A stretch of 64,000 nucleotides of DNA. Source: Candidatus Iainarchaeum sp. GTDB lineage: Archaea > B1Sed10-29 > WALL01. Every line of letters starts with the position of its first letter. Within the stretch, counting starts at the first letter, position 1. Of this stretch, positions 1 to 64,000 are shown one piece after another. The notes below the pieces were generated by a model. The model worked only from the letters and a program-made list of their open reading frames with translations, made no database searches and was not told the origin of the DNA. Both the position numbers and the translations under genes were made by a program. Where the stretch lies: contig JAGMCR010000013.1 in NCBI GenBank assembly GCA_023129115.1, forward strand, positions 1-64,000, written 5' to 3'.

Positions 1-358
1 GGGGGGGGGGGGGGGGGGGGGGTCATTGTTTCCCCCCTAGCGGGCGTGGTCCTCTGCTGCGCACTGGCTCTCAGGAGGGGGTGTGGCGGAGCTCCAGCAA
101 ACGCAGGAGCGTGGGGCTCCTGTGCAGCAGAGGAGCCGAGGGTCTAGGGGTCGGTTAGTGTTTGTCTTAGGGGAGGCCCAATACCCAGAGCCCGAGGAAA
201 CGGCTGCTCGCTGGTTTTTTGTTGTTGGGAGTGAAGTAGTCGGGTGTGCGCTGTCTGGGTTTTCTTCGTTTTTGTAGTCTTAAAAAAACCAAAAAAAGCT
301 GGTTGGTTTTAAAGTTAGGCACTAGGTTTTATATAGCTCCCCGCTTCCCAACAAAGGC

Positions 359-1282
359 GTGGTATATGTGCGGAAAAAGAGGGTCAAGGGCCACGAGTAT
401 TACTACGAGGTCGAGAGCAAGTGGACCCCCAAAGGGCCGAGGCAGAAGGTGAAAAGGTATTTAGGGAAGGGAGTGATTGCGGTGGGGGGAGCTGACCTAT
501 TTGGCAGAGTCGGGGAAAGGGAGATTAAGAGGGCTGCGGCGCGTACGGGAGTGCCGTACGCCACCATCGAAAAGGATTACGTGCTCTCGTATTTCTTGGC
601 TGTGTTATCCACAAAAAAGTTTTTTGACTACGCCACGTTCAAGGGGGGGACAGCGCTGGCGATGTGCTACCTAAGCCACCACCGGTTCAGTGAAGACCTT
701 GATTTCTCGGCTAATCCAAGGAAGAGGAGGGGGGTAATCAAGGCGGTTAGGTCTGCGGCGGCCGAGCTCGGGCTGCACGTGAAAAAGGAGAGGGACACCA
801 AGCAGTGTTACTTGGCAAAGCTCCAGTACATCGGGCCAAGCGGCCACAAGGACAACATACAAGTGGACGTGCGCTTCAGGAAGGTTGCTCTCGCGCCAGT
901 GGAAAAAAAGCTCAAAGCAGGATACGAGGGAGTGCCGGCGGCAACCGTGAAGGTTTATGACTTGAGAGAGTTGGTCGCCGAGAAAATCGCTGCCATGGTG
1001 GAACGCGCGGAGCCCCGGGACTTCTTTGACGTGTGGTACATCCTGAAGCACAAGAGAGTGAAGCTAAACGAAGTTGGAAAACTAGCCCACGAGAAATGCA
1101 GCTTCTCCATGAAAAAAGTGTTCGAGGGAGAGGAAAAAGTCAAGTTGTTGTGGGAGAGCCGGCTGGGGAGACTGGTGGTGCGGGAAAAGCTCCCCCCGTT
1201 TGATGAAGTGAGGGAGTATCTGAACAAGCGGCTCAGCGTATTTCCAGGAAAGAAAGAAGGCTCTCGTCGCTCACGTTTTTAA
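359..1282 (+). CDS. abiEii: AbiEii/AbiGii-family nucleotidyltransferase (type IV TA toxin) with extra N-terminal basic beta domain
   Basis: IEKDY, FKGGTAL, RFSEDLDF, EKIAA..ER..PRDFFD motifs; GTG start; TATA-like TTTTATATA at ~327. Confidence 0.85.
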   Translation: MVYVRKKRVKGHEYYYEVESKWTPKGPRQKVKRYLGKGVIAVGGADLFGRVGEREIKRAAARTGVPYATIEKDYVLSYFLAVLSTKKFFDYATFKGGTALAMCYLSHHRFSEDLDFSANPRKRRGVIKAVRSAAAELGLHVKKERDTKQCYLAKLQYIGPSGHKDNIQVDVRFRKVALAPVEKKLKAGYEGVPAATVKVYDLRELVAEKIAAMVERAEPRDFFDVWYILKHKRVKLNEVGKLAHEKCSFSMKKVFEGEEKVKLLWESRLGRLVVREKLPPFDEVREYLNKRLSVFPGKKEGSRRSRF

Positions 1283-2039
1283 TCACTTTCCACTTCTTGT
1301 CGGCTTTCCCGTGCGAGCCCGCAAGCGGCTCCAGTAACACGTATTTTTTGTCGCGCTTGGCCACAGCCAAAAGTTTCTTCGGCACAGTCATGCCGAGCAC
1401 GTCCATGCAATAGCCGAGCCTCTTAACAAGTGTTTTGTTCCTCATCCTCAAAGCATAATCCACAAGAATCTTGACACTGACTTCACCTCTTGCATTGTGA
1501 AGTGCCTTGACGCACTCGCTTACGCCGAGGGAGTGCCGGGGCTTGTCAAAACAATCCACAATAGTCTTTTCTTTCGACGCCATGTTGACGGTTTGGCCGC
1601 CCTTGAGCTCTATTTCTTCCCAACCAAAAAACTTGTGCTTTGAAAGAGTTATGAACTCGTACCTCGTGCCCTGGAACTCAACCGCCTTTTTCTGCTTCAC
1701 GGCCGCAACGGCGACCACAACCGGGACCTGTTCCGTGAAACCATGGAAGTGCATTGCAGTAACGTAGGACACGTAGTAGGGGGTTATTAAGTTAGGCACT
1801 ATGTAAAGCGGGTTTTCACTCCACTTATCCACACCCGCCTCAAGCGGAAGAAAGACGTACTTACCCCGTTCCAACCGTTCTATCCATCCCTTGGCAGTCA
1901 AGTTCCGCAGAATCACATCTACAGCGGCTTTGCTACCCAAAATATCCCTGGCTTCACCAGTGGTAAAGACAGTCCGGCCACTGGCGCTAAGCCCCCCCAC
2001 AAGCCTTCCCTCTTTTTCACCCAAACTACGTTTTACCAT
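1233..2039 (-). CDS. abiEi: AbiEi-family antitoxin / transcriptional regulator (wHTH + AbiEi C-terminal domain)
   Basis: KGWIERLERGKY wHTH, YYVSYVTAMHFHGFTEQVP, EKTIVDC; ATG at 2039 preferred over the TTG at 2051; convergent with the toxin, 50-bp overlap. Confidence 0.85.
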   Translation of the reverse strand: MVKRSLGEKEGRLVGGLSASGRTVFTTGEARDILGSKAAVDVILRNLTAKGWIERLERGKYVFLPLEAGVDKWSENPLYIVPNLITPYYVSYVTAMHFHGFTEQVPVVVAVAAVKQKKAVEFQGTRYEFITLSKHKFFGWEEIELKGGQTVNMASKEKTIVDCFDKPRHSLGVSECVKALHNARGEVSVKILVDYALRMRNKTLVKRLGYCMDVLGMTVPKKLLAVAKRDKKYVLLEPLAGSHGKADKKWKVIKNVSDESLLSFLEIR

Positions 2040-2294
2040 TTTTATCAACAAACCGATACAATATAACGATTTAGATATAAAAAAAGTAGTATATAAATGT
2101 TTGGGATATTAACACAAAAACCCAAGGAAGGGAAACCACTTTTCTGCAGCACAGGGGCCACGTGTCTCGAGGCGCTTAAATCAGTCCCTTCCTAGGTGGT
2201 AGTAAATAGTCCGCAGTGGAATATCCATTTGCTTTGATATGTCTTTCACGGCCACGCCTTGCTCCCTCATCTGTTTCATTATAGTAAGTTTGAA

Positions 2295-2333
2295 TATACT
2301 ATTATAAAATATTTTCTCTAGTATACTATTATA
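2295..2333. promoter_or_regulatory. Direct repeat TATACTATTATA x2 upstream of small HTH genes
   Basis: Copies at 2295-2306 and 2322-2333 in an AT-rich promoter region. Confidence 0.45.
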
Positions 2334-2355
2334 GCGCCTGTTTGAAACTTATTAC

Positions 2356-2607
2356 ATGGCTAAACCAAAGAGGCGGAGAAAACGAACGTCCATAGAACTA
2401 AAAAAGGCCATTCTCTCGTTTTTGGAAGAGGCCGAGTTGTGGTGTACGACTGGTGAAGTAGCTAAGGCTACTGGTTTGAATTGGTACGTGGCGGTGACTC
2501 ACCTGAGCCGCTTGAGGGAAGAGGGTGTGGTCTTTCATGGGAAAGTGGGTCGCCAACAGGAGTGGTGCCTGATGGAGAAGTATGAGCATGGGTTTAAGAA
2601 GCGTTAA
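2356..2607 (+). CDS. Small winged-helix DNA-binding protein
   Basis: ILSFL..TTGEVAKATGLNWYVAVTHLSRLREEGVV wHTH pattern. Confidence 0.75.
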   Translation: MAKPKRRRKRTSIELKKAILSFLEEAELWCTTGEVAKATGLNWYVAVTHLSRLREEGVVFHGKVGRQQEWCLMEKYEHGFKKR

Positions 2608-2616
2608 TGGCCTAAC

Positions 2617-2850
2617 ATGGGTGTGTTGTGTTTGGCGGGGGTGTCAAAAGAGGGGGAAAGAAAGAAAATCGCGCTGAAGAGGTTTGGCGCGCCTTACAAA
2701 GTTATTCTTAAGCAGTTTTATACCCGGGACCAGAAGACAATGGATGAGATAGGGAAACTGTTTTCCATTGATGCCGCCACGATTCATAGGGATTTGCATC
2801 GCTTTGGGGTACCGACTAGGCGGCAAGGTCCCGGAAGAAAATGGATGTAA
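2617..2850 (+). CDS. Small HTH protein
   Basis: TMDEIGKLFSIDAATIHRDLHRFGVPTR HTH pattern; true start may be downstream. Confidence 0.6.
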   Translation: MGVLCLAGVSKEGERKKIALKRFGAPYKVILKQFYTRDQKTMDEIGKLFSIDAATIHRDLHRFGVPTRRQGPGRKWM

Positions 2851-3104
2851 CAAAGGAGGAGCTCGAGTACCTGGTGGCTCGGGGCCTGGGCCTCGGCGAG
2901 ATTGCGTGGCTTTTTAGGGTGTCCTCAGCCACGGTTAGGAACGAGTGCGAGCGACTGGGGCTGGCTCCACCAAAGGGCTGGAAGAATAAGTCGAGCCCCA
3001 AAGAGATTATGGGGCGCGTGAGCCCGGCGCTTAAGAAAAGATTATCAGGAAAGAGGCGTAGCTGGGGGGTCACGGCCGGGCCGGGGAAGCTTCTGGGAAA
3101 GTAA
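2841..3104 (+). CDS. Small HTH protein
   Basis: LGEIAWLFRVSSATVRNECERLGL HTH pattern; overlaps the upstream stop. Confidence 0.6.
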   Translation: MDVTKEELEYLVARGLGLGEIAWLFRVSSATVRNECERLGLAPPKGWKNKSSPKEIMGRVSPALKKRLSGKRRSWGVTAGPGKLLGK

Positions 3105-6100
3105 CCGTGTTTTCCTTCAGGTTGACTTCCACTCCCAACACTTCAAAGGCTTCGCCTTCAGGCTCTTCTTCCTCTTCTTCGGGTGTTGGGGGCGAGAGTG
3201 GCAAGACGCCCACTGTGACGCTGTCACTTTTGGTTTGGTTGGTGGGCGTATAAATCAGGAATCCCTTGAGTGTCGCGCTTGAACCTGAGCAAGTAACTTT
3301 CCATGTTGCGAATTGGTAGCCCCCGTTACCCGCGAGAGTTAATACGGTTTGTGGATTGGGATAACCATTCTGAATAGCACACGTGGGCGCGGTTAGGTTG
3401 AGGTCTACTTTACCACAGGTCACGTTTTCTTCGTTGTAGTTGGTTGCATAAACCCGCACTGAAAAAGGCGTACTCATCAACAATGGGTTGGGTGAGATTA
3501 TATCCACCGCGAGGTTAGTAAATATACTCGAAACGTTGACCGTGACGCTTTCTGCGGGGCCGTAGTTGAGCGAGCCGTCGACGCCGCGGATGTAGAGTTT
3601 TGAAACTCCTTCGGGCACGTTGTTGAACTCGTGCTTGTAGACTGTTTCGTTAGCCGCGCTGGTGATGGCGTCCGAGTAACTGGAGCCGTCAAACGAGTAC
3701 TGGAACTTAGTGATGTCCGAGTCGTTGGTGTAGAAGCTCACGTTGATGTCGTCGACAGTGTAATTCAGGTCACCCGTGGGCGCGGTAATGTAAGTCGTGG
3801 GGCCATTCGCGTCCACGTTAATCCAATTGTGTGACACGTTCTCGTTGCCTGCGTAGTCCACTGCTTTGATGTACAAGTACCGCTTCCCATCGCTCAACCC
3901 GCTGAAGGAGGCGGGGCTGCCACCAGGGTCAAGAGTCCAGGGCCCATTGTCTGTTCTTTGGTAGTAAGCCTTCACATCAGTCGCGCTTGAGCTATAGAAC
4001 ATGCTACTGCTACTTACCGTAACGTTGCTGTTGTTTCCTGGCGCGCCAATCGTGATATCAGGCGCAACGGTATCCAGCGTGATGTTGACGTTGACTGCGT
4101 TGCCGACGTTGCCGAGCGCGTCGTACGCACGCACGAAAAGCTGGTGGCTGCCGTCGGAGAGCGTGAAGGTGTGTGTCTCGCCGCTCTCGAATGTCCAGCC
4201 GCCGGCGTTGGCCTTGACTTCGTAGTAGTCGATTCCGGCCTGGTCAGTAGCAGAGTATTCGATTTTAGCGGAGCTAACGTTGTCGCCTTCCGAGGGTGAG
4301 GTGATTGTGGTCACGGGTCCGGTCGTGTCAACCGTGAAGTCCACTTCGGCGGTCTCGCTCCAGTAGGTTCCGTCCGTGCACTTTACGTAGAGCGTGTAAG
4401 TGTTTTCGCTGGTGATATTCGTGATGGATTGGGTTTTGGGTGTGCCGCTGGTGGCGCTGATGTTGCTGCTCCACGCGCCGGCGTCAATCTTGTAAGTGCA
4501 GTTAAGCGCGCTCTGCTGTGGGTCGCTGCCGGTGAAGTTGATCTCGTCCACGAAGCGGTGGTAGCCGCCGTCCACTGGGCTGTTTATCACGACGCTTGGT
4601 GGTGTGTTGGGGGTGGACGTAACGTTTATCCATACGTATGCCTGGCCGGACTCTGTGGAGTCCCACGCCCGTATTTTGAGGTCGTGTGTCCCGAAGGGTA
4701 AGCCGGTGAAGTTGTGGGTGTAGTAGGTGTCTGCCGTGATGCTTGTGATGCCGGTGTCTTTCCAGGTGCCGCTGTCCGTGGCGTGCTCGAATTTTTCGAC
4801 GTCGCCGTGTGGGGTCGAGAAGTTGACTACTACCCACGAGTTGGTTGTGGTGGTGCCGTTGGCTGGCGAAGCAATGTCGATTGTTGGGGCGCCGTCGTTG
4901 ACGTGCACGGTGACGTTGGCTTCTGGGCCTATGTTCTCGAAGAGGTCGACGTACCGCACGTGCAGAACGTGCCAGCCGTCAGTGAGGTTCTTGAACCCTG
5001 TGGGGGACTCGTTGGGGTCTGTGCACCACTGCCTGCCAAAGGTGTCGTTCCAAGTGTTGTTGTACGGCAGCGGGCAGTATGCGCCGTCGTCAAGCATCAT
5101 CAGCGAGTAGTTGATGTCCGTGGCGTTGGTGGTGTAGTACACGCCTATGTTGACGTAAGTGAAAGATGAGCCGTTGGCTGGCTCGGTTATTGTGATGCCT
5201 GGCGCGACCGTGTCCAGCGTGAAGTTGATGGTGTCGGTCGCGGTGTTGCCTACTTTGTCGTAGGCAGTAACGATAATCGTGTGCTTGCCGTCCTCGAGTT
5301 CTTGGTTTTCCGGGCTGGTCGCGGGGGCGATTTCTATTGTGTCGTTGCTTTTTATCTCGACCTTGTAGTAGTCAATCCCACTCCCTACGTCGCCCCCTGT
5401 CCACTGTACCGAGATGTTGGAGTCCGTGAGTTCGGCGTCGTGCAGTGGGTTGGTGATGTTGACGGTTGGGGCCGTGCCGTCGTTGACAATGGTTATTTGT
5501 TTTGTGGTGTCGTCGCTTGCGTAGTCGTCGTCCTTGACGACGAGCGAGACAGTGTACGTTCCTGTTGAGGTGTAGTTGTGGATGACTACTGGTGCCGGGG
5601 TAGTCGTTGTTTTTCCGTCGCCCCACTGCCACTCGTAAGTGGATATGGAGCCGTCGGGGTCAGTGCTGGCAGTGGCGTTGAACGTGATGTTGAAGTATTG
5701 CCCGCCCATGTCCCTCGTGGTGAAGCTGGCGGTTGGCACCTCGTTGGTCGGCGCGTCAACGACTGTGACGTAGCTCCAGTCGTTGTAGCACTTCCCGAGC
5801 TCTACTTTAACGTAGCGGAAGTCCGGGCTGTAGTCGCCAATCGTGTGAGTGCGCGTTGCCCACAACTGGTGGGGCCCGCCGCCCTTGCTGGTGTCGATGC
5901 TGGTCGTGGAAACGCTGTCCGCGAGCACCCAGCCGGTCACGTTGTTGGTGGAGGTATAGACCTTGAGTGTGTCTACGCAGCCGCTGCCGTAGCCGGGCTT
6001 GAAGTCTACGTTGATGCTGACGTTTACGGTTATGAGTGAGCCGAGGTCGTGGACATGGTACTTCTGGTACCAGTTGCAGCAGTCCTTTGTGCCTGCTGCT

Positions 6101-6765
6101 TTACAGTGTGATTCGCCTTGGTTGCTTGAGTAGCCAATGCCGTTGCCGCACGTGTCGCTCCAGAGCGACGTGTGGGCGGCCATTGGGATTGCCCCGCTGC
6201 CAGGGAGTGACGTGACGCTGGTGACCGTGTGGGCGTCCAGTGAGCCGGGCATGACTATCTTGATTTGGGCCAAGGGCTCGTTGGTGACGAGTGTGAACGA
6301 GATTTCGGAGTCCGGGTCGACAACGCTTTTTTCAGTGATTTTGTGGAAGAAGCCGCCGGCGGTTCCGTATACCTCGATTTTTTTGGTGGAGCCGTGGGGC
6401 GTGACCTTGAAGTCGAGCTGCGTGAGGCCCGTGGCCTCGACGCGAATGACGTGCTGGCTCTCAAGCCCACTGCATTCTTCGTTGGGGGCACACGTTATTA
6501 TTTTGTCAACTGGAAGTGTTTTTGGCTGCGGCGCAACTACTATTGGGGGGGGTGTGGGTTCCAGTTTTGGCTCTGGTGTTGGAGTGGCAGAAGGGGTGGG
6601 CGTTGGAGTCGGCGCCGCTTCCGGCGCCTGGATTTCTATCGTGTTCTCGACAGGGTTTACTTTTATTGTTTTGACGAGCTGGCCGAACCCAGGGCCGATG
6701 AAAGCGAATGCAGGAGTAAGGAGAATAATGGACACCATTAGTGCTATCAGGGTCCTCCTCAGCAT
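3070..6765 (-). CDS. Large secreted surface protein with PKD and multiple Ig-like repeats
   Basis: Signal peptide, PT-rich linker, PKD (STDPDGSISTYEWQWGDG), repeated DTVAP.ITI..P / A.D..GN Ig units, many N-x-S/T sequons. Confidence 0.85.
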   Translation of the reverse strand: MLRRTLIALMVSIILLTPAFAFIGPGFGQLVKTIKVNPVENTIEIQAPEAAPTPTPTPSATPTPEPKLEPTPPPIVVAPQPKTLPVDKIITCAPNEECSGLESQHVIRVEATGLTQLDFKVTPHGSTKKIEVYGTAGGFFHKITEKSVVDPDSEISFTLVTNEPLAQIKIVMPGSLDAHTVTSVTSLPGSGAIPMAAHTSLWSDTCGNGIGYSSNQGESHCKAAGTKDCCNWYQKYHVHDLGSLITVNVSINVDFKPGYGSGCVDTLKVYTSTNNVTGWVLADSVSTTSIDTSKGGGPHQLWATRTHTIGDYSPDFRYVKVELGKCYNDWSYVTVVDAPTNEVPTASFTTRDMGGQYFNITFNATASTDPDGSISTYEWQWGDGKTTTTPAPVVIHNYTSTGTYTVSLVVKDDDYASDDTTKQITIVNDGTAPTVNITNPLHDAELTDSNISVQWTGGDVGSGIDYYKVEIKSNDTIEIAPATSPENQELEDGKHTIIVTAYDKVGNTATDTINFTLDTVAPGITITEPANGSSFTYVNIGVYYTTNATDINYSLMMLDDGAYCPLPYNNTWNDTFGRQWCTDPNESPTGFKNLTDGWHVLHVRYVDLFENIGPEANVTVHVNDGAPTIDIASPANGTTTTNSWVVVNFSTPHGDVEKFEHATDSGTWKDTGITSITADTYYTHNFTGLPFGTHDLKIRAWDSTESGQAYVWINVTSTPNTPPSVVINSPVDGGYHRFVDEINFTGSDPQQSALNCTYKIDAGAWSSNISATSGTPKTQSITNITSENTYTLYVKCTDGTYWSETAEVDFTVDTTGPVTTITSPSEGDNVSSAKIEYSATDQAGIDYYEVKANAGGWTFESGETHTFTLSDGSHQLFVRAYDALGNVGNAVNVNITLDTVAPDITIGAPGNNSNVTVSSSSMFYSSSATDVKAYYQRTDNGPWTLDPGGSPASFSGLSDGKRYLYIKAVDYAGNENVSHNWINVDANGPTTYITAPTGDLNYTVDDINVSFYTNDSDITKFQYSFDGSSYSDAITSAANETVYKHEFNNVPEGVSKLYIRGVDGSLNYGPAESVTVNVSSIFTNLAVDIISPNPLLMSTPFSVRVYATNYNEENVTCGKVDLNLTAPTCAIQNGYPNPQTVLTLAGNGGYQFATWKVTCSGSSATLKGFLIYTPTNQTKSDSVTVGVLPLSPPTPEEEEEEPEGEAFEVLGVEVNLKENTVTFPEASPARP

Positions 6766-7313
6766 TGTAATAATCTTTTGAGGAAAGGGATATATAAATT
6801 GTACTCACTATTGTACTCTTTTTTCAATAGCTTCCTGAATTCTTCTAGGTCTTTTACTGGCTCTTTCAATTTTTCGTTGTTCTCTTCCTCGACGATTTCT
6901 TTGAACAGCTTGTGTACTCCTTCGTCGCCAGTTTCTATATCTCTTATTAGCCTTACTGTGTTATATTCCTCTGATTCGACAGGCGGCAGCATTGTTTTGA
7001 CCCAGCCGCCAGAAGTCCCAGAGATAACGTACCTGCCACCTTCTGTTTTTACTGAAATAACTGAAATCAATTTTTCCGGTGACTCTACTCCAGTCGTACC
7101 CATCTTAATCTTCTTTTTTGGGGTTTCCTTGGGGTACTCCAGGGACGAGCCCGTGGCAAAGTCCACCTGAATTATTCTTGGGTTATTAGCCCCTGCCTCG
7201 ACGTAGTCTGGGTTTATCGCAATTTTGTGCCCAACGCCCGAATGCCAGGTGGGGGGCAACCTACCGTTCTTGTCTATTTCAAGAGTCCAGTGGGCCTCTC
7301 GCTTTTCCATCAT
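6759..7313 (-). CDS. Hypothetical protein
   Basis: 184-aa ORF, overlaps start of the surface protein gene, TTTATAA box upstream. Confidence 0.6.
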   Translation of the reverse strand: MMEKREAHWTLEIDKNGRLPPTWHSGVGHKIAINPDYVEAGANNPRIIQVDFATGSSLEYPKETPKKKIKMGTTGVESPEKLISVISVKTEGGRYVISGTSGGWVKTMLPPVESEEYNTVRLIRDIETGDEGVHKLFKEIVEEENNEKLKEPVKDLEEFRKLLKKEYNSEYNLYIPFLKRLLQC

Positions 7314-7366
7314 TACTCATTGTTTCTGTACAAATCCTTATAAACCTCTCTCCTCCAAACTTGTTT

Positions 7367-7635
7367 GGCGGGCTAGCCGGGGGGTCAGCAGTCCCCTGTA
7401 CCCCAAACCTGCTTTAGGGGGGGTGAATGCCGCTTGAGGGCTTCGGCGTCTTCGTTGGTTCCTTGTGGTGCTGTCGACGCTCTGTCCGCATTGGCGTTTG
7501 TATTATGCTAACCCGGCGAGGCGGGGAACCGAGCAGCCGTAACATGTACTTGCGCGCTTTGTGGGTCGCAGAGTTGAGGTGTCATGAGGGTTCAGCCATT
7601 GGGGGCTTCGTGTTCGAGGGTGGATGCTCGCCCCC
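7367..7635 (+). ncRNA. ffs: Archaeal SRP (7S) RNA
   Basis: 5' GGCGGGC pairs with 3' GCTCGCC; Alu-like GCCGGGGG..CCCCTGTACCC; helix 8 GGCGAGGCGG-GGAA-CCGAGCAGCC at ~7515-7538; TTATAAA at 7338. Confidence 0.88.
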
Positions 7636-7685
7636 CCACATCATTCACGCTAGCCACGCAGTGATGCTGGAAGGTGTCATCGCTC

Positions 7686-7740
7686 GCCACAAGGACTTGG
7701 GGGACGCCAATTGGCGTCCCCCCATAGGCCGGCATCCCCC
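7686..7740 (+). repeat. REP-like palindrome family A, copy 1
   Basis: Perfect 24-bp palindrome GGGGGACGCCAATTGGCGTCCCCC (7699-7722) followed by CATAGGCCG; related copies at ~40349 and ~44901. Confidence 0.75.
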
Positions 7741-7776
7741 ACAAAGCATTTATTCCCTCACTCCCTAGTCTTGTCC

Positions 7777-8910
7777 ATGCCCGCAAAGCCCAAGAAGAAG
7801 GCGTCTGGAGCGAGTGCGAGGAGGGCCAAGGGGTTCATCAAATCGCTTCCTGAATGGCGCTTGAACAATATTCTTGAGAGCAACATAGTGTACGAGCGGT
7901 ACATCGCCTTGAGGGAGCGCCATAACGACGGCACGGTGCCAGCGCAGTGGGAGCGTGAGTGGGGGATAATCAAGAGGATGAAGCGAGAGAGGCAGAGGCA
8001 GAAGGGGGTGGAGAGGAAGCTGTCGCCGTCACAAGTCGCAGAGAAAGAAGAGGCACAGCGCCTCGCCGACGAGGAAAAGCGCCTCGCCGACGAAGAAAAA
8101 CTCCAGAAAAAAGAGGAGGGGGAAGCGGCCCGGGAGCAGGCAGAGCTTGACGAGTACGACAGGAAAATCCGGGAGCACAAGAAGCGCGAAGAAGAAGAAA
8201 GGAAGCAGGAGTGGGCAAAGGTCCGGGACACCATGGAGGGCCACGAGAGGGAGCCCAAGACTGCCAAGGACTTGCGCGGGGAGAGGGGTGACCGCAGGGA
8301 CTGGGAGCAGGAAAAAATGGCGAGGCTGATGAAGCGCCTCGGCAAGGAGTCGCCAGCTCCGGAGCCAATGTACAAAGAATTGCTTTCGTCGATGACCCAA
8401 CAGGAAATCCGGAAGTCCTTGCGGGTCTCGGACAAGCCGCTGAAGGCGGCCAATCCCGCGGAGCAGGACGCGGTGGGGCGGCCGGGCACGTACGAAAAGT
8501 TTTATTACGTTTATTCCCGGGGCAAAAAAGGCAATGTTTTCCTGGGCCACGTGGCTGCGCTGGAGAAGAGTGCGGACGACTTCAAGCGCGAGAGGTCGCC
8601 TTTGCTGGACCGGCTCCTGCACGCTGAGCTGGACCGGCAGAGGGTCGCCAAGAACGACGTGATTGCGCACATTCGTGTGCCGTCCGAGGGCTTGAGGGGG
8701 CTCTTCGTGAAGCACCCGGCGATTGGCAAGCGCGTGGTGGGCGAGGTAATGGACCGCGTGAGGAAGGACTTCAAGGCGGACTGGGCGCTGCTGTCCTCAA
8801 AGTCGCCGAGGCTGAACAAGCTCCACGAGGGGGGGATGAAGAAGTTTTCGGTGGGCAGCAGGGAGCAGGGCGGGCCTGTGCGCCACTTGCTAAAAGAGCT
8901 CCCCAAGTAA
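7777..8910 (+). CDS. Hypothetical charged coiled-coil protein, possible C-terminal GNAT-like fold
   Basis: ATG at 7777 (MPAKPKKK); E/K/R-rich middle with a 21-bp tandem repeat (RLADEEK x2); alpha/beta C-terminus. Confidence 0.65.
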   Translation: MPAKPKKKASGASARRAKGFIKSLPEWRLNNILESNIVYERYIALRERHNDGTVPAQWEREWGIIKRMKRERQRQKGVERKLSPSQVAEKEEAQRLADEEKRLADEEKLQKKEEGEAAREQAELDEYDRKIREHKKREEEERKQEWAKVRDTMEGHEREPKTAKDLRGERGDRRDWEQEKMARLMKRLGKESPAPEPMYKELLSSMTQQEIRKSLRVSDKPLKAANPAEQDAVGRPGTYEKFYYVYSRGKKGNVFLGHVAALEKSADDFKRERSPLLDRLLHAELDRQRVAKNDVIAHIRVPSEGLRGLFVKHPAIGKRVVGEVMDRVRKDFKADWALLSSKSPRLNKLHEGGMKKFSVGSREQGGPVRHLLKELPK

Positions 8911-9007
8911 ACGCTTTTAAACCCCGCCACGCAAAACACTGTTTAGCAGGCCACGTTTCTCATTATTTTAGCTTGGCCTACTGTCAAACATGGTTTCAAC
9001 GTTTGCC

Positions 9008-9150
9008 TCTGGGGGCCTTGTGCCCCCAAGCCTAACGTGCCATGACGTGAATCCCGCAGGACCTGGCGAATCCCACAGGATTGCCGGGGCACCTGGCGAA
9101 TTTCCCAACGGAAAACGCCGGGGGATTCTCGTCTGGGCTGAGTTTCAGCT
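9008..9150 (+). repeat. Hairpin repeat family B, copy abutting the tRNA 5' end
   Basis: CTCTGGGGGCC..GCCCCCAAGCCTA matches 9335-9363; 3' TGGGCTGAGTTTCAGCT matches the minus strand at 40441-40457. Confidence 0.6.
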
Positions 9151-9233
9151 GCTGGGGTCGCATAGCGGCTATTGCGGTGGCCTGCTAAGTCACTGTCCTT
9201 CGGGGCACGGGAGTTCGAGTCTCCCCCCCAGCG
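9151..9233 (+). tRNA. tRNA-Ser (GCT)
   Basis: Acceptor GCTGGGG/CCCCAGC, anticodon arm GTGGC-CTGCTAA-GTCAC, long variable arm, T arm GGGAG-TTCGAGT-CTCCC, G discriminator, no encoded CCA. Confidence 0.95.
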
Positions 9234-9334
9234 CTTCAGCCTTTTTCCGCTGGTAGCGGAAAAACCCTGGGGAATGTATTATTGCTCGCCATTGCGGGCG
9301 AGCATTTGCTCGCTTCGCTCGCAGTTTTTTTTGT

Positions 9335-9390
9335 CTCTGGGAGCCGATAGGCTCCCAAGCCTACCTCGCCAGCTCAGGTTTGGGCTGTTA
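9335..9390 (+). repeat. Hairpin repeat family B copy
   Basis: ACCTCGCCAGCTCAGGTTTGGGCTG identical to the minus strand of ~40451-40475. Confidence 0.7.
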
Positions 9391-9485
9391 GACGTCTCCC
9401 CCCCAGCGCCTCTATACTGTGCAGCGCCAGGCCGTATGGCTGTTGTTTCATTTCCTGAAAAACGATAAGTTTAAATATATGCAGT

Positions 9486-9502
9486 TACTGAATTATTCAG
9501 TA
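9486..9502. promoter_or_regulatory. Inverted-repeat operator upstream of the ATPase gene
   Basis: TACTGAAT-T-ATTCAGTA between TTTAAATATA and the AGGTGA RBS. Confidence 0.55.
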
Positions 9503-9513
9503 GGTGAATATAT

Positions 9514-10887
9514 ATGAAGTTTGTGAATCGCAAGCTTGAGCTTAAAGAGTTGGAAAAACTCCAGAAATTGTCTAAAAACAAGCTGTTTGTTGTTGCTCTT
9601 TATGGCATTCGCAGGGTTGGCAAGACGAGGCTCATCCTTGAATTCGCAAAAAACAATGGCATTTATTTCTTCGTGAACAAGAACAAGACTCCTCGTGATC
9701 TCCTCATGGAATATGAAAGTATTCTGAAAAGCAGGGGGGTGCTTGGGGAATTAGAGACGCTTGAGTCCTGGGACCAGTTTATAGACCTAATAATCAAAAG
9801 AACCAACCAACTAGTTATTTTCGACGAGTTCCAGAACTTTTATAATATAGAGCCGTCTTTTTTTGGAATGCTTCAAAAGGCAGTAGACTTGAATGAAAAT
9901 GAACCCGGGCTTATTGTAGTTCTTGGCTCTACTTTAGGGCTTATCAAGAAAACTTTTTCAGATTCCAAGGAACCACTTTACGGCAGGATAAAAAAATCAA
10001 TGCGGGTAACACCACTTACTTTGCCTTCATCACTAAAACTGTCGAAAGAATTGGGATTGTTGAAAGAGGATGCGGTGAAGTGCTATTGCTTGTTTGGCGG
10101 GTACCCAAAATACTATGTTTATATCGAGGACTATGATTTGAAGGGCAAGGCCATGGAAGAGATACTAAACACTCTCTTGTTTTCAAGGAATGCCCCTCTG
10201 GAAGATGAAGTCACCGTTATGCTTTCACAGGAGTTTGGGGGGCGGAGCGGCGTGTATTTCTCTATATTGGAAGCCATAGCAACTGGCGATAACACTATTT
10301 CCAAAATTGCTTCTTACTTGGGCATGCCAGCCACTTCACTCACACGGCAAATCAAGGAGTTGAAGGATTATTTTGAGTTCATTGAATATGAAAAGCCGTT
10401 TAGCGGGAAAAAAGGCGTTTACAGGATAAAGCACCCGCTGATGGCGTTCTGGTTTTCAAGCATATACAAAAACCTTTCTGCGTATCTTTCTAGAGACCAG
10501 AAATTCGTGAACAGTCTCAAGAACAACCTACCCAATTATTTCGGCAGGTCATTTGAAGCAGCTGCAACAAAGTTTATTGTTCCCAAGTTAGGGTTAACAG
10601 AGGCGAGACGGCAGTGGGGGAAAATGCCCGGAGCCAAGAAGGGAGAAAATACTTATGAGATTGACTTGATAGGGATGAAAGATAGTATCGCATATGCTTT
10701 TGAGTTCAAATGGAAAAAGCTCAATTTTGCTGAGGCCTCTTCTATACTAAATAACCTTAAAACAAAAACTAAGCTCGTTCAAAACCTGCCTCCTAATGTA
10801 AAACTGGGGTTAGTCGCTAAAAAAATCAATGGAAAAAGAAAACTACAACGCAAAGGCTTCTTGGTATATGACATAACTGACTTCTAG
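9514..10887 (+). CDS. Archaeal AAA ATPase (ATPase_2 + DUF234 type)
   Basis: KFVNRKLEL, YGIRRVGKT Walker A, IFDEFQ Walker B, GGYPKY, EIDL..FEFKW PD-(D/E)xK-like tail. Confidence 0.85.
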   Translation: MKFVNRKLELKELEKLQKLSKNKLFVVALYGIRRVGKTRLILEFAKNNGIYFFVNKNKTPRDLLMEYESILKSRGVLGELETLESWDQFIDLIIKRTNQLVIFDEFQNFYNIEPSFFGMLQKAVDLNENEPGLIVVLGSTLGLIKKTFSDSKEPLYGRIKKSMRVTPLTLPSSLKLSKELGLLKEDAVKCYCLFGGYPKYYVYIEDYDLKGKAMEEILNTLLFSRNAPLEDEVTVMLSQEFGGRSGVYFSILEAIATGDNTISKIASYLGMPATSLTRQIKELKDYFEFIEYEKPFSGKKGVYRIKHPLMAFWFSSIYKNLSAYLSRDQKFVNSLKNNLPNYFGRSFEAAATKFIVPKLGLTEARRQWGKMPGAKKGENTYEIDLIGMKDSIAYAFEFKWKKLNFAEASSILNNLKTKTKLVQNLPPNVKLGLVAKKINGKRKLQRKGFLVYDITDF

Positions 10888-11006
10888 CCCAAACTGTCTA
10901 TTACCATTCCCTGATGCTATACTATCCCGCAGTGTAGCACCAAGCTATTTATAGACGTTTGAGCTAATTATTAAGAACCGCATACCACAACAATGGGGGG
11001 CATCTG

Positions 11007-11567
11007 ATGTTCACTGATGAGAGGAGTAAACAAATAGTTTTGGTATCACATTGTATCTTAAACCAAAACTCAATTTCAGATGGGACTGCAGATTATCCAG
11101 CGGCAATTAATGAAATAGTTGAATTATTACTTAAATCTAACATAGGCGTTATACAAATGCCTTGCCCGGAACTGCTGTGCATAGGATTAGACCGTGGAAA
11201 CATTCATGGTTGTGAAGAGCCAGTCGTTGTAGAAAATACAAGAATTCGGAGTTCCTTGAACAGCCCCTCTTCTACCCAAACAATTAAAACCCTTGTAAAA
11301 CAGCTAGTTTACCAAATAGAAGAGTATAGCCAAAACGGATTTACAGTATTAGGACTTATCGGGATTAATCGCTCTCCTAGTTGCGGCGTGAACACTACAT
11401 CAATGAATAATAGAGAGGTTGATGGTGAAGGGGTTTTTATTAAAGCTCTTCGAGAAGAACTAGAAAAAAAGGATGTCCATATCAAAATGGTCGGTATAAA
11501 AGCATCAGAAATGGAAAAAGCGTTAGTGTCAATAAAGAAGTTAGTTGACAATTCACCACAAAAATGA
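11007..11567 (+). CDS. DUF523/TudS-related Fe-S protein (CD3072-like)
   Basis: SHCILNQNS, QMPCPE, SPSCG, GEGVF motifs. Confidence 0.75.
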   Translation: MFTDERSKQIVLVSHCILNQNSISDGTADYPAAINEIVELLLKSNIGVIQMPCPELLCIGLDRGNIHGCEEPVVVENTRIRSSLNSPSSTQTIKTLVKQLVYQIEEYSQNGFTVLGLIGINRSPSCGVNTTSMNNREVDGEGVFIKALREELEKKDVHIKMVGIKASEMEKALVSIKKLVDNSPQK

Positions 11568-11681
11568 ATCACGTAATTTCTAGCAAATTAGGTGGGGGGA
11601 TGGCATTTGGCGCTCCACGCCACTGCCTTGCCGCGCCCCCAGCGCTCTTTATTTTATACTACTTATGAGATAGACTGGTTG

Positions 11682-11993
11682 ATGAAAAGTAAGATGCAAA
11701 AAGGAATACTATTGGGCCTTTTGGCAGGCATAGTTGATGTGATTCCAATGATTCTACAGAATCTTAGTTGGGACGCCAATCTATCAGCTTTTACTCATTG
11801 GGTAGTTGCAGGCTTTGTCATTTCTGTTGCGGACATACCGATTAAGGGAGCTGTGAAAGGCTTGGTTTTATCTTTGTTGCTTCTGCTTCCAGTTGCCATT
11901 CTTGTGGGTTGGCAAGAACCCATGAGTTTGATTCCTATTCTAATCATGACCGTGATTTTAGGAAGTGCACTGGGATACTTAATTGATAAGTGA
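11682..11993 (+). CDS. Small multi-pass membrane protein
   Basis: About four hydrophobic segments; ATG at 11682. Confidence 0.7.
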   Translation: MKSKMQKGILLGLLAGIVDVIPMILQNLSWDANLSAFTHWVVAGFVISVADIPIKGAVKGLVLSLLLLLPVAILVGWQEPMSLIPILIMTVILGSALGYLIDK

Positions 11994-12030
11994 GGCCCAA
12001 CAAAGAATCTCTTTACCCCCCCAGCGCTCA

Positions 12031-12084
12031 ACCCTTTTTCTGTTACTCGCTGCGCTCGCTCGGTGGAAAAGCGTTGATGGAAAA
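12031..12084 (+). repeat. Repeat family C copy
   Basis: ACCCTTTTTCTGTTAC...GTGGAAAAGCGTTGATGGAAAA matches the minus strand of ~44740-44810. Confidence 0.7.
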
Positions 12085-12225
12085 TGGCGCAAACGCTTTG
12101 CGTTTGCTGATTTTCAGCAAGGCCCCGCTTTGCGTGAAAAAGAAGAACTAATTTTCTCAACGCTTCGCGTTGGCTATAATGGCGCTTCACAGATGGGTGA
12201 CCACATTCTCGTGTTTTGTGGTCAC

Positions 12226-13164
12226 CTACTTTTTGTATGTCTTGCGCATTACTCTGTATTCTTTGAGGAGGAATTCGATTGTGGGCCTGAGGTTATGGCT
12301 GAACTCATATTCTCTTAGTGACTCATAGTACGTCCCTCGTCTCGTGAATTCTATGTTTACGGGCGGCAATCCATTCTTAATCAGTATATTGTTTAGTAGT
12401 AATCGCCCTACACGCCCATTGCCATCTGTGAATGGATGTATGTTCTCAAACTGGTTGTGCACGACTGCCCCGAGCACGAGAGGCGAATATTTTTTTCTGT
12501 TTTTATTGTACCAAGTAATAAGCTCTTTTAGTAAGGGAAAGACTTTTTCTGACGGTGCACCCTGGTGTATTACATCGCCGTATCCATCCACTACTGCTAC
12601 TTCTTGGCCTTTTGACCGGAGTTTTCCCGCGAAAGATTTAGAGTTCTTGAATGTGAGCTCATGCAGTTTTTTTATGAGGGCTACTGAAATATGTTCTTTT
12701 GTTTTCTTAGTGTAGTTTATTGCTTCCATCAGCCCATATGTCTCGGCTATGTCCCCCCGGCTCTTTTCTGGCCACTCATTCTTCTCAATTATCTCAGTAA
12801 CCTCACTTTCTGTGACTTGAGACCCTTCTATGGCATTAGTATTGTACGTAAAGCTTTCTGCGAAATCCTGCCACTCTTCTTCTGAGAGATGGAACACTTT
12901 GAACCTCTCTTTCTTCTCTAAATCTTTGATTAATTCTAATTCGTGAGTAGATAGAACTGTAACAAACGGGTCTTTGATTGCTTTGTACACTTTAACTCTG
13001 TTGAGAACCTGTTCCCCGATTACCGGCTTTAACTTTTCTAGCTCTTTTTTTGAGAGGTCAGAGCCCAGGAAACGCCTAATCTTCTCAACTTTTTTCCCAA
13101 CACGGAAAGAGTGGACCAGATAATACTTTATTTTCTTGCCCGATTTTCTTTTCTCTACAAACAT
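12226..13164 (-). CDS. Fic-domain protein (class II) with N-terminal basic beta domain
   Basis: HPFTDGNGRVGR active site, TNAIEG inhibitory motif; ATG at 13164. Confidence 0.9.
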   Translation of the reverse strand: MFVEKRKSGKKIKYYLVHSFRVGKKVEKIRRFLGSDLSKKELEKLKPVIGEQVLNRVKVYKAIKDPFVTVLSTHELELIKDLEKKERFKVFHLSEEEWQDFAESFTYNTNAIEGSQVTESEVTEIIEKNEWPEKSRGDIAETYGLMEAINYTKKTKEHISVALIKKLHELTFKNSKSFAGKLRSKGQEVAVVDGYGDVIHQGAPSEKVFPLLKELITWYNKNRKKYSPLVLGAVVHNQFENIHPFTDGNGRVGRLLLNNILIKNGLPPVNIEFTRRGTYYESLREYEFSHNLRPTIEFLLKEYRVMRKTYKK

Positions 13165-13371
13165 ACACCCTCTTAGGGGTGACCACATTTATATGCTTTT
13201 CTATTATTTTGACTACATTATTTATAAACCTGTGTTTTTTGCTGCTGTTTGAGCCCATAACCATAACCAAATCAATACTGGCAGGTGTTTTGGTTATAAC
13301 TCCACAAAAGCAGCCAGACGCCCCCCCCAGCGCTCAACCCTTTTTTAACCCCCAACCCGTTAGGCATAGCG

Positions 13372-14049
13372 ATGCCCAACCGCTACTGGGAAATCGACGC
13401 CTTGCGCGGGCTCGCAGTGGCCGCCATGATATTGTTCCACTTCGCGTTCGACCTAGAGTACTTCGCAGGCATTAACGTCCTGGCCGGAGACGCATGGTTC
13501 TGGCTCCCGAGAATGATTGGGGGGTTATTTATTTTCCTCGCCGGCACCGCGTTGACGCTAAGCAAGAGCAACCCCCTGAAACGGGGGGCAACCATCCTCG
13601 CTTGGGGAGTTATAATTACTATTATTACTTATGTGGCATTCCCCCACGCCACGATTTGGTTCGGGATACTGCACTCCATCGGGCTAGGCATAATCATTTC
13701 CCAGCCGCTGAAGCGGTACGCCCTGCCAACCGGAGTCCTGTTTATCGCGCTTGGGGTGTGGCTCCAGACAATGGCCTTCACTTTCCCGTGGCTCCTCTGG
13801 CTCGGGCTCGGCCCAAGCGGCATGTACATGTTCGACTACTACCCCCTCCTGCCGTGGCTCGGCGTGATGCTGCTTGGCGTGTACGCAGGGCAAAAGCTCT
13901 ATGCCGGGGAGAGGAGCTTCGGGCTGCCAGAGCTTGGCGGGCTGTTGGGAATCAAACAGCTCTGCCTCATCGGGAAAAACTCGCTCTTGATTTACCTGCT
14001 GCACCAGCCCGTGCTCGTGCTGCTGGTCACGGCCGCGGGATACCTATAA
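13372..14049 (+). CDS. DUF1624 / heparan-alpha-glucosaminide N-acetyltransferase-like membrane protein
   Basis: RYWEIDALRGLAV..MILFH, FGILHSIG, DYYPLLPW, SLLIYLLHQP. Confidence 0.85.
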   Translation: MPNRYWEIDALRGLAVAAMILFHFAFDLEYFAGINVLAGDAWFWLPRMIGGLFIFLAGTALTLSKSNPLKRGATILAWGVIITIITYVAFPHATIWFGILHSIGLGIIISQPLKRYALPTGVLFIALGVWLQTMAFTFPWLLWLGLGPSGMYMFDYYPLLPWLGVMLLGVYAGQKLYAGERSFGLPELGGLLGIKQLCLIGKNSLLIYLLHQPVLVLLVTAAGYL

Positions 14050-14074
14050 ATAATCCCACTGCTTTTTGTTTGCC

Positions 14075-15943
14075 ATGACAGTCCTTGCAAAGCCCAACAC
14101 CAAAACCGTGCTCCTCGGCAACGAGGCAATTGCCCGCGGAGCGCTCGAGGCGGGGGTGGGAGTGTTCGCCGCGTACCCCGGCACGCCCAGTTCCGAAGTC
14201 CCAATAACCATGGCCCAAGTCGCCAAGAAATGTGGCGTCTATTTCGAGTACTCGACCAACGAAAAAGTCGCGCTCGAGACCGCGGTCGGCGCAGCGTGGA
14301 GCGGCGTCCGCGCCATGACCGCAATGAAGCACTTCGGCCTCAACGTTGCGGCCGACTCAATGGGGCCAATTGCGTACACCGGCGTCAAGGCCGGGCTCGT
14401 CGTAATGGTGTCGGACGACCCGCAGGGATGGTCTTCCGCCCAGAGCGAGCAGGACACCCGCTACTACGCCAAAATGTTCCGCATGCCCATGATTGAGCCG
14501 TCGAACCCACAGGAGTGCCTGGAGTACACCAAAGCCGCTTTCGCGCTCTCAGAAAAATACGGCGTGCCAGTATTCCTCCGCACCACCACCAAGGTAAGCC
14601 ACTCCATTGGCACCGTCAAGGTAGGCAAAATCAAGAAGCCGGTCACAAGAGGCGAGTTCAAAAAAGACTTCGACCGCTACCTGCTGCTCAGGCCCAATCT
14701 CCAGAAGCGGCACCGCGTTGCGGACGAAAGGCTCGCCAAAATAGAAAAAAACTCCAAAAAATTCGTCAAGTCAATTCGCGGCAAGGGCCGTGTGGGCATA
14801 ATCGTGTCCGGCGTCAGCTACGACTACGTGCGTGAGGCCCTCCGCGGCCTCGGGCTTAGCCCGCCAATACTCAAAATCGGGATGGTGCACCCGCTCCCCA
14901 CGCAAGCAATCAAGGCATTCATCAAAAACAAGCGCTCCGTCCTCGTGCTCGAGGAGCTCGAGCCAATCATCGAGGACTTTGTCAACCGCGTGGCGAAGGG
15001 CGCCAACCACAGGCTCGTCGTCCACGGCAAGGACTACTTGCCGCGCTACGGCGAGTACACTGCAGAATTAATTATTCCAGCGCTCGGCAAGGCACTCAAG
15101 AAAAAAGTGCCGAGTTTCGCCGCGCACAAAAAGAATGCCGACAACGCAATCAAGGGCCTCCCGCCGCGCAAGCCCGTGTTTTGCCCGGGCTGCCCGCACC
15201 GCTCGACTTTTTACGCGGTCGAAAAAGTGTTCGGCAAGGACGTGGTGTTCGCGGGCGACGTCGGGTGCTACGTGCTTGGCCTGTTCGAGCCGTTCAGGAT
15301 GCAGGACTTCATGGTCAGCATGGGCGCGAGCCTCGGGATTGCGCACGGCATGACGCGCGTGAGTGACCGGGAAGTGATTGCGTTCGTTGGCGACTCCACG
15401 TTTTTCCACGCCGCGATGCCGGGGCTGGCGAACCTCGCGTTCAACGACGACAAAAGCCCGCTGGTGATAGTGATGGACAACAGCATTACTGCCATGACGG
15501 GGCACCAGCCGAACCCGTCGACGGGCGTCACGGGCATGGGTGACAAGGTACAAAAGCTGCCGATTGAAGACATTGCTTTTGCGATGGGCGCAACTGTCGA
15601 GGTCGCGAACTCGTTCAGCCAGCGCGACCTGCTGGACAAGCTCGGGAAGCTGAGGAAGGCCAAGGGCCTTCGCGTGCTCGTGAGCCGGGGCGAGTGCCGC
15701 CTCATCACCAAGCGCAAGCTGCGCAAGCAGGGCCTGGAGTTCAACACGTTCCAAATCGACCAGGAGAAGTGCAAGAAGTGCGGCATCTGCACAGACCACT
15801 TCGCGTGCCCCGCGATTGTTGAAATCCGCAAGAAAAAGGGCGACGAGCCAAAGTACTGGATTAACCCGGACAACTGCTGGGGCTGCTCGGTGTGCATGCA
15901 AATATGTCCCTACGACGCAATCCGCCCGGGGGTGAAGAAATGA
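14075..15943 (+). CDS. iorA: Indolepyruvate:ferredoxin oxidoreductase alpha subunit
   Basis: GNEAIARGA, YPGTPSSE, NEKVALE, CPGCPHR, GDSTFFH, C-terminal 2x[4Fe-4S] Cys motifs. Confidence 0.92.
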   Translation: MTVLAKPNTKTVLLGNEAIARGALEAGVGVFAAYPGTPSSEVPITMAQVAKKCGVYFEYSTNEKVALETAVGAAWSGVRAMTAMKHFGLNVAADSMGPIAYTGVKAGLVVMVSDDPQGWSSAQSEQDTRYYAKMFRMPMIEPSNPQECLEYTKAAFALSEKYGVPVFLRTTTKVSHSIGTVKVGKIKKPVTRGEFKKDFDRYLLLRPNLQKRHRVADERLAKIEKNSKKFVKSIRGKGRVGIIVSGVSYDYVREALRGLGLSPPILKIGMVHPLPTQAIKAFIKNKRSVLVLEELEPIIEDFVNRVAKGANHRLVVHGKDYLPRYGEYTAELIIPALGKALKKKVPSFAAHKKNADNAIKGLPPRKPVFCPGCPHRSTFYAVEKVFGKDVVFAGDVGCYVLGLFEPFRMQDFMVSMGASLGIAHGMTRVSDREVIAFVGDSTFFHAAMPGLANLAFNDDKSPLVIVMDNSITAMTGHQPNPSTGVTGMGDKVQKLPIEDIAFAMGATVEVANSFSQRDLLDKLGKLRKAKGLRVLVSRGECRLITKRKLRKQGLEFNTFQIDQEKCKKCGICTDHFACPAIVEIRKKKGDEPKYWINPDNCWGCSVCMQICPYDAIRPGVKK

Positions 15944-16602
15944 AAAAGAAGGTTTCCCGCCAGCGCTTTTCCACCGGGCGAGCGAAGCGAGTAACAGGAA
16001 AAGGGCTGAAGTTTAGTGCTTTCTTCATCGGCGTGGGCGGCGAGGGCGTGCTCACGTCTGCTACAATGGTGGCAGAGGCCGCGCACCTCGAGGGCCACTT
16101 TGTCCGCGGCATCCAGCTGCACGGCCTGGCGCAGCGCGGCGGCTCCATCCCGACCATCGTGCGCTTCGGCTCCGAAAAAGACGTTGTGTCCCCCGCAATA
16201 ACCGAGGGCGACGCCGACCTGGTCATAGCGTTCGAGCCGCTCGAGGCCGCCCGGGCGACGCACTACGCCAGCAAGGAAAAGACTGCGTTCATCATCGACG
16301 ACTACCCGTACATGCCTGTTTATGCAAACCTGTTGGACTTGCCTTACCCGCCGATGGCGGAGATAGTCAAGCGCGTGAAGCCGTTCGCAAAGGACTTGAT
16401 GGTGTTCAACGCGCACCACCTCGCGGAGGAAGAGTTCGGCCTCGCTGTCCTGGGGAACACCATGCTGCTCGGCGCGGCAATCGGTGCCGGGGTTCTCCCA
16501 TTGAAGCCCGCGAGCTTCCGCTCGGTCATCAAGGCCATGCCGCGGCGGGCCGACGACAACAGGAAGGCGTTCGACGAGGGCCTGAAGCTGGGGAAGCGCT
16601 AG
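15940..16602 (+). CDS. iorB: Indolepyruvate oxidoreductase beta subunit
   Basis: GVGGEGVL, HGLAQRGGS, ADLVIAFEPLEA; ATGA overlap with iorA. Confidence 0.9.
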   Translation: MKKKVSRQRFSTGRAKRVTGKGLKFSAFFIGVGGEGVLTSATMVAEAAHLEGHFVRGIQLHGLAQRGGSIPTIVRFGSEKDVVSPAITEGDADLVIAFEPLEAARATHYASKEKTAFIIDDYPYMPVYANLLDLPYPPMAEIVKRVKPFAKDLMVFNAHHLAEEEFGLAVLGNTMLLGAAIGAGVLPLKPASFRSVIKAMPRRADDNRKAFDEGLKLGKR

Positions 16603-17120
16603 GACAGCTCTGCCTCGGCTAATTCCTTGTGGCCGTTTTCGGCGTGGATGAGGGCGTCGTAAAGATTCTTGACCTTGTCGCTCGTGGCGTTGGCCATGAA
16701 TTCCTTGTACCTGCCCATGGCGCCGGTCTCGAGCTCCTTCGTGCGCTCTAGATCCGCCTTCACGTCGCCACGGCTCTTTTCTCCAACGAACTCTGGCAAA
16801 TCAACGCCAAGGAACTTTGCCGCTACTTCCGCGTGCTCTTTCTCGACGCGGGCAAGCGCCTTGAAAAGCCTCTCGTACTTCTCGTATTTTGTGTTGGCCT
16901 TGGCGACGTCCGTGTAGTACGCGGTCGCGTTGACCTCGAGCACGAGCGTGGCCTCCATGTCGGTCTTTTCCTGTTCCGTGAGCTCGGCGCCCCACAGCGT
17001 GGAGTAGTCCTCAGCCATCTTCAGGTATTTCTTTGGCGCGCCGCAGAACTGGCAGTCCGTGGGCACTTCGTCGGCGAGGTGTGGCTCGCCACAAATTTGG
17101 CATACAAAAAGCTTAAGCAT
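16599..17120 (-). CDS. Reverse rubrerythrin (N-terminal rubredoxin + ferritin-like)
   Basis: CQICGE..CQFCGA then E..H diiron motifs (VEKEH, AENGH); AGGAG RBS before ATG 17120. Confidence 0.85.
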   Translation of the reverse strand: MLKLFVCQICGEPHLADEVPTDCQFCGAPKKYLKMAEDYSTLWGAELTEQEKTDMEATLVLEVNATAYYTDVAKANTKYEKYERLFKALARVEKEHAEVAAKFLGVDLPEFVGEKSRGDVKADLERTKELETGAMGRYKEFMANATSDKVKNLYDALIHAENGHKELAEAELS

Positions 17121-17220
17121 ACTCCTGTCTTTCGCAGAACTCCCTAAAAAGCGTTGCGGGCGTCCAGTTCCCCTGGCAATAGGGCGTAGCCTTAAATAGC
17201 TGGAATAGGTTTTGTTGCTC

Positions 17221-17643
17221 ATGGTAGTGGAAATCCTGCTCAGCCACAACCTTCACATACTCCTGGTGCTCGGCGGATTGTTCTTCCTCCTGGCCACGGC
17301 GTACCACCTGTGGATGATACGCGCCTATACCCTGAACAGCAAGTTCCAGAAAAAGTGGAGCATACTCTTTTGTTTCGTGGTCCTGTTCGTGCTGACTTAC
17401 ACTGCCGCCCTCTACCTGCTCTCCTACCGCTTTGACCTCGTCCAGTGGCTGTTCTTCCTATTTACTTTCGCCCTGTTCGTGGCTGCGGCCTTCGTGCTGT
17501 TCGTCCTCATAACCGTGCACCACATGCTCGAGGACCTGCGCACTTCCCTCCGGCACATAAAGATTCTACGGACCAAGCAGAAAGAGCTCGTCCACTCAAT
17601 CATTTCATTTGTGAAATGGAAGCGCAAAATCGAGTTTAGGTGA
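17221..17643 (+). CDS. Membrane protein
   Basis: Three hydrophobic segments and a basic tail. Confidence 0.65.
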   Translation: MVVEILLSHNLHILLVLGGLFFLLATAYHLWMIRAYTLNSKFQKKWSILFCFVVLFVLTYTAALYLLSYRFDLVQWLFFLFTFALFVAAAFVLFVLITVHHMLEDLRTSLRHIKILRTKQKELVHSIISFVKWKRKIEFR

Positions 17644-17644
17644 T

Positions 17645-18223
17645 GTGCTGGTGCGGGCCCTTCGCCAAGAAATAAGCCGCCTCAAGAAGTCGCCGGTCAA
17701 GCGCTTGGTCGACAAGCGAATCCGCGACTTCAAGAAAAACACGGACTTTTTCAGCGAGCTGTGCTTCTGCCTGCTCACGGCCAACACTTCTGCCGAGCTG
17801 GGCATCAAGTGCCAGAAAGAGTGCAGGGGCTTCAAAACATTCCCCGAGAAGAAGCTGGCCGCGGAATTGAAGTCGGTGGGCTACCGCTTCTACAACCGGC
17901 GCGCCGGGTTCATTGTTGGGGCGAGAGGGCAAGACCTTGTCCTGGACCGTGACTGGCTCGTGAAGAACATCAAAGGAATTGGCATGAAGGAGGCGTCGCA
18001 CTTCCTCCGCAACGTCGGGCTCGACAACTACGCGATTATTGACTTCCATATATTGGACCTTCTCGCGAGGCACGGCTTAATCAAAAAGCCCAAAGCACTC
18101 ACGAAGAAAAAGTACCTCGAAATCGAGAAAAAACTCGCCAAACTGGCCGATTCCACCGGCCTTTCGCCCGCAGAGCTGGACCTGTACCTGTGGCACATGG
18201 AGACCGGGAAGGTATTAAAATAG
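17645..18223 (+). CDS. ogg: 8-oxoguanine N-glycosylase/DNA lyase
   Basis: ELCFCLLTAN, IKGIGMKEASHFLRNVG, AIIDFHI, LDLYLW..ETGKVLK. Confidence 0.9.
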   Translation: MLVRALRQEISRLKKSPVKRLVDKRIRDFKKNTDFFSELCFCLLTANTSAELGIKCQKECRGFKTFPEKKLAAELKSVGYRFYNRRAGFIVGARGQDLVLDRDWLVKNIKGIGMKEASHFLRNVGLDNYAIIDFHILDLLARHGLIKKPKALTKKKYLEIEKKLAKLADSTGLSPAELDLYLWHMETGKVLK

Positions 18224-18299
18224 CTTTAAATATCACAAGCGACTATATTCTCTTGCTTGTTTTTCTGGGTGGGTCTTGAAAACCAAGTGGAGGCACTTT

Positions 18300-19304
18300 A
18301 TGATACGCGTAGGTGTAAATGGCTACGGGGTAATCGGCAAAAGGGTTGCCTATGCCGTTACGAAGCAGGACGACATGGAGCTCGCTGGCGTCGCCAAGAC
18401 CAAGCCCGACTTCAGCGCCCAGACCGCGCTCGACAAGGGCCAGCCGCTCTACTGCTCCATCCCCGACAACCTCGGCCTGTTCAAGGAAAAGGGGATGGAC
18501 GTCAGGGGCACCATCGACGACTTGGTCGACGCGTCTGACCTTATCGTGGACTGCACGCCCGGCAAAATCGGGGTGCAGAACAAGCCCATGTACGAGAAAA
18601 AAGGCGTTAAAGCCATTTTCGAGGGCGGCGAGGCCGGCGCCACAGCCGAGTGCTCGTTCAACGCCCTGTGCAACTACAGCGACGCAATCGGCAAGGACTT
18701 CGTGCGCGTCGTCTCGTGCAACACGACCGGCCTCGCCCGCACAATCAAGCCACTCACCGGCCTCGGGGAAACCGGGCGCATCCGCGTCGTCTTAATCCGC
18801 CGCGCAGTGGACCCCGGCGAGTCCAAGAAGGGCCCCATCAACGCAATCATCCCGGTGACCACGGTGCCGTCGCACCACGGCCCGGACCTGAAGACCGTTC
18901 TGCCAGACATTGACATCGTCTCAATGGCGGTCGCCGTGCCGACAACAATAATGCACGTGCACACCCTCATGGTTGAGACGGACATAAAGCGCGACGACTT
19001 TATCGAGGCGCTCCGCAAGACCCCGCGCGTCAAGCTCATTTCTTCCGGGGACGGGTTCCGCTCGACCGCGGAAGTGATGGAGTACGCGCGCTCTCTGGGG
19101 AGGTACATGGGCGACCTGTACGAGATTCCGGTGTGGGAGGACACAATCTCGGCCAAGGGCGGCGAGCTTTACTACATCCAGGCCGTGCACCAGGAGTCCG
19201 ACGTCGTCCCGGAAAACATTGACGCAATACGCGCCATGGCCGGGCTCGAGAAGGACGCCATGAAGTCCATCGAAAAGACCAACAAGTCGCTCGGCATCAA
19301 GTGA
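18300..19304 (+). CDS. gap: Type II (archaeal) glyceraldehyde-3-phosphate dehydrogenase
   Basis: VNGYGVIGKRVA, VVSCNTTGL, SHHGPD, HQESDVVPENIDAIRAM. Confidence 0.95.
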   Translation: MIRVGVNGYGVIGKRVAYAVTKQDDMELAGVAKTKPDFSAQTALDKGQPLYCSIPDNLGLFKEKGMDVRGTIDDLVDASDLIVDCTPGKIGVQNKPMYEKKGVKAIFEGGEAGATAECSFNALCNYSDAIGKDFVRVVSCNTTGLARTIKPLTGLGETGRIRVVLIRRAVDPGESKKGPINAIIPVTTVPSHHGPDLKTVLPDIDIVSMAVAVPTTIMHVHTLMVETDIKRDDFIEALRKTPRVKLISSGDGFRSTAEVMEYARSLGRYMGDLYEIPVWEDTISAKGGELYYIQAVHQESDVVPENIDAIRAMAGLEKDAMKSIEKTNKSLGIK

Positions 19305-19309
19305 TTCTT

Positions 19310-20536
19310 ATGGAGACCATCCAGTACATGGACGGGATTGACTTCAAGGGAAAAATAGTTCTCGTGAGGATTGACCTTAACCTGCCTTACCTGCGCGAGA
19401 CCGACGAGTTCGGCCACTCCAAGCGCCTCGTGGAGCACGCCAAGACCATTCGCGAGCTCAGCGACAAGGGCGCCAAGGTAGTCGTCCTCGCGCACCAGGG
19501 CCGCCCCGGCAAGACCGACTTCCAGCGCCTCGAGAGCCACGCCGACGCCCTCGAGCAATACGTCGGCAAGCCCGTCAGGTACTGCGACGAAATCATCAGC
19601 AAGCAGGCCGTGCGCTCCATAAGCGAGCTCAAGGACTCGGAAATCCTGCTGCTCGAGAACATCCGCTTCCTCGCCGAGGAAGAAAAAGAGAACGGCGCGG
19701 CGAAGCACGCCGAGAGCATTTTGGTGCGTACGCTCGCGCCACTCGCCGACATCTTTGTCAACGACGCCTACTCGGTGGCGCACAGGCCCCACGCGTCCAT
19801 CATTGGGTTCAGCCACATCCTGCCGACCGTGGCCGGCAGGGTAATGGAAGAGGAAATCAAGGCCAACGCCCACGCCATCAGGCAGGCCGAGCCGCCGAGG
19901 CTCTTCATCGTCGGCGGAGCCAAGCCGGACGACTGTATAAAAGCAGTCAGCAACCTCCTTGAGAAAGGCAGGGTGGACCTGGTCCTGACCGGCGGCGTAA
20001 TCGGCAACCTCTTCCTCGCGGCCGCGGGATACAACGTCGGCAAGGAGACCATGCTCAGGATTGAGGAAGAGGGCAGCGCTGACCACTTCAGCACGGTAAA
20101 GCAGCTCTACGCGGACTACGAGGACAAAATCGAGCTGCCGGTTGACCTGGCGTTCGAGAGGGGCGGCAAGCGCGTGGAAATCGACGTAGAGGACCTGCCC
20201 GCGGACGGCATTGTGTACGACATCGGCACCAAGACCGCCGAGCACTACGCCAAGCTAATCAAGGGCGCGAAGACAATCAACATCAAGGGCCCGCCCGGCT
20301 ACTTCGAGAACAAATTGTTCCGCAGGGGAACAGAAATCGTGTTCAAGGCCATCGCGGACTCCAGCGCCTTCTCCCTCATCGGTGGGGGGCACACCCTGGC
20401 CGCAATCCAAATGTTTAGCCTGCCCGAGGACCGGTTCGGCCACATCACGATGGGCGGGGGCGCGCTGCTCGCGCATTTGTGCGGTGCGACCCTGCCCGGA
20501 GTGGAGTGCCTCAAGAACCCAATTCTTGTAAAATAG
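19310..20536 (+). CDS. pgk: Phosphoglycerate kinase
   Basis: RIDLNLP, AHQGRPG, LLENIRF, FVNDA..AHR, GGAK, DIG.KT, GGGH, GGGA. Confidence 0.95.
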   Translation: METIQYMDGIDFKGKIVLVRIDLNLPYLRETDEFGHSKRLVEHAKTIRELSDKGAKVVVLAHQGRPGKTDFQRLESHADALEQYVGKPVRYCDEIISKQAVRSISELKDSEILLLENIRFLAEEEKENGAAKHAESILVRTLAPLADIFVNDAYSVAHRPHASIIGFSHILPTVAGRVMEEEIKANAHAIRQAEPPRLFIVGGAKPDDCIKAVSNLLEKGRVDLVLTGGVIGNLFLAAAGYNVGKETMLRIEEEGSADHFSTVKQLYADYEDKIELPVDLAFERGGKRVEIDVEDLPADGIVYDIGTKTAEHYAKLIKGAKTINIKGPPGYFENKLFRRGTEIVFKAIADSSAFSLIGGGHTLAAIQMFSLPEDRFGHITMGGGALLAHLCGATLPGVECLKNPILVK

Positions 20537-20538
20537 CT

Positions 20539-20799
20539 TTATGGCAGGTAGTTCATGGCCACTGCGCCTGTCTTGGCTATCTCCAGTTCCGCCATTTCGA
20601 ACACGCCGAAGAAAGCCATTGCCACAATCAAGACCACAATCGCGATGGTTGCCCACGTCATGAAGTGGAACGGGTCGTAGAGTATCTTCTGCACGACCCA
20701 CATCACGAAAAGCATTCCCACGGTTATCGCTATGAGAATCAGGAAGTGCGCTATCGTGAACGTGAACGCCAGCCCGCCGAGCTCAAACGTGAACATCAC
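20539..20799 (-). CDS. Small two-TM membrane protein
   Basis: Two hydrophobic helices. Confidence 0.55.
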   Translation of the reverse strand: MMFTFELGGLAFTFTIAHFLILIAITVGMLFVMWVVQKILYDPFHFMTWATIAIVVLIVAMAFFGVFEMAELEIAKTGAVAMNYLP

Positions 20800-20875
20800 T
20801 AACTACTACGGATTACTGTTTTTTAAGCCTTGCGGCGGCTTACATTTAAATACCCTTTCTGAGTAGCCACAGGCA

Positions 20876-22135
20876 ATGATTGGGAAATACGATATAACAA
20901 GCGTCCGCGCCCGGCAAATCTTCGACTCGCGGGGCAACCCAACCATTGAATGCGACGTATCGTGCGGCAAGGGCTTCGGCCGCGCCTCTGTGCCGTCCGG
21001 CGCAAGCACGGGCAAGCACGAGGCCCTGGAGCTCCGGGACAAGGGCAAGGCCTACCACGGCAAGGGCGTCCTGAAGGCAATCGACAACATTCACCAGCTC
21101 GTCGCCCCCAAACTCATCGCCAAGGACGTCCGCGACCAGGACGGCATCGACAAGCTCATGATTAACGTCGACGGCTCGGCCAACAAGCGCAATCTCGGCG
21201 CCAACGCCACGCTCGCCGTCTCAATCGCGTGCTGCAAGGCCGCCGCGTCCGCCAAGGAAGCCGCGGTGTACGAGCACATAGGGCAAATCTATACCCATTA
21301 CGAGCCCACGTACCACACTCCCGTCCCCTTCTTCAACATAATCAACGGCGGCAAGCACTCCAACAACAAGCTCGACGTCCAGGAGTTCATGATTGTGCCC
21401 AAGGCCAAGACCTTTGGCGAGGCCATGCGCATCGGCTCCGAGACCTACTACGAGCTAAAAAAACTCCTCGAGAAAAAGTTCGGCGTCGTCGGCGTCGGCG
21501 ACGAGGGCGGCTTCTCCCCGCCCCTCAAGAAAACCAGTGAAGCCATCGACTTCATCATGAAGGCCGCCAAGTCCGCGGGCCACTCCAAAAACGTTTCCAT
21601 CGCCCTGGACGTCGCCGCCTCGGAGTTCTACAAGTCCAAGAGGTACCGCATTGACGGCAAGCAGCTCCCCCCCACGAAGCTCATGGACTACTACGAAAAG
21701 CTCGTCGAAAGTTACCCAATCGTTTCAATCGAGGACCCGTTCCACGAGGACGACTTCAAGTCCTTCGCCGGCCTCACCGAGCGAATCGGGCAAGAAGTCC
21801 AAATCGTGGGCGACGACTTGTTCGTCACGAGCACGCAGCGCCTGAAGGAAGGCATCCGCATGTGCGCTGGCAACGCCATGATTCTCAAGGTCAACCAAAT
21901 CGGCACTTTGACCGAGGCATTCGAGGCCGCGGGCCTCGCGTTCCACTCCAGCTACCAAGTCATGGTCTCGCACCGCTCGGCGGACACCACGGACAGCTTC
22001 ATCGCCGACCTCGCGGTGGGCATCGAGGCCAAGCAAATCAAGTCCGGCGCCCCGTGCCGCGGGGAGCGCCTCGCGAAGTACAACCAGCTCCTCCGCATTG
22101 AGGAGCAGGGCGTGCCGTACGCCGAGTGGTTTTGA
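20876..22135 (+). CDS. eno: Enolase
   Basis: DSRGNPT, PSGASTG.HEA.ELRD, GDEGGF, IEDPF, VGDDL, KVNQIGT, ER.AKYNQLLRIEE. Confidence 0.97.
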   Translation: MIGKYDITSVRARQIFDSRGNPTIECDVSCGKGFGRASVPSGASTGKHEALELRDKGKAYHGKGVLKAIDNIHQLVAPKLIAKDVRDQDGIDKLMINVDGSANKRNLGANATLAVSIACCKAAASAKEAAVYEHIGQIYTHYEPTYHTPVPFFNIINGGKHSNNKLDVQEFMIVPKAKTFGEAMRIGSETYYELKKLLEKKFGVVGVGDEGGFSPPLKKTSEAIDFIMKAAKSAGHSKNVSIALDVAASEFYKSKRYRIDGKQLPPTKLMDYYEKLVESYPIVSIEDPFHEDDFKSFAGLTERIGQEVQIVGDDLFVTSTQRLKEGIRMCAGNAMILKVNQIGTLTEAFEAAGLAFHSSYQVMVSHRSADTTDSFIADLAVGIEAKQIKSGAPCRGERLAKYNQLLRIEEQGVPYAEWF

Positions 22136-22335
22136 GAAGCGAGTTTCTTGAGTAGTGACTCATTTTAGTAACGCGCTATTTCCCCCGCAGGGCTGTTTTC
22201 CTCTTCCCGGGCCCTGCGTTAAAATCACTGAGAACTAGTAGCATACTTCTTCAAGTACCACTCAGGTTTCCTAGGCCCAGCCGGGGGTAGTGCCCCTTGC
22301 CATAAACCGTCTTCTTCGGGGCTCTATCTACTCAC

Positions 22336-23304
22336 TCATTTCAGCCAATATCTTCTCAAGGCGCTTCCTAATTTTTGGATCAAGTTCCGCGGCTTTTCTG
22401 AACTCTTCTGTTGTTTCTTCATATAGCCTAGGTTGTGGTGTGCGAGTGCTCTGCCATAGTCTATTAATGTGTTGTTTGGGTCTATTTCCAGTGCTTTTTC
22501 GTAGTGGTGTAATGCTTTTTCGTAGTGGTGTAATGCTTTTTTGTGGCGGTGAAATGCTTCTTCATATTGTCCTAGGTAGTAGTGTACGAATGCTTTGTTG
22601 GTGTGTGCTTCTGCGTTGTTTGGGTTTATTTTCAGAGCTGATTCGTGTGCTCGAAGTGCCGGTTCATAAGCCCTTTTTTCACGTAGATTGACACCATGAC
22701 TAGTCCACATTAGCGAAGCAAATTCTGTTTCAGATTGTTCTTCTCCTTTGTGTTTAGTTTTGGTTAAGCCTAGGGCTGGATCGAGTTGTATGCCTTCAGC
22801 AGTAATATAACAATGCCCCACATCTGATGCTTCCACACGCTCTTTTTTTTGTTTTGTTAGTTGTATTAAATCCTTGTTTTCACCCTTGACTCTGAAGTAT
22901 TTTGTTTTGACCCCGCTTTTTTTCAGCATTTGTGCGAGTACTGCAGGTAATGCCACGCAATCTGCTACTTCTCCTAGTCGAAAACGAGGGATAGTTTTGA
23001 CTGTGGGTTCATCAAGCTTACTTCCAAATTTGCTTAATTTTTCAAAAAAAGCATCAAATCTCAACTCTTCATTTCGTTCGTGCACCCATTCACTCAGTTT
23101 AATGGCAAGTTTTTTCTTTGATAATTTCTTGTTTCGTTTTATCCAGTCACCGGGTTGTTCCAACTTTTTTGGTGGCCGTGTTTTGAACAAATCAGGCGTG
23201 GCTTTAATGAATTCGTTCAATAACTTGTTAACAGAAGCAGGGGCAAAGGTTCGCTTAACCAGTTCTTTTTTGGTTAATCCTTTTGGTGGCTTTTTCTTGG
23301 GCAT
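22336..23304 (-). CDS. Transglutaminase-like (Cys-His-Asp) + TPR protein
   Basis: DCVAL..GHCY..LDPA putative triad; ALKINPNNAEAHTNKA TPRs; AT-rich. Confidence 0.7.
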   Translation of the reverse strand: MPKKKPPKGLTKKELVKRTFAPASVNKLLNEFIKATPDLFKTRPPKKLEQPGDWIKRNKKLSKKKLAIKLSEWVHERNEELRFDAFFEKLSKFGSKLDEPTVKTIPRFRLGEVADCVALPAVLAQMLKKSGVKTKYFRVKGENKDLIQLTKQKKERVEASDVGHCYITAEGIQLDPALGLTKTKHKGEEQSETEFASLMWTSHGVNLREKRAYEPALRAHESALKINPNNAEAHTNKAFVHYYLGQYEEAFHRHKKALHHYEKALHHYEKALEIDPNNTLIDYGRALAHHNLGYMKKQQKSSEKPRNLIQKLGSALRRYWLK

Positions 23305-23369
23305 CTAAAATAATTATTGTTTTTGAGACTTTTTAAACACACAGTTTGTTACGGGGTTTTTTGGCCAGA

Positions 23370-23456
23370 GCCCCCTGCCGCGGCGAGCGCCTCGCCAAGT
23401 ACAACCAGCTCCTCCGCATCGAGGAGCAGGGCGTGCCGTACGCCGAGTGGTTTTAG
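23370..23456 (+). repeat. 87-bp duplicate of the enolase 3' end (22049-22135)
   Basis: Encodes the same APCRGERLAKYNQLLRIEEQGVPYAEWF*; 5 silent differences. Confidence 0.92.
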
Positions 23457-23591
23457 GACCGCTGAAAACCAAGGCGCCACGGCTTAGGCGGGGGCCCTGC
23501 GTAATACTCGTTTTGTGGTGGGTACCCACCACCCTTTTTATATTAGTATATACTTAATGTATATACAACACGTATCAACACTGGTGAACCA

Positions 23592-23858
23592 ATGATTAAG
23601 TACCACGGCAAATGGTTGGTAATAAAGCGGCATCCAGCAAATGAAATGAACAAGCTGGGGCTTGACCCAGAAGACATTGTTAAGTTCCTTGAGAAAGGAA
23701 GGCAATTCGAACACAGAGAAAAAGGCAAGGTGGAGAAGTGGTGTCCACGGGGCGATAAGATATACAATGTCGTGATAGCCGAGTATCAAGATACTCTGGT
23801 ACTAATTCACGTCGGAAGGTTCAAGAAAACAAAAAAACACATGGCAAGATTGAGGTGA
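23592..23858 (+). CDS. Putative RNase-type toxin (DUF4258/BrnT-like) of a TA pair
   Basis: Small basic protein (H..E..LG...DIV..LE.G..YNVVI..LIHV) upstream of a Zn-ribbon/AbrB gene. Confidence 0.55.
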   Translation: MIKYHGKWLVIKRHPANEMNKLGLDPEDIVKFLEKGRQFEHREKGKVEKWCPRGDKIYNVVIAEYQDTLVLIHVGRFKKTKKHMARLR

Positions 23859-23862
23859 ATTC

Positions 23863-24186
23863 ATGAAAAAGAAAGCGGTCTCGCACTCATGCACGGAGTG
23901 TGGAGGCAAAATGGCGTATGTAGAAGACATAAAATTTAGGGGCTATCTACTTGAAGGCCTCCGTTGTAAAAAGTGTGGTGAAGAAGAGATGGATCTAGAG
24001 CAAGTAGGTGGGATAGTCAGACTGGAACGTATGAAAAAGAAAGAAACACTAATGGCAAAAGCCTACAAATCAGGAAACAGCATGTCTCTTAGAATCCCCA
24101 TGGCTCTAGCAAAGGCATTTGGAATAGAGCCAGGTGAAGAGCTCCCCATAACTACCAAGGGCCACACCATAGAAATATTGGCTTAG
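23863..24186 (+). CDS. Zn-ribbon + AbrB/MazE-like putative antitoxin
   Basis: CTECGG..CKKCGEE; KSGNSMSLRIP..LA..FGIEPGEEL AbrB motif. Confidence 0.75.
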   Translation: MKKKAVSHSCTECGGKMAYVEDIKFRGYLLEGLRCKKCGEEEMDLEQVGGIVRLERMKKKETLMAKAYKSGNSMSLRIPMALAKAFGIEPGEELPITTKGHTIEILA

Positions 24187-24288
24187 AGGTGTAGTGCCTA
24201 TGGCTTTGTTCGTAGGCACTACAGGGTTATTTAGAGACTGCGCCGCGTTCTCCTCTCCCACGGCCCGCGTCAATTTACTGCCCTTAGT

Positions 24289-24333
24289 TTTATCACTACA
24301 AAATAGGTAGATATATAAATATGTAGTGATAAA
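24289..24333. promoter_or_regulatory. Inverted repeat flanking the TATA box of the Fic gene
   Basis: TTTATCACTACA ... TATATAAA ... TGTAGTGATAAA. Confidence 0.6.
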
Positions 24334-24341
24334 ACCTGTTT

Positions 24342-25298
24342 GTGACATACGTAGTAAAGAAAAAGATACACGGGAAGTATTACCACTACGTTGGGCGCTC
24401 TTTCCGGGTGGGCAACAGAGTCATTTCTGTCCAACGGATAATCCCGACACCGAGGGAACCCAAAGAAAAGATAGTGGCCCGGTATGAGGCAGAGCTGGAA
24501 GAAATGGAAAAGAAGTTTTGGAGGCATCGGGCCATGAAGAAATTTAAGGCCAATCACATTTTCACTGGAGAAGAACTGGTCAAGATAGAGGACATGAAAG
24601 TAGAGTACGCGCGGCTGCTGCGGGAGATGGCCAAAGAAGACAGGAAACAATTGTTTGACCGCTTCACTGCCAACTTCACGTATGAGTCAGATGCCATTGA
24701 GGGGAGCACCCTCACCCTGAAGGACGTTGAGATAGTGATGTTCGAGAACAGGGTCCCGAAAGGCGCGGACTTGAGGGAGGTATACGAGACCCGGAACTCG
24801 CGCAGAGTCATGGAACTGATACTCAACAAGAAGTTCAACGTGAGCGAAAAGAGCATCAAGAAGATGCATAAGATGCTGATGAAGGACATAGACGCGCGAG
24901 GCGGATACAAGCGGTTCCCGAACGCCATACCTGGAGCCAGATTCAAGACCACTCCCCCGGAAAGAGTGGCTGGAGAAATGAAGGGGCTCATGGAATGGCA
25001 CGCGAAAAACAAGGAAAAAATGAGCCCGGTGATGCTTGCCACACACTTGCACGGAAAGTTCGAAAAAATCCATCCCTTCGCGGACGGCAACGGGCGGGTC
25101 GGCCGGTGGCTCACCACAGTCATCCTAGTCAACGAGGACTACCCACCACTCATCATCAGGAAAACACAGAAGGGCTCTTACCGGGCAGCGCTAAGCGCTT
25201 TTGACTATAAACACGCGGACAAGCTAGAGAGGTTCTTTCTGGACAAGTACAAGAAGACGTACAGGTCGTTCTTCAAAGAGTACCACAAGTATTTATAA
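24342..25298 (+). CDS. Fic-domain protein (class II) with N-terminal basic beta domain
   Basis: HPFADGNGRVGR, SDAIEG; GTG start. Confidence 0.9.
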   Translation: MTYVVKKKIHGKYYHYVGRSFRVGNRVISVQRIIPTPREPKEKIVARYEAELEEMEKKFWRHRAMKKFKANHIFTGEELVKIEDMKVEYARLLREMAKEDRKQLFDRFTANFTYESDAIEGSTLTLKDVEIVMFENRVPKGADLREVYETRNSRRVMELILNKKFNVSEKSIKKMHKMLMKDIDARGGYKRFPNAIPGARFKTTPPERVAGEMKGLMEWHAKNKEKMSPVMLATHLHGKFEKIHPFADGNGRVGRWLTTVILVNEDYPPLIIRKTQKGSYRAALSAFDYKHADKLERFFLDKYKKTYRSFFKEYHKYL

Positions 25299-25476
25299 CT
25301 ACGAAATACTAAGAATAACTATATTGTAGTGATAAACTATTGGTGGGCTGTTTGATAAAGATTTGCCTTTCCGCGGGCACTTCCATTGCAAAAACCACTA
25401 TGAAAAGGCCCCCCACACCTATTTTGCTAAAACCATTAAATATACAGTGTTCTTCTTGTTTGCTGAGGTAATCCCA

Positions 25477-26865
25477 GTGACTTTTGGCTTGATTGTTCTT
25501 GATGGTTGGGGCCATTCCAAGAAGAAAGAGAAAAACGCGGTGCTTGCTGCAAAGACACCTAATTTTGACAGGCTGTGGGATGGATACCCCCACACGCTTT
25601 TGAAGGCGCACGGTGAGGCAGTTGGCCTGCCAAAAGGGTTCCAGGGCGGCTCGGAGGTCGGGCACCTGCATCTCGGCGCCGGGAGGCTAATCCCGCAGAA
25701 AATGGTCGAAATCGATGGCTATATAACAGATGGGAGCTTTTTCAGGAACCGCCATCTGGTAAGTGCATGCAAGCGGAAAAGGGTGCACTTCATTGGGCTG
25801 CTTTCCGACCAGGGCGTGCATTCCCACATACGGCACCTGAAAGCATTGCTGAAGATGAGGCCGGACGCGTTTGTCCACGCGTTTCTTGACGGCAGGGACA
25901 CTCCACCAAAAAGCGCTCTGAAATACGTCCGCCAGTTTAGGAATATCGCAACCGTTTCGGGAAGGTATTATGCAATGGACCGGGACGGGCGGTGGAAGAG
26001 GATACAAAAAGCATTTGATTGCATGACAAAAGGGAAGGGCAGGGAAGCAAAAACCGCAGAGCAGGCAGTGCTGGACGCATACAAACGGGGTGAGACCGAT
26101 GAGTTTGTGTCCCCTACTTTGGTGAACCCGGATGGGGTCATCCGGGAGGGGGACGCGGTCGTTTTTTTCAATTTCCGTGCTGACAGGGCAAGGCAACTCA
26201 CAAAAAAGTTCCTTGAGGAGACAAAGACCTACTTCGTGTCGATGTCTGAGTATGATAAGGCTCTGGAGGAGCGGATTGCATTCAAGCCCCATTATGTCGA
26301 GGACTCGCTGGGAGAAGTGCTTAGCATGGCCGGCAAGACCCAGCTGAGAATAGCGGAGACTGAGAAGTATGCACACGTCACGTTTTTTTTCTCTGGAGAA
26401 AGGGAAAAACCTTTCAAAGGCGAGGACAGGGTTCTTGTCCGCTCTCCCAGGGTTGCGACCTATGACCTGAAACCCGAAATGAGCGCCTATGAAGTCACGG
26501 ACAAACTTGTAAAAGCGGCAAAGAAGTACGACTTTGTGATAATCAATTATGCGAATGGCGACATGGTTGGGCATACCGGGATTTTCAGGGCGGCAGTCAA
26601 AGCAGTAGAATCAGTTGATAAGTGCGTTGGGAAAATCATACCCCTGTTTGATGAGTGCATCATACTTGCAGACCACGGAAACTGCGAGGCCATGACGGGC
26701 AAAACAAAAACATCACACACCCTTAACCCAGTTCCCTGCATACTGGTCACCGAAAGAAAAATTAAGCTCAAGAAGGGCTCACTTTACAACATAGCCCCCA
26801 CAATTCTTGAGCTGATGGGCATCAAAAAGCCGGGGAAAATGGCGGATAGCCTCGTTGTGCACTAA
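25477..26865 (+). CDS. gpmI: BPG-independent phosphoglycerate mutase, bacterial type
   Basis: LIVLDGWG, GGSEVGH, GVHSH, LDGRD, GRYYAMDRD, ETEKYAHVTFFF, DMVGHTG, ADHGN; GTG start after GAGGT. Confidence 0.93.
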   Translation: MTFGLIVLDGWGHSKKKEKNAVLAAKTPNFDRLWDGYPHTLLKAHGEAVGLPKGFQGGSEVGHLHLGAGRLIPQKMVEIDGYITDGSFFRNRHLVSACKRKRVHFIGLLSDQGVHSHIRHLKALLKMRPDAFVHAFLDGRDTPPKSALKYVRQFRNIATVSGRYYAMDRDGRWKRIQKAFDCMTKGKGREAKTAEQAVLDAYKRGETDEFVSPTLVNPDGVIREGDAVVFFNFRADRARQLTKKFLEETKTYFVSMSEYDKALEERIAFKPHYVEDSLGEVLSMAGKTQLRIAETEKYAHVTFFFSGEREKPFKGEDRVLVRSPRVATYDLKPEMSAYEVTDKLVKAAKKYDFVIINYANGDMVGHTGIFRAAVKAVESVDKCVGKIIPLFDECIILADHGNCEAMTGKTKTSHTLNPVPCILVTERKIKLKKGSLYNIAPTILELMGIKKPGKMADSLVVH

Positions 26866-26897
26866 GCTTAAATACTTGGTTTTTGTTAGTTCGCTTA

Positions 26898-28121
26898 ATG
26901 AAATGTCTTTTTATAGTGGCGTCTGGCGCGGGCGACCGCCCCATCAAGCGGCTGGGCAACAAGACGCCCTACCAATTGGCGCACACCCCCAACCTTGACC
27001 ACTTGTCGGAAATCGGTGAGGACGGGCTCATGGACCCGATTGCGCCAGGCATCTGGCCGGGCAGCGACACCAGCCACCTGCAATTATTTGGCTACGACCC
27101 ACACGAGTACTACTTCGGCCGGGGCCCAATCGAGGCACTTGGCGCGGGAATGGAACTGCAGGAGGGCGACATTGCGTTCCGCTGCAACTTCGCCACTGTC
27201 AAGGACGGCGTTATCGTGGACCGCCGCGCGGGGCGAATCAAGGAAGGAACTGCCGAGCTCGCGCGGGCGCTGAACGAAATCGCCATCACAACTGTTCCCG
27301 GCGTCCAACTCATCTTCAAGGAGTCGACCGAGCACCGCGCCGTCTTGGTCCTCCGCGGCACGAGCCTGTCCCCCCAAATAATCGACAACGACCCGCACGA
27401 CGACGGCCTCCCCCCCACGAAAATCACTGCGCTGGAGCACACGGACGCAGCCATCCGCACGGCCAAGGCCTTGAGCGAGTTCATCGACAAGGCCCACAAA
27501 ATCCTGCGCAGCCATCCCCTCAACCGCGAGCGCGAGCTGCCGGCGAACTACATTCTTTGCCGCGGCGCGGGCGTCCTGAAGCGCCCGCCCACGTTCGAAG
27601 AAAAGTACGGGTTCAAGGGCGCCGTAGTCGCCGCGTCGGGAATGATTATTGGCGTCGGGCGCCTCCTCGGCATGGACGTCATAATCCCGCCGGGCGCCAC
27701 GGGCGGCTACGACACCGACTTGACCGCGAAGGCAGACGCCGCGCTCGAGGCGCTCAAAACCCACGACTACGTCTTCCTCCACATCAAGTGCACTGACCTC
27801 GCGGGCCACGACGGCGACCCCGAGAAAAAAATCGAGCTCATCGAAAAAGTTGATGAAATGGTCGGCTACATAACCCGTAACATTGACCTCGAGAACACGA
27901 TTATTGCTTTCACGAGCGACCACTCGACGCCGTGCTCGGTCCGCAACCACTCGGCCGACCCCGTGCCCCTCGTAATCGCCGGGGGGGACGTGCGCTTCGA
28001 CTACGTGAAGCACTTCGACGAGCTGAGCGCGACGCAGGGCGCGCTCTTCAAGATTTCCGGCAAGGACTTGTTCCCCATCCTCCTGGACTTCATGGGGCGG
28101 GCAAAGAAATACGGTGCCTAG
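26898..28121 (+). CDS. apgM: Archaeal-type phosphoglycerate mutase (ApgM family)
   Basis: GDRP..LG.KTP, PGSDT, GRGPIEALG, AFRCNF, DRRAGRI, D.AGHDGD, SDHSTP, HSADPVP. Confidence 0.88.
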   Translation: MKCLFIVASGAGDRPIKRLGNKTPYQLAHTPNLDHLSEIGEDGLMDPIAPGIWPGSDTSHLQLFGYDPHEYYFGRGPIEALGAGMELQEGDIAFRCNFATVKDGVIVDRRAGRIKEGTAELARALNEIAITTVPGVQLIFKESTEHRAVLVLRGTSLSPQIIDNDPHDDGLPPTKITALEHTDAAIRTAKALSEFIDKAHKILRSHPLNRERELPANYILCRGAGVLKRPPTFEEKYGFKGAVVAASGMIIGVGRLLGMDVIIPPGATGGYDTDLTAKADAALEALKTHDYVFLHIKCTDLAGHDGDPEKKIELIEKVDEMVGYITRNIDLENTIIAFTSDHSTPCSVRNHSADPVPLVIAGGDVRFDYVKHFDELSATQGALFKISGKDLFPILLDFMGRAKKYGA

Positions 28122-28122
28122 A

Positions 28123-28623
28123 ATGACAAACTACAAGGGCCACTTCATTGGCGGGATGCTGGTCTGGCTGCTCTCGCTCGGGCTGTTCTGGCACCAGTAC
28201 TCGTCCCTCCCGCTGCAGCAGCTCCTCCCGTTTGCGCTGACGACTTTCTTCATCTGCTTCCTTGGCTCGCTGCTGCCGGACACTGACACCCCCAAGTCAA
28301 AAATCGGCGGCCTCCTGCAGCTCACAGTGATTGTGACAGCGCTTTTGTTCGGCTTCACGCGGTTCTTCCGCGACTTCAGCAACCCTGTCGCCAGCGCAAT
28401 CAACACGGCAATCGTGGGGATAGCGGTCTTCATGGTTTTCGTGCTGGCCCGCCCGCGACACCGCGGCGCGACGCACACGCTCCGCGCCAATCTGATTTAC
28501 GGCCTCGTCGTGTTCTTATTTTTCTTTTTGTCGGCGGGCCTTTACGACGCGGCGTTTTTTGGCGTGCTTGCGTTCCTTAGCTATTTTTCGCATCTCGTGC
28601 TTGACCGCCAGGTCACGTTCTGA
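28123..28623 (+). CDS. Membrane-bound metal-dependent hydrolase (YdjM-like)
   Basis: GH, GSLLPDTD, HRGATH, SHLVLD. Confidence 0.85.
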   Translation: MTNYKGHFIGGMLVWLLSLGLFWHQYSSLPLQQLLPFALTTFFICFLGSLLPDTDTPKSKIGGLLQLTVIVTALLFGFTRFFRDFSNPVASAINTAIVGIAVFMVFVLARPRHRGATHTLRANLIYGLVVFLFFFLSAGLYDAAFFGVLAFLSYFSHLVLDRQVTF

Positions 28624-29769
28624 CTGCTTTATGCGCGCGGTGAGCTGCCTCATCACGAGCGGCGCGGTAAGCGTGGTAACAATCGAGAGGGCGACGAGCG
28701 CGGTTATCGTGGCGTTGTCCAGCAGCCCGAAGCCGAGCGCGGCGAACGCCGCGGCCAGCGTCGTGGAGAGCTGCGGCGTGGTCGCGAACCCCATCAGCAG
28801 GCTCTCGGTTTTACTGAAGTTCGTTAGCCTGCCAGCGACGTATCCGCTCACGACCTTCGAGACAATGAGCCCGAACACCACCAGCCCGACGAACAAGTAG
28901 CTCTCGGCCGACACCAGCACGCTCAAGTCCAGCTTGGTGCCAATCAAAATGAAGAAAGTCGGGATAAACAGTCCGTACGACAGCGTGCGTATTTTGACCA
29001 TCAATCGCTCGTGGCGCACTGTTTCAGCAAGCAGCAGCCCAATGATGAACCCCGCGACAATGGAGTGCACGCCCAATGCCTCGAAATAAATCGCAGTGCC
29101 AACGAGTATCATGAAGAAGAACAGCAGGTCGCGCTCGAACTGGTCGCGCTCGCCAATCAGCTTGTGGTATGTTTTGCTTATTGTCGGCAGCGCGAGCTTC
29201 ATCACTACTACGGACAGCAGCAGTATCACGTAGTACGCGATTATCGGCAGCTGCGTCTTGGGCATCATTGTCTGAAGCGCCATCGACAAGAGCAGCAGCG
29301 ACCCGAGGTCCTCAAAGATTGCGGCGGTCAGTATGTTCTGCCCCAGCTCTTTCTTTATCAGCCCGCTTTTCTCGAGCTGCGGGATAATGACTGCCACGGA
29401 CGAAGAAATAAACACGATTCCGAGCACGAGCGCGCTCATTATGCCGTACCCGAACACCGTCGCGATGCAGAACCCCGTGAGGAACGGCAGTATCGAGTTC
29501 AGCGTTATCAGGAGGAACGCGTTCCGCGTCAAGTACTTCTTGTGCTTGACGTTTACTTCCAGCCCAGCCATGAACATGAGGAAGATGACCCCAATTGCGG
29601 CGATGGCCTCAATCGTGGGGTCCGGGGTGAATATGTTGAGGGCGTACGGCCCAATCACTATTCCGGAAAGGATTAGTGCGGTGACGTACGGGATTTGGAT
29701 TCTGCTGAGTAGCCCAGAGAACACGACGCCGGCCGTAATCACGATGAGGAAGTTTATGAAGTCGGTCAT
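28516..29769 (-). CDS. CPA2-family cation:proton antiporter
   Basis: GVIFLMFMAGLE, SSVAVI, AAIFED, many TMs; convergent overlap with the hydrolase gene. Confidence 0.88.
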   Translation of the reverse strand: MTDFINFLIVITAGVVFSGLLSRIQIPYVTALILSGIVIGPYALNIFTPDPTIEAIAAIGVIFLMFMAGLEVNVKHKKYLTRNAFLLITLNSILPFLTGFCIATVFGYGIMSALVLGIVFISSSVAVIIPQLEKSGLIKKELGQNILTAAIFEDLGSLLLLSMALQTMMPKTQLPIIAYYVILLLSVVVMKLALPTISKTYHKLIGERDQFERDLLFFFMILVGTAIYFEALGVHSIVAGFIIGLLLAETVRHERLMVKIRTLSYGLFIPTFFILIGTKLDLSVLVSAESYLFVGLVVFGLIVSKVVSGYVAGRLTNFSKTESLLMGFATTPQLSTTLAAAFAALGFGLLDNATITALVALSIVTTLTAPLVMRQLTARIKQSERDLAVKHEMRKIAKERKHAKKRRVVKARRQKEK

Positions 29770-30758
29770 CTCTTCAACCCCACTTTGTAGCCCCATCCTT
29801 TTACATGCACATTCTTCCCTGCCTTGAGTGCGTTAGAGTCTTTCCGCAGTACGGTGAAATACCTCTCTTTTTTCTTGAGGGATTCCTCGTGCACGAACCC
29901 TTGTTCCTCAAAGCTCTTGATGAGGTCCTTTATGGGCGTCTCTTTTGGGTCCCCGTGGTGCGTGAAGACGAATTTCCCGCCTTCCCTGAGCGCCTTTTTC
30001 AGTTCCCACACAAGCGAAACGTTTGCGGTTACCGCCGAGAGCCAGCCAATGGAGTCAATCATCAACGCCTTGTCGAACTCTTGTTTCCTGACTTCTTTCG
30101 GGAATGGCAGGCTTTCTTGGAGTATCTGAAAAATATTGTTCACCTTGCCTTGCTTGAACTTGCCCTTGTACAAGTCCAGGTCGGCCTGAATGAACTCAAC
30201 GTTCTTCATGTCCTTGTTGTGCTCTTTCGCTATCTTCAGCGGCTCTTCGTGCTTGTCGACGCCAACTACTCTCCCTTTTTCACCCACAATCTTCCCGACT
30301 TCTTTCGTGAGTATCCCTGTGCCGCTGCACAAGTCAAGGATTTTCTCGCCTTTTTCGATTGGGATTTCTTTCCACGCGTCCTTGAATTCTTCCAGCGCGA
30401 AATTCTTCCGGAAGAATGCCTCGACAGGCGCCATGGAACCATAAATGACTGCCCCCGGCTCTTCGAACCTGTGCTCTTGGAAAGTCCTTACAAACTCTTC
30501 CACAACGCCCTGGAACTTCTTGTCTTTGATGAGCTCTTCTGTAACGTTATTGTATGTGTTCAGTCTGTACTGGTCAAGCAATACATACGTGGGGATGTTG
30601 ACCTTCAATTCCTTGTCGCCAAACTTTATCTCCACAAGATTTTTCTCGTCGTTCAGCTCGCCGCTGTCCAGCAGTGAATCAGCGTAGTCCATTAGCTCAA
30701 AGCTCCCCACGTCCTCCAGGCCCTTGCGTATCTTCACGAGCTTTATCGGCCTTTTCAT
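29766..30758 (-). CDS. Class I SAM-dependent methyltransferase with N-terminal extension
   Basis: ILDLCSGTG, VVGVD, LREGGKFV. Confidence 0.8.
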   Translation of the reverse strand: MKRPIKLVKIRKGLEDVGSFELMDYADSLLDSGELNDEKNLVEIKFGDKELKVNIPTYVLLDQYRLNTYNNVTEELIKDKKFQGVVEEFVRTFQEHRFEEPGAVIYGSMAPVEAFFRKNFALEEFKDAWKEIPIEKGEKILDLCSGTGILTKEVGKIVGEKGRVVGVDKHEEPLKIAKEHNKDMKNVEFIQADLDLYKGKFKQGKVNNIFQILQESLPFPKEVRKQEFDKALMIDSIGWLSAVTANVSLVWELKKALREGGKFVFTHHGDPKETPIKDLIKSFEEQGFVHEESLKKKERYFTVLRKDSNALKAGKNVHVKGWGYKVGLKR

Positions 30759-30759
30759 C

Positions 30760-32043
30760 CTACGGCACCAGCCTGGTTTTGTCCCTCGGGAAAAGCACTG
30801 CCTCGCGCACGTTCGCCAGCCCCAGCAATTTCTGCACTAACCTGTCGACTCCAAGCCCAACGCCGCCGTGTGGCGGCATGCCGTACTTGAACGCGCTTAG
30901 GTAAAACCTAAAATCCTTGGGCTTTAATTTCAGCTTTTTCATCCGCGCCTCGAGCTCGCCGTGCCTGTGCTCCCTCTGCCCGCCGCTCGCCAATTCCAGC
31001 CCCAAATACCCCAAATCAAACGATTGCGAGAACTCGCCGTCTTCCATGATGTAAAACGGCTTTTCGGCGTGAGGGAACCCAGTGATGAAGTAAAACTCTT
31101 CGCCCACCAATTCGCCAAGCAATTTTTCTGCCTCGCTGTCCAGGTCGTTCCCAATTTCCTTGCCCTCCTTGGCCAGCATGTCCTTGGCCTCGGTGAACGT
31201 TATCCTCTTGAACGGCGTCTTTGGCACCACAACGTCCTTGCCAAGCAACTCCAATTCTTCCGCCGCCTCTTTCTTGGTGTGCTTGATTGCGGCCGCAACC
31301 ATTTCTTCGGTGGCGCGCATCACGTCTTCCTGTGACTCAATGAACGCCATCTCGAAGTCCAGCGAAATGAACTCGCTCACGTGCTTGGTGGTCGCGCTTG
31401 GTTCCGCGCGAAACGCCGGCGCAATCTCATAGACCTTGTCCAGCCCCGTCGCCATCAAGGCCTGCTTGAACAATTGCGGGCTCTGCGTCAAGAAAGCTTT
31501 CTTGCCGAAGTAGTCGATTGGGAACAGTGTCGCGCCGCCCTCGGCGCCGGCCTCCACTATTTTTGGGGTGTGCACTTCGACGAACCCCTCGCCCTCGAGG
31601 TATTCCCTTATGCCCGTGAGCAGCGAGTCGCGCACCGTGAACACTGCCGTCACGGCGGGCTGCCTGAGGTCCATGAACCGCGAGTCCAGCCGTGTCTCTA
31701 ATTCGCTCGTGATTTTTCCCGAGACGTCCATGGGGAGCGGCACTTCTGCCTTGGACAGTACCTCAATCGTGTCCGGTATGATTTCCCTGCCGCCGGGCGC
31801 GTCCTTGTTTTGCTTGAGCTCGCCCTTGACTGCAATCACGCTTTCCTTGGTGAGCTGCGCGGCCTCGTCGTAGATGACGCCGACTTTGGACTTTGGCATG
31901 GTCACTTGCACAGTGCCGTACCTGTCCCTTAATACAATAAACCCGATTTTCCCGAGCATCCGCAGCTGGTCGACCCAGCCCGCGACAGTAACCCCCCTGC
32001 CTTCCTGGCCCTCGAGCTCGTTGGTGTAGTGCGTACGCTTCAT
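30760..32043 (-). CDS. aspS: Aspartyl-tRNA synthetase (archaeal type)
   Basis: OB fold, GAEGGA, QSPQL.KQ, FRAE, GGQREH, GMPPHGGVGLGVDR, FPRD. Confidence 0.95.
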   Translation of the reverse strand: MKRTHYTNELEGQEGRGVTVAGWVDQLRMLGKIGFIVLRDRYGTVQVTMPKSKVGVIYDEAAQLTKESVIAVKGELKQNKDAPGGREIIPDTIEVLSKAEVPLPMDVSGKITSELETRLDSRFMDLRQPAVTAVFTVRDSLLTGIREYLEGEGFVEVHTPKIVEAGAEGGATLFPIDYFGKKAFLTQSPQLFKQALMATGLDKVYEIAPAFRAEPSATTKHVSEFISLDFEMAFIESQEDVMRATEEMVAAAIKHTKKEAAEELELLGKDVVVPKTPFKRITFTEAKDMLAKEGKEIGNDLDSEAEKLLGELVGEEFYFITGFPHAEKPFYIMEDGEFSQSFDLGYLGLELASGGQREHRHGELEARMKKLKLKPKDFRFYLSAFKYGMPPHGGVGLGVDRLVQKLLGLANVREAVLFPRDKTRLVP

Positions 32044-32079
32044 GAAAGAGACTAAAACAAAGAGGGTTTTTATGGGTTT

Positions 32080-32574
32080 CTACTTGACCTCGAGCACGAC
32101 TGCCTTGTCCATGATGGTGTTCGCGGCCTTTTGGAGGGTCTCGAGGTTGGTGATGAGCTTGTACTTGTCCTCGCGCGAGATAATGGCCTTGGTCTCCTCG
32201 CCACCGGGCTTGTAAACGATGTTTATTCCCTGTATCCTCGCCGGCGCCACGAGGTCCCTCAGCGCGGTCTTGTCGTCCAGCGTGCTCACAACCCGGACCT
32301 TGCGGTTGAATTCCTTGCTGAGCAAGCGAATCACGCGCCCGCCCTTCCCCACGAGCGGCCCGACCTTGCCCTTCGTCGTAATCACCAGCAGCCCGTTGAT
32401 GTCAAAAATCCTTTCGAAAGAAGCGCCGCGCACCAGGTCCCTCTGCTCAAGCTTCTGCAGCAGGCGCGCTAGCTGTATGTCGAGTTCGCCTATTTCCCCG
32501 TTACGCTGTTTCTCGGCGCACCCGTCACAAAGAATTCCACTCTTGACGCACTCCTCGCATAATGGGCCCTTCAT
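32080..32574 (-). CDS. Archaeal NusA-like KH protein with N-terminal Cys cluster
   Basis: PLCEECVKSGILCDGC, LVGKGGRVI KH motif. Confidence 0.8.
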   Translation of the reverse strand: MKGPLCEECVKSGILCDGCAEKQRNGEIGELDIQLARLLQKLEQRDLVRGASFERIFDINGLLVITTKGKVGPLVGKGGRVIRLLSKEFNRKVRVVSTLDDKTALRDLVAPARIQGINIVYKPGGEETKAIISREDKYKLITNLETLQKAANTIMDKAVVLEVK

Positions 32575-32589
32575 AGGGGGCTGCCCCCT

Positions 32590-32868
32590 TTACCTGCTGA
32601 GGGTGATTTCAATCGCCGAAACCCTGTTCGACTCGCCGCCGTCCGACGACAGCTCTTCCGTGCTGATGGATATGTCTTTGACCTTGGTGTCGGCCAGGAA
32701 CCGGTGCCTCACGATTTCCGTCACGTCCACCGCGCGGCTAATCGCTTTCCCACGGGCTTTTACGGTCACTTCCTTCACGCCCGTGTTGAACTGCGTGACC
32801 ACCGCAAGGACGTAGCTCATGACGCCCTTCTTGCCGATGAAGACCTGGTTCTCAGCGCTATCCGCCAT
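32590..32868 (-). CDS. albA: Chromatin protein Alba
   Basis: [37 protein letters not shown]. Confidence 0.95.
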
Positions 32869-32959
32869 CTGACACCCTCACCTACTATTGTAAACGCTCT
32901 GCTATAAAAAATTTACATCCAGCGCAATGCTTAAAAGCCCCGCACCCGTCTTTAGGGGC

Positions 32960-34621
32960 ATGGACTTCGCCGCCGTGGCAGAAACCCTTTCCACTCTCGA
33001 AGAGACGCCGTCCCGCCTCGAAATGACCGAGATAGTGGCGTCCCTCCTCAAAAGCAGTGGCAGGGACCTCCGCACAGTAGTCCTCTTCATCCGGGGCCGC
33101 GTCTTCCCGCCGTGGGACCCCCGCGAAATTGGCGTCGCCCAAAAGTCCATGATAAAGTGCGTCTCCACAGCCACCGGCACCCCAGCAAAAAAAGTCGAGG
33201 AAACAATCGCGGCGCTCGGCGACACCGGCCTCGCCGCCGAAGCACTCTTCACGAAAAAGCCGCAGACCACGCTCACCAAGAAAAAAATGTCCCTCGCCGA
33301 AATACATTCCTCGCTCGAAAAAATGGCTTCGTGGGAGGGCAAGGGCACCCAGGAAAAAAAGGGCAGGCACGTCATCGAGCTCCTCAACTCCGTTTCCCCG
33401 AACGAAGTAAAGTACCTTGTCCGCCTCGTGCTCGGCGAAATGCGCGTCGGCGTCGGCGAAGGAATCATGCGCGACGCCATTGCCAAGGCGTTCGGCGTCC
33501 CTGCCGCAGAAGCAGAGCGCGCGTTTTCACTAATCAACGACTACTCCGAGGTCGCCGAAATCGCGCGCACCAAGGGCGAGGCCGGGCTAAAGAAAATCGG
33601 CATTTTATTGTTCCGCCCGCTGCGGCCAATGCTCGCACAAACAGTGCACTCTGTCCAGGAGGCATTGGACAACGGTTGCAGGGCTTGGGAATATAAATAC
33701 GATGGAATGAGAATACAGGCCCACATCAAAAACGGCGAGGTCCGCGTCTTCACGCGCCGCCTCGACGACGTCACCCACCAGTTCCCGGACGTCGCCGAAG
33801 CCATCAAAAACACCGTAACCGCCAAGGAGGCAATCATCGAGGGCGAGACAGTCGCCGTCGACGAGTCCGAGCGCCCGCGCCCGTTCCAGTTCCTGTCGCG
33901 CCGCATCAAGCGCAAGTACAAAATCGACGAAATGGTGCGCGACATTCCCGTCATTACCTACTTGTTCGACTGCATGTACCTCGACGGCAAGAACCTCACC
34001 ACCCAAAAAATGAAGGGGCGCCGCGCGGCGCTCAACAAAATTGTCACAGAAGGCAACCACGTGAAGTTCTCGAGGACGCTCATCACAAACTCTGCCGACA
34101 AGGCCGAGTCCTTCTACAAAGAATCACTAAAACTCGGCCACGAGGGGGTGATGGCCAAGAACCTGGGCGCCGCGTACAAGCCGGGCTCGCGGGTCGGGTA
34201 CATGTACAAATTAAAGCCCGTCACCGAGACCCTTGACTTGGTCATCGTGGCTGCGGAGTGGGGCGAGGGGCGGAGAGCCAACTGGCTCGGCTCTTACCTC
34301 CTGGCCTGCCGCGACCCGGACACGAACGAGTTCCTCTCGATTGGCCGAATGGCGACTGGAGCCAAGGACGAGCAGCTCCAGTACCTCACTGACACGCTAA
34401 AGCCCACAATCGAGTTCCAGAAGGGCAAGTTCGTCAAGCTGAGGCCCACTCTCGTCGTCGAGGCCGGCTACCAGGAAATCCAGAAGTCGCCCACGTACGA
34501 GAGCGGCTACGCGCTGCGCTTCCCCCGCTTAATCACAATCCGCGAGGACCGCGCCCCCGAGGAATGCGACTCGCTGGACCGGGTTGCGTCTTTGCACGAG
34601 CGGTTCACTGCGAAGAAATAG
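32960..34621 (+). CDS. lig: ATP-dependent DNA ligase
   Basis: PMLAQ, EYKYDGMRIQAH, EGE, FDCMY, EGVMAK, LRFPR. Confidence 0.96.
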   Translation: MDFAAVAETLSTLEETPSRLEMTEIVASLLKSSGRDLRTVVLFIRGRVFPPWDPREIGVAQKSMIKCVSTATGTPAKKVEETIAALGDTGLAAEALFTKKPQTTLTKKKMSLAEIHSSLEKMASWEGKGTQEKKGRHVIELLNSVSPNEVKYLVRLVLGEMRVGVGEGIMRDAIAKAFGVPAAEAERAFSLINDYSEVAEIARTKGEAGLKKIGILLFRPLRPMLAQTVHSVQEALDNGCRAWEYKYDGMRIQAHIKNGEVRVFTRRLDDVTHQFPDVAEAIKNTVTAKEAIIEGETVAVDESERPRPFQFLSRRIKRKYKIDEMVRDIPVITYLFDCMYLDGKNLTTQKMKGRRAALNKIVTEGNHVKFSRTLITNSADKAESFYKESLKLGHEGVMAKNLGAAYKPGSRVGYMYKLKPVTETLDLVIVAAEWGEGRRANWLGSYLLACRDPDTNEFLSIGRMATGAKDEQLQYLTDTLKPTIEFQKGKFVKLRPTLVVEAGYQEIQKSPTYESGYALRFPRLITIREDRAPEECDSLDRVASLHERFTAKK

Positions 34622-34954
34622 CTATGCCGTAATGGGGATGGGTATCGAGTCCTGGAGCGGTTCTTTGTAAATGGACAACAGCTTGAAGCCCACGACCAGG
34701 TTGTCCCCTTTTATGTTGTACTTTAGCTCTGCCGCTTTTATTCCTTCCAATGCTTTTTCTGTTTGTGCGGTTGTCAAGTCTACCCCAATCACTTCAGAAG
34801 CGTCAAATATTTCCAGCCCACTCACTCTGTCTTTGTCGTCCATATCCACGACGAATATATCATCGGCCGAAACCAAGGAGTACTGTGATTTTCTCCCCTT
34901 CACGTTTAGCAGTAGTATGTCTTCGTCCTTGTTGTATACCCATTCCGCTTTCAT
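34622..34954 (-). CDS. DUF2283-family protein (putative antitoxin)
   Basis: Y..DEDIL..VVDMD..RVSGLEIFDAS; ATGA coupling to the upstream gene. Confidence 0.75.
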   Translation of the reverse strand: MKAEWVYNKDEDILLLNVKGRKSQYSLVSADDIFVVDMDDKDRVSGLEIFDASEVIGVDLTTAQTEKALEGIKAAELKYNIKGDNLVVGFKLLSIYKEPLQDSIPIPITA

Positions 34955-35310
34955 TTCTTCTTCGCCTCCGGTATCCGCCTTTTGTTGAACCGTGACTTCC
35001 GCTTCTTCTTCCGCAACCAATTATACGAGATGACTATTAAATGGTTATCCCTGAATCTCACAACCACTCTTAAATCGTAAGTCCTGCTGCCATGGAACAC
35101 AAGTAGCGTTCGTCCTTTTCTGGCTTTCTCCGCTTTTTTTAGCCCAGTGAGCCGGTTCTCAAAAAAGTCCAAAACTTTTTCCTTGGGTGGCCGCCCCTGC
35201 CTTTCCTCGATTTCGGTGACGTGTGGGGTGAACACTATAACGGATTGGCGTATCCTCTCCCGTGTTTCCTTGATGTCAAGGGGCTCTTTTTTCAGGGCAT
35301 CAATTCTCAT
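34951..35310 (-). CDS. DUF4258-like putative RNase toxin
   Basis: IVFTPHV..R..LRVVV..IVIS; paired with DUF2283. Confidence 0.55.
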   Translation of the reverse strand: MRIDALKKEPLDIKETRERIRQSVIVFTPHVTEIEERQGRPPKEKVLDFFENRLTGLKKAEKARKGRTLLVFHGSRTYDLRVVVRFRDNHLIVISYNWLRKKKRKSRFNKRRIPEAKKK

Positions 35311-35330
35311 CCCACTCTTTAGTATGTCCG

Positions 35331-35373
35331 CTCAGTATAAAAACCGCTTCTGCTACGGCCTGCCGAGAAAAAA
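35331..35373. repeat. 43-bp imperfect direct repeat (terminator + TATA segment), second copy at 38342-38384
   Basis: CTCRGTATAAAAA.CG......CTACGGCYTGCCGAGAAAAAA. Confidence 0.75.
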
Positions 35374-35388
35374 GAGTTGGGTGGGCCA

Positions 35389-35493
35389 CGCTTCCCCCGC
35401 TTAATCACAATCCGCGAGGACCGCGCGCCCGAGGAGTGCGACTCGCTGGACCGGGTTGCCGCTCTGCACGAGCGGTTCACCGCGAAGAAGTAG
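35389..35493 (+). repeat. 105-bp duplicate of the ligase 3' end (34517-34621)
   Basis: Encodes RFPRLITIREDRAPEECDSLDRVA(S/A)LHERFTAKK*; 6 silent and 1 missense difference. Confidence 0.92.
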
Positions 35494-36316
35494 GTGTTCT
35501 TGTCACTTCTTTCATCATGAAGGCGTCTATCGGGGCGTCGTGCGCGTAGTAGTCCCGCATTTCCCTCAGCTCTTTGTCCCTGATGTGGGGGTGCTTTGCC
35601 AGGTAATTGAAGAAGGTCAGGTACTCGTTTTCCGGGGTCACGTGCTTTATCCTGTTCCTGAACATTATGGTTAGGGCGTCCTGGAGAGCGTGTGCCGTTG
35701 GGTTTTTGGTCGCGAACTTAATCGCTGATTCTTTGTCCAGTATCCGTGTTTTCGTTTCTTTGGAGGCGGTTTTGACTTCTACTTTCAGTGATTTTTCTTC
35801 CATTTTCTGGTAATCCGAGTTAGGCACTACGTTGATGTAGAAGTCAAGCTTCCTGGCCTTCAATAGGCGAAAAGTAACCCGCTTGGCTTTCAGCTTTTTC
35901 TCAATCTTTTTGATGTTGTCTTCGACAGTCACGAGCTCCACGTTTTTGCCCATGCGGTACTCTGCATAGACAATGGTTGTTATAGGCCTGTTGACCAGGG
36001 CCAGGCCTTTTATTTCGTCCAATAGCTCAATCATGGCATTTGCTATTTCCGGCAGCTCCGCGCGTTCCAATGGCTTCCTGCCCGCTTTCTCTTTTTTGCG
36101 GATAACTGCTATTTGCCTATCCGTTAGTGCTTTCCTGGCTTCTTTGGTTATCTCGGTGTTTGGTGTCACAACAACGGTTTTCAATCTCTTAAACCGCTCA
36201 AGTTTTTTGGTTGCCCCGATGCCCACGTAATTGTTAAATTTGACACTAGTGATATTGTTAGGGAGTCCTACCAGGTCGTCACTGTTTCGTATGTAGTCCA
36301 TGCCAAGCCTCATCAA
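35477..36316 (-). CDS. Hypothetical protein
   Basis: 279-aa basic ORF with accessory-type composition. Confidence 0.65.
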   Translation of the reverse strand: MMRLGMDYIRNSDDLVGLPNNITSVKFNNYVGIGATKKLERFKRLKTVVVTPNTEITKEARKALTDRQIAVIRKKEKAGRKPLERAELPEIANAMIELLDEIKGLALVNRPITTIVYAEYRMGKNVELVTVEDNIKKIEKKLKAKRVTFRLLKARKLDFYINVVPNSDYQKMEEKSLKVEVKTASKETKTRILDKESAIKFATKNPTAHALQDALTIMFRNRIKHVTPENEYLTFFNYLAKHPHIRDKELREMRDYYAHDAPIDAFMMKEVTRTPTSSR

Positions 36317-36454
36317 TCATGATGTATCACTATGCTCACTAGTATCACGATAGTCACTATTATGCAAATTTGCATATTTATGTATTTTTATAGAAATCCA
36401 ATTTTATTTGGGTTAGGCACTATATTTTTATAGTTGGGTGCCAGGAGTACACCC

Positions 36455-37390
36455 ATGGCCTACACACGCAAAAAGACGATCAAGGGCCACGAATACGCTT
36501 ACATGGTCAAGAGCGTGAGGACCCCCAAAGGGCCGAGGCAGAAGGTAGTGGAGTACTTGGGCGCTGCCCAGAGCGGCGTGCTCGGGGCGGGTCGCCTGGG
36601 CGGGGTGAGGTTTGGCACTGGTTTTTCTGTGCCGGCTGATGAGGTCAGGGCGTTGGCCAGGGAGCAGGGTGCGTCCCTTGGGATGGCTGAAAAGGACTTC
36701 ATGCTATCTGTTTTCTTGAAGTACTTGTACCTCGTTCCTGGCTCTGAAGTGCTGGTCTTCAAGGGCGGCACTGCCCTGTCAAAGGTTTACGTCAAGGGCT
36801 ACCGATTGAGCGAGGACTTGGACTTCACTGCCATGATAAAGGACAAGAAAGCCGTCAGGGAACTCCTCCGCAGGGCCGCACGCGAGCTGGGGTTTGTCAT
36901 CAAGCGCGAGAACATGACCTCGCGGAGTTACACGATACGCTTGGGTTTTGTGGGCATGCTGATGACGCCGAACAGCATCCACATTGACGTTGACTTCACG
37001 CGCACGCCAGTGCTGAAGCCCAAGCACGTAAAAAAGAAGCTGCCGTACAAGGGGCTTGGGTATGCCACGATGGTTGTGTACGACCTGCGCGAGTTGTTTG
37101 CCGAAAAGGTTATGGCCTTATCGCATCGTAAGAAGCCAAGGGACTTCTACGATATTTGGTACCTGTTCAAACACAAGCGCTTCAACCGCTCCGAGATAGC
37201 CAAAATCGTCAAGGCGAAGGGCCGAGAGTTTCCGCCCGGGCTTGATGTGCCAGGCATTTTCTCGGGGACTGACGCGGCCAGGCGGCAGTGGAAGAACAGG
37301 CTCGTGGAACTCATGCACGATGTGCCGGACTTTGACGTGGTCTTGGCAGAGCTGCGGCCCAAGCTAGAAGCCCTCGAGAAAGCCAAATAA
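36455..37390 (+). CDS. abiEii: AbiEii-family nucleotidyltransferase, second copy
   Basis: AEKDF, VFKGGTAL, RLSEDLDF, EKV.AL.HR..PRDFYD; ATG at 36455. Confidence 0.85.
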   Translation: MAYTRKKTIKGHEYAYMVKSVRTPKGPRQKVVEYLGAAQSGVLGAGRLGGVRFGTGFSVPADEVRALAREQGASLGMAEKDFMLSVFLKYLYLVPGSEVLVFKGGTALSKVYVKGYRLSEDLDFTAMIKDKKAVRELLRRAARELGFVIKRENMTSRSYTIRLGFVGMLMTPNSIHIDVDFTRTPVLKPKHVKKKLPYKGLGYATMVVYDLRELFAEKVMALSHRKKPRDFYDIWYLFKHKRFNRSEIAKIVKAKGREFPPGLDVPGIFSGTDAARRQWKNRLVELMHDVPDFDVVLAELRPKLEALEKAK

Positions 37391-38185
37391 CTGCTTGTCC
37401 TCGATGTTCTTGATTACCTTCCACTTCTTGTCTATGCCCCCCCTTCTTTCGGCAAAGGTGGAGAGGGGGACAGCTGTTGTGTCACGCTTTATGGCTTCGT
37501 GGAGGGGCTTCGTGGGCCTGACCCCCAGCTTGTCCATTACGTAGCCCAGGCGCTTTACCAGTGTCTTGTTGCGCATTTTGAGCGCGTATTCACAGAGCTT
37601 CTTGGCGTTGATTTCGCGCCTGGCGAAGTAGAGGGCCTTGGCGCACTCGGCGACGCCCAGGGAGTACTGTGGCTTGTCAAAGCAGTCCACAACAGTTTTT
37701 TCTTTCGACGCCATGTTGATGGCCGGGCCGCCCTTGAGCTCTACCTCTTCCCAACCAAAAAACTTGTGCTTGGACAGCGTGACGAACTTGTAGTCCACTC
37801 CATGGAACCGTGTTATGTCCTTTTTTTGTTTAGTGGTTGCTACGTAAACCGAAATAGGTATTTGCTCGGTGAATCCCCAGAAGTTCATGGCGCTCACATA
37901 GGACACGTAGTAAGGTGAGACCAAGTTAGGCACTATGAGCCACTGGTGCTCCCACCAACCTTCTTCACCCGCCTTTGTGGGTATGAGCACGTACTTGTCC
38001 CGTTCTAGCCTATCGAACCACCCCCCCTTTGTGAGGCGGTGCATCAAGTCCCTTGCCACGCGCTTCTTGCCACCCACTATTTTTCGCACGTCAGCCATGC
38101 TAACGACTGCCTTGCCCTCACGCTCTAGGCGCGACACTAGCCTAAAGCCCTTTTTGCCCAATGTCTTGCCTTTATTTTTTCTCAT
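37364..38185 (-). CDS. abiEi: AbiEi-family antitoxin, second copy
   Basis: Paralog of 1233-2039; IR ATAATCGC/GCGATTAT at 38187-38209 next to the start. Confidence 0.85.
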   Translation of the reverse strand: MRKNKGKTLGKKGFRLVSRLEREGKAVVSMADVRKIVGGKKRVARDLMHRLTKGGWFDRLERDKYVLIPTKAGEEGWWEHQWLIVPNLVSPYYVSYVSAMNFWGFTEQIPISVYVATTKQKKDITRFHGVDYKFVTLSKHKFFGWEEVELKGGPAINMASKEKTVVDCFDKPQYSLGVAECAKALYFARREINAKKLCEYALKMRNKTLVKRLGYVMDKLGVRPTKPLHEAIKRDTTAVPLSTFAERRGGIDKKWKVIKNIEDKQLFGFLEGF

Positions 38186-38398
38186 TATAATCGCCTATTA
38201 CGCGATTATCTATATAACAAAACAAGTATAAATACCTTGCTGTGGCACAGCCTAAAAGTAGCCCACACCCAAAAAAAGTGTTGACGCAGGGTTGGTGGGG
38301 GGCTATCCCATCAGTTAGGCACTACATTTTATTGGAATGCCCTCGGTATAAAAAGCGTCCACTCTACGGCTTGCCGAGAAAAAAATAATTAGCCTGGG

Positions 38399-39286
38399 CT
38401 ACACTGCTTTGGTAGCCCAGTTGATTATGTTCCTGAACAGGTCTTCCTGGTTCAGTTCAATCGGGTTGTACGCGAGGTAGACAATGCGGCCGCCCGTGGC
38501 CCCGGCGTCGTACGCGATGAATCCCGCGGTGCTCTGGCCCTTGCCGCTCCCGTCCGTCCACTCAATCCAAGCGACTTTGTTGCTTGCGTACGGCTCGTTC
38601 ACCAGCGTCACGCCACTGAAGGACGCGTAGTTTGCAATATTGATTTTGAAGGGTGCAGTTATGCCGGCGCGTGTGAGAATTTGGTGCTTGTACTGCGTCG
38701 GCACGAACTGGACATCGCTCATGTCGCTCGGCAGCACAGTCACTGCGCCGATGGTGTTGCAGTTAGTGAAGGACGGGCACGCGGGCTCGAACTTGACTAT
38801 CTTGGCCATGTCGTCCACGGCCCACCCAAACGTGTACTCGCTTATGGAGCCGTCCGTGTTCATCTGGTTCAGGCCAGCGCCACGCACAATGATTAGCGCG
38901 CCGCCCGAGTTGACGTAGTCCGTGATTTCGTTTCTTGCCTCGGTCGTCAGTGCCGTGCTGTCGCCGTAGAGAATCACGAGGTCGTAGTCATTGCTTGTTA
39001 TCGCGCCCGCACGGATGTGCTGCTGCACGTTGTTGTCAATCACCGGCGTTATCTTGGTCACGCGGCTGCTTATGTCGGTGCCAAAAGTCTTGGCGGCGTC
39101 GTAGTCACTGGGGTTTGTGATGATGAGGGTCTGGACGCTCTCGCCCGCACAGAGGAAGCTCAGGAAGGAGGGGCATATCCCCATGAACTGGGTGGCGACC
39201 ACCACCAGCACCAAGGCGACCAACACTATTGGTATGGCCATCTCGGCGAACTGCTTTTGTCCTCCTCCGCGCGGATAGAACGCCAT
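38399..39286 (-). CDS. N-terminally anchored extracellular alpha/beta (GATase1-like) protein
   Basis: One N-terminal TM; YDLVILYG..YVNSGGALII; GGRIVYLAYNP. Confidence 0.7.
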   Translation of the reverse strand: MAFYPRGGGQKQFAEMAIPIVLVALVLVVVATQFMGICPSFLSFLCAGESVQTLIITNPSDYDAAKTFGTDISSRVTKITPVIDNNVQQHIRAGAITSNDYDLVILYGDSTALTTEARNEITDYVNSGGALIIVRGAGLNQMNTDGSISEYTFGWAVDDMAKIVKFEPACPSFTNCNTIGAVTVLPSDMSDVQFVPTQYKHQILTRAGITAPFKINIANYASFSGVTLVNEPYASNKVAWIEWTDGSGKGQSTAGFIAYDAGATGGRIVYLAYNPIELNQEDLFRNIINWATKAV

Positions 39287-39298
39287 TTCTTTTTCACC

Positions 39299-40174
39299 TC
39301 ACGCACTCTGGTACCCGGTGGCCCCGATGATGTAGGCAATCGTGTTGATGACGATGCCTTCCTCGACGTTCATGTCGATGTTCTCGGTCGTCGGGTTAAA
39401 GCTCATCCACACGACGCTTCCGCCTGCCACGTCGCCCATCTCGGCAACGCCGGGGTAGACGTCCCCGGTCTGGCCGGCCTTGACCTCTGCGCCGGACGGG
39501 AATCCGCCGATGTAGAGGATGTGCGAAGCCGTCACCGGGATGTTGGCCACGTTGATGCTGCCGTTGCCCGCGGTGAGGGGTGTGGCTGTGTCAACGTTCT
39601 TGGCGAGGCCGTTGTCGAACATGCCCTGCCTGATGTACATGGTTGGCGCGTAGACCTGCTCGTAGACCCCGGAGCAGTCGCCCAGCGGGCAGCTGACGGG
39701 CATGACGCTCGAGAGCTCTGCCCACCGGCCGTTGGCCTGGGTGCCGCCCGTGCCAATCACGAGCATATTGCCTCCGCCGGCCACCCAGTTCTTGAGGATG
39801 ACCTGCATTGACGGGGTCAGGTCGGTCGCGGTAAGCATAACGACGTCGTAGCCCTGGCTGTCGAGCCAGTCCGCAGAGCTGATTTTGTTGTACTGCGCGT
39901 CCGTCATTACTTCAACGTTCAGCGGGTTACCGAACACTTGCAGTGCCAGGTTCCCAGAGAGGTGCGCCCTCCAGTCGTTGGCCTCGCTGGCAGACTCTCC
40001 GATAATCAGCACGTTGACTGCAGAGCCGCCAAAGAGGTCGCCGAGAATTGGAACCCCGCGGACGAGGCTCGGGTTGAGAGCAATTACCCCTATAATAAGT
40101 AATAGAATAATCAAGACGGGAATAGCCGCCTCGAATTGTCGCTTGAATCCCTGTTCGTAATACTGTTGTGGCAT
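39299..40174 (-). CDS. Paralog of 38399-39286, membrane-anchored alpha/beta protein
   Basis: N-terminal TM; YDVVMLT..WVAGGGNMLVIG; GGSVVWMSFNP. Confidence 0.7.
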   Translation of the reverse strand: MPQQYYEQGFKRQFEAAIPVLIILLLIIGVIALNPSLVRGVPILGDLFGGSAVNVLIIGESASEANDWRAHLSGNLALQVFGNPLNVEVMTDAQYNKISSADWLDSQGYDVVMLTATDLTPSMQVILKNWVAGGGNMLVIGTGGTQANGRWAELSSVMPVSCPLGDCSGVYEQVYAPTMYIRQGMFDNGLAKNVDTATPLTAGNGSINVANIPVTASHILYIGGFPSGAEVKAGQTGDVYPGVAEMGDVAGGSVVWMSFNPTTENIDMNVEEGIVINTIAYIIGATGYQSA

Positions 40175-40294
40175 ATGCCGCTCCTCCTGTTGAACACCAT
40201 TATTCAGCCCCGCCTTTTAAAGCTTTCGCAGCCCCGGCACAGCTGCATAATTAGTTGACATAATCCCTTTTAAGCCTTTGCATAAATTGTCCCT

Positions 40295-40402
40295 AGTGGG
40301 GGACGAACAAAACGCAGTTGGTTACTCGGCCCCTATGGCAAGCAAACTGGACTAGGGGGATGCCAATTGGCACCCCCCTTAGGCCGGCTCGAGTCCCCCA
40401 CT
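40295..40402. repeat. MITE-like unit with 10-bp terminal IRs containing a family A palindrome
   Basis: AGTGGGGGAC (40295-40304) / GTCCCCCACT (40393-40402); internal GGGGGATGCCAATTGGCACCCCC-CTTAGGCCG. Confidence 0.6.
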
Positions 40403-40440
40403 CAGTAGAGCATGAACTCAATCAAGTTCTTCACGAACAC
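40402..40440 (-). repeat. 39-bp duplicate of the 3' end of CDS 40517-42511
   Basis: Encodes the same VFVKNLIEFMLY*; 5 silent differences. Confidence 0.88.
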
Positions 40441-40516
40441 AGCTTAAACTCAGCCCAAACCTGAGCTGGCGAGGTGGACTAAGGCGGCATCAGCAGATGC
40501 CGCGAATAGGCCTGCC
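40441..40516 (-). repeat. Hairpin repeat family B copy between the duplicated gene ends
   Basis: GCGGCATC-TGCT-GATGCCGC hairpin then ACCTCGCCAGCTCAGGTTTGGGCTGAGTTTAAGCT. Confidence 0.7.
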
Positions 40517-42511
40517 TCAATACAGCATAAATTCAATCAGGTTCTTCACGAACACTTCGTCTGTCTCTGGCGGGAACGCGTAATAGACGACCACGCCCCT
40601 GCCGAAGATGTGGCTCGCGAACTTCGGGTCCTTCACCGTAATCCCCGGCCACGTGTTCGCGTTCCGGTACGCCGGCGTCACGTGCAGCTGCACCACCTCG
40701 TGCGAGTTGACGTCGTTCGTCTCCACCAGCACGAACGGGACAGGCAAGTCATTTTTCTTCAAGTCCTTCGCGCGCGTCACCCCTTGCACCAATGGGTGCT
40801 TGACGTCCGCTACCTGCATCACCGCCAGTGCCTCGCTCTCCGTCGCCGGGTCGAGCCGCACTTCCTGCGCAGCCTCAATCGCCGCTGCCGCCGAGTTCAT
40901 TCCCTCGGCAAACCCATCGCCGCACTTGAGCGACATGTCCCTGAGCCCGCGCGCAAGCGCCGCCCATTCGCTGCCCTGCGCAGTGCGGATGAAGTCCACC
41001 GCACCGTTCTCGTCCACAAGCGGCGACGAATAAGCAATCAGCGTGTTCAATTCCTCGATGTGCCCGGTCTCCGCCGAAATGGCCTCGGCCACGTTCCCGA
41101 CCTCATCCTCCTCGCACGAATTGTACTCGTTAGCGTCACTCCGCAGCTTTGCCGCAGCGGCCTCGATGTCGGAGACCCTCGACCCCAGCAGCGAAATGTG
41201 GGAGTCATAGTTCGACTTCACGACCGCGTCTTCTTCACTCGCCCTCAGCGACTCAAGCGACGACTTCGCGCCCGCGACTTTCGTGGCAATGCCCTCAATC
41301 GCGGTTATCTCCATGCTTGTGGGCACGCCATCAGGGATAACAACGGCCTCAATATCGTCGATGTACCCCTCCATCTTCGTTGCGGCAGAACTCACCGCGC
41401 TGGACGACTCGCCCCTCGCGTCCTTCTGCTGCGCCAGCGACTTCAGCGTCGTCACCACGCCGCCCAAATCAGTCTTGGCGCCGCTCTTCTCGTTCTCCAG
41501 GCCCGCGAGGCCCGCGTTAACGGCGGCAAGCGCCGCCGTGGGGCTGCACCCGCCCTCGCCGCCGAGCGCGTTGTGGCACACGACAAACCCTGCGTGCGCG
41601 CTCGCCAGGCCTTCCATGACAGTGTCAATCCCCGCGTAGTACCTGTCGAACTCTGCCACGGCATAATCGTCCGCCACGAAGCCGACGCCGAGCACGCTCT
41701 TGCCGAAGTCAATCCCGCCCTCGGTGCCCTCGGCAGTGATTTTTTCGTACTCGCCCCTTGCCCACGGGTTCGCCGTGGTCCTGAAGCCTTGCTCGTTGTC
41801 CCACCTGAAGTAAATGTCCTGGTAGCTCCCGCCCTCGCACGGGTAGCCCTTTGTGCCGCTCACGCCAAGCGTCCCGTCGAACGCGTCCGCGCAGATGCCC
41901 TCGATGTGCTCGAGCGCGCCGGCGATTAGCGCTTCCTTTTTGATTGCGAACGCCTCGCTCGCCATGGCGTCGGACGGCGTGCTTACCTCGCTTTCCTTGA
42001 CGCAGATTTCTTCTTCGTATTCCTGGATGCGCTTGCCGCCCTCGTCGCGCCACTCGGCGGTGTACTCCATGGTCCTGCACGTTTGGTCGCTCGACGAGCC
42101 GATTGTCCCGGCGTCTCCGACCCAGACCAGTCTCCCCATGTCCTCGAACAAGTAGTTGTAGAACACCTTGAGCTTTTCCGTCGGTATTTCGCGCGCGTGC
42201 TCAACGATAATCAGTGAATAGTCCTGGATATTGCCCTTGGACACTTGGTCGACGCGCAGCTTCTGCACGGGCAGCTGGTACTGCGTCTCAATCATTCGTG
42301 CGAGCGTGTCGGGCGAGCCCATTCCCTCGTCGCCCCTGATAATCAGTATGGTCGGCTTCCCGAGCACGGAATAATAAATGTCGCAGTATCCCTGGCCGAG
42401 CGACGAGCAACCCACGAGCCCGGTCTTGGTCGCGACAATAAGCAGCGCGAAGACCAGCACTCCAATAGCAATCAAGTGGGGCAGGTTCTTCTGCAGGTCT
42501 TGGGACGCCAT
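40517..42511 (-). CDS. Membrane-anchored protein, GATase1-like domain interrupted by a long helical insert
   Basis: N-terminal TM, YSLIIVE..GRLVWVGDAG, Ala/Ser-rich helical middle, GRGVVVYYAFPP. Confidence 0.7.
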   Translation of the reverse strand: MASQDLQKNLPHLIAIGVLVFALLIVATKTGLVGCSSLGQGYCDIYYSVLGKPTILIIRGDEGMGSPDTLARMIETQYQLPVQKLRVDQVSKGNIQDYSLIIVEHAREIPTEKLKVFYNYLFEDMGRLVWVGDAGTIGSSSDQTCRTMEYTAEWRDEGGKRIQEYEEEICVKESEVSTPSDAMASEAFAIKKEALIAGALEHIEGICADAFDGTLGVSGTKGYPCEGGSYQDIYFRWDNEQGFRTTANPWARGEYEKITAEGTEGGIDFGKSVLGVGFVADDYAVAEFDRYYAGIDTVMEGLASAHAGFVVCHNALGGEGGCSPTAALAAVNAGLAGLENEKSGAKTDLGGVVTTLKSLAQQKDARGESSSAVSSAATKMEGYIDDIEAVVIPDGVPTSMEITAIEGIATKVAGAKSSLESLRASEEDAVVKSNYDSHISLLGSRVSDIEAAAAKLRSDANEYNSCEEDEVGNVAEAISAETGHIEELNTLIAYSSPLVDENGAVDFIRTAQGSEWAALARGLRDMSLKCGDGFAEGMNSAAAAIEAAQEVRLDPATESEALAVMQVADVKHPLVQGVTRAKDLKKNDLPVPFVLVETNDVNSHEVVQLHVTPAYRNANTWPGITVKDPKFASHIFGRGVVVYYAFPPETDEVFVKNLIEFMLY

Positions 42512-42536
42512 AGCAAAAGATTAGGGCGGCGAGTAT

Positions 42537-42644
42537 TTATATGTTTATCACGGTGCCCAGCCAGCCAAAAAGCCCAAGCCCAATAACCACTGCCATGCCG
42601 ATAAACATTCCAGTAGCCATCAAAAGCTGCCTTCCACATCTCAT
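42537..42644 (-). CDS. Putative 35-aa single-TM peptide (not in ORF track)
   Basis: MRCGRQLLMATGMFIGMAVVIGLGLFGWLGTVINI*. Confidence 0.4.
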   Translation of the reverse strand: MRCGRQLLMATGMFIGMAVVIGLGLFGWLGTVINI

Positions 42645-42682
42645 GCCAAAAGAAACAGCGCCCCGGCTTTTAATGCTTTTCC

Positions 42683-43450
42683 TCAAAGCGTGAACTTCGT
42701 GAGGATGTGCTTTTCCTTGGCCTGGACCACTGCCTCTACCTCAATGTATTTCCCCAATCCGGACAATGCAATCCTCGGCCGCAGCAATTGGTCGAGCTGG
42801 AACACGCCCGCCGAGTTGTTCATCTTCACCAGAATCTTGACCGGCTTCTTCGTGCCCTTTTTTATACTAACATCATCAATGGCCTGCGCCGATACAGCAT
42901 GAATGTCTTTCTTCCCCATGTCAAACGGAATCCGGCTCCGCCCCTTGCTCATGTCCGTCGCGTCCGCGACGCGCACGACCCCAGCCTCGACGGTGAACGG
43001 CGCCAATTCCTTGCTGTAATGCGGCAGCGCGTGCAGTATCTCGGACTGCATCACGACCTGCTCCTCGACAGAATAGCCGCCCAGTAATTCCGGCAATAGC
43101 TGCGGCGCCAGAATGATGCTGAACAATTCGTGGTTGTGCCGGTGCACGGTCATCCCGATGTCGTGCAGCGAGGCCGCCAAAACAACAACGACTTCTGCGT
43201 CATCAACCGTCATCTTATGGTTCTTCACAATACTCGGCTTCACGCCCCCTGCGACGAGCAGGCGCAGCATCTGCAGCGCGGCGTTCGCCACAATCTGTAT
43301 GTGCACGGGCCCGTGGTCGTTGTAGCCAAGCCGGTCAATCGAGTTGACGTTCGAGCACTTCCACATCGCGGCGAGCCGCTTGCTCGCGCGGACTTTCTTG
43401 ACCACCGACCCCAGTTTTTTGTTCCCCTTCACGGGAATGTTGAACCTCAT
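42683..43450 (-). CDS. HD-domain phosphohydrolase
   Basis: NDHGPVH, LHDIG, HR..HE, VAD..DM..GRSR; ATGA coupling at 43450. Confidence 0.85.
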   Translation of the reverse strand: MRFNIPVKGNKKLGSVVKKVRASKRLAAMWKCSNVNSIDRLGYNDHGPVHIQIVANAALQMLRLLVAGGVKPSIVKNHKMTVDDAEVVVVLAASLHDIGMTVHRHNHELFSIILAPQLLPELLGGYSVEEQVVMQSEILHALPHYSKELAPFTVEAGVVRVADATDMSKGRSRIPFDMGKKDIHAVSAQAIDDVSIKKGTKKPVKILVKMNNSAGVFQLDQLLRPRIALSGLGKYIEVEAVVQAKEKHILTKFTL

Positions 43451-44730
43451 TTCTTCAGCCTCTTCATCAGCCCAAGCTTGGCACTGGGGTCGAACCCGCT
43501 CCGCAGCTTTTTCTTCTGCCACTGCTGCGCCAGCAGGACCACGGTGTGCGGCTCAATGCTCTCCCGCAGCACGATGCCCGGCCCGATGAACGAGTACTCC
43601 CCAATCTTTATCCCGGGATAAATGCTGCTGTTGATTCCGGTCTTGCAGTTCGCGCCCACGATGCACCCGAACTTGTTCGCCCCGGTGCCGACCTTCTCGC
43701 CGCCGACCTCCATGTACACCTCTTTCTCGTCGAACCGGAAGTTCGCCGTGACACACCCCGAGCCGAACATCGAGTTGTCCATCACGACAGAGTCGCCCAC
43801 GTAATTGTTGTGGAACCAAACGTTGCAGCCCACGTAGCTCCGCGCGAGCTCGGTCGAAAAGCCGACCACGCTGTTGTCGTCGACGTGGCTCTCGCGCACC
43901 AATGCGTTGTTCGCGACGACCGCGTCCCTCCCGATGTACGAGTCAACAATGACCGCGTTCTCGAACACGCTCGCGCCGTCCTCAATAACCGTGTTGCCTT
44001 TTATCACCGCGCTGGCCGCGATGCTCGCCTTCTTCGAGACGCGCGGCTCCATCTTCGACAGGAAGTGCCTGCTCACCCCGAGGATGTGGAACGGGTACTT
44101 GATTGCGCCCCAGTACCCGGTGTACGGCACAGCAACCACTTCTTTTTCGCCGCACATCTTCGTGAGCGCGACTTCGTACACGTCGTCCCTGCTGCTCGAC
44201 GCGAACTCCAGGCACTCCACCAGGCCCTCGCCGCTCTTGTACTTGTGGAACACGACGTTCACTAGGTCGCTTGGCTCGTTGCCCTCGCCCGGCTTCTCCA
44301 TTATCCCCGTTACCCTGCTTCCATCGGTCACGAGGTAGCCGCCAGGGAAATACTTGGTCACCTTCACAGCCAGAATTGCCGCGTCCCCCTTGGCCTTCTT
44401 GATGGACTCGTAGGCGCTTTCCTCGAACACGTCGTTCGCGCCGATGATTACGACTTCTCCCCTCAGGAACTTTTTCGCGGACAATACTGCGTCCGCCATT
44501 CCCCTAGGCTCTTCCTGGATTGCGTACTCTGCCCTGTCCCCCACCACTTTTTTGATGTCCTCAATATTGAGGGGCGAGCATATGAGCACTGGCTTGCCCT
44601 CGGCGTATTTTTCGGCGAGCTCGAGCTGGCGCAGCACAAGCTCCTTGCCGCAGAACCTAAGCAGGCCCTTGTCCTTGGTAATCGGCATCATTCTCTTGCC
44701 GATTCCGCCGCACAGGAATATTGCTCTCAT
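43447..44730 (-). CDS. Sugar-phosphate nucleotidyltransferase with left-handed beta-helix (GlmU-like)
   Basis: LCGGIGKRM.P....K, QEEPRGMADA, EKP, hexapeptide repeats, YVGDSV. Confidence 0.88.
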   Translation of the reverse strand: MRAIFLCGGIGKRMMPITKDKGLLRFCGKELVLRQLELAEKYAEGKPVLICSPLNIEDIKKVVGDRAEYAIQEEPRGMADAVLSAKKFLRGEVVIIGANDVFEESAYESIKKAKGDAAILAVKVTKYFPGGYLVTDGSRVTGIMEKPGEGNEPSDLVNVVFHKYKSGEGLVECLEFASSSRDDVYEVALTKMCGEKEVVAVPYTGYWGAIKYPFHILGVSRHFLSKMEPRVSKKASIAASAVIKGNTVIEDGASVFENAVIVDSYIGRDAVVANNALVRESHVDDNSVVGFSTELARSYVGCNVWFHNNYVGDSVVMDNSMFGSGCVTANFRFDEKEVYMEVGGEKVGTGANKFGCIVGANCKTGINSSIYPGIKIGEYSFIGPGIVLRESIEPHTVVLLAQQWQKKKLRSGFDPSAKLGLMKRLKK

Positions 44731-44739
44731 TCAATCACC

Positions 44740-44836
44740 TTTTCCATCGACGCTTTTCCACTGTTCAGGGGTTGAGCAGGCAAGCGAAACCCCTGTAACA
44801 GAAAAAGGGTCGCCGCACAGGAATATTGCTCTCATT
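44740..44836 (-). repeat. Repeat family C copy plus 26-bp duplicate of the gene 5' end
   Basis: CGCCGCACAGGAATATTGCTCTCATT at 44706-44731 and 44811-44836. Confidence 0.8.
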
Positions 44837-44865
44837 ATCGTCACCTTGTCATGCTTCTGGGGAGT

Positions 44866-44963
44866 GCCACGAGGACAAGCCGCAAGGGCTTGGGGGGAAA
44901 GGAATTGGGGGACGCCAGTTGGCGTCCCCCCAGATGCCGGTTGTGGCACCCCCCCATAGGCCG
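44866..44963 (+). repeat. REP-like palindrome family A, copy 3
   Basis: GCCACGAGGAC, GGGGGACGCCAGTTGGCGTCCCCC, CCCCCCATAGGCCG. Confidence 0.7.
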
Positions 44964-45071
44964 ATGCTACCGCCCCCGCGAAAGGATTGTTTCGCTATCC
45001 TGAGTCTCTCGCATTAGTTTTCCGCAAACCATTTATATATAGTTAGTGTATTTACCGCGGGTGCCTTTGCG

Positions 45072-46781
45072 ATGAACCGAACCATCATACTCGTCCTGCT
45101 CTTGCTTGCCGCCGCGTTCGCGGCAGAAATAGAGTTCGAGAAAGGCTCATGGCTGCTGGCCACGAACATTTTTGGGTCTGGGCCGGACGAAATCACGCCG
45201 GAGCTGAACTATAACGGCGACCTCAGGCTTACGCTGGACTCGACGGCCAAGAGCCGCGCGTTCTTCAAGATGATTACGGTGTTCAACACGCCCACCAACT
45301 TGTCCTACGACATCGAGTTCGAGGCGCGCGTGAACGCGCCCGGGATTGACCTGGACTACAGCAAGGACTTTGGCAGCGGCGAGCAGGAGGACAACGACGG
45401 GCCGAACCTGTTCGCCTTCGCGTACGGCTTCGAGAACGCAACGCTCGAGGACCCGCCCATCAGCATCACGTCGCTTTCCTTTTACGACCGCAAGAAGTCA
45501 CTGTGCCACTGGCACATGGAGTGCAACTGGATGGGCGACCCCGACTCTGCCTACGGCTTCTACTGCTCGAGCGAGACGACGGCGTCGGGCTGGGTCTATG
45601 ACGCCAAGACGTTCGGCACCGCAGTGAAGGTGAACGAGGTCGGCGCCGAGGCGTTCCAGGACAACGACTGGAAAATGATTCGCCTGAACATGGACGCGGG
45701 CGAGTGCGGGGGCAAGAACACGACGCTCATGATAATGGGGGTGGACCCGTTCGCGGACTACCCATACACGTGGGAGTTCAAGGACTTCCGCCTCGTGACC
45801 ACCGAAACGATTGAGATGCCGCTCGACTACATTTATGTCCTGGAGGACGGCGAGTACAGCCGGCTCCCCAAGCCCATCTACTGCGGCGACGGCGCCAAGG
45901 AAGGCACTGAAGAGTGCGACGGCGACGACGGCGTCGAGCCCGGGTGGACGTGCACGTCGAGCTGCAAGCTCGAGAGCATCTGCGGCGACAACAAGATTGT
46001 CGGCGACGAGGTGTGCGACGGCTCGGCACGCACGCCGGGCTTTTCTTGCTCTTCGGACTGCAAGACGGAGACGCCAATTTGCGGCGACAACCTGATTGTG
46101 GCGGACGAGGTGTGCGACGGGACAGAGACCCTTCCCGGGTTCGCGTGCGCGGCGGACTGCAAGAGCATGTCCGCGGTGTGCGGGGACGGCGTCGTGGTCG
46201 GGGCCGAGGAGTGCGACGGCGTGAACGGCACTGACGCGCAGCACGGGTGCACGCAGCAGTGCACGCTTTACCGGCTGCTGACCGAGGACGAGCAGGAGGC
46301 AGTCGACGCGTTCGTGTCGCTCATCGAGAGCACGGACCCCGGGCTGCCCGCGACCGCTAAGCTGAACATACCAAAGGGGCTTTACACTTCAAGGGACATC
46401 AAGGACCAGTTCATACTTGCGGGCAACCCGCTGGACGCCAATGTCTCGTTCTGTGCCGTGGGCGTGACGGCGTGCGAGGCACGGTACATCTTTGTCGAGG
46501 ACGCGATGGCGACTGCCACGCAATTCGAGCCCGTGGACGTGATGAAGGGCGTGGCCAAGGTGTACGAGACCGACGACAACGGCACCACGCACTACTACAT
46601 TGGGTTCAAGGGCGGCGTGGGGTGGATGCCGTACATCGAGATGGACACGACGATGTGGATAATCGTGGGCCTGCTCGTGTTCCTGGTGCTCGGCGCGGGC
46701 GTTGTCCTGCTGTTGATACTGGGCGGGTTCGCCTATATCTCGAAGCGGGGCGGCTTCCAGTTCCGAAGAATTTTTAAATAA
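45072..46781 (+). CDS. Secreted, C-terminally anchored protein with Cys-rich CGD repeats (DUF4215-like)
   Basis: Signal peptide, four CGD....E.CD repeats, C-terminal TM + basic tail. Confidence 0.85.
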   Translation: MNRTIILVLLLLAAAFAAEIEFEKGSWLLATNIFGSGPDEITPELNYNGDLRLTLDSTAKSRAFFKMITVFNTPTNLSYDIEFEARVNAPGIDLDYSKDFGSGEQEDNDGPNLFAFAYGFENATLEDPPISITSLSFYDRKKSLCHWHMECNWMGDPDSAYGFYCSSETTASGWVYDAKTFGTAVKVNEVGAEAFQDNDWKMIRLNMDAGECGGKNTTLMIMGVDPFADYPYTWEFKDFRLVTTETIEMPLDYIYVLEDGEYSRLPKPIYCGDGAKEGTEECDGDDGVEPGWTCTSSCKLESICGDNKIVGDEVCDGSARTPGFSCSSDCKTETPICGDNLIVADEVCDGTETLPGFACAADCKSMSAVCGDGVVVGAEECDGVNGTDAQHGCTQQCTLYRLLTEDEQEAVDAFVSLIESTDPGLPATAKLNIPKGLYTSRDIKDQFILAGNPLDANVSFCAVGVTACEARYIFVEDAMATATQFEPVDVMKGVAKVYETDDNGTTHYYIGFKGGVGWMPYIEMDTTMWIIVGLLVFLVLGAGVVLLLILGGFAYISKRGGFQFRRIFK

Positions 46782-46803
46782 AGCGTGCCATAAGTGAGGA
46801 GCG

Positions 46804-46968
46804 ATGAAGGTAAGCCAGGGACCAGCAGTGAGCGGGCCAATGAGCTCCGCCGGCCTAGTGCGCTATTTTGACACCTCGGGCGGCGGCCTCCAGATAACTC
46901 CCGAGCTCGTGCTCGGCCTCGCCATGTTCTTCCTCATCACAGAGGCACTGATTTCGTACGTTTTTTAA
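46804..46968 (+). CDS. secG: Preprotein translocase Sec61beta (SecG) subunit (not in ORF track)
   Basis: MSSAGLVRYFD....ITPELV + TM; GAGGAG RBS. Confidence 0.85.
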   Translation: MKVSQGPAVSGPMSSAGLVRYFDTSGGGLQITPELVLGLAMFFLITEALISYVF

Positions 46969-47034
46969 ACTGGCTTTTTAGGCAAAAACCTTTTAAAGCT
47001 AGCCACCGTAATTTGTAACTATACAGTGAGTACT

Positions 47035-47607
47035 ATGAAGCGAGGTGTTCTGCTCACTCTTTTGCTGCTTGCAGCGGCTTCGGCCAGCCTGTTCGCTGTC
47101 GAGCACTCGCCGGGCCTCGTGGTGGGCGAGGACCAGGGCTACGTAATCACGCTCACCGACGCCAACAACGGCACCCCGGTTGAAGCGGCTTTGGTCGAGG
47201 CATACGGCGACGAGGGCGTCATCGCCCAAGGGGCCACCGGCGCCGACGGCAGCGTGCACTTCTTCCTGCACCCCGGGTCCCCGGGCTTCATCGCGTTCCG
47301 CGCGACTGCAGACGGCTACAACGAGTACGTCGTGGTGGAAGAAGTCACTGTGCCCGACGAGCCGGCGCCAGCCTACTCCACACCCACTCCAAAGCCGAAC
47401 GTGGCCACCAACCCAATAACCGGCTTCATCACACTTAACCCCACCGAAAGCTCAATCTTTTACTTCGGGTTCGCCGCGGTAATCGCGTCCCTGTTCGGCG
47501 CGACCTACATCTTTTACCTGAACTACATCATGGAAGAAGAAACAGAGGCCGCGTGGGACGTGACGCGCGTCATCGAGTCCGCGGCCGCGTGGCTGAAGGG
47601 CGACTAA
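47035..47607 (+). CDS. Exported protein with carboxypeptidase-regulatory-like domain and C-terminal TM
   Basis: Signal peptide, G.PVEAALVE..TGADG..ADGY, TM. Confidence 0.7.
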   Translation: MKRGVLLTLLLLAAASASLFAVEHSPGLVVGEDQGYVITLTDANNGTPVEAALVEAYGDEGVIAQGATGADGSVHFFLHPGSPGFIAFRATADGYNEYVVVEEVTVPDEPAPAYSTPTPKPNVATNPITGFITLNPTESSIFYFGFAAVIASLFGATYIFYLNYIMEEETEAAWDVTRVIESAAAWLKGD

Positions 47608-48620
47608 GACGCCAGCTCGTACTCCCTTCCGGTCAGCTCGCCTTTTGCCTTAATCAATCCCAGCCGCGCCAAGTGGTTCATGTAGTTGCGGTAGCTCCTC
47701 TGGCTCGCCGGCTTCTTGTCGGCCTTCACGTATTTCTCCCACAATTCCTTGGTGCCGATTTTCTTGTGCTTTTCCATTAGCTGGTACAGCGCCTGCTCGT
47801 GCTCGTTCAGCTTCTTGAGCGCATCACTCCTCCGCAGCATTCCCGTGGAGCCGAACGCTTTCTTGACGTCGTCGCCGGTGATTCTTTCCTGCTCCTTGTC
47901 CTCTGCCACGAGCGCCGCGCGCCGCAGCGTCTCAATCGCTATCCGCGCGTCGCCGTTCGAGAGGCGCGCAATCGTCTTCAAGTCGTTTTCCTTTGCCGCC
48001 CCGGGGACCAACCCGTACTTCGCGCGCACCTTGACTATCCCAAAGACTTCTTCGTCAGTGTACATCGGGAACTCGATTCCTTCGGCGTTGACCGAGCTCT
48101 TTATCCGGGGGTCCATGTCCACCATTGCGTACGCGTCGTTCGACACCAGGACGAGCCCAACGCCGGAGCGGCTCAAGTCGTACAGCAATTCGCTCGTCTC
48201 CAGCGAGTCGACTTCGTCGAGGCAAACGACGACCTGCTTCTTCGCCGCCTCTTTCTCCAGCAATTTCAGCAGGTCGGTCGCGGCCTGCCGGTAGTTGACA
48301 TAGATGTCGAGCTGGCTAAGTATCTCGGTGAGCGCGGCGTGCGTTGTGTTCCTCTTCCAGCAGTTCACGTACGCCGTCCTCGCCCTCGAGGTGTGCCCCT
48401 CCAATTCCCGCAACAGCCACTGGACCAGCAGCGTCTTGCCCGTTCCGCACGGGCCGTACAAGAACGCGTTCCTCGGCTTGCGGTTCACCGTCACGGGCCG
48501 CAGGCACTCGGCCAATTCCTGCTTCTGGCCGTCGCGGTGCGTCACGCTCTCGGGAATGAAGTACTCCAAGAGCGGCTGCTCGTCCCGAATCAATACAACT
48601 TTTTTGTCGAAAATGCTCAT
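47604..48620 (-). CDS. cdc6: Orc1/Cdc6 family AAA+ protein
   Basis: F.PE...HRD, YGPCGTGKT, YVNC, LDEVD, GDARIAI, C-terminal wHTH. Confidence 0.88.
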   Translation of the reverse strand: MSIFDKKVVLIRDEQPLLEYFIPESVTHRDGQKQELAECLRPVTVNRKPRNAFLYGPCGTGKTLLVQWLLRELEGHTSRARTAYVNCWKRNTTHAALTEILSQLDIYVNYRQAATDLLKLLEKEAAKKQVVVCLDEVDSLETSELLYDLSRSGVGLVLVSNDAYAMVDMDPRIKSSVNAEGIEFPMYTDEEVFGIVKVRAKYGLVPGAAKENDLKTIARLSNGDARIAIETLRRAALVAEDKEQERITGDDVKKAFGSTGMLRRSDALKKLNEHEQALYQLMEKHKKIGTKELWEKYVKADKKPASQRSYRNYMNHLARLGLIKAKGELTGREYELAS

Positions 48621-49093
48621 AGCTCCACCACGTAATGCCTTTTTTCGCCTTCGCGCACTTTTTCCCACTTGATGCCCTTGATTTTGCTTAGTATCGACTC
48701 CAGCCGGAGCGGGTTCACGTCGCCGTATTTCTTGCCGTGGAACATGCCGCTCATTTCACTGACTTCTTTCAGCACGACTTTTTTCATGCCGCTCTCCCTC
48801 GCGCCTTTGATGAAGTGCTCCAACACTTTGTAGCCTATTCCTTCGCCCTCGGGGTCAACCAGCAAGTCGGTAATGATGGTTGCCTTCCCATCACGCAATT
48901 CAACTTTGTGGCCTACCATCACATGGCCGATGGGGCTCCCCCCCACCCGGATGTGGTAGAAGACAGAGTCAAAGCCAACGCCGCCGTAACTGTCTTTGTA
49001 CGTATACGGCTTCCCTTCAAGGCTACTGGACCTGCATAGCGCAAGCGTCTTCCCACCGTGCTTTCCAATAGCTTCTTCAGGTGCCTTAGGCAT
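48617..49093 (-). CDS. Hypothetical protein, GNAT-like
   Basis: IGHV..ITDLLVDPEGEGIGYKVL..ARESG.KKVVL resembles GNAT motifs A/B. Confidence 0.55.
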   Translation of the reverse strand: MPKAPEEAIGKHGGKTLALCRSSSLEGKPYTYKDSYGGVGFDSVFYHIRVGGSPIGHVMVGHKVELRDGKATIITDLLVDPEGEGIGYKVLEHFIKGARESGMKKVVLKEVSEMSGMFHGKKYGDVNPLRLESILSKIKGIKWEKVREGEKRHYVVEL

Positions 49094-49128
49094 GTCGGAA
49101 CTTATTCATTGCCGAGAATAAAAGCCTT

Positions 49129-49380
49129 TCACTTCTTTCGTTTCGCCAGGCGCTCAAAACCCAGTGAAATTGTTTTGTCAATGCTGCTCAGCTTTTCGTT
49201 CATGTTCCAAAGGAAGCTGAGAACGAGAATAAGTAGGGATAATTGAAGCCCCAGCCCTATTTCAATAGGTGTCAGGGAATGGCCTTGGGGGGAGTTAATA
49301 ATCTGCCATATGAGCCACAAGAATATGATGATGGCGATTATCCGAAGGACTTCGTCCATGCGTATTTTGGTTTTTCCCAT
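49129..49380 (-). CDS. Small two-TM protein
   Basis: Two hydrophobic segments. Confidence 0.6.
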   Translation of the reverse strand: MGKTKIRMDEVLRIIAIIIFLWLIWQIINSPQGHSLTPIEIGLGLQLSLLILVLSFLWNMNEKLSSIDKTISLGFERLAKRKK

Positions 49381-49466
49381 TATCCCACCGTCAACAAGTA
49401 CAGGAACAGCAGAACGGCGATTACAGCAATAACAACCACGACGGTGTTGAGAAGCTCTTTTTTCAT
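49380..49466 (-). CDS. Putative 28-aa single-TM peptide (not in ORF track)
   Basis: MKKELLNTVVVVIAVIAVLLFLYLLTVG*; TAATG coupling to the next gene; TTTATAA upstream. Confidence 0.55.
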   Translation of the reverse strand: MKKELLNTVVVVIAVIAVLLFLYLLTVG

Positions 49467-49633
49467 GAAATCATCTTCCGCGCCCGTGGCTTATAAATCT
49501 TTTGTTCGGCCATTGGCTTGTCTTAATTGCTGCTGTGGTTTAATAAACGGGGAGTATACAACTTGCCGAGATAAGTTACCTTTTTATACCTTTTCGCCAG
49601 AATCATGGGCACAACCACACCAGGTGTTAGAAA

Positions 49634-50017
49634 ATGGTTGATTACACAACAATAAAGTCGACTGAAATCAAGTACGGAAACAACAACTTCCTGGAAGTTG
49701 CACGAAAGGAGATCGAGGGCAACGAGTTCATCTCGCTGTCCAAGGGCTATTTCCTCCCGAACGGGAACAAGCGCTACAAGAGTGGCATCGGGTTCCCGGA
49801 CGAGAACGCACTGCCCCAGCAGCTCGCAGACGCCATCCTGCAGATGGCTTCCACCACGAAGACCATCAAGGAAACCGCAAAAGAGCTCGCTGCAGAAACA
49901 ACGGAAGTAGCTGAAGCGGCGCCCGCCGAAGAAAAGAAGGAAGAGGCGCCCGCCGAGGAAGCCCCCGAAGAGGAGGCTCCTGCCGAAGAGGCCCCGGCCG
50001 AAGAGGCTTCGGAATAA
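49634..50017 (+). CDS. Possible PC4/PUR-like nucleic-acid-binding protein with acidic tail
   Basis: FLEVARKE....FISLSKGYF....RYKSGIGFP beta pattern; EEAPA repeats. Confidence 0.5.
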   Translation: MVDYTTIKSTEIKYGNNNFLEVARKEIEGNEFISLSKGYFLPNGNKRYKSGIGFPDENALPQQLADAILQMASTTKTIKETAKELAAETTEVAEAAPAEEKKEEAPAEEAPEEEAPAEEAPAEEASE

Positions 50018-50085
50018 GATACCGGTACCGGTCGAGGTGCCAGGGGACTCCGGCTTTGGTCGGAGCCAATCTGCGCCTCGGCTCC

Positions 50086-51450
50086 CTATTTTTTTGCCAG
50101 GAATGGGTTCTTCCTCACCAGCGTCTTGTACACATTCCACCAGCCGTCAGCGTCACTCAGGTGCCTCCCGGCCTCGGCTTCCTTTCCCTTCTTCTCGTGC
50201 TTCAGCTTTGCCTTGGCCTTGCCCGTCGGCACCTCGAACTTCGTGGGGTGCCCCCACGTCGTCTGGCCGTGGTACTCCCTCTTCCCCTTCAGCGAATGCC
50301 TTGCCTTCTCATAGCTAAGCTTTGCCCACGCGTGATGCATGTGTGTAAACCACGCCTTCAGCATTTCCTCTCCCGCCTTCTCGACCTTCCGCGCCTCGTA
50401 ATCATCCCTGGACTCGCCCTCCTCCCGCGGCACGATTTTGTAGACCTTTTTCATGTGCTCGAGCGCGTCCTTCCGCGCTGCGTCAAACGGCAGCTCGTAG
50501 TCCTCAAGCCTCACGGCCTCGCCCTGCTGCTTCCGCTCCGCCAGGTCAAACATGGCGTATACCAGGTGATTCACCCCGGGCACGACGCTGTGCAGCGGCC
50601 ACCCGACTTCTAACCACGCAGTGCTTCCTGCAGTCGCGGCGTGGACGCCGGGCTCGGACTTCCTCAGCTCGTAAAGCTCCCTCAGCACATCGGAAAAGTT
50701 TTTTTGGGTCTTTTTTATCTCTCTCTCGTGCTCCGGTGTCCCAATCTTCCCGAGCAGCTTTATGTCGCGGTCCAGCCGCGCCAGGTCGCTCTCAATCGAG
50801 TGCTCGGTGAACGCCTCGCACACCCGCCGCGTCTTGCCGTAGTCAAGCTCGCCCCGATGCTTCAGCGCAAGCGCCCTCATGAAGTCGCCCCGCCGCGACG
50901 CGACGACCTGCTCCGGAACAGTCTCCTTGTTCCCGACCGGCAAAAACGCGTACGACAAGGCAATCAAGTCACCCTTCAGCGTCTCGTACCCCACCCTCTT
51001 TGCCTTAGGCTTGCCCTTGTTCCACTCCACCGCAAAGTCATTCAGGGCGTCCTTCCGAATCTTCTGGCGATTCTCGTACAGGTAGCCCACCATTTTCTGC
51101 ATCCGCTTCACGCGGCTGCCAATGAACGTCTGCCGCAGCTGCATGTTGAAGTGGTGAGCGATTGCGCCCGCGAGCACGTTCTTCTTGAAGCTCTTCCGCT
51201 TCCGAATTGTGTCCACGATTGCCTCGGCCTCGTGGCTTCGCCGTCCCTTCAGCAGGGGGTGCCGCGGCGCCAGCACGCGCGAGAAGTCAAGGAACTGGCC
51301 CCAGTATTCTCCGTCCCTGGCACCGTCGCGCTGCTCCCGCTTATGTATCCACTCGCGGATGCTGCCGTCCCTGATTTGCCCTGGCTTCCTGGCGATTTCG
51401 CCGAAAAAGTCGAACTTCCGCCTGAATTCCAGCTCCATCTTGGGCATCAC
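50086..51450 (-). CDS. Hypothetical basic protein with HTH-like segments
   Basis: VGYETLKGDL and TEHSIESDL resemble HTH recognition helices; divergent from the ATPase gene. Confidence 0.65.
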   Translation of the reverse strand: MMPKMELEFRRKFDFFGEIARKPGQIRDGSIREWIHKREQRDGARDGEYWGQFLDFSRVLAPRHPLLKGRRSHEAEAIVDTIRKRKSFKKNVLAGAIAHHFNMQLRQTFIGSRVKRMQKMVGYLYENRQKIRKDALNDFAVEWNKGKPKAKRVGYETLKGDLIALSYAFLPVGNKETVPEQVVASRRGDFMRALALKHRGELDYGKTRRVCEAFTEHSIESDLARLDRDIKLLGKIGTPEHEREIKKTQKNFSDVLRELYELRKSEPGVHAATAGSTAWLEVGWPLHSVVPGVNHLVYAMFDLAERKQQGEAVRLEDYELPFDAARKDALEHMKKVYKIVPREEGESRDDYEARKVEKAGEEMLKAWFTHMHHAWAKLSYEKARHSLKGKREYHGQTTWGHPTKFEVPTGKAKAKLKHEKKGKEAEAGRHLSDADGWWNVYKTLVRKNPFLAKK

Positions 51451-51483
51451 CTATTTATACGCTTATTCCGTATATAATCCTGC

Positions 51484-53847
51484 ATGGAATTCAAGCCAAG
51501 GGTCAACTCCCCCCTGGACGCGCTGGAAGACGCCGCAGGCCGCAGCATTTTCGTGGGCCGCAGCCAGGCCCTCCACCGCAAGTACGGCCGCGAGGGCGCC
51601 CTGCTGCTGGGCAAAGTCGCGGAACAGGAAAAATACGGCGAGTTCGTCTACCTCGACGCATTGATGCCCCACACCATTTTCGTGTGCGGTTCAAAAGGCT
51701 CTGGCAAAAGCTATTCGATATCAATCATCGCCGAGGAATTGATTTACAAGAACCCAAATGTCGCAGTCGTAATCATCGACCCCATCGGCATCTTTTGGTC
51801 CATGAAGTACCCAAACCAGGAAGAGTCCGAGCTCGACGAATTGATTCGCATGGGCCTCGCGCCGCGCGGCGTCGCCGAGACGCGAGTCTTCGTCCCGTAC
51901 GGTGTCCGCAACACTTTGCCGCGCGACACCTACGACAAGACGTACGCACTGCGCCCCGCCGACTTGAACGTGGACGACTGGTGCATCACTTTCGACATCG
52001 ACCGGTTCTCCCCAACCGGCCTGCTCCTCGAAAAAACGCTCGAAAAAGTGTTCAACGGCTACAAGACCACGGACAAAAAGCACGTGAACCCCAACCCGGA
52101 CTACGGCCTCGAAGAAATAATCAACTGCCTCAACAACGACGCAGAGCTTTCCTCGAAGACCAAGGGCTTCAAGACGGACTCGCGCCGCGCGCTGACGTCC
52201 CGCTTCGAGTCGGCAAAGTCGTGGGGCATTTTTTCCGCGAGCGGCACTCCGCTCGTCGAATTGTGCCAGGAGGGCAAGGTCTCTGTAATCGACGTCTCGT
52301 TCCTTGACGAAAAAGTCAACGCGCTCGTCATCGGGCTGCTCGCGCGAAAGATTCTTAACGCGCGCAAGCTCGCGACGCGCAAGACCGCGATGAAGCGGCT
52401 CGCCGTGTCCATGGAGGAAGTCCTGGAGACCGGCATCCCGCCGACGTGGCTGTTCATCGACGAGGCCCACACCCTGATTCCCTCGGGCTCGCAGAAGACC
52501 GCCGCCTCGGACGCGCTCATTGAGTACGTGAAGCAGGGCCGCCGCCCGGGATGCTCGCTCGTGATGGCGACGCAGCAGCCCGCCGCGCTCGACACCAAAG
52601 TCCTCTCGCAGCTCGACCTGCTGGTCTGCCACAAGCTCACGTTCGACGACGACATCAAGGCCGTGTTCAAGCGAATGCCCGCGGGCATCCCCAAGGAGTA
52701 TTCCGCCCGATTCATCAAGACGCTCCCAATCGGGTATTGCTTGATTGGCGACAGGAGCGACCACACGAACAGGGTGTTCGCCGCCAAAATGCGGCCGCGG
52801 TTCTCGCAGCACGAGGGCCGCGAGACGCGGAGCGTCGACTTCGAGGAGACCCTGTCCGCGGAACAGGTGGAAGAGCTTGTCGTAAAGATGGTCAAGAAGC
52901 AATTGGTCGACTTCGGCCGCGTGAACCTTTCCAAAATAGACCAATTGGCCCGCACCATCAACAAGCGCTACGGCACCAAAGTCTCTGCCAAGTCAGTGGT
53001 CAAGGCAATCGAGGGCGCGGCGGTGGACAACGAGCAGCTCGTGCTGAAGGAAATCCTTGAGCAGGAGCAGGCCGCGGCCGAGGACTTGCCTGAAGAGCCG
53101 GCGCCCGAGGCGCCGAGCGGCGAGAACCTGCTGGCGTTCACTTCCCAAATCAGCGCGGAGCGGGCGAAGGGCCTGGCATTGAAGCAGCGCAAGGCGAAAT
53201 TATTCGGCTTGTTCGGGGACGAGGAGTCCTTGAAGGACCTGCGCATCGAGTACTGGCCGGTGTACAAGGTGGAGTACGACTATTACCAGGGCAAGGGCTT
53301 CAAGCGCTTGGTGTGCTACGTGGACGGCATGAACGGCGAATTGTTGAGCGTCGGCAGGGCGGGGATGGCCTCGACGCGCGGCGTGGGCCGCTTGACCACA
53401 ATGAACAAGAGCAAGCGCAAGATAATCGCGGCCCTGCGCAAGGGCAAGCAGGCGAGCGCGAAGGGAATCGCGGGCGTCGCCGAAATCACCGAGACGACCG
53501 CGCGGGCGAACGCGGAGGAATTGGCCGAGGACGGCCTGCTCTCTTATCGCGACGACGGCCGCGCCCGGACTTACGTGCTGAAGGAGCAGTTCGACCTGCC
53601 GCAGAAAATCAATGTGCCGGAGTACACTACTCTTGAGTCGCAATTAACGATGGGCGAGGCGAGCGGGTTTGTCCCCACGCCCCGCATCACACAGGAGTCT
53701 GTTTCCGACATCCCCGCGATTTTCGGCGAAGTAAAAATCAAGTCTGTTTCTTTCGTGTACCGCCCGGTCTACCACGCCTCGTTTGCCTCCACGAAGGGCC
53801 CCCGCGACGTCTACATAGACGGCATTGACGGGGCGGTGGCAAGATGA
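51484..53847 (+). CDS. HerA/FtsK-superfamily (DUF87) ATPase with C-terminal wHTH
   Basis: GSKGSGKS, IIDPIG, WLFIDEAH, KQGRRPG..MATQQP; KGIAGVAEITETTARANAEEL wHTH. Confidence 0.85.
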   Translation: MEFKPRVNSPLDALEDAAGRSIFVGRSQALHRKYGREGALLLGKVAEQEKYGEFVYLDALMPHTIFVCGSKGSGKSYSISIIAEELIYKNPNVAVVIIDPIGIFWSMKYPNQEESELDELIRMGLAPRGVAETRVFVPYGVRNTLPRDTYDKTYALRPADLNVDDWCITFDIDRFSPTGLLLEKTLEKVFNGYKTTDKKHVNPNPDYGLEEIINCLNNDAELSSKTKGFKTDSRRALTSRFESAKSWGIFSASGTPLVELCQEGKVSVIDVSFLDEKVNALVIGLLARKILNARKLATRKTAMKRLAVSMEEVLETGIPPTWLFIDEAHTLIPSGSQKTAASDALIEYVKQGRRPGCSLVMATQQPAALDTKVLSQLDLLVCHKLTFDDDIKAVFKRMPAGIPKEYSARFIKTLPIGYCLIGDRSDHTNRVFAAKMRPRFSQHEGRETRSVDFEETLSAEQVEELVVKMVKKQLVDFGRVNLSKIDQLARTINKRYGTKVSAKSVVKAIEGAAVDNEQLVLKEILEQEQAAAEDLPEEPAPEAPSGENLLAFTSQISAERAKGLALKQRKAKLFGLFGDEESLKDLRIEYWPVYKVEYDYYQGKGFKRLVCYVDGMNGELLSVGRAGMASTRGVGRLTTMNKSKRKIIAALRKGKQASAKGIAGVAEITETTARANAEELAEDGLLSYRDDGRARTYVLKEQFDLPQKINVPEYTTLESQLTMGEASGFVPTPRITQESVSDIPAIFGEVKIKSVSFVYRPVYHASFASTKGPRDVYIDGIDGAVAR

Positions 53848-54887
53848 TGCGGGAGCTGGCGAGGCAGCATTACATTGAGACCATGAGGCGGCTCCCGAAG
53901 TATGAGGGCGTCGGCGAGAGCTTCCACGACAGGGAGGCGGAGCGCTACGCAGACTTTTACACGCTCGGCCCCCGGCAGGGCGCGACCCTGGCGAACCTGC
54001 GGGAGCACGGCAGCGAAGAGCACCCCGAGGGCCTGAACGAGAAGAGGGTCACCGAGTGGCTCGCCTCAAAGTTCGTGGATGAGCAGGCCATGGCGCTGAG
54101 GCTTGTGCCGGGCCTTGCCCCGGACCCCGAGTTCAAGAAGATGGCCGACGTCATGGCGCACTGCCGCGAAATCATCAGGAACAAGTTCGGCGAGGGCACC
54201 AAGGAGTTCAAGAGCTTCCGGCTCAAGCACCTCCGCAACACGCTGGTTGACTATACCAACATGTACTTGTACGGCCCGAGGGGCAAGGTCGACCGGGGCT
54301 GGCTCAAGAGCAGGATTGAAAGGTTCGACTACTTGTGGGCAGTGCCCGGCTGGGACCCGCACCCCGAGTTCGCGGGCGTGGGCGAGCCAATCAGGCGGCT
54401 TCGGGAGAGGCAGGAACAGGCCGGCGCAACGCTCGATGAGCCACTGGCGCCAAGGGCTTCGTCGCTGCTCCGCGCCGTCAAGCCCGGGGAAACAACTCCT
54501 ACTCCAACACCAGAACTGGGGGTGTCGCCAGAACAGTCTCCGACGCCAACCGGGGGGACGCCAAAACCGGGGACGCCTGCTCCAACGCAAGAACCGGGGG
54601 TGTCGCCAGAATCGGCGACACCCCCAATTGCTGAGGCTGGGGAACCCGAGAAGCCAATTCCCGTGCTGAAGCAGGAAGAGGAAGAAGACGTGCTTTCCCT
54701 GCTGAAAAAGGAGACCCAAAATGACCTGCTCATCCACGCCCGCACCCTGGCCATGCTCAAGCCAGGAAAAAAGGTGACCATGGGAGACGTGGACCTATTG
54801 TCGTCTAAGATTATGGACCGCGGCATTGGCTACGAGGACGCGAAGAAGATAGCCAGGAAAATCATGGAGCAGGCAAGGCAGGGGTAG
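53844..54887 (+). CDS. Hypothetical protein with PT-rich linker and shared C-terminal module
   Basis: ATGA-coupled to the ATPase; TP..GVSPE duplicated. Confidence 0.7.
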   Translation: MMRELARQHYIETMRRLPKYEGVGESFHDREAERYADFYTLGPRQGATLANLREHGSEEHPEGLNEKRVTEWLASKFVDEQAMALRLVPGLAPDPEFKKMADVMAHCREIIRNKFGEGTKEFKSFRLKHLRNTLVDYTNMYLYGPRGKVDRGWLKSRIERFDYLWAVPGWDPHPEFAGVGEPIRRLRERQEQAGATLDEPLAPRASSLLRAVKPGETTPTPTPELGVSPEQSPTPTGGTPKPGTPAPTQEPGVSPESATPPIAEAGEPEKPIPVLKQEEEEDVLSLLKKETQNDLLIHARTLAMLKPGKKVTMGDVDLLSSKIMDRGIGYEDAKKIARKIMEQARQG

Positions 54888-54892
54888 TTGCC

Positions 54893-55819
54893 ATGAAGGC
54901 GAAGAGCAGCAGGCACAGGGTTGAGGAAGGCATTCGCGGCTCCCCCAAGAACCGGACTGAGCAGGTCGTCCATTTCCTGGAGCCAGGCAAGGACCTCCAC
55001 ATCAAGGACATAACCCAAGAGGCCTACAAATATTTCGACATTGACCGCAAGCAGGTCCTGTCCACACTCATGCAGGGGGCAAAGGGGCCCGGCGCTTTTT
55101 TCGAGAGGATTAAGCCCGCCCATTACCGCCTGACGCCCCTGGGCAAAGAGCTCCAGAAGCTGGTCGAGCTGCCGCCCATGCGCGAGCTCCCGCCCGAGCC
55201 AGAGCCCGAGCCGCCGAAGAGCATTGAGGAAGCGCTGGAAGAGGAGTACTTCAGCATCACGGGCAAGAACCGCTCCAGCAAGCGCGTGCAGGATTCGGCA
55301 AAGCGCTTCAGGAACCTTTTTTTGACGGGCGTGTGGGCAACCGCGGAAAGCGAGGCGCCCAAGGGCTCGACCAGCGGCGTGGTGCGCAGGAAGAGGAGGC
55401 GCATCCTGTCCTGGATTAGCACCCACAAGCGGAACGCTTCGGAGCTCGCGAGGCTTGTGCAGGGCGAGCGCGAGTTTATGTACCCCGAGCTCATGAAGGA
55501 CGCCAAGCCACACCCCGAGCTCGCGGAAAAAATGACTGTGCCAGTGAAAAAGCAGGCTGTCGAGCGCTGGGACTTGGGTGCGAAGTACGACGACGCCATT
55601 TTCGCGGTGTGCAGGGAAAGGGAGTGCACGCCCCAGTTCCAGGACCCGCGCTTCACGGCGAGCGACACCAGCCGCCACCTATTGCTGGCCATGCTGGTGA
55701 GGGACGCCCGGGAAGAGGTCGAGTCATGGGAAAACCCACCCAAGGCCTACGAAAAGGACAAGCTCGGCTATCTGAGGAAAATTGTCGAGAACTGGGTCAA
55801 AAACAAGCACAAGGGTTGA
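54893..55819 (+). CDS. Hypothetical protein with N-terminal wHTH-like domain
   Basis: FFER...HYRLTPLG wing motif. Confidence 0.7.
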   Translation: MKAKSSRHRVEEGIRGSPKNRTEQVVHFLEPGKDLHIKDITQEAYKYFDIDRKQVLSTLMQGAKGPGAFFERIKPAHYRLTPLGKELQKLVELPPMRELPPEPEPEPPKSIEEALEEEYFSITGKNRSSKRVQDSAKRFRNLFLTGVWATAESEAPKGSTSGVVRRKRRRILSWISTHKRNASELARLVQGEREFMYPELMKDAKPHPELAEKMTVPVKKQAVERWDLGAKYDDAIFAVCRERECTPQFQDPRFTASDTSRHLLLAMLVRDAREEVESWENPPKAYEKDKLGYLRKIVENWVKNKHKG

Positions 55820-55821
55820 TT

Positions 55822-55882
55822 CTGTCTAGACGTTTAGATTAAAACCCTACTATTTTATAAACTGTCTAGACATTTAAATTAA
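55822..55882. promoter_or_regulatory. Paired TGTCTAGAC operators flanking a TATA box
   Basis: Copies at 55822 and 55862 with TTTTATAA between. Confidence 0.75.
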
Positions 55883-55885
55883 TTA

Positions 55886-57853
55886 ATGGAGAAGCGCGGC
55901 AGGAAGAAGGGCTACAGGTACACGAAGTACGACCCCAAGCGCTATTACTCTCCTGGCGACGCCCGCATCGAGGTTTGGAAGCGCATCGAGAAAAAGGAGT
56001 TTGAGAAGGGCTTCTTCTCGTACAAGGAGAACCGTGTGCTCGCCATCCAGATGCTCGTCGCGAAGCTCGTGCGGGACAAGGGCCTCCAGGTAAGCGAAAT
56101 CACGAGGGACCACTTCAGGGAACACGGCATGGACTGCCTGATTACTTATTTCAAGTCCAAGGAAAAGGCGCTCCGCGCCGCGGGGTTTTCCGACGAGTTA
56201 ATCACGACCAAGCCGGCGGAGCACGACGTCAGGGACATTCGGAGGGCCGTCCGGCTCATCAAGGGCGTGAAGGCCTCGGAAGACATTGACGACACCTTGG
56301 ACGGGCTGCACCGCAAAGTCTTCGGCAATGTGCCCAAAAAGATTGGCTACCGCTATCTCCTGAAACTCGCGGAGGAGCACACCGGAATTAAATACCGCAC
56401 GCTTTACCAGCTCTTCAACCCGAATTACGCGCGCTTCAAGAAGTACAGCCCCCGGCTCCGGGAGGAAATCCACGCCATCCGCGAGCAGTGGGGCCTCGAG
56501 GGAGAGACGGAGCCGGGCGAAGTGAAGCGCCCGGTGCACGTCCCGGGAGAAAGCCCGTTCAAGATGAGGGGCCTGACCGCCGAGGAAAAAACGCTCCTGC
56601 AGGACATACGCACGGGCTTCAGGAACTGGGACTTGACCTTCCTCTCGAGGAAGAAAAAGATTCCTGGCAATGTATGGACTGTCCTGATACTCCCCGAGGT
56701 CAGGAAGCTTTCGAAAGAGCTGCTCAAGAAAAGCCCTGAGCACGAGCCCAGGCTGCTGAGGATGCTCCGCAGGATGTACAAGCGCTCAAGCCACCGCACG
56801 CGGGGCGACAAGCTCCTCGAGAGAGTCAAGGAGTCCCTCGAGAGGGAAATGCTCCTCGGCGGGCCAGAGACAGGAAAAACGCGGGAGCTCCGGCTGCCGG
56901 CAGGCGTGCTGGACAAGCTGCTCCCGTTCATGACACCGAACCGCCGCCTCCAGGAAGTGCTCGAGGAGGCACAGCAGTACTTTCCCGAGTTGAGTTTCCC
57001 CCAGGCCGAGGCCGCGGTCTATCTCGACAGGAGCAGTATTGACCCCCACATCAACCTGTCTTTCTTTGGCGGCGATTACGTGCGGACCAAGAAGGGCGAG
57101 GAGGCAGCGGCGTCCATTCTCCTGCCGCCGAAGCTTGGGACCCCGGCGAGGGAAGGGCTCGACCAAAAGCGCCTGCAGGAAGAGTCGGCCCGCGAGGAAG
57201 TGGAGCGGCTGAAGCGCGTGGCCGAAGAGGAATTGACCCCGGAGGAGAAAGAAGAACTGTTTGCCGACAAGGCACTGGAGGACTTCACCAGCGCCACCGG
57301 CGTCAAGGGCATGGTCGCCCAGCGGTTCAGGAACTATGTCAGGGCAGGCCCAGAGCATGATGTCAAGACACCGTCGGAGCACGCCACGAAGGAAGAGTTC
57401 AGGCTGCTGGGGCAGGAGATCCCCAAAGCCGGAATCGGCTTCAAGCAATGGCAAATCAAGCAGTGGCTCTCGAGGTACCTTGCGCACCCCGAGCTCAAGA
57501 AGTACCGGCGGGAGGACGAGCCGCTCCATGAAGTCGAGGAAGAGCCGCCCGAGATTCCGGTCCCAAAGACCAAAAAAAGGAAGAAAATCGGGCCGCCAGA
57601 GCCAAAGAAAGAAGAAGAGCCCCCGAAGCCCGCCGGCCGGCCCAGGGAGGTAAAGTCCCTGCTCGAGGGCCTCTCGGCGGCGGACCGGAAGAACTTTGAC
57701 AGCCAGGCCCGCGGCCTCCTCAGGCAATGCGGTGGAGACGCCAGAAAGGCGACGGACCTGCTGGCCCAGAGCGTTTCGCGCCTGGGCTACGGCCCCCGCG
57801 AGGCCAGCAGGATAGCAGCCAAAATAGTCGAAATAGAGAAAAAACTCTACTAA
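55886..57853 (+). CDS. Hypothetical multidomain basic protein, paralog of 57919-61008
   Basis: Shared ~170-aa region KLVRD.GLQVSE.T.DHF...YRTLYQLFNP. Confidence 0.8.
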   Translation: MEKRGRKKGYRYTKYDPKRYYSPGDARIEVWKRIEKKEFEKGFFSYKENRVLAIQMLVAKLVRDKGLQVSEITRDHFREHGMDCLITYFKSKEKALRAAGFSDELITTKPAEHDVRDIRRAVRLIKGVKASEDIDDTLDGLHRKVFGNVPKKIGYRYLLKLAEEHTGIKYRTLYQLFNPNYARFKKYSPRLREEIHAIREQWGLEGETEPGEVKRPVHVPGESPFKMRGLTAEEKTLLQDIRTGFRNWDLTFLSRKKKIPGNVWTVLILPEVRKLSKELLKKSPEHEPRLLRMLRRMYKRSSHRTRGDKLLERVKESLEREMLLGGPETGKTRELRLPAGVLDKLLPFMTPNRRLQEVLEEAQQYFPELSFPQAEAAVYLDRSSIDPHINLSFFGGDYVRTKKGEEAAASILLPPKLGTPAREGLDQKRLQEESAREEVERLKRVAEEELTPEEKEELFADKALEDFTSATGVKGMVAQRFRNYVRAGPEHDVKTPSEHATKEEFRLLGQEIPKAGIGFKQWQIKQWLSRYLAHPELKKYRREDEPLHEVEEEPPEIPVPKTKKRKKIGPPEPKKEEEPPKPAGRPREVKSLLEGLSAADRKNFDSQARGLLRQCGGDARKATDLLAQSVSRLGYGPREASRIAAKIVEIEKKLY

Positions 57854-57855
57854 TT

Positions 57856-57915
57856 CTGTCTAGACGTTACGATTAATACCACTAGCTTTATATAATGTCT
57901 AGACGTTACGATTAA
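57856..57915. promoter_or_regulatory. Paired TGTCTAGACGTTACGATTAA operators flanking a TATA box
   Basis: Copies at 57857 and 57896 with TTTATATA between. Confidence 0.75.
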
Positions 57916-57918
57916 TCA

Positions 57919-60900
57919 ATGCCCAAGGGTTTGGAGGAAAGGAAGCTCGGCCGCAAGCCCGGCTTTAAGTTCCCGAAGGTCGAGCCGGACAAGCTGCGGC
58001 CAATAATCAAGGATTATCTTGAGAAGAAAAGGGATTCGCTCGCGGACGGCTTCTGGACGCACGAGGACCAGGCGGCGACTGCGGTGCGCATGATGGTCGG
58101 GAAGCTCGTGCGGGACCGCGGCCTGCAGGTGAGCGAAGTCACTCAAGACCATTTCCCTGAGTTTGGCATGGGGAGCGCGCTTAGGGTTTTCGGCTCGAAG
58201 GAAAACGCGCTCAAGGCCGCGGGGTTTTCTGACGAGCTAATCAATACAAAGCCGGCGGAGCACGATGTCGCGAGCATTCGAAACGCGGTCCGCTTGATTG
58301 AGGGCGTCAAGGGCCCGGGGGACATTGACGAGGCTTTGCACAACTTGCACCGCAGGGTGTTCGGTGATTCTCCCAAGCGGGTCAGCTATCGTTATTTGCT
58401 GAAGCTCGCGGAAGAATACACGGACATCAATTATCGCACGCTTTACCAGCTCTTCAACCCGAAGTATTCCCGGTTCAAGGATTTCGACAAGGGCCTCAAG
58501 GACGGCATAAAAGCAATCCGCAGGCACTGGCGCATCGGGGAAAAAGTGGCGGTGAAGCGTGAAGTGTACTCGCCGCTTGACCGCGGTTTGCTGGAGAAGC
58601 GAAAGCGGGCGAGTGCCGACGAGCGAAAGGCGGCTCACTGGTTTAACGTTAATCTCAAGGATGCTAGTACTGCTTCCGTCGGGGGGCTGAGGCGCGGCCT
58701 CACGGTATTGCCGCTGCTTTCGCACGAGGTGCGTGTGGCAATCCTCGCGCGCCTTAAGCCTGAGAACTATGACTATCGCGTGTCTTTCAGGAAAGGCGTC
58801 GTGGGGTTGACTACGAAGGAGCGGGAGGCGATAAGGCCGCACGTGCCCCCCGGGCTCAAGGAGCTTTTTGACGAAATCCCGCTTGGCGGAGTGGACCTGG
58901 AGCTGCCTTCGGCAAAGGCGGCTGAGGAAGACTTGTGGGAGAAGCAGAGGGAGCTCCAGAGGCTGGAGACCCAGAAACTGATTGAGGAGTGGAAGGAAGA
59001 GCTGCTGGAAGAGGGGGAGAGGCAATTGCGGGAGAAGGCGAGGGACGAGCAGGACTACCAGAAAATGCGTAGGGCAGAGGAAGAAAAGCTGGAGAGGCAG
59101 CGCAAGGCGGAGACGTGGAGGCGCTTGCTGAAGGAGAAGAGGGCGGAGCAGGAAAGGGAGGGGAGGGAGAAGGCGCTTGAGGAAAAGAAGAGGCAGCGCC
59201 AGGAAATGAAGCAGAAGCTGTTCGAGGAAAAAGAGGAAAAGAAGCGCTTGGGGATGGAGGCGAAGCGGCTCAAGAAGCAAAAGGAAGAGCAGGAGCGCGA
59301 GGCGCAGAAGGAATGGGAAAAGCAGCAAAAAGAATTGCAGAAACAGAAAGAAGCCGCGGAAGTTGTCGAGAAAGGCGTTGCCTTCTTGGAGGAGTCGGCT
59401 GAGGGAGAGGGTTGGTTCGTTAGTTCTAAGGAGCGTGTGGACCGGGTCCCGCTTTCGTTCTTGTCGGGGGAGCTAGACAAGCCTGGCCCGAGACTAGGGA
59501 AGTATTTTGATGGCATGTCCTCCGAGCAGCTGGAGCGCGTGAAGGCGGCTGCAGACAAAAACGCGGCAAAGCAGGCGGCGAAGAAGGCGGTGAAGCAAAG
59601 GGCGGTGGAAGAGCAGGAGCTGGCGAGGCGGGAGGCCTGGGCGAAGAGACAGGCGGAAATGGAGAAGGCTCGGGCGAAGAGAAAAGAGGAAGTGGAGAAG
59701 GCTCTGGAAGCGAAAGCCGGGGAGGAAGCGAGGCTAATCAAGGAGCTCACCGAAGCCAGCGCCCCAGACCTCCCTGCCATGACACATACCCAGAAGATTT
59801 ACGAGTTCGGCCGCACGCACAAGGGCTTCAGGACAAACGAATTGATGGCGTGGCTGGAGGCACGCGATCCAACCATCTCGCGCAATCGCCATGGCGTGTA
59901 CTATGCTATTGGGCGAATGTACAGGAACAAAAAAGAGCTGTCCAAGACGGACAGCGTCTACACTTTTACTCCGGAGGGGGAGCGCAGCATCAAGCTCCAC
60001 GAGGGCCTCAAGGGGAAGAGAACCCCAGAGACCATGGCCGAAAGAATCTTCTCTTTGGTAGAGCCGGGAGTGGGGTATTCAAGCCACTGGCTTATCGAGA
60101 ACCTGTCCAAGCATTACAAGGAAGACAAGGACCTGGACTCCAAGACGTTCAGCACCAAGATTCACGCCAGCCTGCACACCGGCCTTCTCTTCGAAAGGCC
60201 GGACTATGTTTATTTCCTGACGCCCAGGGGGGTCGAGAACAGGAAGCCGATTGCGTCCGTCCATGACCTCAAGGAAGCGCTGGGCGAGCCCCCCGCAGAA
60301 ATTGCCGGCGAGGCCGTTGAGCTGGAGATTGGCGGCAAGCCCAGAAGGGTCGTGCTCACCCCCAAAGAAAAGGAGATCCTGGGCAAGCTCCGTGGCGGCT
60401 TCGAGAAAAAGACTTTGCGCTTTGTCGCCACCGAAAGGTTCCTCCAGGCTTACGGCAATTTGATAGTGCCGGAGGTGGAAAAGCTGGCACTGAAGTTCCT
60501 CAGGGACAACCCGACTGCCGGGGCACTTGAGACCCTGCGCGTTATAGTGGGCACCATGTACGCGGACCCCAAGACGGCGAGTGCCGGCAGGATTATCAGC
60601 AACGTAAGGGCAGAGCTCGCCAAGGAAGGCATTGAAGTAAAAGAGCCAGCCCCGCAGAAGGCGGTTGCGCCCGAGGGGCCCAGCGCCACGGAGGAAGAGC
60701 TCTGGGCGGAAATAATTGCGCGGCAGAAAGAAGAGGAGAAACAAAAGAAGAAAGAAGAGCCAAAAAAGCCTTCAGGCGCGGGGAAGCCGGGCAGGGCAAA
60801 ATTCGGGGAAGAGCGCCCGCCCGTGTCGCTGAAGGACTTGCCGGCCACAGAACAGTACAACCTCGCTGTCCAGGCCCGCAACCTGCGCAAGAAGTTCAGC

Positions 60901-61008
60901 CCCAGCCAAGCCGTGCGATTCCTGGCCGAGCAGATAGAGGCCAAGGGCTACGGCAAGGCCGACGCAGTAAGAATAGCAAAGGAAATCCTGGAGAAAGAAA
61001 AGCAATAG
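57919..61008 (+). CDS. Hypothetical multidomain protein with coiled coil and two wHTH-like domains
   Basis: E/K-rich coiled coil, VYTFTPEG and VYFLTPRG wing motifs, shared C-terminal module. Confidence 0.8.
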   Translation: MPKGLEERKLGRKPGFKFPKVEPDKLRPIIKDYLEKKRDSLADGFWTHEDQAATAVRMMVGKLVRDRGLQVSEVTQDHFPEFGMGSALRVFGSKENALKAAGFSDELINTKPAEHDVASIRNAVRLIEGVKGPGDIDEALHNLHRRVFGDSPKRVSYRYLLKLAEEYTDINYRTLYQLFNPKYSRFKDFDKGLKDGIKAIRRHWRIGEKVAVKREVYSPLDRGLLEKRKRASADERKAAHWFNVNLKDASTASVGGLRRGLTVLPLLSHEVRVAILARLKPENYDYRVSFRKGVVGLTTKEREAIRPHVPPGLKELFDEIPLGGVDLELPSAKAAEEDLWEKQRELQRLETQKLIEEWKEELLEEGERQLREKARDEQDYQKMRRAEEEKLERQRKAETWRRLLKEKRAEQEREGREKALEEKKRQRQEMKQKLFEEKEEKKRLGMEAKRLKKQKEEQEREAQKEWEKQQKELQKQKEAAEVVEKGVAFLEESAEGEGWFVSSKERVDRVPLSFLSGELDKPGPRLGKYFDGMSSEQLERVKAAADKNAAKQAAKKAVKQRAVEEQELARREAWAKRQAEMEKARAKRKEEVEKALEAKAGEEARLIKELTEASAPDLPAMTHTQKIYEFGRTHKGFRTNELMAWLEARDPTISRNRHGVYYAIGRMYRNKKELSKTDSVYTFTPEGERSIKLHEGLKGKRTPETMAERIFSLVEPGVGYSSHWLIENLSKHYKEDKDLDSKTFSTKIHASLHTGLLFERPDYVYFLTPRGVENRKPIASVHDLKEALGEPPAEIAGEAVELEIGGKPRRVVLTPKEKEILGKLRGGFEKKTLRFVATERFLQAYGNLIVPEVEKLALKFLRDNPTAGALETLRVIVGTMYADPKTASAGRIISNVRAELAKEGIEVKEPAPQKAVAPEGPSATEEELWAEIIARQKEEEKQKKKEEPKKPSGAGKPGRAKFGEERPPVSLKDLPATEQYNLAVQARNLRKKFSPSQAVRFLAEQIEAKGYGKADAVRIAKEILEKEKQ

Positions 61009-61077
61009 TAGTTTCATCCGTATTCAATATCTCCCGCAAACAAAGGTCTTTATAAACTACTCCTGCGTTTATTGCGT

Positions 61078-64000
61078 ATGCCCAAGCGCGGAAAGAAAAA
61101 GCGTGGCTCCAGGTTCAGCGTCGACAAGGCGGTTGTCCATCTCGAGAGCCGCATCGATTCCGGCGAGGGCTGGCCGCTCACACAAGGGAGGAGGCGGCCT
61201 GATGGCTTGCCGGCCTCTTTTTTGGGCAAGAAGTTTGGCGTTAGCACGGCCACGGTTTTACGCCACTTCGAAGGCATCAGCGCCGGGCACAAGAAGCGCC
61301 TTGCAACAACAGTCAAGAAAAACGCAGCAATCCAGGCAGCGAAGCGCGAGAGCGGCGAAGTAGGCAAGCTCTTCAAGAGGAGGGGGGACGCAATCCTCCA
61401 CATAGAGCAGCTCGTCCAGTCCGGCGAGGGCTGGCCGATTACCGATGGCGTACCAAGTAAGTATGGCATACCAATCCACGGGCTGGCGAGGCGCTTTGGA
61501 GTCGCCCCCGAGACTGTGAGGGCGTGGTTCGATACAATGTCTGCCACGCACACAAAACAAATCAAGGCAGCAGTGAAGAAAAACGAAAGAATCCAAAAAA
61601 AGAAGCGCGAGACCGAAGGCCAGGCGACGGCGTGGACAAAGAAAAATCTTGACGCCGCCCTTAATCACTTGGACGGGCTCGTCCAGTCCGGCGAGGGCTG
61701 GCCGTTGGGCAAGGGCAGGAGGCGCGCCGATGGGGCGCCGCTCACTCTCCTGGCAGCGCAGCTTGGCTATTCCCACAAGGGGGTGACTCACTGGTTTGAC
61801 AACATCACTCCCAGGCACGCGGCTCGCTTGGCAAAGATTGTCGCGAAAAACAATGCCGTCCAAGAAAAAAAGAAGGCGGCCGGCGAGCCCAGGCTGTCGG
61901 CAGCGGGGATAAACTGCGAGGCTGCCCTGTCCCATTTGGAGTCGCTTGTTAAGTCTGGTGCCGGGTGGAGCCTGCACTACGTAAGGCGCTCCGACAGCGT
62001 GCCGACCAGTATTGTGGCCAATCACTTGGGGGTTTCTTATTCGACGGCCATGCGCTTGTTTGAGAAGCTTCACCCCAGCCACGAGAAGCGCGTGAAGAAA
62101 GTCGTGAATGCAAACAAGCGGCTGCAGAAGAAGCTGGAAAAGCTCTATGGGCCGCTTAATCCCAAAACTCGGGCGCAGCTCGAAAAGGCCCTCGGCCACT
62201 TGGACTCGCTTGTGAAGTCGGGCGAGGGGTGGGAGCTGGCCGGCGGCAGGCCGCCGAAGCATGGTGTCCCCTACGGCGTTTTGGCCGATAAGTTCAACAT
62301 GACGAACGCAGGCGTGCGCGTGTGGTTCACCAATATGGGGAGCGTCCACGCGAAGCGGCTGAAAAAGATTGTTGCGGCGAATGACCGGATTCGGAAGAAA
62401 AAACTGGGGACCGAGGGGGTCTCGCGGGCGGAGGCGGTAATGCGGCGGGAGGCCGCCATCGAGCACCTTGAAGAGCGCGTCAATTCCGGGGAGGGCTGGT
62501 CTATTAAGGGGCGGAGGACGGCTGACGCGATTCCTTTCACGCTTTTGGGCAAGAAGTTCAACAGGCGCGCCAATATTGTTGCGGCATGGTTCAAGAACAT
62601 GCCTGCAGGCCACAAGAAGCGCGTGGAAAGGGTGCTCAGGAAGAACGCTAAGCTGTGGGAGAGGACGGGAGAATCCACGTTGCACAAGAACCGCGGGCAA
62701 GCAATTTCTTATCTCGAGTCCCGCGTGGAGTCGGGCGAGGGCTGGGACACTGCCTATGTCAAGCATGCGCTGGGCGTTCCCCTCCAGCTTTTGGTCGAGC
62801 ACTTTAAGACAAGCGTGACCACGCCGGGGAAGTGGTTCGCGGACGTGCCGGCTGCCCACAAGAAGCGCATCAAGAAGGTCGTGAAAGAGAATGATGCGCT
62901 TCAGTACGAAAACGTGGATACTGTCGGCCGCTGGGCACAGGACAGGCACGAGGCGTTGTCCCACTTGGAGAATCGTGTGAAGTCCGGCGAGGGCTGGCCG
63001 TTGCGCGGCAGGAAGTGGGGCAAGCCCCCGTATACTCTATTGGCGGAGCATTTCAATGTCGCCTCGCCCACTGTAAAGCGTTGGTTCGAAAAAATTGGTG
63101 AATCGCACCACGCGCGCCTCAACAAAGTGTTGACGGAGAACACAGTTCTCCAAAAGAAAAAGGGGGAGGGTGTGCTCTCCCCACAAGAATTGAGGAAGCT
63201 TGAGAAATCACTCGCCTTCCTCGAGGGCCGTGTTGGGTCGGGCGAGGGCTGGTCCAGGCGCTACGGCCGCAGGCACCCCGACCGCTTGCCGGTCATGCTT
63301 CTGGCCGACGGGCTTAATGCAAGCAAGGAGAAGGTCAAGCAGTGGTTCTCGAAGGCCACTCCAGGCCATGTAGAGCGCTTGGCGAAAGTCGTTGAGGCGA
63401 ACGACGAGCTCCAGGACGCGAAGCCCCCACAGAAGTCCAGCACGTCCAGTGTCGTGGTACTCAAGAAAATCAACGCGGCCATGGGCCGCCTAGACGAATT
63501 GCTGGAGGAGGGCGGGTGGCGCCCCTCTTGGCGCGCGGACGGTGTGCCTGTTTCCGTCATCGCGAAGGAGATGAAGAAGAGTGGCCCAACAGTGAGGTAC
63601 TGGCTGGAGAGGATGACCGAGGAACAAAAGGCGCGGTTGACCGCACAAGTGAAAAAGAATGCTGGGATTCAGGCCGCGAGAGCTGAAGAATCGAAGAGGC
63701 AGGCAGAAGAAATCAAAAAGGCGAAGGCGGCCGAGCGCGGGAGGCAGAAGCAAGCCGAGCGGCTTGCGGAGAGGGAGAAAAAGATTGATGATTCACTTGA
63801 CCACTTGAAAACATTGCTTGGGGGGGATGGCTGGTCGCTGAAGCACGGAAGAAACCGGGTGGACCGGGCGCCGGTTCGCATTATGGGCAAGCTTCACGGC
63901 GTCAGCCGGCTGACCGCCGCCTCGTGGATGAACAACGCGACCGAAGAGCAGAAGCAGCGGCTCGCGGTTCTCGTGGGGGAGAATGACGCAATCCAGGCGG
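61078..64000 (+). CDS. Tandem HTH-like repeat protein, at least 974 aa, runs off the window (not in ORF track)
   Basis: Hand translation from ATG 61078 has no stop; 11 repeats with SGEGW-type motif; TTTATAA at ~61049. Confidence 0.85.
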   Translation, partial: MPKRGKKKRGSRFSVDKAVVHLESRIDSGEGWPLTQGRRRPDGLPASFLGKKFGVSTATVLRHFEGISAGHKKRLATTVKKNAAIQAAKRESGEVGKLFKRRGDAILHIEQLVQSGEGWPITDGVPSKYGIPIHGLARRFGVAPETVRAWFDTMSATHTKQIKAAVKKNERIQKKKRETEGQATAWTKKNLDAALNHLDGLVQSGEGWPLGKGRRRADGAPLTLLAAQLGYSHKGVTHWFDNITPRHAARLAKIVAKNNAVQEKKKAAGEPRLSAAGINCEAALSHLESLVKSGAGWSLHYVRRSDSVPTSIVANHLGVSYSTAMRLFEKLHPSHEKRVKKVVNANKRLQKKLEKLYGPLNPKTRAQLEKALGHLDSLVKSGEGWELAGGRPPKHGVPYGVLADKFNMTNAGVRVWFTNMGSVHAKRLKKIVAANDRIRKKKLGTEGVSRAEAVMRREAAIEHLEERVNSGEGWSIKGRRTADAIPFTLLGKKFNRRANIVAAWFKNMPAGHKKRVERVLRKNAKLWERTGESTLHKNRGQAISYLESRVESGEGWDTAYVKHALGVPLQLLVEHFKTSVTTPGKWFADVPAAHKKRIKKVVKENDALQYENVDTVGRWAQDRHEALSHLENRVKSGEGWPLRGRKWGKPPYTLLAEHFNVASPTVKRWFEKIGESHHARLNKVLTENTVLQKKKGEGVLSPQELRKLEKSLAFLEGRVGSGEGWSRRYGRRHPDRLPVMLLADGLNASKEKVKQWFSKATPGHVERLAKVVEANDELQDAKPPQKSSTSSVVVLKKINAAMGRLDELLEEGGWRPSWRADGVPVSVIAKEMKKSGPTVRYWLERMTEEQKARLTAQVKKNAGIQAARAEESKRQAEEIKKAKAAERGRQKQAERLAEREKKIDDSLDHLKTLLGGDGWSLKHGRNRVDRAPVRIMGKLHGVSRLTAASWMNNATEEQKQRLAVLVGENDAIQA

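Follow-up and report, generated by a model that had tools for sequence, protein, structure and literature searches.

Duplicated gene ends bracketing small cassettes behind core genes in a Candidatus Iainarchaeum genome

Insertions at the ends of genes that leave the target gene whole are known from several systems. Element e14 at icd of E. coli has end copies with mainly silent differences. In Thaumarchaeota, 14 of 68 integrated elements occupy the 3'-distal part of a protein gene and provide it with a new stop; they encode an integrase and use att sites mostly under 25 bp (PMC6563490). Furuta, Abe and Kobayashi (2010) describe insertions flanked by repeats of over 30 bp, variable in length and sequence and with no mobility gene, the repeats often spanning a stop or start codon so that the target gene survives, and propose a life cycle of invasion, amplification via the repeats and release (PMC2853133). 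In that paper the repeats are nearly identical (e.g. 44/46 and 417/423), the cargo consists of restriction-modification genes, and the cases are bacterial only, no archaeal one having survived the authors' screen; the same source gives variable 19-26-bp duplications for IS1630 of Mycoplasma. The archaeal integrase Int-pTN3 acts on any pair of identical segments of about 104 bp or more (PMC8371274).

The DNA analysed here, called the window, is a stretch of 64,000 nucleotides from a 90.7-kb contig of Candidatus Iainarchaeum sp.; the genome, of 1.25 Mb, is a metagenome bin that is 88.6% complete. It shows how a genome nearly free of spare DNA can gain toxin and defence genes with its core genes left unbroken.

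Duplicated ends at five loci of the window

The first-pass annotation of the window had described duplicated gene termini at five loci. All five duplications, of 16-105 nt, are present in the sequence, and at tRNA-Ser, eno, lig and the gene at 40517-42511 they are indeed gene ends; at the nucleotidyltransferase gene it is the gene START that is duplicated.

The enolase gene eno (20876-22135, + strand; Pfam Enolase_N and Enolase_C, repeat family D10, codon table) has its proximal, functional end copy at 22044-22135, with stop TGA, and its last 85-90 nt (22044/22049-22133) are repeated at 23365/23370-23454 with 93-95% identity. Between the copies lies the eno cassette (22136-23364, - strand, 1229 nt), low in G+C (0.45 vs 0.585 in the neighbours), whose single gene encodes a 322-aa TPR protein (22336-23304, Pfam TPR) and is convergent to eno. 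The displaced eno end (23365-23456, + strand, 28 codons, stop TAG) has an identical peptide and 4 silent differences (4 synonymous, 0 non-synonymous). It is followed by the older part of the eno island (23457-26882, + strand; Pfam, PADLOC), with an 88-aa ORF, an AbrB/MazE-like ORF, Fic (SoFic/PDC-S04) and iPGM, whose far border shows no repeat, the border-test scores being inside the control range. In the sister genome G002, of the same genus, eno is followed by aPGM after a gap of 64 nt: the cassette is missing, and these 64 nt stand at the place of the older island. Across 61 loci of other genomes one eno-end repeat was found, and that was an inverted hairpin.

The ATP-dependent DNA ligase gene lig (32927-34621, + strand; Pfam DNA_ligase_A N, M and C domains, repeat family D8) is built in the same way. 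Its last 105 nt, which form the proximal end copy (34517-34621, stop TAG), are repeated at 35389-35493 with 93% identity; the repeats of both eno and lig terminate at the stop codon. The lig cassette (34622-35388, - strand, 767 nt) contains two small convergent genes, a DUF2283 protein (34622-35020, Pfam) and a 119-aa ORF (34951-35310), which probably form a toxin-antitoxin-like pair. The displaced lig end (35389-35493, + strand, 34 codons, stop TAG) shows 6 silent differences and 1 replacement, and overlaps by 17 nt the 3' end of a convergent gene (35477-36316). The older part of the lig island (35494-38376; Pfam, PADLOC) carries a 279-aa ORF (- strand), an AbiEii toxin (36434-37390, + strand) and an AbiEi antitoxin (37364-38185, - strand), and the border test found no repeat at its far border. 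The cassette is absent from the sister genome, in which 16 nt separate lig from the next gene, a convergent neighbour. Of 39 loci in other genomes one had a lig-end repeat, and a weak one (37 nt, 81%).

At the remaining loci the inserts carry no genes. The last 16 nt of the tRNA-Ser(GCT) gene (9151-9234, + strand; ARAGORN), at 9219-9234, recur exactly at 9394-9409 (+ strand); a search with the tRNA-Ser end pattern gave 2 exact copies, and two matches were obtained in 0 of 100 shuffles. The sister genome has the same tRNA-Ser at the syntenic place without a second end copy. The 159-nt hairpin-repeat insert between the copies (9235-9393, + strand), recognised from its sequence and with family copies elsewhere in the genome, has a DNA fold z-score of -3.45 and contains the Y two-hairpin motif (9364-9387) 6 nt ahead of the displaced end. 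Behind the gene at 40517-42511 (- strand) the last 40 nt are repeated with 87.5% identity, the end region (40401-40555, - strand) comprising the proximal copy (40516-40555), a 75-nt insert with a hairpin and the Y motif (40441-40515) and the displaced copy (40401-40440), whose 12 codons give an identical peptide with 5 silent and 0 non-synonymous differences. Shortly past it is a palindrome of the Z family (40347-40388; repeat family D16, with copies in the genome), which looks like a terminator; the family is also found in the sister genome.

The nucleotidyltransferase case is a separate sub-class, with a perfect 26-nt START duplication around a miniature element. In the start region (44706-44836, - strand) of this gene (43447-44730, - strand), the 26 nt at 44706-44731, made up of the ATG plus 8 codons, are repeated exactly upstream at 44811-44836, with a 79-nt X-family hairpin element (44732-44810) between both copies; the upstream copy begins a 34-codon frame with its stop immediately ahead of the true ATG.

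Three families of short hairpin elements, none with genes, occur in the genome: X with 23 copies, Y with 11 and Z with about 10. One further X element of the window (12028-12084, - strand, inverted repeat I1) is paired with a copy at 15953-16009, which by comparison with the sister genome is an insertion between por subunit genes (gap of 81 nt vs 15 nt). For 7 of the 23 X elements the flanking repeats exceed the control's 99th percentile, and 5-7 of the 11 Y elements have a 12-49-nt repeat, the second copy beginning 0-10 nt past the motif; in all three cases in which, by our own gene calls, this repeat is a gene 3' end, the Y motif is oriented like the gene. The perfect 16-26-nt duplications at miniature hairpin elements may reflect a second process, target duplication at insertion.

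Extent of the pattern and divergence between end copies

A genome-wide scan, which the first-pass annotation had proposed, found the pattern to be wider than the window: nine protein genes have displaced end copies (11 copies in total) and 8 of the 38 tRNA genes have a nearby copy of their own 3' end. Cassettes behind the stop codons of core genes measure from 75 nt to 2.1 kb, and the displaced copy beyond the insert corresponds to the last 8-35 codons of the core gene; the repeats, from 12 to 105 nt, have no set size. At equal thresholds the contig of the window has 7 end repeats and the syntenic 122.7-kb contig of the sister genome none. Cassettes can stack, since PCNA and a PD-(D/E)XK nuclease gene have three end copies each; at PCNA the first cassette contains a 467-aa ORF and ParE, the next MNT and HEPN. 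The anchors had been said to share no sequence, and no 7- or 8-mer is common to at least three of 12 gene ends, the sharing being below that of random gene ends.

The accumulation of toxin and defence genes behind core genes, also suggested earlier, agrees with the Pfam and PADLOC results, by which toxin-antitoxin and defence-candidate genes abound in the inserted DNA. Comparison with the sister genome places the displaced copies within larger islands, whose outer borders carry no repeats. A search of 40 relatives and of viral contigs gave no close homologue of the cargo, and neither a donor allele nor a donor genome was found there.

The copies differ almost only at silent sites. In the pooled set of 11 end pairs (193 codons, the limits of the homologous zones being drawn by eye with a possible slight bias in codon count) synonymous differences number 44.2 and non-synonymous ones 13.8 (pS 0.335, pN 0.031, pN/pS 0.09). 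Neutral substitution, named beforehand as the pattern that would speak against the idea, is rejected (binomial test, p = 1.6e-17), as is a model in which target duplication first yields identical copies and the unused one then drifts (p = 2.1e-9). In the youngest pairs (nuclease copy 2, Hef and thermosome) all 5 differences are silent, none being a replacement, and the MscS copies are alike at only 82%; some repeats are as short as 34-47 nt. Five pairs differ in their stop, always with TGA in the proximal and TAG in the displaced copy; in a sixth, AP endonuclease, the displaced copy reads AAA in place of that stop, and TGA follows. Since the differences are almost confined to silent sites, the end copies are alleles that evolved as coding sequence in separate, closely related lineages, as the first-pass annotation had proposed; within the window its claim of silent-only divergence is borne out at eno, lig and the 40517 gene.

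Candidate origins of the cassettes

The explanation that we favour, though tentatively, is a Campbell-type, homology-guided insertion, by host recombination, of DNA that bears its own replacement gene end. The newcomer, a circle of tail plus cargo or some equivalent intermediate, would arrive with a gene end already on it and undergo a single crossover with the chromosomal end, which would leave the newcomer's end and stop in the functional place and shift the old end downstream. Homology would be the address, so the likeliest catalyst would be the host machinery (RadA, which the genome encodes) and not a site-specific integrase. Recombination between both copies may release the cassette as a circle with one end copy, and such a circle may go on to insert at this gene in a relative. 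In so compact a genome only insertions that spare the gene would survive selection, a filter that would explain the use of gene ends, and addictive toxin-antitoxin and defence genes would be kept as cargo. Repeats that are short, or as dissimilar as those of MscS, serve homologous recombination badly unless their divergence came later, and one illegitimate event is needed in any case for a gene end to be captured initially.

No circular or excised form of a cassette was seen in the Logan data. In one run (X3) a single Logan contig links the cargo end, the lig end and the cargo start, but the two lig end copies share 38 identical bases and cover there is about 3-fold, which makes this contig uninformative on excision; the word length of the Logan graph is 31, shorter than this identity.

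Whether an integrase was ever involved is the question behind the first rival, in which the cassettes are decayed integrative elements that had their own tyrosine integrase and an attP mimicking the gene end, and from which deletion took the integrase and most other genes, with addictive cargo staying behind between attL and attR. The cassettes had been called integrase-free, and the Pfam scan of the 48 ORFs of the window found no recombinase; the whole genome nevertheless has one tyrosine recombinase, XerA-like (131 bits, cut-off 220), within a tRNA-Thr array on contig C12. With 7 copies of the core, conserved P and P' arms and one integrase only, this array shows that att segments without integrase do arise; since most of its segments lack the gene, a cassette free of integrase is weak evidence against integrase action. 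The architecture is moreover the same as that of integrase-made junctions, tRNA 3' ends, copied at 8 of 38 tRNA genes, are a classical integrase target, a remnant of an integrase N-terminus (21 residues) is present at C12:101464, and the thaumarchaeal elements offer a precedent in the 3'-distal part of protein genes (PMC6563490). A recombinase may also be unassembled, given the incompleteness of the genome. Against this, at least nine protein-gene ends would need as many specificities, and 1.25 Mb yielded one family only of recombinase gene or remnant. Further searches of the genome gave no serine recombinase, Y1 transposase, Cas1, RT, rve or SSV/pTN3-type integrase, one sub-threshold DDE transposase fragment and four TnpB-like genes. 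The eno and lig cassettes are full of intact genes with no pseudogene debris, and a comparison of their ends showed no common motif and no arm-like sequence; the arm sequences of the true array occur only there, plus one on C13, and are absent from the window cassettes. We regard decay of integrative elements as unlikely.

A doubtful explanation, too, is a long variable target duplication of the Kobayashi type, in which a staggered break or an inter-sister event captures foreign DNA, repair copies the stretch between the cuts, and events survive only if that stretch spans a stop or start codon. It suits the variable repeat length, the perfect copies at the nucleotidyltransferase start and tRNA-Ser, the repeats flanking X and Y elements, and the DprA homologue of the genome, integrase-less insertions with such repeats being found mostly in naturally competent species (PMC2853133). 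Copies made in this way, however, start identical, and the unused one should drift at all codon positions; for the pooled ends the silent-site excess (44 silent, 14 replacement) rejects target duplication with later drift. At the 40517 end all five differences are silent, with a chance of about 0.003 by our own estimate from site counts, and each TGA/TAG difference of the stops requires two changes.

Very unlikely, in our view, is homology-facilitated illegitimate recombination, in which homology within the gene anchors linear DNA of a relative, whose other end is attached upstream of the resident end, either at a hairpin or with no homology. It would need no recombinase, would account for a donor allele at the functional end and the resident allele behind the cargo, could draw on DprA and RadA, and could be the founding event that first linked cargo to a gene end. 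Such events reportedly delete recipient DNA and do not duplicate it, which counts against it. The hairpin-directed or illegitimate far-end joining of the first-pass annotation finds no direct support at eno and lig, whose cassettes contain none of the hairpin families and whose far joints share no motif, and stacks of three copies arise more simply from repeated single crossovers.

Hardly credible, finally, is a metagenome assembly artefact joining two co-existing strains whose sequences behind eno, lig and other genes differ: the source is a metagenome bin, the single-cell genome of the sister species has no such repeat in 122.7 kb, and the Logan contigs break at each repeat so that their order is not independently confirmed, but depth is flat (17.2, 16.3, 18.3, 20.3 and 17.6 across gene, eno cassette, the intervening 11 kb, lig cassette and flank, each cassette being its own Logan contig), which argues against a strain mix, in which shared parts would be roughly doubled, variant letters are nearly absent across 20 kb, identical stretches of at most 38 nt are, in our judgement, probably below the usual final assembly words, perfect 16-26-nt duplications cannot come from strain differences, and the same pattern recurs at 9 protein and 8 tRNA genes.

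Comparison with known systems

By analogy, e14 at icd and the long target duplication of Kobayashi may be regarded as related precedents. In e14 and phage 21 at icd and in the thaumarchaeal elements, as here, the target gene stays intact through an end and stop supplied by the element, the former end lies beyond the insert, and elements can stack in tandem at a single site. They differ from the present inserts in encoding an integrase and in having defined att sites; the inserts measure 75 nt to 2.1 kb, are free of recombinase genes, have neither arm nor core in common and lie at nine or more unrelated protein genes of one small genome. The tRNA-Thr array likewise resembles the cassettes in having the 3' end of its target at each junction, tandem accretion and mostly integrase-less segments; it differs in its one XerA-like integrase and in the P/P' arms at its junctions, the protein-gene cassettes having neither.

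With the Kobayashi type the cassettes share selfish or defence-type cargo, variable direct repeats and the absence of a mobility gene; they differ in their archaeal host, in repeats that are alleles diverged at silent sites, and in a cargo of toxin-antitoxin genes, defence candidates, genes of unknown function or bare hairpins. Int-pTN3 has an outcome equal to homologous recombination and would account for many unrelated targets, but most of the present repeats fall below 104 nt and are imperfect. MITE/REP-like elements are, like X, Y and Z, short gene-less hairpins, and some X, Y and Z elements are flanked by 12-49-nt duplications; no matching transposase was found in this genome (no Y1, rve or full DDE), their duplications have no fixed length, and some of their flanks are diverged alleles and not fresh duplications.

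Copies of gene ends in the window and in the genome

All five duplications listed in the first-pass annotation, at tRNA-Ser, eno, lig, the gene starting at 40517 and a nucleotidyltransferase, were located in the sequence; four of them are copies of 3' ends, while the nucleotidyltransferase repeat, which had been counted among the gene termini in the same way, is a copy of the gene start. The enolase gene eno (20876-22135) has its final 85-90 nt repeated at 23365-23454, and the DNA ligase gene lig (32927-34621) its final 105 nt repeated at 35389-35493, the copies being 93-95% alike and the repeat stopping at the stop codon in both cases. These repeats bracket 1229 nt at eno and 767 nt at lig, with no mobility gene inside. 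For gene 40517-42511 the final 40 nt are found again, at 87.5% identity, 115 nt downstream; the final 16 nt of tRNA-Ser(GCT) have an exact second copy 160 nt downstream, two matches being found in none of 100 shuffled sequences. At the nucleotidyltransferase (43447-44730) the repeat is exact over 26 nt. At eno, lig and the 40517 gene the proximal copies, i.e. the functional gene ends, belong to complete open frames and the target genes are intact; the two copies encode peptides that are the same or differ at a single position. Genes are our own calls by a simple longest-ORF rule, named through Pfam, NCBIfam and PADLOC. The anchors indeed lack a common sequence, as had been supposed: among the 12 gene ends compared no 7- or 8-mer was common to at least three, and sharing was below that of random gene ends. 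A comparison of the cassette ends at motif level gave no common motif or hairpin.

On the minus strand at 44728-44835 the duplicated ATG of the nucleotidyltransferase opens a 34-codon frame, which runs through a hairpin of the X repeat family and has its TGA directly before the true ATG. Ribosomes may be handed over from this upstream frame to the true start codon.

The genome-wide scan for gene-end copies proposed at first reading gave nine protein genes and 8 of 38 tRNA genes. In the whole-genome self-comparison the nine protein genes carry 11 displaced copies (second ends lying beyond the insert); the cases added in this way are PCNA and a PD-(D/E)XK nuclease, with three end copies each, an MscS channel, Hef, a TIM-barrel AP-endonuclease-like gene and the thermosome. 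The eight tRNA genes have an exact nearby copy of their last 14 nt, six of them at 64-230 nt and around gene-less hairpin inserts. Elsewhere the arrangement is rare. A repeat of the lig end was found at 1 of 39 loci in other genomes, and is weak (37 nt, 81%), and a repeat of the eno end at 1 of 61, this one being an inverted hairpin. The syntenic 122.7-kb contig of the same-genus sister genome (G002) has no direct repeats of at least 25 nt and at least 80% identity placed 100-15,000 nt apart, against seven on C5, the contig whose first 64 kb make up the window. The displaced-end pattern is not a general property of eno or lig genes.

The study base is this one genome, with two same-genus relatives. 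The assembly comprises 1.25 Mb in 19 contigs and is 88.6% complete. In the genome collection a single-cell archaeal genome stands closest to it, followed by Diapherotrites and Altiarchaeota bins, which makes it a DPANN-type organism. Genomes of DPANN archaea are tiny and densely packed, and little is understood of the way in which they acquire genes.

Allelic divergence of the copies, possible empty sites and cargo

The codon comparison pooled 11 end pairs and 193 codons, with homology limits set by eye and PCNA copy 2 entering with its last 8 codons only, in frame. It gave 44.2 synonymous and 13.8 non-synonymous differences (pS 0.335, pN 0.031, ratio 0.09). Neutral change, under which a silent share of 23% is expected, is rejected (p = 1.6e-17), and the earlier reading of silent divergence as a sign of donor alleles from relatives is thereby upheld. 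The window pairs alone show 15 silent differences and one replacement, and the least-diverged pairs silent differences only (5 versus 0). The most-diverged pairs (MscS and nuclease copy 3) contain replacements too, as expected if displaced copies decay after displacement. Stop codons differ in five pairs, always with TGA in the functional and TAG in the displaced copy and never the reverse, a direction which in only five partly dependent cases is a hint. The predominance of silent changes shows that gene ends of related lineages arrived together with the inserts, so that the incoming DNA would have carried the gene end of another lineage. The lig donor was a close relative, since the two copies agree with each other at 98 of 105 positions and with G002 at 90 (proximal) and 89 (displaced) of 105. 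Assignment of the native copy through G002 and a further relative (G001) was tried and gave no decision, the 40517 gene scoring 30/40 for the proximal and 33/40 for the displaced copy and the eno sites being mixed.

The same data bear on a true long target duplication, in which the resident gene end is copied during insertion and the unused copy drifts. A silent share of 37% is expected under identical duplication followed by such drift, and this is rejected as well (p = 2.1e-9); together with the pN/pS ratio this makes the explanation improbable for the cassettes. It is strongest for the hairpin elements, where the perfect repeats of 16 nt at tRNA-Ser and of 26 nt at the nucleotidyltransferase start speak for it.

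Comparison with the sister genome gives candidate empty sites. In G002 the gap between eno and the aPGM gene is 64 nt, with a single eno end, against 4765 nt here, and lig is separated from its convergent neighbour by 16 nt, with a single lig end, against 3754 nt. In other family members eno adjoins aPGM or iPGM, one of them with a different 1.25-kb insert and no end copy. The displaced copy sits within the island, and bracketing is limited to the gene-proximal cassette. Repeat scores at the outer borders of 10 insertions in this genome and 10 in G002 were all within the control range. In our reading a recent cassette was placed ahead of accessory DNA of greater age, which no longer shows any scars it may have had. 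Across 90 kb of alignment with G002, small insertions occur at intervals of a few kb, some in one genome and some in the other.

The eno cassette carries a TPR protein and the lig cassette a DUF2283 pair. The PCNA cassettes hold a 467-aa ORF with ParE and a partner, then MNT and HEPN; the MscS cassette holds an AAA_14/DUF4143 ATPase (PADLOC family PDC-S01), and further bracketed cargo consists of unknowns. In the older island parts are found two Fic proteins (SoFic/PDC-S04), AbiEi/AbiEii, a PDC-S27 ATPase and an extra phosphoglycerate mutase. A search of 40 relatives gave no close homologue of the cargo at eno or lig. Homologues of the TPR protein have 34-40% identity in two relatives (G004, G007) and 26% in a third (G012), none next to eno among the matches listed, and the DUF2283 protein matched, in the search of relatives, only its paralogue in the same genome and a broken copy in G020. 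Three scans of viral contigs, with the TPR protein, the PCNA-cassette ORF and the integrase described below, returned nothing related but one weak match of 50 residues, and a metagenome search for close relatives through enolase gave only distant matches (at most 65%). The short contig C11 (1665 nt) was considered as a free cassette and ruled out, having neither repeat nor circular overlap.

Several further features of the window were recorded. At 25363-28121 two differing cofactor-independent phosphoglycerate mutases are adjacent, one of the iPGM type followed by one of the archaeal aPGM type; the iPGM belongs to the inserted island and in both same-genus relatives is not beside eno, and in two other genera iPGM directly follows eno. 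A 330-aa SAM methyltransferase (29766-30758, minus strand; PADLOC mad2-like) is inserted precisely between two genes that in the sister genome adjoin each other with 0 nt between them, and has no flanking repeat. Two paralogous AbiEii/AbiEi toxin-antitoxin pairs are located at 359-2051 and 36434-38185, with DNA 74-83% alike in parts (families D2 and D15). A 42-nt module at the right ends of two lig island parts (35342-35385 and 38352-38395) was rejected as a cassette end. It consists of a TATA-like box and a conserved 19-mer, and as this 19-mer core recurs at three other genome sites, on contigs C12, C13 and C14, the module probably represents a widespread motif of promoters or terminators. 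Internal coding tandem repeats are present at 45879-46219 (a 99-nt cysteine-rich unit of DUF4215 type) and at 61116-63314 (units of about 261 nt within a long ORF, C5 61072-64926).

Hairpin elements and the single integrase

The miniature hairpin repeats form three families, X with 23 copies, Y with 11 and Z with about 10, of which Y and Z are also present in G002. Against shuffled sequences X folds with z = -3.3 and the two-hairpin unit at tRNA-Ser, which contains the Y motif, with z = -3.5; the Y-containing insert behind gene 40517 is not clearly better than shuffles (z = -1.8). At 7 of the 23 X copies the flank repeats exceed the control's 99th percentile, and four such repeats (15-26 nt) abut the element. 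For 5-7 of the 11 Y copies a repeat of 12-49 nt is present, with its second copy beginning 0-10 nt past the motif; this count is descriptive, the control being contaminated by neighbouring repeats. Where the Y repeats are gene 3' ends (n = 3, by our gene calls) the motif is oriented as the gene. The flanks of the small inserts are perfect at tRNA-Ser and the nucleotidyltransferase and allelic at the 40517 gene and the thermosome. The hairpin inserts may represent a second process, or else scars of cassettes that have lost their cargo. Between two inverted X elements (12028-12084 and 15953-16009) lie 3.9 kb with genes for Fic, an HGSNAT-type acyltransferase and the first por subunit; relative to the sister, the second X element is an insertion between the two por subunit genes (81 nt versus 15 nt).

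The description of the system as integrase-free holds for the window, none of whose 48 ORFs is a recombinase gene by Pfam, and has to be amended for the genome, where a tyrosine recombinase is encoded on C12, the single PF00589 match in the 88.6% recovered. The search for HUH, reverse transcriptase and recombinase genes suggested in the first-pass annotation found this gene, confined to a tRNA-Thr array, and neither Y1 transposase nor reverse transcriptase; serine recombinase, Cas1 and rve integrase were likewise absent from the genome searches. The searches did give one sub-threshold DDE fragment and four TnpB-like (Cas12f1-like_TNB) genes (C13:134192-134389; C3:79611-79808, 10561-10764 and 102282-102485), the latter being the sole candidates seen for a nuclease that goes with the hairpin families. 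The C12 recombinase is XerA-like, below the family cut-off (131 versus 220 bits), and scores 37-47 bits with integron-integrase models whose cut-offs are 265-435. A second genus has this recombinase at 84-85% identity, against only 61% identity for its enolase, and G002 gave no match to it; we conclude that the recombinase is mobile.

The tRNA-Thr(CGT) array is a 24-kb tandem (C12:74872-99214) composed of the tRNA and six further copies of its 3' core, seven in total. The integrase gene (C12 78360-79529) follows the third core copy, other segments contain isochorismatase, subtilase and carotenoid-type genes and an AAA_14 ATPase, and an integrase N-terminal remnant of 21 residues lies at C12:101464. 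Conserved P and P' arms are present at the array junctions; apart from one on C13, such arms were confined to C12. Integrase homologues at 6 loci in 5 relatives were inspected for flanking repeats, in no case with an informative result, the contig of G005 ending 1.3 kb past the gene. The array is a useful internal control, as an integrase at work in this genome leaves conserved arms and the protein-gene cassettes are without them. This comparison weighs on the possibility that the cassettes are decayed remains of many different integrase elements. Within the array, segments between att copies often lack an integrase, which keeps such decay alive; its junctions nevertheless retain their arms where the cassettes show none, and we consider decay an unlikely origin.

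Proposed placement by gene-end homology and relation to known systems

Given that there is no common core, no arms and no recombinase, and that RadA is present, host homologous recombination is the catalyst we favour, with a confidence that falls a little short of even. The simplest route to the observed order, in which the gene and its new end precede the cargo and the old end with the old downstream DNA follows, would be a single crossover between a chromosomal gene end and a copy of it carried by a circle or some equivalent intermediate; repeated crossovers would give stacks. The founding capture of a gene end would still require an illegitimate event, and it is here that the illegitimate joining envisaged at first reading may apply. 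RadA is encoded at C13:39080-39799 and a strong DprA homologue (DNA_processg_A, E = 4.5e-61) at C12:19794-20687; the two could serve uptake-linked recombination.

A chimeric assembly of two strains is unlikely, because such a mix would about double the depth of the common parts, and depths in the Logan contigs from the probable source run of the bin are instead even (eno body 17.2, eno cassette 16.3, next 11 kb 18.3, lig cassette 20.3, then 17.6). These contigs break at each repeat, and variant letters are almost absent across the loci. They show neither the order of the pieces nor circles, as the 35- and 38-nt common stretches exceed the graph word length, which we take to be 31. Two further sequencing runs, X2 and X3, contain the same strain at low depth, with no variant forms apart from a 296-nt contig of X3 joining 35388 to 34517; as a circular or tandem junction this was discounted, the 38 bases common to the two lig ends leaving it no unique word at that word length, and cover being about 3-fold.

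A wider proposal, doubtful at present but possible, is that of recombinase-independent cassettes whose address tag is the last 8-35 codons of a core gene, and which enter, leave and are swapped between related archaea by host recombination alone. If so, the ends of many essential genes, among them eno, lig, PCNA, Hef, thermosome and tRNA genes, would together act as a dispersed platform of integron type, at which genes for toxin-antitoxin systems and defence build up and the host gene is never broken. Should gene-end homology suffice to place and remove cassettes, defence and toxin-antitoxin genes would have a simple, enzyme-free way to move in compact genomes, and an intergenic gene-end copy with silent differences would be an annotator's marker of recent gene gain. 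A decayed-prophage origin of integrase-less islands is then not a given.

Integrase elements classically supply replacement gene ends, as does e14 at icd. The cassettes resemble this type in their 3'-end direct repeats and intact target gene, and differ in having no integrase inside and no shared att core or arms. Integrons have IntI/attI and attC hairpins, whereas here there is neither an IntI match above cut-off nor, by motif comparison, a common end hairpin. Transposons and MITEs make a fixed short duplication and have terminal inverted repeats that a transposase recognises; here the flanks vary from 12 to 49 nt, and Y1, rve, a full DDE and Cas1 were not found. Thaumarchaeal integrative elements with replacement gene ends are documented (PMC6563490), and an archaeal integrase mimics homologous recombination on at least 104 bp (PMC8371274). 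Transformation-driven duplication through pairing with two sister chromatids is described for pneumococcus (PMC3784515). Outside subscription journals, we found no account of allelic gene-end copies around integrase-less cassettes in archaea, nor the pattern in work on DPANN mobile elements and illegitimate recombination.

For bacterial restriction-modification genes, integrase-less insertion with long variable repeats spanning stops or starts is reported in PMC2853133, where no archaeal case survived the screen. The long target duplication of Nobusato and Furuta is like the cassettes in its repeats of more than 30 bp, inserts below 20 kb and lack of a mobility gene. Their model differs in deriving near-identical copies from one resident target, which only the perfect 16- and 26-nt repeats fit. 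If gene-end homology suffices, Kobayashi's idea of long target duplication would extend to archaea and to cargo other than restriction-modification genes.

Follow-up and report, generated by a model that had tools for sequence, protein, structure and literature searches.

Organization of the cassette and the array gene

A cassette of basic HTH/wHTH mosaic genes was found between a gene for a HerA-like (DUF87) ATPase (51484..53847), which forms the conserved left flank, and a conserved, convergent gene for a 95-aa protein, located on the minus strand at 64926-65210 of the contig, beyond the window (the whole analysed stretch of 64,000 nt). The HerA-like gene and the cassette genes are on the plus strand. 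The first cassette gene (53844..54887, 347 aa) has a C-module at its end (leave-one-out E 9e-5), and the second (54893..55819, 308 aa) includes a wHTH-like module and the module shared with the C-terminus of the array gene. The third (55886..57853, 655 aa) combines an N-module paralogous to that of the 57919 gene, this shared module and a C-module. The gene P0002 (57919..61008, 1029 aa) contains an N-module, a single copy of the repeat described below (59362..59586, the 13th copy, plus strand), two wHTH-like modules and a C-module.

The array gene P0001 (G000:C5:61078-64926, plus strand; 61078..64000 inside the window) encodes a protein of 1282 aa with 19.5% K+R and 11.5% D+E. A TATA-box-like motif on the same strand (61049..61056), 29-22 nt upstream of the ATG, suggests, when read by archaeal promoter spacing, that the gene may have its own, nearly leaderless transcript. 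Similar motifs are present upstream of the genes at 57919, 55886 and 51484.

The original prediction of at least 11 tandem repeats is borne out by the complete gene, which has 11 in tandem and, 222 aa beyond the 11th, a 12th copy. Based on profile matches, repeats 1-3 lie at 61117-61350, 61375-61611 and 61642-61875; repeats 4-6 at 61912-62139, 62176-62403 and 62443-62670; and repeats 7-9 at 62686-62913, 62941-63165 and 63196-63423. Repeat 10 (63463..63684) is followed by a charged helical spacer, which gives the 105-aa period, and the match to repeat 11 (63778..64000) runs to contig position 64008, just beyond the window edge. The winged-helix-like module (our label; contig 64081-64347), repeat 12 (64441-64665) and a shared C-terminal module of about 80 aa (64675-64923) lie beyond the window. 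The predicted anchors at 61159, 61420, 61687, 61954, 62218, 62485, 62731, 62983, 63238, 63505 and 63820 and the periods of 87, 89, 89, 88, 89, 82, 84, 85, 89 and 105 aa were exact, and all 11 quoted recognition-helix octamers occur in the sequence. A further repeat picked by its G-W anchor at the C-terminus of P0001 (aa ~1245-1282) was dropped (E 0.11).

A repeat profile built on copies 1-11 and the upstream copy, with copy 12 left out, recovered the held-out copy (E 3e-13) as well as three copies in the related genome G002 (E 1e-18 to 1e-11); therefore, the repeat stands far above chance. Compared in pairs, the 12 repeats share 32% identity on average (range 21-43%), and calling the scaffold constant was an overstatement, with five invariant positions (G, G, W, P, N) in 16 aligned copies. 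The linkers from helix 4 to the next helix 1 are 4-7 residues long, and the net charge per repeat ranges from +2 to +10 over the 12 repeats. At the DNA level, the copies are 60-73% alike across their best 58-63 nt, and the array gene is spanned, with zero differing letters, by a single 24-kb contig from run X1, which may be the source data; together, these observations rule out mis-assembly. For the parts of the gene that are covered in runs X2 and X3, no differences are listed. The repeat tree is star-like, with support for 1 of its 13 inner branches, and the duplication order is not recoverable from it.

The rest of the gene had been singled out as a possible location of an effector domain or a shared C-terminal module. 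The latter is present (leave-one-out E 1e-8), and the winged-helix-like module matches P0003 (E 2e-8; leave-one-out E 5e-4); neither has a Pfam match. No effector, nuclease or catalytic domain was recognised in P0001 with Pfam, NCBIfam, PHROGs and PADLOC.

Fold and contact positions of the repeat unit

The unit of about 78 aa comprises helix 1, a GxGW loop, an HTH (helices 2-3) and a long helix 4 with an invariant Asn. The AF2 model of a single unit has four helices (H3-16, H34-41, H45-53, H57-80) and an HTH core, with a pLDDT of 89; the short helices H34-41 and H45-53 are joined by a turn and packed with a third helix, which is the HTH pattern. In HTH numbering, Gly or a similar residue occupies position 9 and hydrophobic residues occupy positions 4, 8, 15 and 18. 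A three-unit model (pLDDT 86, pTM 0.49; alignment of 9 rows) assigns no confidence to mutual packing. Seven Pfam HTH families (HTH_Tnp_4, HTH_23, HTH_72, Homeodomain, HTH_Tnp_ISL3, HTH_DeoR and HTH_28, the last with 26.3 vs 25) exceed their cut-offs on full P0001 when scores are summed across the protein; alone, at most one stretch per family passes. The model and these matches agree with the HTH fold proposed for each repeat.

Among solved structures, the best sequence match was the engrailed homeodomain (E 0.012). Foldseek gave zero matches at E<=0.001, the weak rows being mainly HTH regulators; weak PPR-like Foldseek rows, which bear on a stacked superhelix, had a TM of 0.15. The best VIA structure comparison (Z 5.3, rmsd 3.3, 61 aligned) was to a generic helical protein, and the ESM Atlas leads were all below 0.9. 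A homodimer model of one repeat scored 0.00 and was counted neither way. The first reading had not recognised the family, and it is uncatalogued in the profile and database searches as well. According to the models, P0001 would consist of twelve separately folding four-helix HTH units and one winged-helix-like unit joined by short linkers.

The recognition helix had been described as variable, and this variability is focused at the canonical contact positions 12, 13, 16 and 17. Identity between copies at these positions is 6%, vs 30% at 27 other exposed helix columns (P 0.0005) and 18% at 20 columns with conserved polar ones removed (P 0.0016), exposure being judged by hydrophobicity rather than coordinates. 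Identity is at most 12% in each of the four contact columns and in about ten more. At position 12, the 12 copies have 12 different residues (chance 0.003-0.015 for a column picked post hoc). R, K, Q, N or H make up 19 of the 48 contact residues; repeat 6 has A-N-A-A at the contact positions, and repeat 7 has Pro at a helix core position. As in homeodomains, whose helix 3 motif is W-F-x-N-x-R, helix 3 contains W (10/12 repeats) and F (10/12), but the following Asn and Arg are mostly missing (4/12 and 0/12).

In a control with five unrelated arrays, the contrast between contact and other positions was little or none in four and strong in one; an unrelated 1312-aa protein had a stronger contrast than P0001, and the architecture is thus not unique. 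Since the pattern used in the control missed repeat 11 of P0001 and caught one false segment, the column table (6%) is preferred over the control's value for P0001.

It is possible, though rather doubtful, that P0001 is a sequence-independent organiser of chromatin or the chromosome, in which HTH units would grip the backbone, the array would bridge or compact DNA, perhaps with the HerA-like motor, and the groove residues would drift. The basic repeats, the long charged helices, the many contact positions with non-reading residues and contact codons at the random level (pN 0.75 vs 0.73 +/- 0.024) agree with such a role. However, pure drift does not predict contact positions that vary beyond other exposed ones. 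Between repeats, where synonymous sites have reached saturation (pS 0.66 vs random 0.65), pN at non-contact codons is 0.45. Positive selection (dN/dS>1) was found nowhere, including P0002 (0.35), the C-terminal third of the array gene (about 0.55) and helix 3 of the array in the related genome G004 (0.28, with dS raised too, 2.1 vs 0.91). Relaxed constraint would account for the contact codons equally well, and it has to be considered given the scaffold identity of 32%, the random level of these codons and dN/dS values that nowhere exceeded 1.

The values of 0.35-0.55, relaxed vs 0.10-0.23 in the neighbouring genes, also fit a protein that does not read DNA, either an HTH-derived repeat that has degenerated and binds protein or RNA, or a product of shuffled domains that is weakly constrained and arose at an insertion hot spot. 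In relatives, the copies no longer have the typical HTH residues, and neither P0003 nor P0004 has a Pfam HTH match. On the other hand, the 1282-codon frame is intact and has its own TATA-like motif, the non-contact pN is well below pS, most copies keep the canonical HTH pattern and the cassette modules that can be labelled resemble DNA-binding types (partly by eye). We regard this alternative as unlikely.

Divergence of the cassette among relatives

In our searches, the repeat module was restricted to one DPANN family; the weak partial matches outside it (4 genomes, E 1e-4 to 4e-3, 29-49 of 78 positions) were taken as probable generic HTH cores. A first, weaker segment at locus L021 (18738-18953) was not accepted as a repeat copy (probability 6%). 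No relatives were present among 9 pattern matches in viral contigs, a method that detects close relatives only. A description of the module or the cassette was not found in the main texts covered, which included few subscription papers.

The array gene shares 35% identity with its orthologue at locus L118, vs 86% for the flank, and dN is 0.66 vs 0.10; rapid divergence (33-50%) extends to every module of the gene, beyond helix 3. A housekeeping architectural protein would not usually differ this much among close relatives, which counts against the chromatin role. The genome G002 is nearer by its flank (92%) but has a 550-aa allele with two repeats in place of twelve, and in G004 a different, winged module has expanded independently at the same position. 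The cassette harbours array expansions of 12 four-helix units in G000 and 5-6 winged units in G004. Its rate of evolution is several times that of its flanks, and its genes are swapped among close relatives.

In both full comparisons of orthologous repeats, 2 of the 10 helix-3 residues are retained. Two sister data sets from the cassette have the same bias towards variable contact residues. In the five winged repeats of G004, helix 3 is 39% identical vs 69% elsewhere, while in the youngest pair (W1/W5) it is kept about equally to the rest. The orthologues P0035 and P0036 are 80% identical and have different residues at 8 of the 16 contact positions (P 0.006 for all sites, 0.02 for polar sites), the motif rule having been chosen after the pair was seen.

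The HerA-like gene is present in 13/13 genomes of the order, and the cassette site is empty in seven of them. Among 80 HerA relatives, the commonest neighbour family (by eye, a metabolic enzyme) occurs in 36 loci. With PADLOC 2.0, none of the 7 orphan cassette proteins matched a component of a known anti-phage system, and the HerA-like protein alone did. The adjacency of the cassette to the ATPase in the family favours the chromatin role, but the empty sites and the inconstant neighbours speak against it; for the same reasons, a functional tie to HerA was down-weighted, and judging by gene order the link looks positional.

Predicted binding mode and comparison with known systems

Based on the above results, we suggest, with about even confidence, that P0001 is a cytoplasmic, non-catalytic, multivalent DNA binder in which every unit has its own weak preference. 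Helix 3 of each unit would enter the major groove and confer a weak sequence preference, and the basic loop and helix 4 would add grip on the backbone. Avidity over several units would then provide tight binding at long or several dispersed sites. P0001 is thus predicted to grip DNA probably at many points, like a zinc-finger array or the linked HTH domains of Cbp1, Pax or Myb, and not by the one-repeat-one-base mode of TALE. More tentatively, the reading faces may change as targets change, such as mobile elements, viruses or partner-cell DNA, and P0001 may act by occupying or bridging DNA, alone or with a partner bound via the C-terminal module.

A true colinear reader, in which consecutive repeats would read consecutive 4-6-bp subsites by a transferable, reorderable code, appears unlikely, although the regular 82-89-aa period, the short linkers, the 12 different residues at position 12 (again, a post hoc column) and the five invariant scaffold residues are in line with it. 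The scaffold identity, the inter-unit geometry modelled without confidence, several units that appear to be poor base readers and the difference in repeat number (12 in G000 vs 2 in G002) argue otherwise, and a site of at least about 50 bp would far exceed the need of a 1.2-Mb genome.

According to the parts of the published sources used here, Cbp1/Cbp2 and CEH-100 are the closest known systems. Cbp1 and Cbp2 are crenarchaeal CRISPR-repeat-binding proteins with imperfect tandem HTH repeats, and Cbp2 has two non-interacting HTH domains with a basic linker between them (PMC3597662, in part). They have 2-3 repeats vs 12 here, and their residues are conserved across species for a fixed target, whereas the orthologous helices of P0001 are not conserved. 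The three-unit model, with its high pLDDT and low pTM, would be consistent with non-interacting domains of the Cbp type. The Cbp family NF040595 had no match at the array locus at E<=1 and two sub-cut-off matches elsewhere. A genome 24-mer scan (assembly 88.6% complete) found no CRISPR-like array; the 32 24-mers with at least 4 copies on one strand all belong to dispersed families.

CEH-100 of C. elegans, the most extreme case in a 2015 review, has 12 homeodomains, the same count of HTH-type units as P0001 (PMC4901127, in part). Many HTH-type units per chain also occur in ZF-class/ZFHX, Pax and Myb proteins (parts of PMC4901127 and PMC3597662). Unlike the multi-homeodomain factors, P0001 has a ~78-aa unit that includes a GxGW loop and a long helix 4, and it is archaeal and family-restricted.

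The analogies to TALE and zinc-finger arrays made in the original prediction fared differently. TALE-like proteins (TALE, RipTAL, Bat, MOrTL) are likewise tandem helical repeats with variable residues, in P0001 in a prokaryote, but their 33-aa repeats form a superhelix with one base-specifying residue (PMC4787788, in part); P0001 has units of 82-105 aa that are 32% identical, variation over the whole helix face and rigid packing modelled without confidence, and the TALE analogy is not supported. C2H2 arrays share with P0001 the beads-on-a-string anatomy and the variation at a few groove-facing positions (PMC3113560, in part), as well as copy numbers that differ among relatives. Independent beads, each with a reading face of its own, would agree with the anatomy, but the contact codons are at the random level, a result that drift would give too. 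P0001 also differs in its fold, a unit three times longer, the lack of a recognised effector domain and the absence of Cys2His2 ligands (one Cys across the repeat columns; no zinc-finger Pfam match).

Several HTH units in a single chain are also found in uncharacterised prokaryotic arrays (P0015, P0006, P0005 and others), which match a 20-55-position part of the module and never the whole, and in Bacteroidota HTH_23 clusters; in P0015, contact identity is 0.10 vs 0.50 at other exposed positions. The C-terminal multi-HTH regions of TnsD serve a transposon (PMC10293859, in part).

A broader reading, which we consider improbable, would make the HerA-flanked cassette the archaeal equivalent of KRAB-zinc-finger clusters, one that repeatedly builds long arrays from HTH or winged units, re-tunes their helices under conflict with viruses, mobile elements or a host cell, swaps alleles between species and has portable unit specificities. 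The parallel for C2H2 arrays is the KRAB-ZFP arms race. If true, the cassette would be a natural, metal-free modular platform for DNA reading.

Interest is limited by the familiar fold, the similar uncharacterised arrays in other prokaryotes and the fact that positive selection was not found. If the units do read sequence, P0001 would be a very long HTH array for a prokaryote, with as many units as CEH-100. It would also offer ready material for testing whether natural HTH units can be chained in zinc-finger style, since the twelve helices on its scaffold all differ, the helices have changed in orthologues and a second array at the locus is younger. The family-specific, quickly swapped cassette of large predicted DNA-binding proteins in a small-genome DPANN lineage raises the question of which DNA such cells must recognise.

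The array gene and its four-helix module

The source genome (1.25 Mb, 19 contigs, completeness of 88.6%) belongs to a small DPANN phylum, since the closest relatives of its HerA-like protein include proteins of a Nanobdellati archaeon, a Ca. Iainarchaeum archaeon and a Ca. Micrarchaeota archaeon. The array protein has 1282 aa; its gene starts at 61078 and ends beyond the window edge, at contig position 64926. The gene was spanned with zero differing letters by a single 24-kb contig of run X1, a cold seep metagenome that is possibly the source of the genome itself. A TATA-like motif is located 29–22 nt upstream of the ATG. On re-check, every one of the 11 anchors in the original prediction was exact, as were its periods and helix octamers; copy 12 (64441-64665) was found in the same gene and copy 13 (59362-59586) in the upstream gene. 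Five residues were invariant across 16 aligned copies, and copy-to-copy DNA identity was 60–73% (best 58–63 nt). Semi-conserved His residues occur at columns 10 (helix 1, 8 of 12 copies) and 61 (helix 4, 9 of 12) of alignment A2; both fade in repeats 10–12 and in kin copies.

A single unit was modelled as four helices (H3-16, H34-41, H45-53, H57-80; pLDDT 89, pTM 0.73), with helices 2–3 matching the HTH pattern. Based on the model of three consecutive units (pLDDT 86, pTM 0.49, from a 9-row alignment; linkers of 4–7 residues), the units are predicted to be well-folded beads with no confident common frame. The full protein exceeded the summed cut-offs of seven Pfam HTH families, each with at most one stretch passing alone. 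The top sequence match among solved structures was an engrailed homeodomain (E 0.012), and structure searches gave no significant match. Downstream of repeat 11 follow a Pro/basic linker, a module that we label winged-helix-like, repeat 12 and an ~80-aa module. Whether the rest of the gene holds an effector domain or a shared C-terminal module was a question raised with the original prediction. The latter is present, the ~80-aa module being shared with the genes at 54893 and 55886; no effector or other catalytic domain was recognised with Pfam, NCBIfam, PHROGs or PADLOC.

Variability of the recognition helix

Contact positions were set at the canonical HTH positions 12, 13, 16 and 17, and exposure was judged from hydrophobicity. 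Identity at these positions among the 12 copies was 0, 5, 12 and 8% (mean of 6%), versus 30% for other exposed helix columns (n = 27; P = 0.0005, column permutation) and 18% without conserved polar columns (n = 20; P = 0.0016). The contact positions are among the least constrained of the repeat. The variable recognition helix proposed originally is borne out, but the constant scaffold is overstated: mean pairwise identity is only 32% (range 21–43%), and about ten further columns are as variable as the contact columns. Contact identity matches random expectation (7 ± 2%), as do contact codons (pN of 0.75 vs. 0.73 ± 0.024), and reading-type residues (R, K, Q, N or H) make up only 19 of 48 contact residues. 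Because of the random-level codons, the equally variable columns and this residue count, diversifying selection and relaxed constraint are inseparable on the array gene. A sequence-independent DNA organiser is a possible but rather unlikely reading, and a non-DNA function or drift is the least probable that we considered.

Among the 33 repeat-profile matches described below, five unrelated proteins with at least five HTH cores (simple pattern) served as controls. The contact pattern is neither automatic nor unique, since it was strong in one, P0015 (0.10 vs. 0.50 for other exposed positions; 14 distinct segments), and little or absent in the other four. P0015 (1312 aa) has 14 or more distinct HTH repeats of ~59 aa, in which the scaffold is more constant and the contact positions vary greatly; it is a cleaner example of the modular-reader idea first proposed. 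In TALE-likes the repeat is 33 aa long and a single residue specifies the base (PMC4787788). The array protein shows neither feature, and the TALE analogy is not supported. A true colinear code is improbable.

Distribution of the module and turnover of the cassette

The repeat profile search, covering 1.84 billion representatives, gave 33 matches; the four whole-unit matches were the array protein, its upstream neighbour and two proteins of genome G002; the others were partial, mostly of the HTH core. Word-based searches, of limited sensitivity, gave the same picture plus one further sequence, closely related to a protein from genome G004. Profile comparison gave single diverged copies at loci L019 (probability 95%) and L021 (91%) and in two G004 proteins (81% and 75%). 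With diverged copies added, full-length matches occurred, partly by construction, in the source genome and four of the five other family genomes. The collection held 31 genomes of the phylum; none of the 25 outside the family had the full-length module, and four had weak partial matches. Within the source genome, all five modules were confined to this locus, save one weak partial match to the winged module (E 0.008).

The array gene lies between the HerA-like gene (51484-53847) and a convergent, conserved 95-aa gene (64926-65210, minus strand, no NCBIfam match; 17 of 31 phylum genomes). These abut, at ≤70 nt, in 7 of 13 order genomes (G003, G006, G007, G009–G012) and are separated by 1.4 kb in G008 and by 8.5–11 kb in the source genome, G002 and G005; the G001 and G004 sites are cut by contig ends. 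The gap holds 4–5 orphan genes, mostly large and basic, from a common pool of modules, and locus L023 has two such genes slightly farther from HerA. In G008, a single 400-aa gene (L122:580-1782) occupies the site, its C-terminal half resembling, by eye, a SAM-dependent methyltransferase. Three cassette genes (53844-54887, 55886-57853 and 57919-61008), which otherwise encode different proteins, share a C-terminal helical module of ~65 aa in related form; it recurs in kin proteins (leave-one-out E of 5e-17 to 2e-3 for five of seven), is absent from the array protein and might act as a signal for docking or export. At five other loci, relatives of a divergently transcribed 454-aa basic orphan (50086-51450, minus strand, no Pfam match) lie upstream of HerA. 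Across 80 loci, HerA relatives had no fixed neighbourhood, the commonest family reaching 36 of 80 (HerA and opposite-frame ORFs over it excluded).

At the array-gene position, G002 encodes a 550-aa protein with two repeats, ≤36% identical to any source copy; seven housekeeping neighbours are 73–88% identical. A 1.5-kb metagenome contig, L118, carries a true orthologue of the C-terminal third of the array gene (end of repeat 11, winged module, repeat 12, C-terminal module), 35% identical vs. 86% in the adjoining flank (dN of 0.66 vs. 0.10; array-gene dN/dS ~0.55). In this flank G002 is closer to the source genome than L118 is (92% identity; dS of 0.15 vs. 0.69), but it carries the other allele, a mismatch that, on the evidence of one flank gene, points to replacement or loss by recombination. 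The dS of the 95-aa gene to G002 (0.15 vs. 0.47–0.94 for other genes) hints at recent recombination. Orthologues of another cassette protein, 80% identical, differ at 8 of 16 contact positions, an excess with P = 0.006 for all sites and 0.02 against polar sites under a rule fixed after the pair was seen.

The last cassette gene of G004 (L121:2850-7124, contig C30), at the same position, encodes 1424 aa with five tandem winged-helix-like repeats (~93–96 aa, 62% identical), a sixth further on (by eye) and one four-helix module. Helix 3 of the five is 39% identical vs. 69% for the rest, with dN of 0.59 vs. 0.20; dS is also raised (2.1 vs. 0.91), so dN/dS is only 0.28 vs. 0.22. It looks as if segments had been exchanged, and this array is better suited than ours for selection tests.

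An insert (65367-68618) between the 95-aa gene and tRNA-Arg, absent from the G002 locus, encodes, by eye, a NikR-type regulator, small membrane proteins, a HicB-like protein and a nucleotidyltransferase–HEPN pair. Dispersed, partly palindromic elements of several families are found across the genome (e.g., C5:7699, 9064, 12061, 40355, 44740, 44907, 65298 and 68817); each family has 9–36 strand matches when up to 3 mismatches are allowed, and two of the families recur in L017. One element lies ~370 nt past the array gene. These elements could conceivably be targets of the array protein.

Known architectures and proposed role

Cbp2, which binds CRISPR repeats, has two non-interacting HTH domains joined by a basic linker and is similar to Pax and Myb (PMC3597662); CEH-100 has 12 homeodomains (PMC4901127), and TnsD proteins have multi-HTH tails (PMC10293859). 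The Cbp1/Cbp2 family model had no match at the array locus. The consulted part of an archaeal domain survey, which lists HTH as one of its most abundant groups, is silent on such arrays (PMC13607799). In the main texts searched, we found no account of the four-helix HTH module or the HerA-flanked cassette.

The analysis establishes the reading frame, the repeats, their modelled fold, the pattern of variability, the distribution and the turnover of the cassette, while DNA binding, specificity, target and role are inferred. We favour, at about even confidence, a multivalent DNA binder. Each unit would have its own weak, fast-changing DNA preference, and the protein would act by occupying or bridging DNA, conflict being the probable, unproven driver of the changing preferences. 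A bolder reading, with the cassette as the archaeal equivalent of a zinc-finger cluster whose specificities are portable, seems unlikely. The HTH module itself is real and uncatalogued; the array that it forms is unusually long, and the cassette around it turns over fast.
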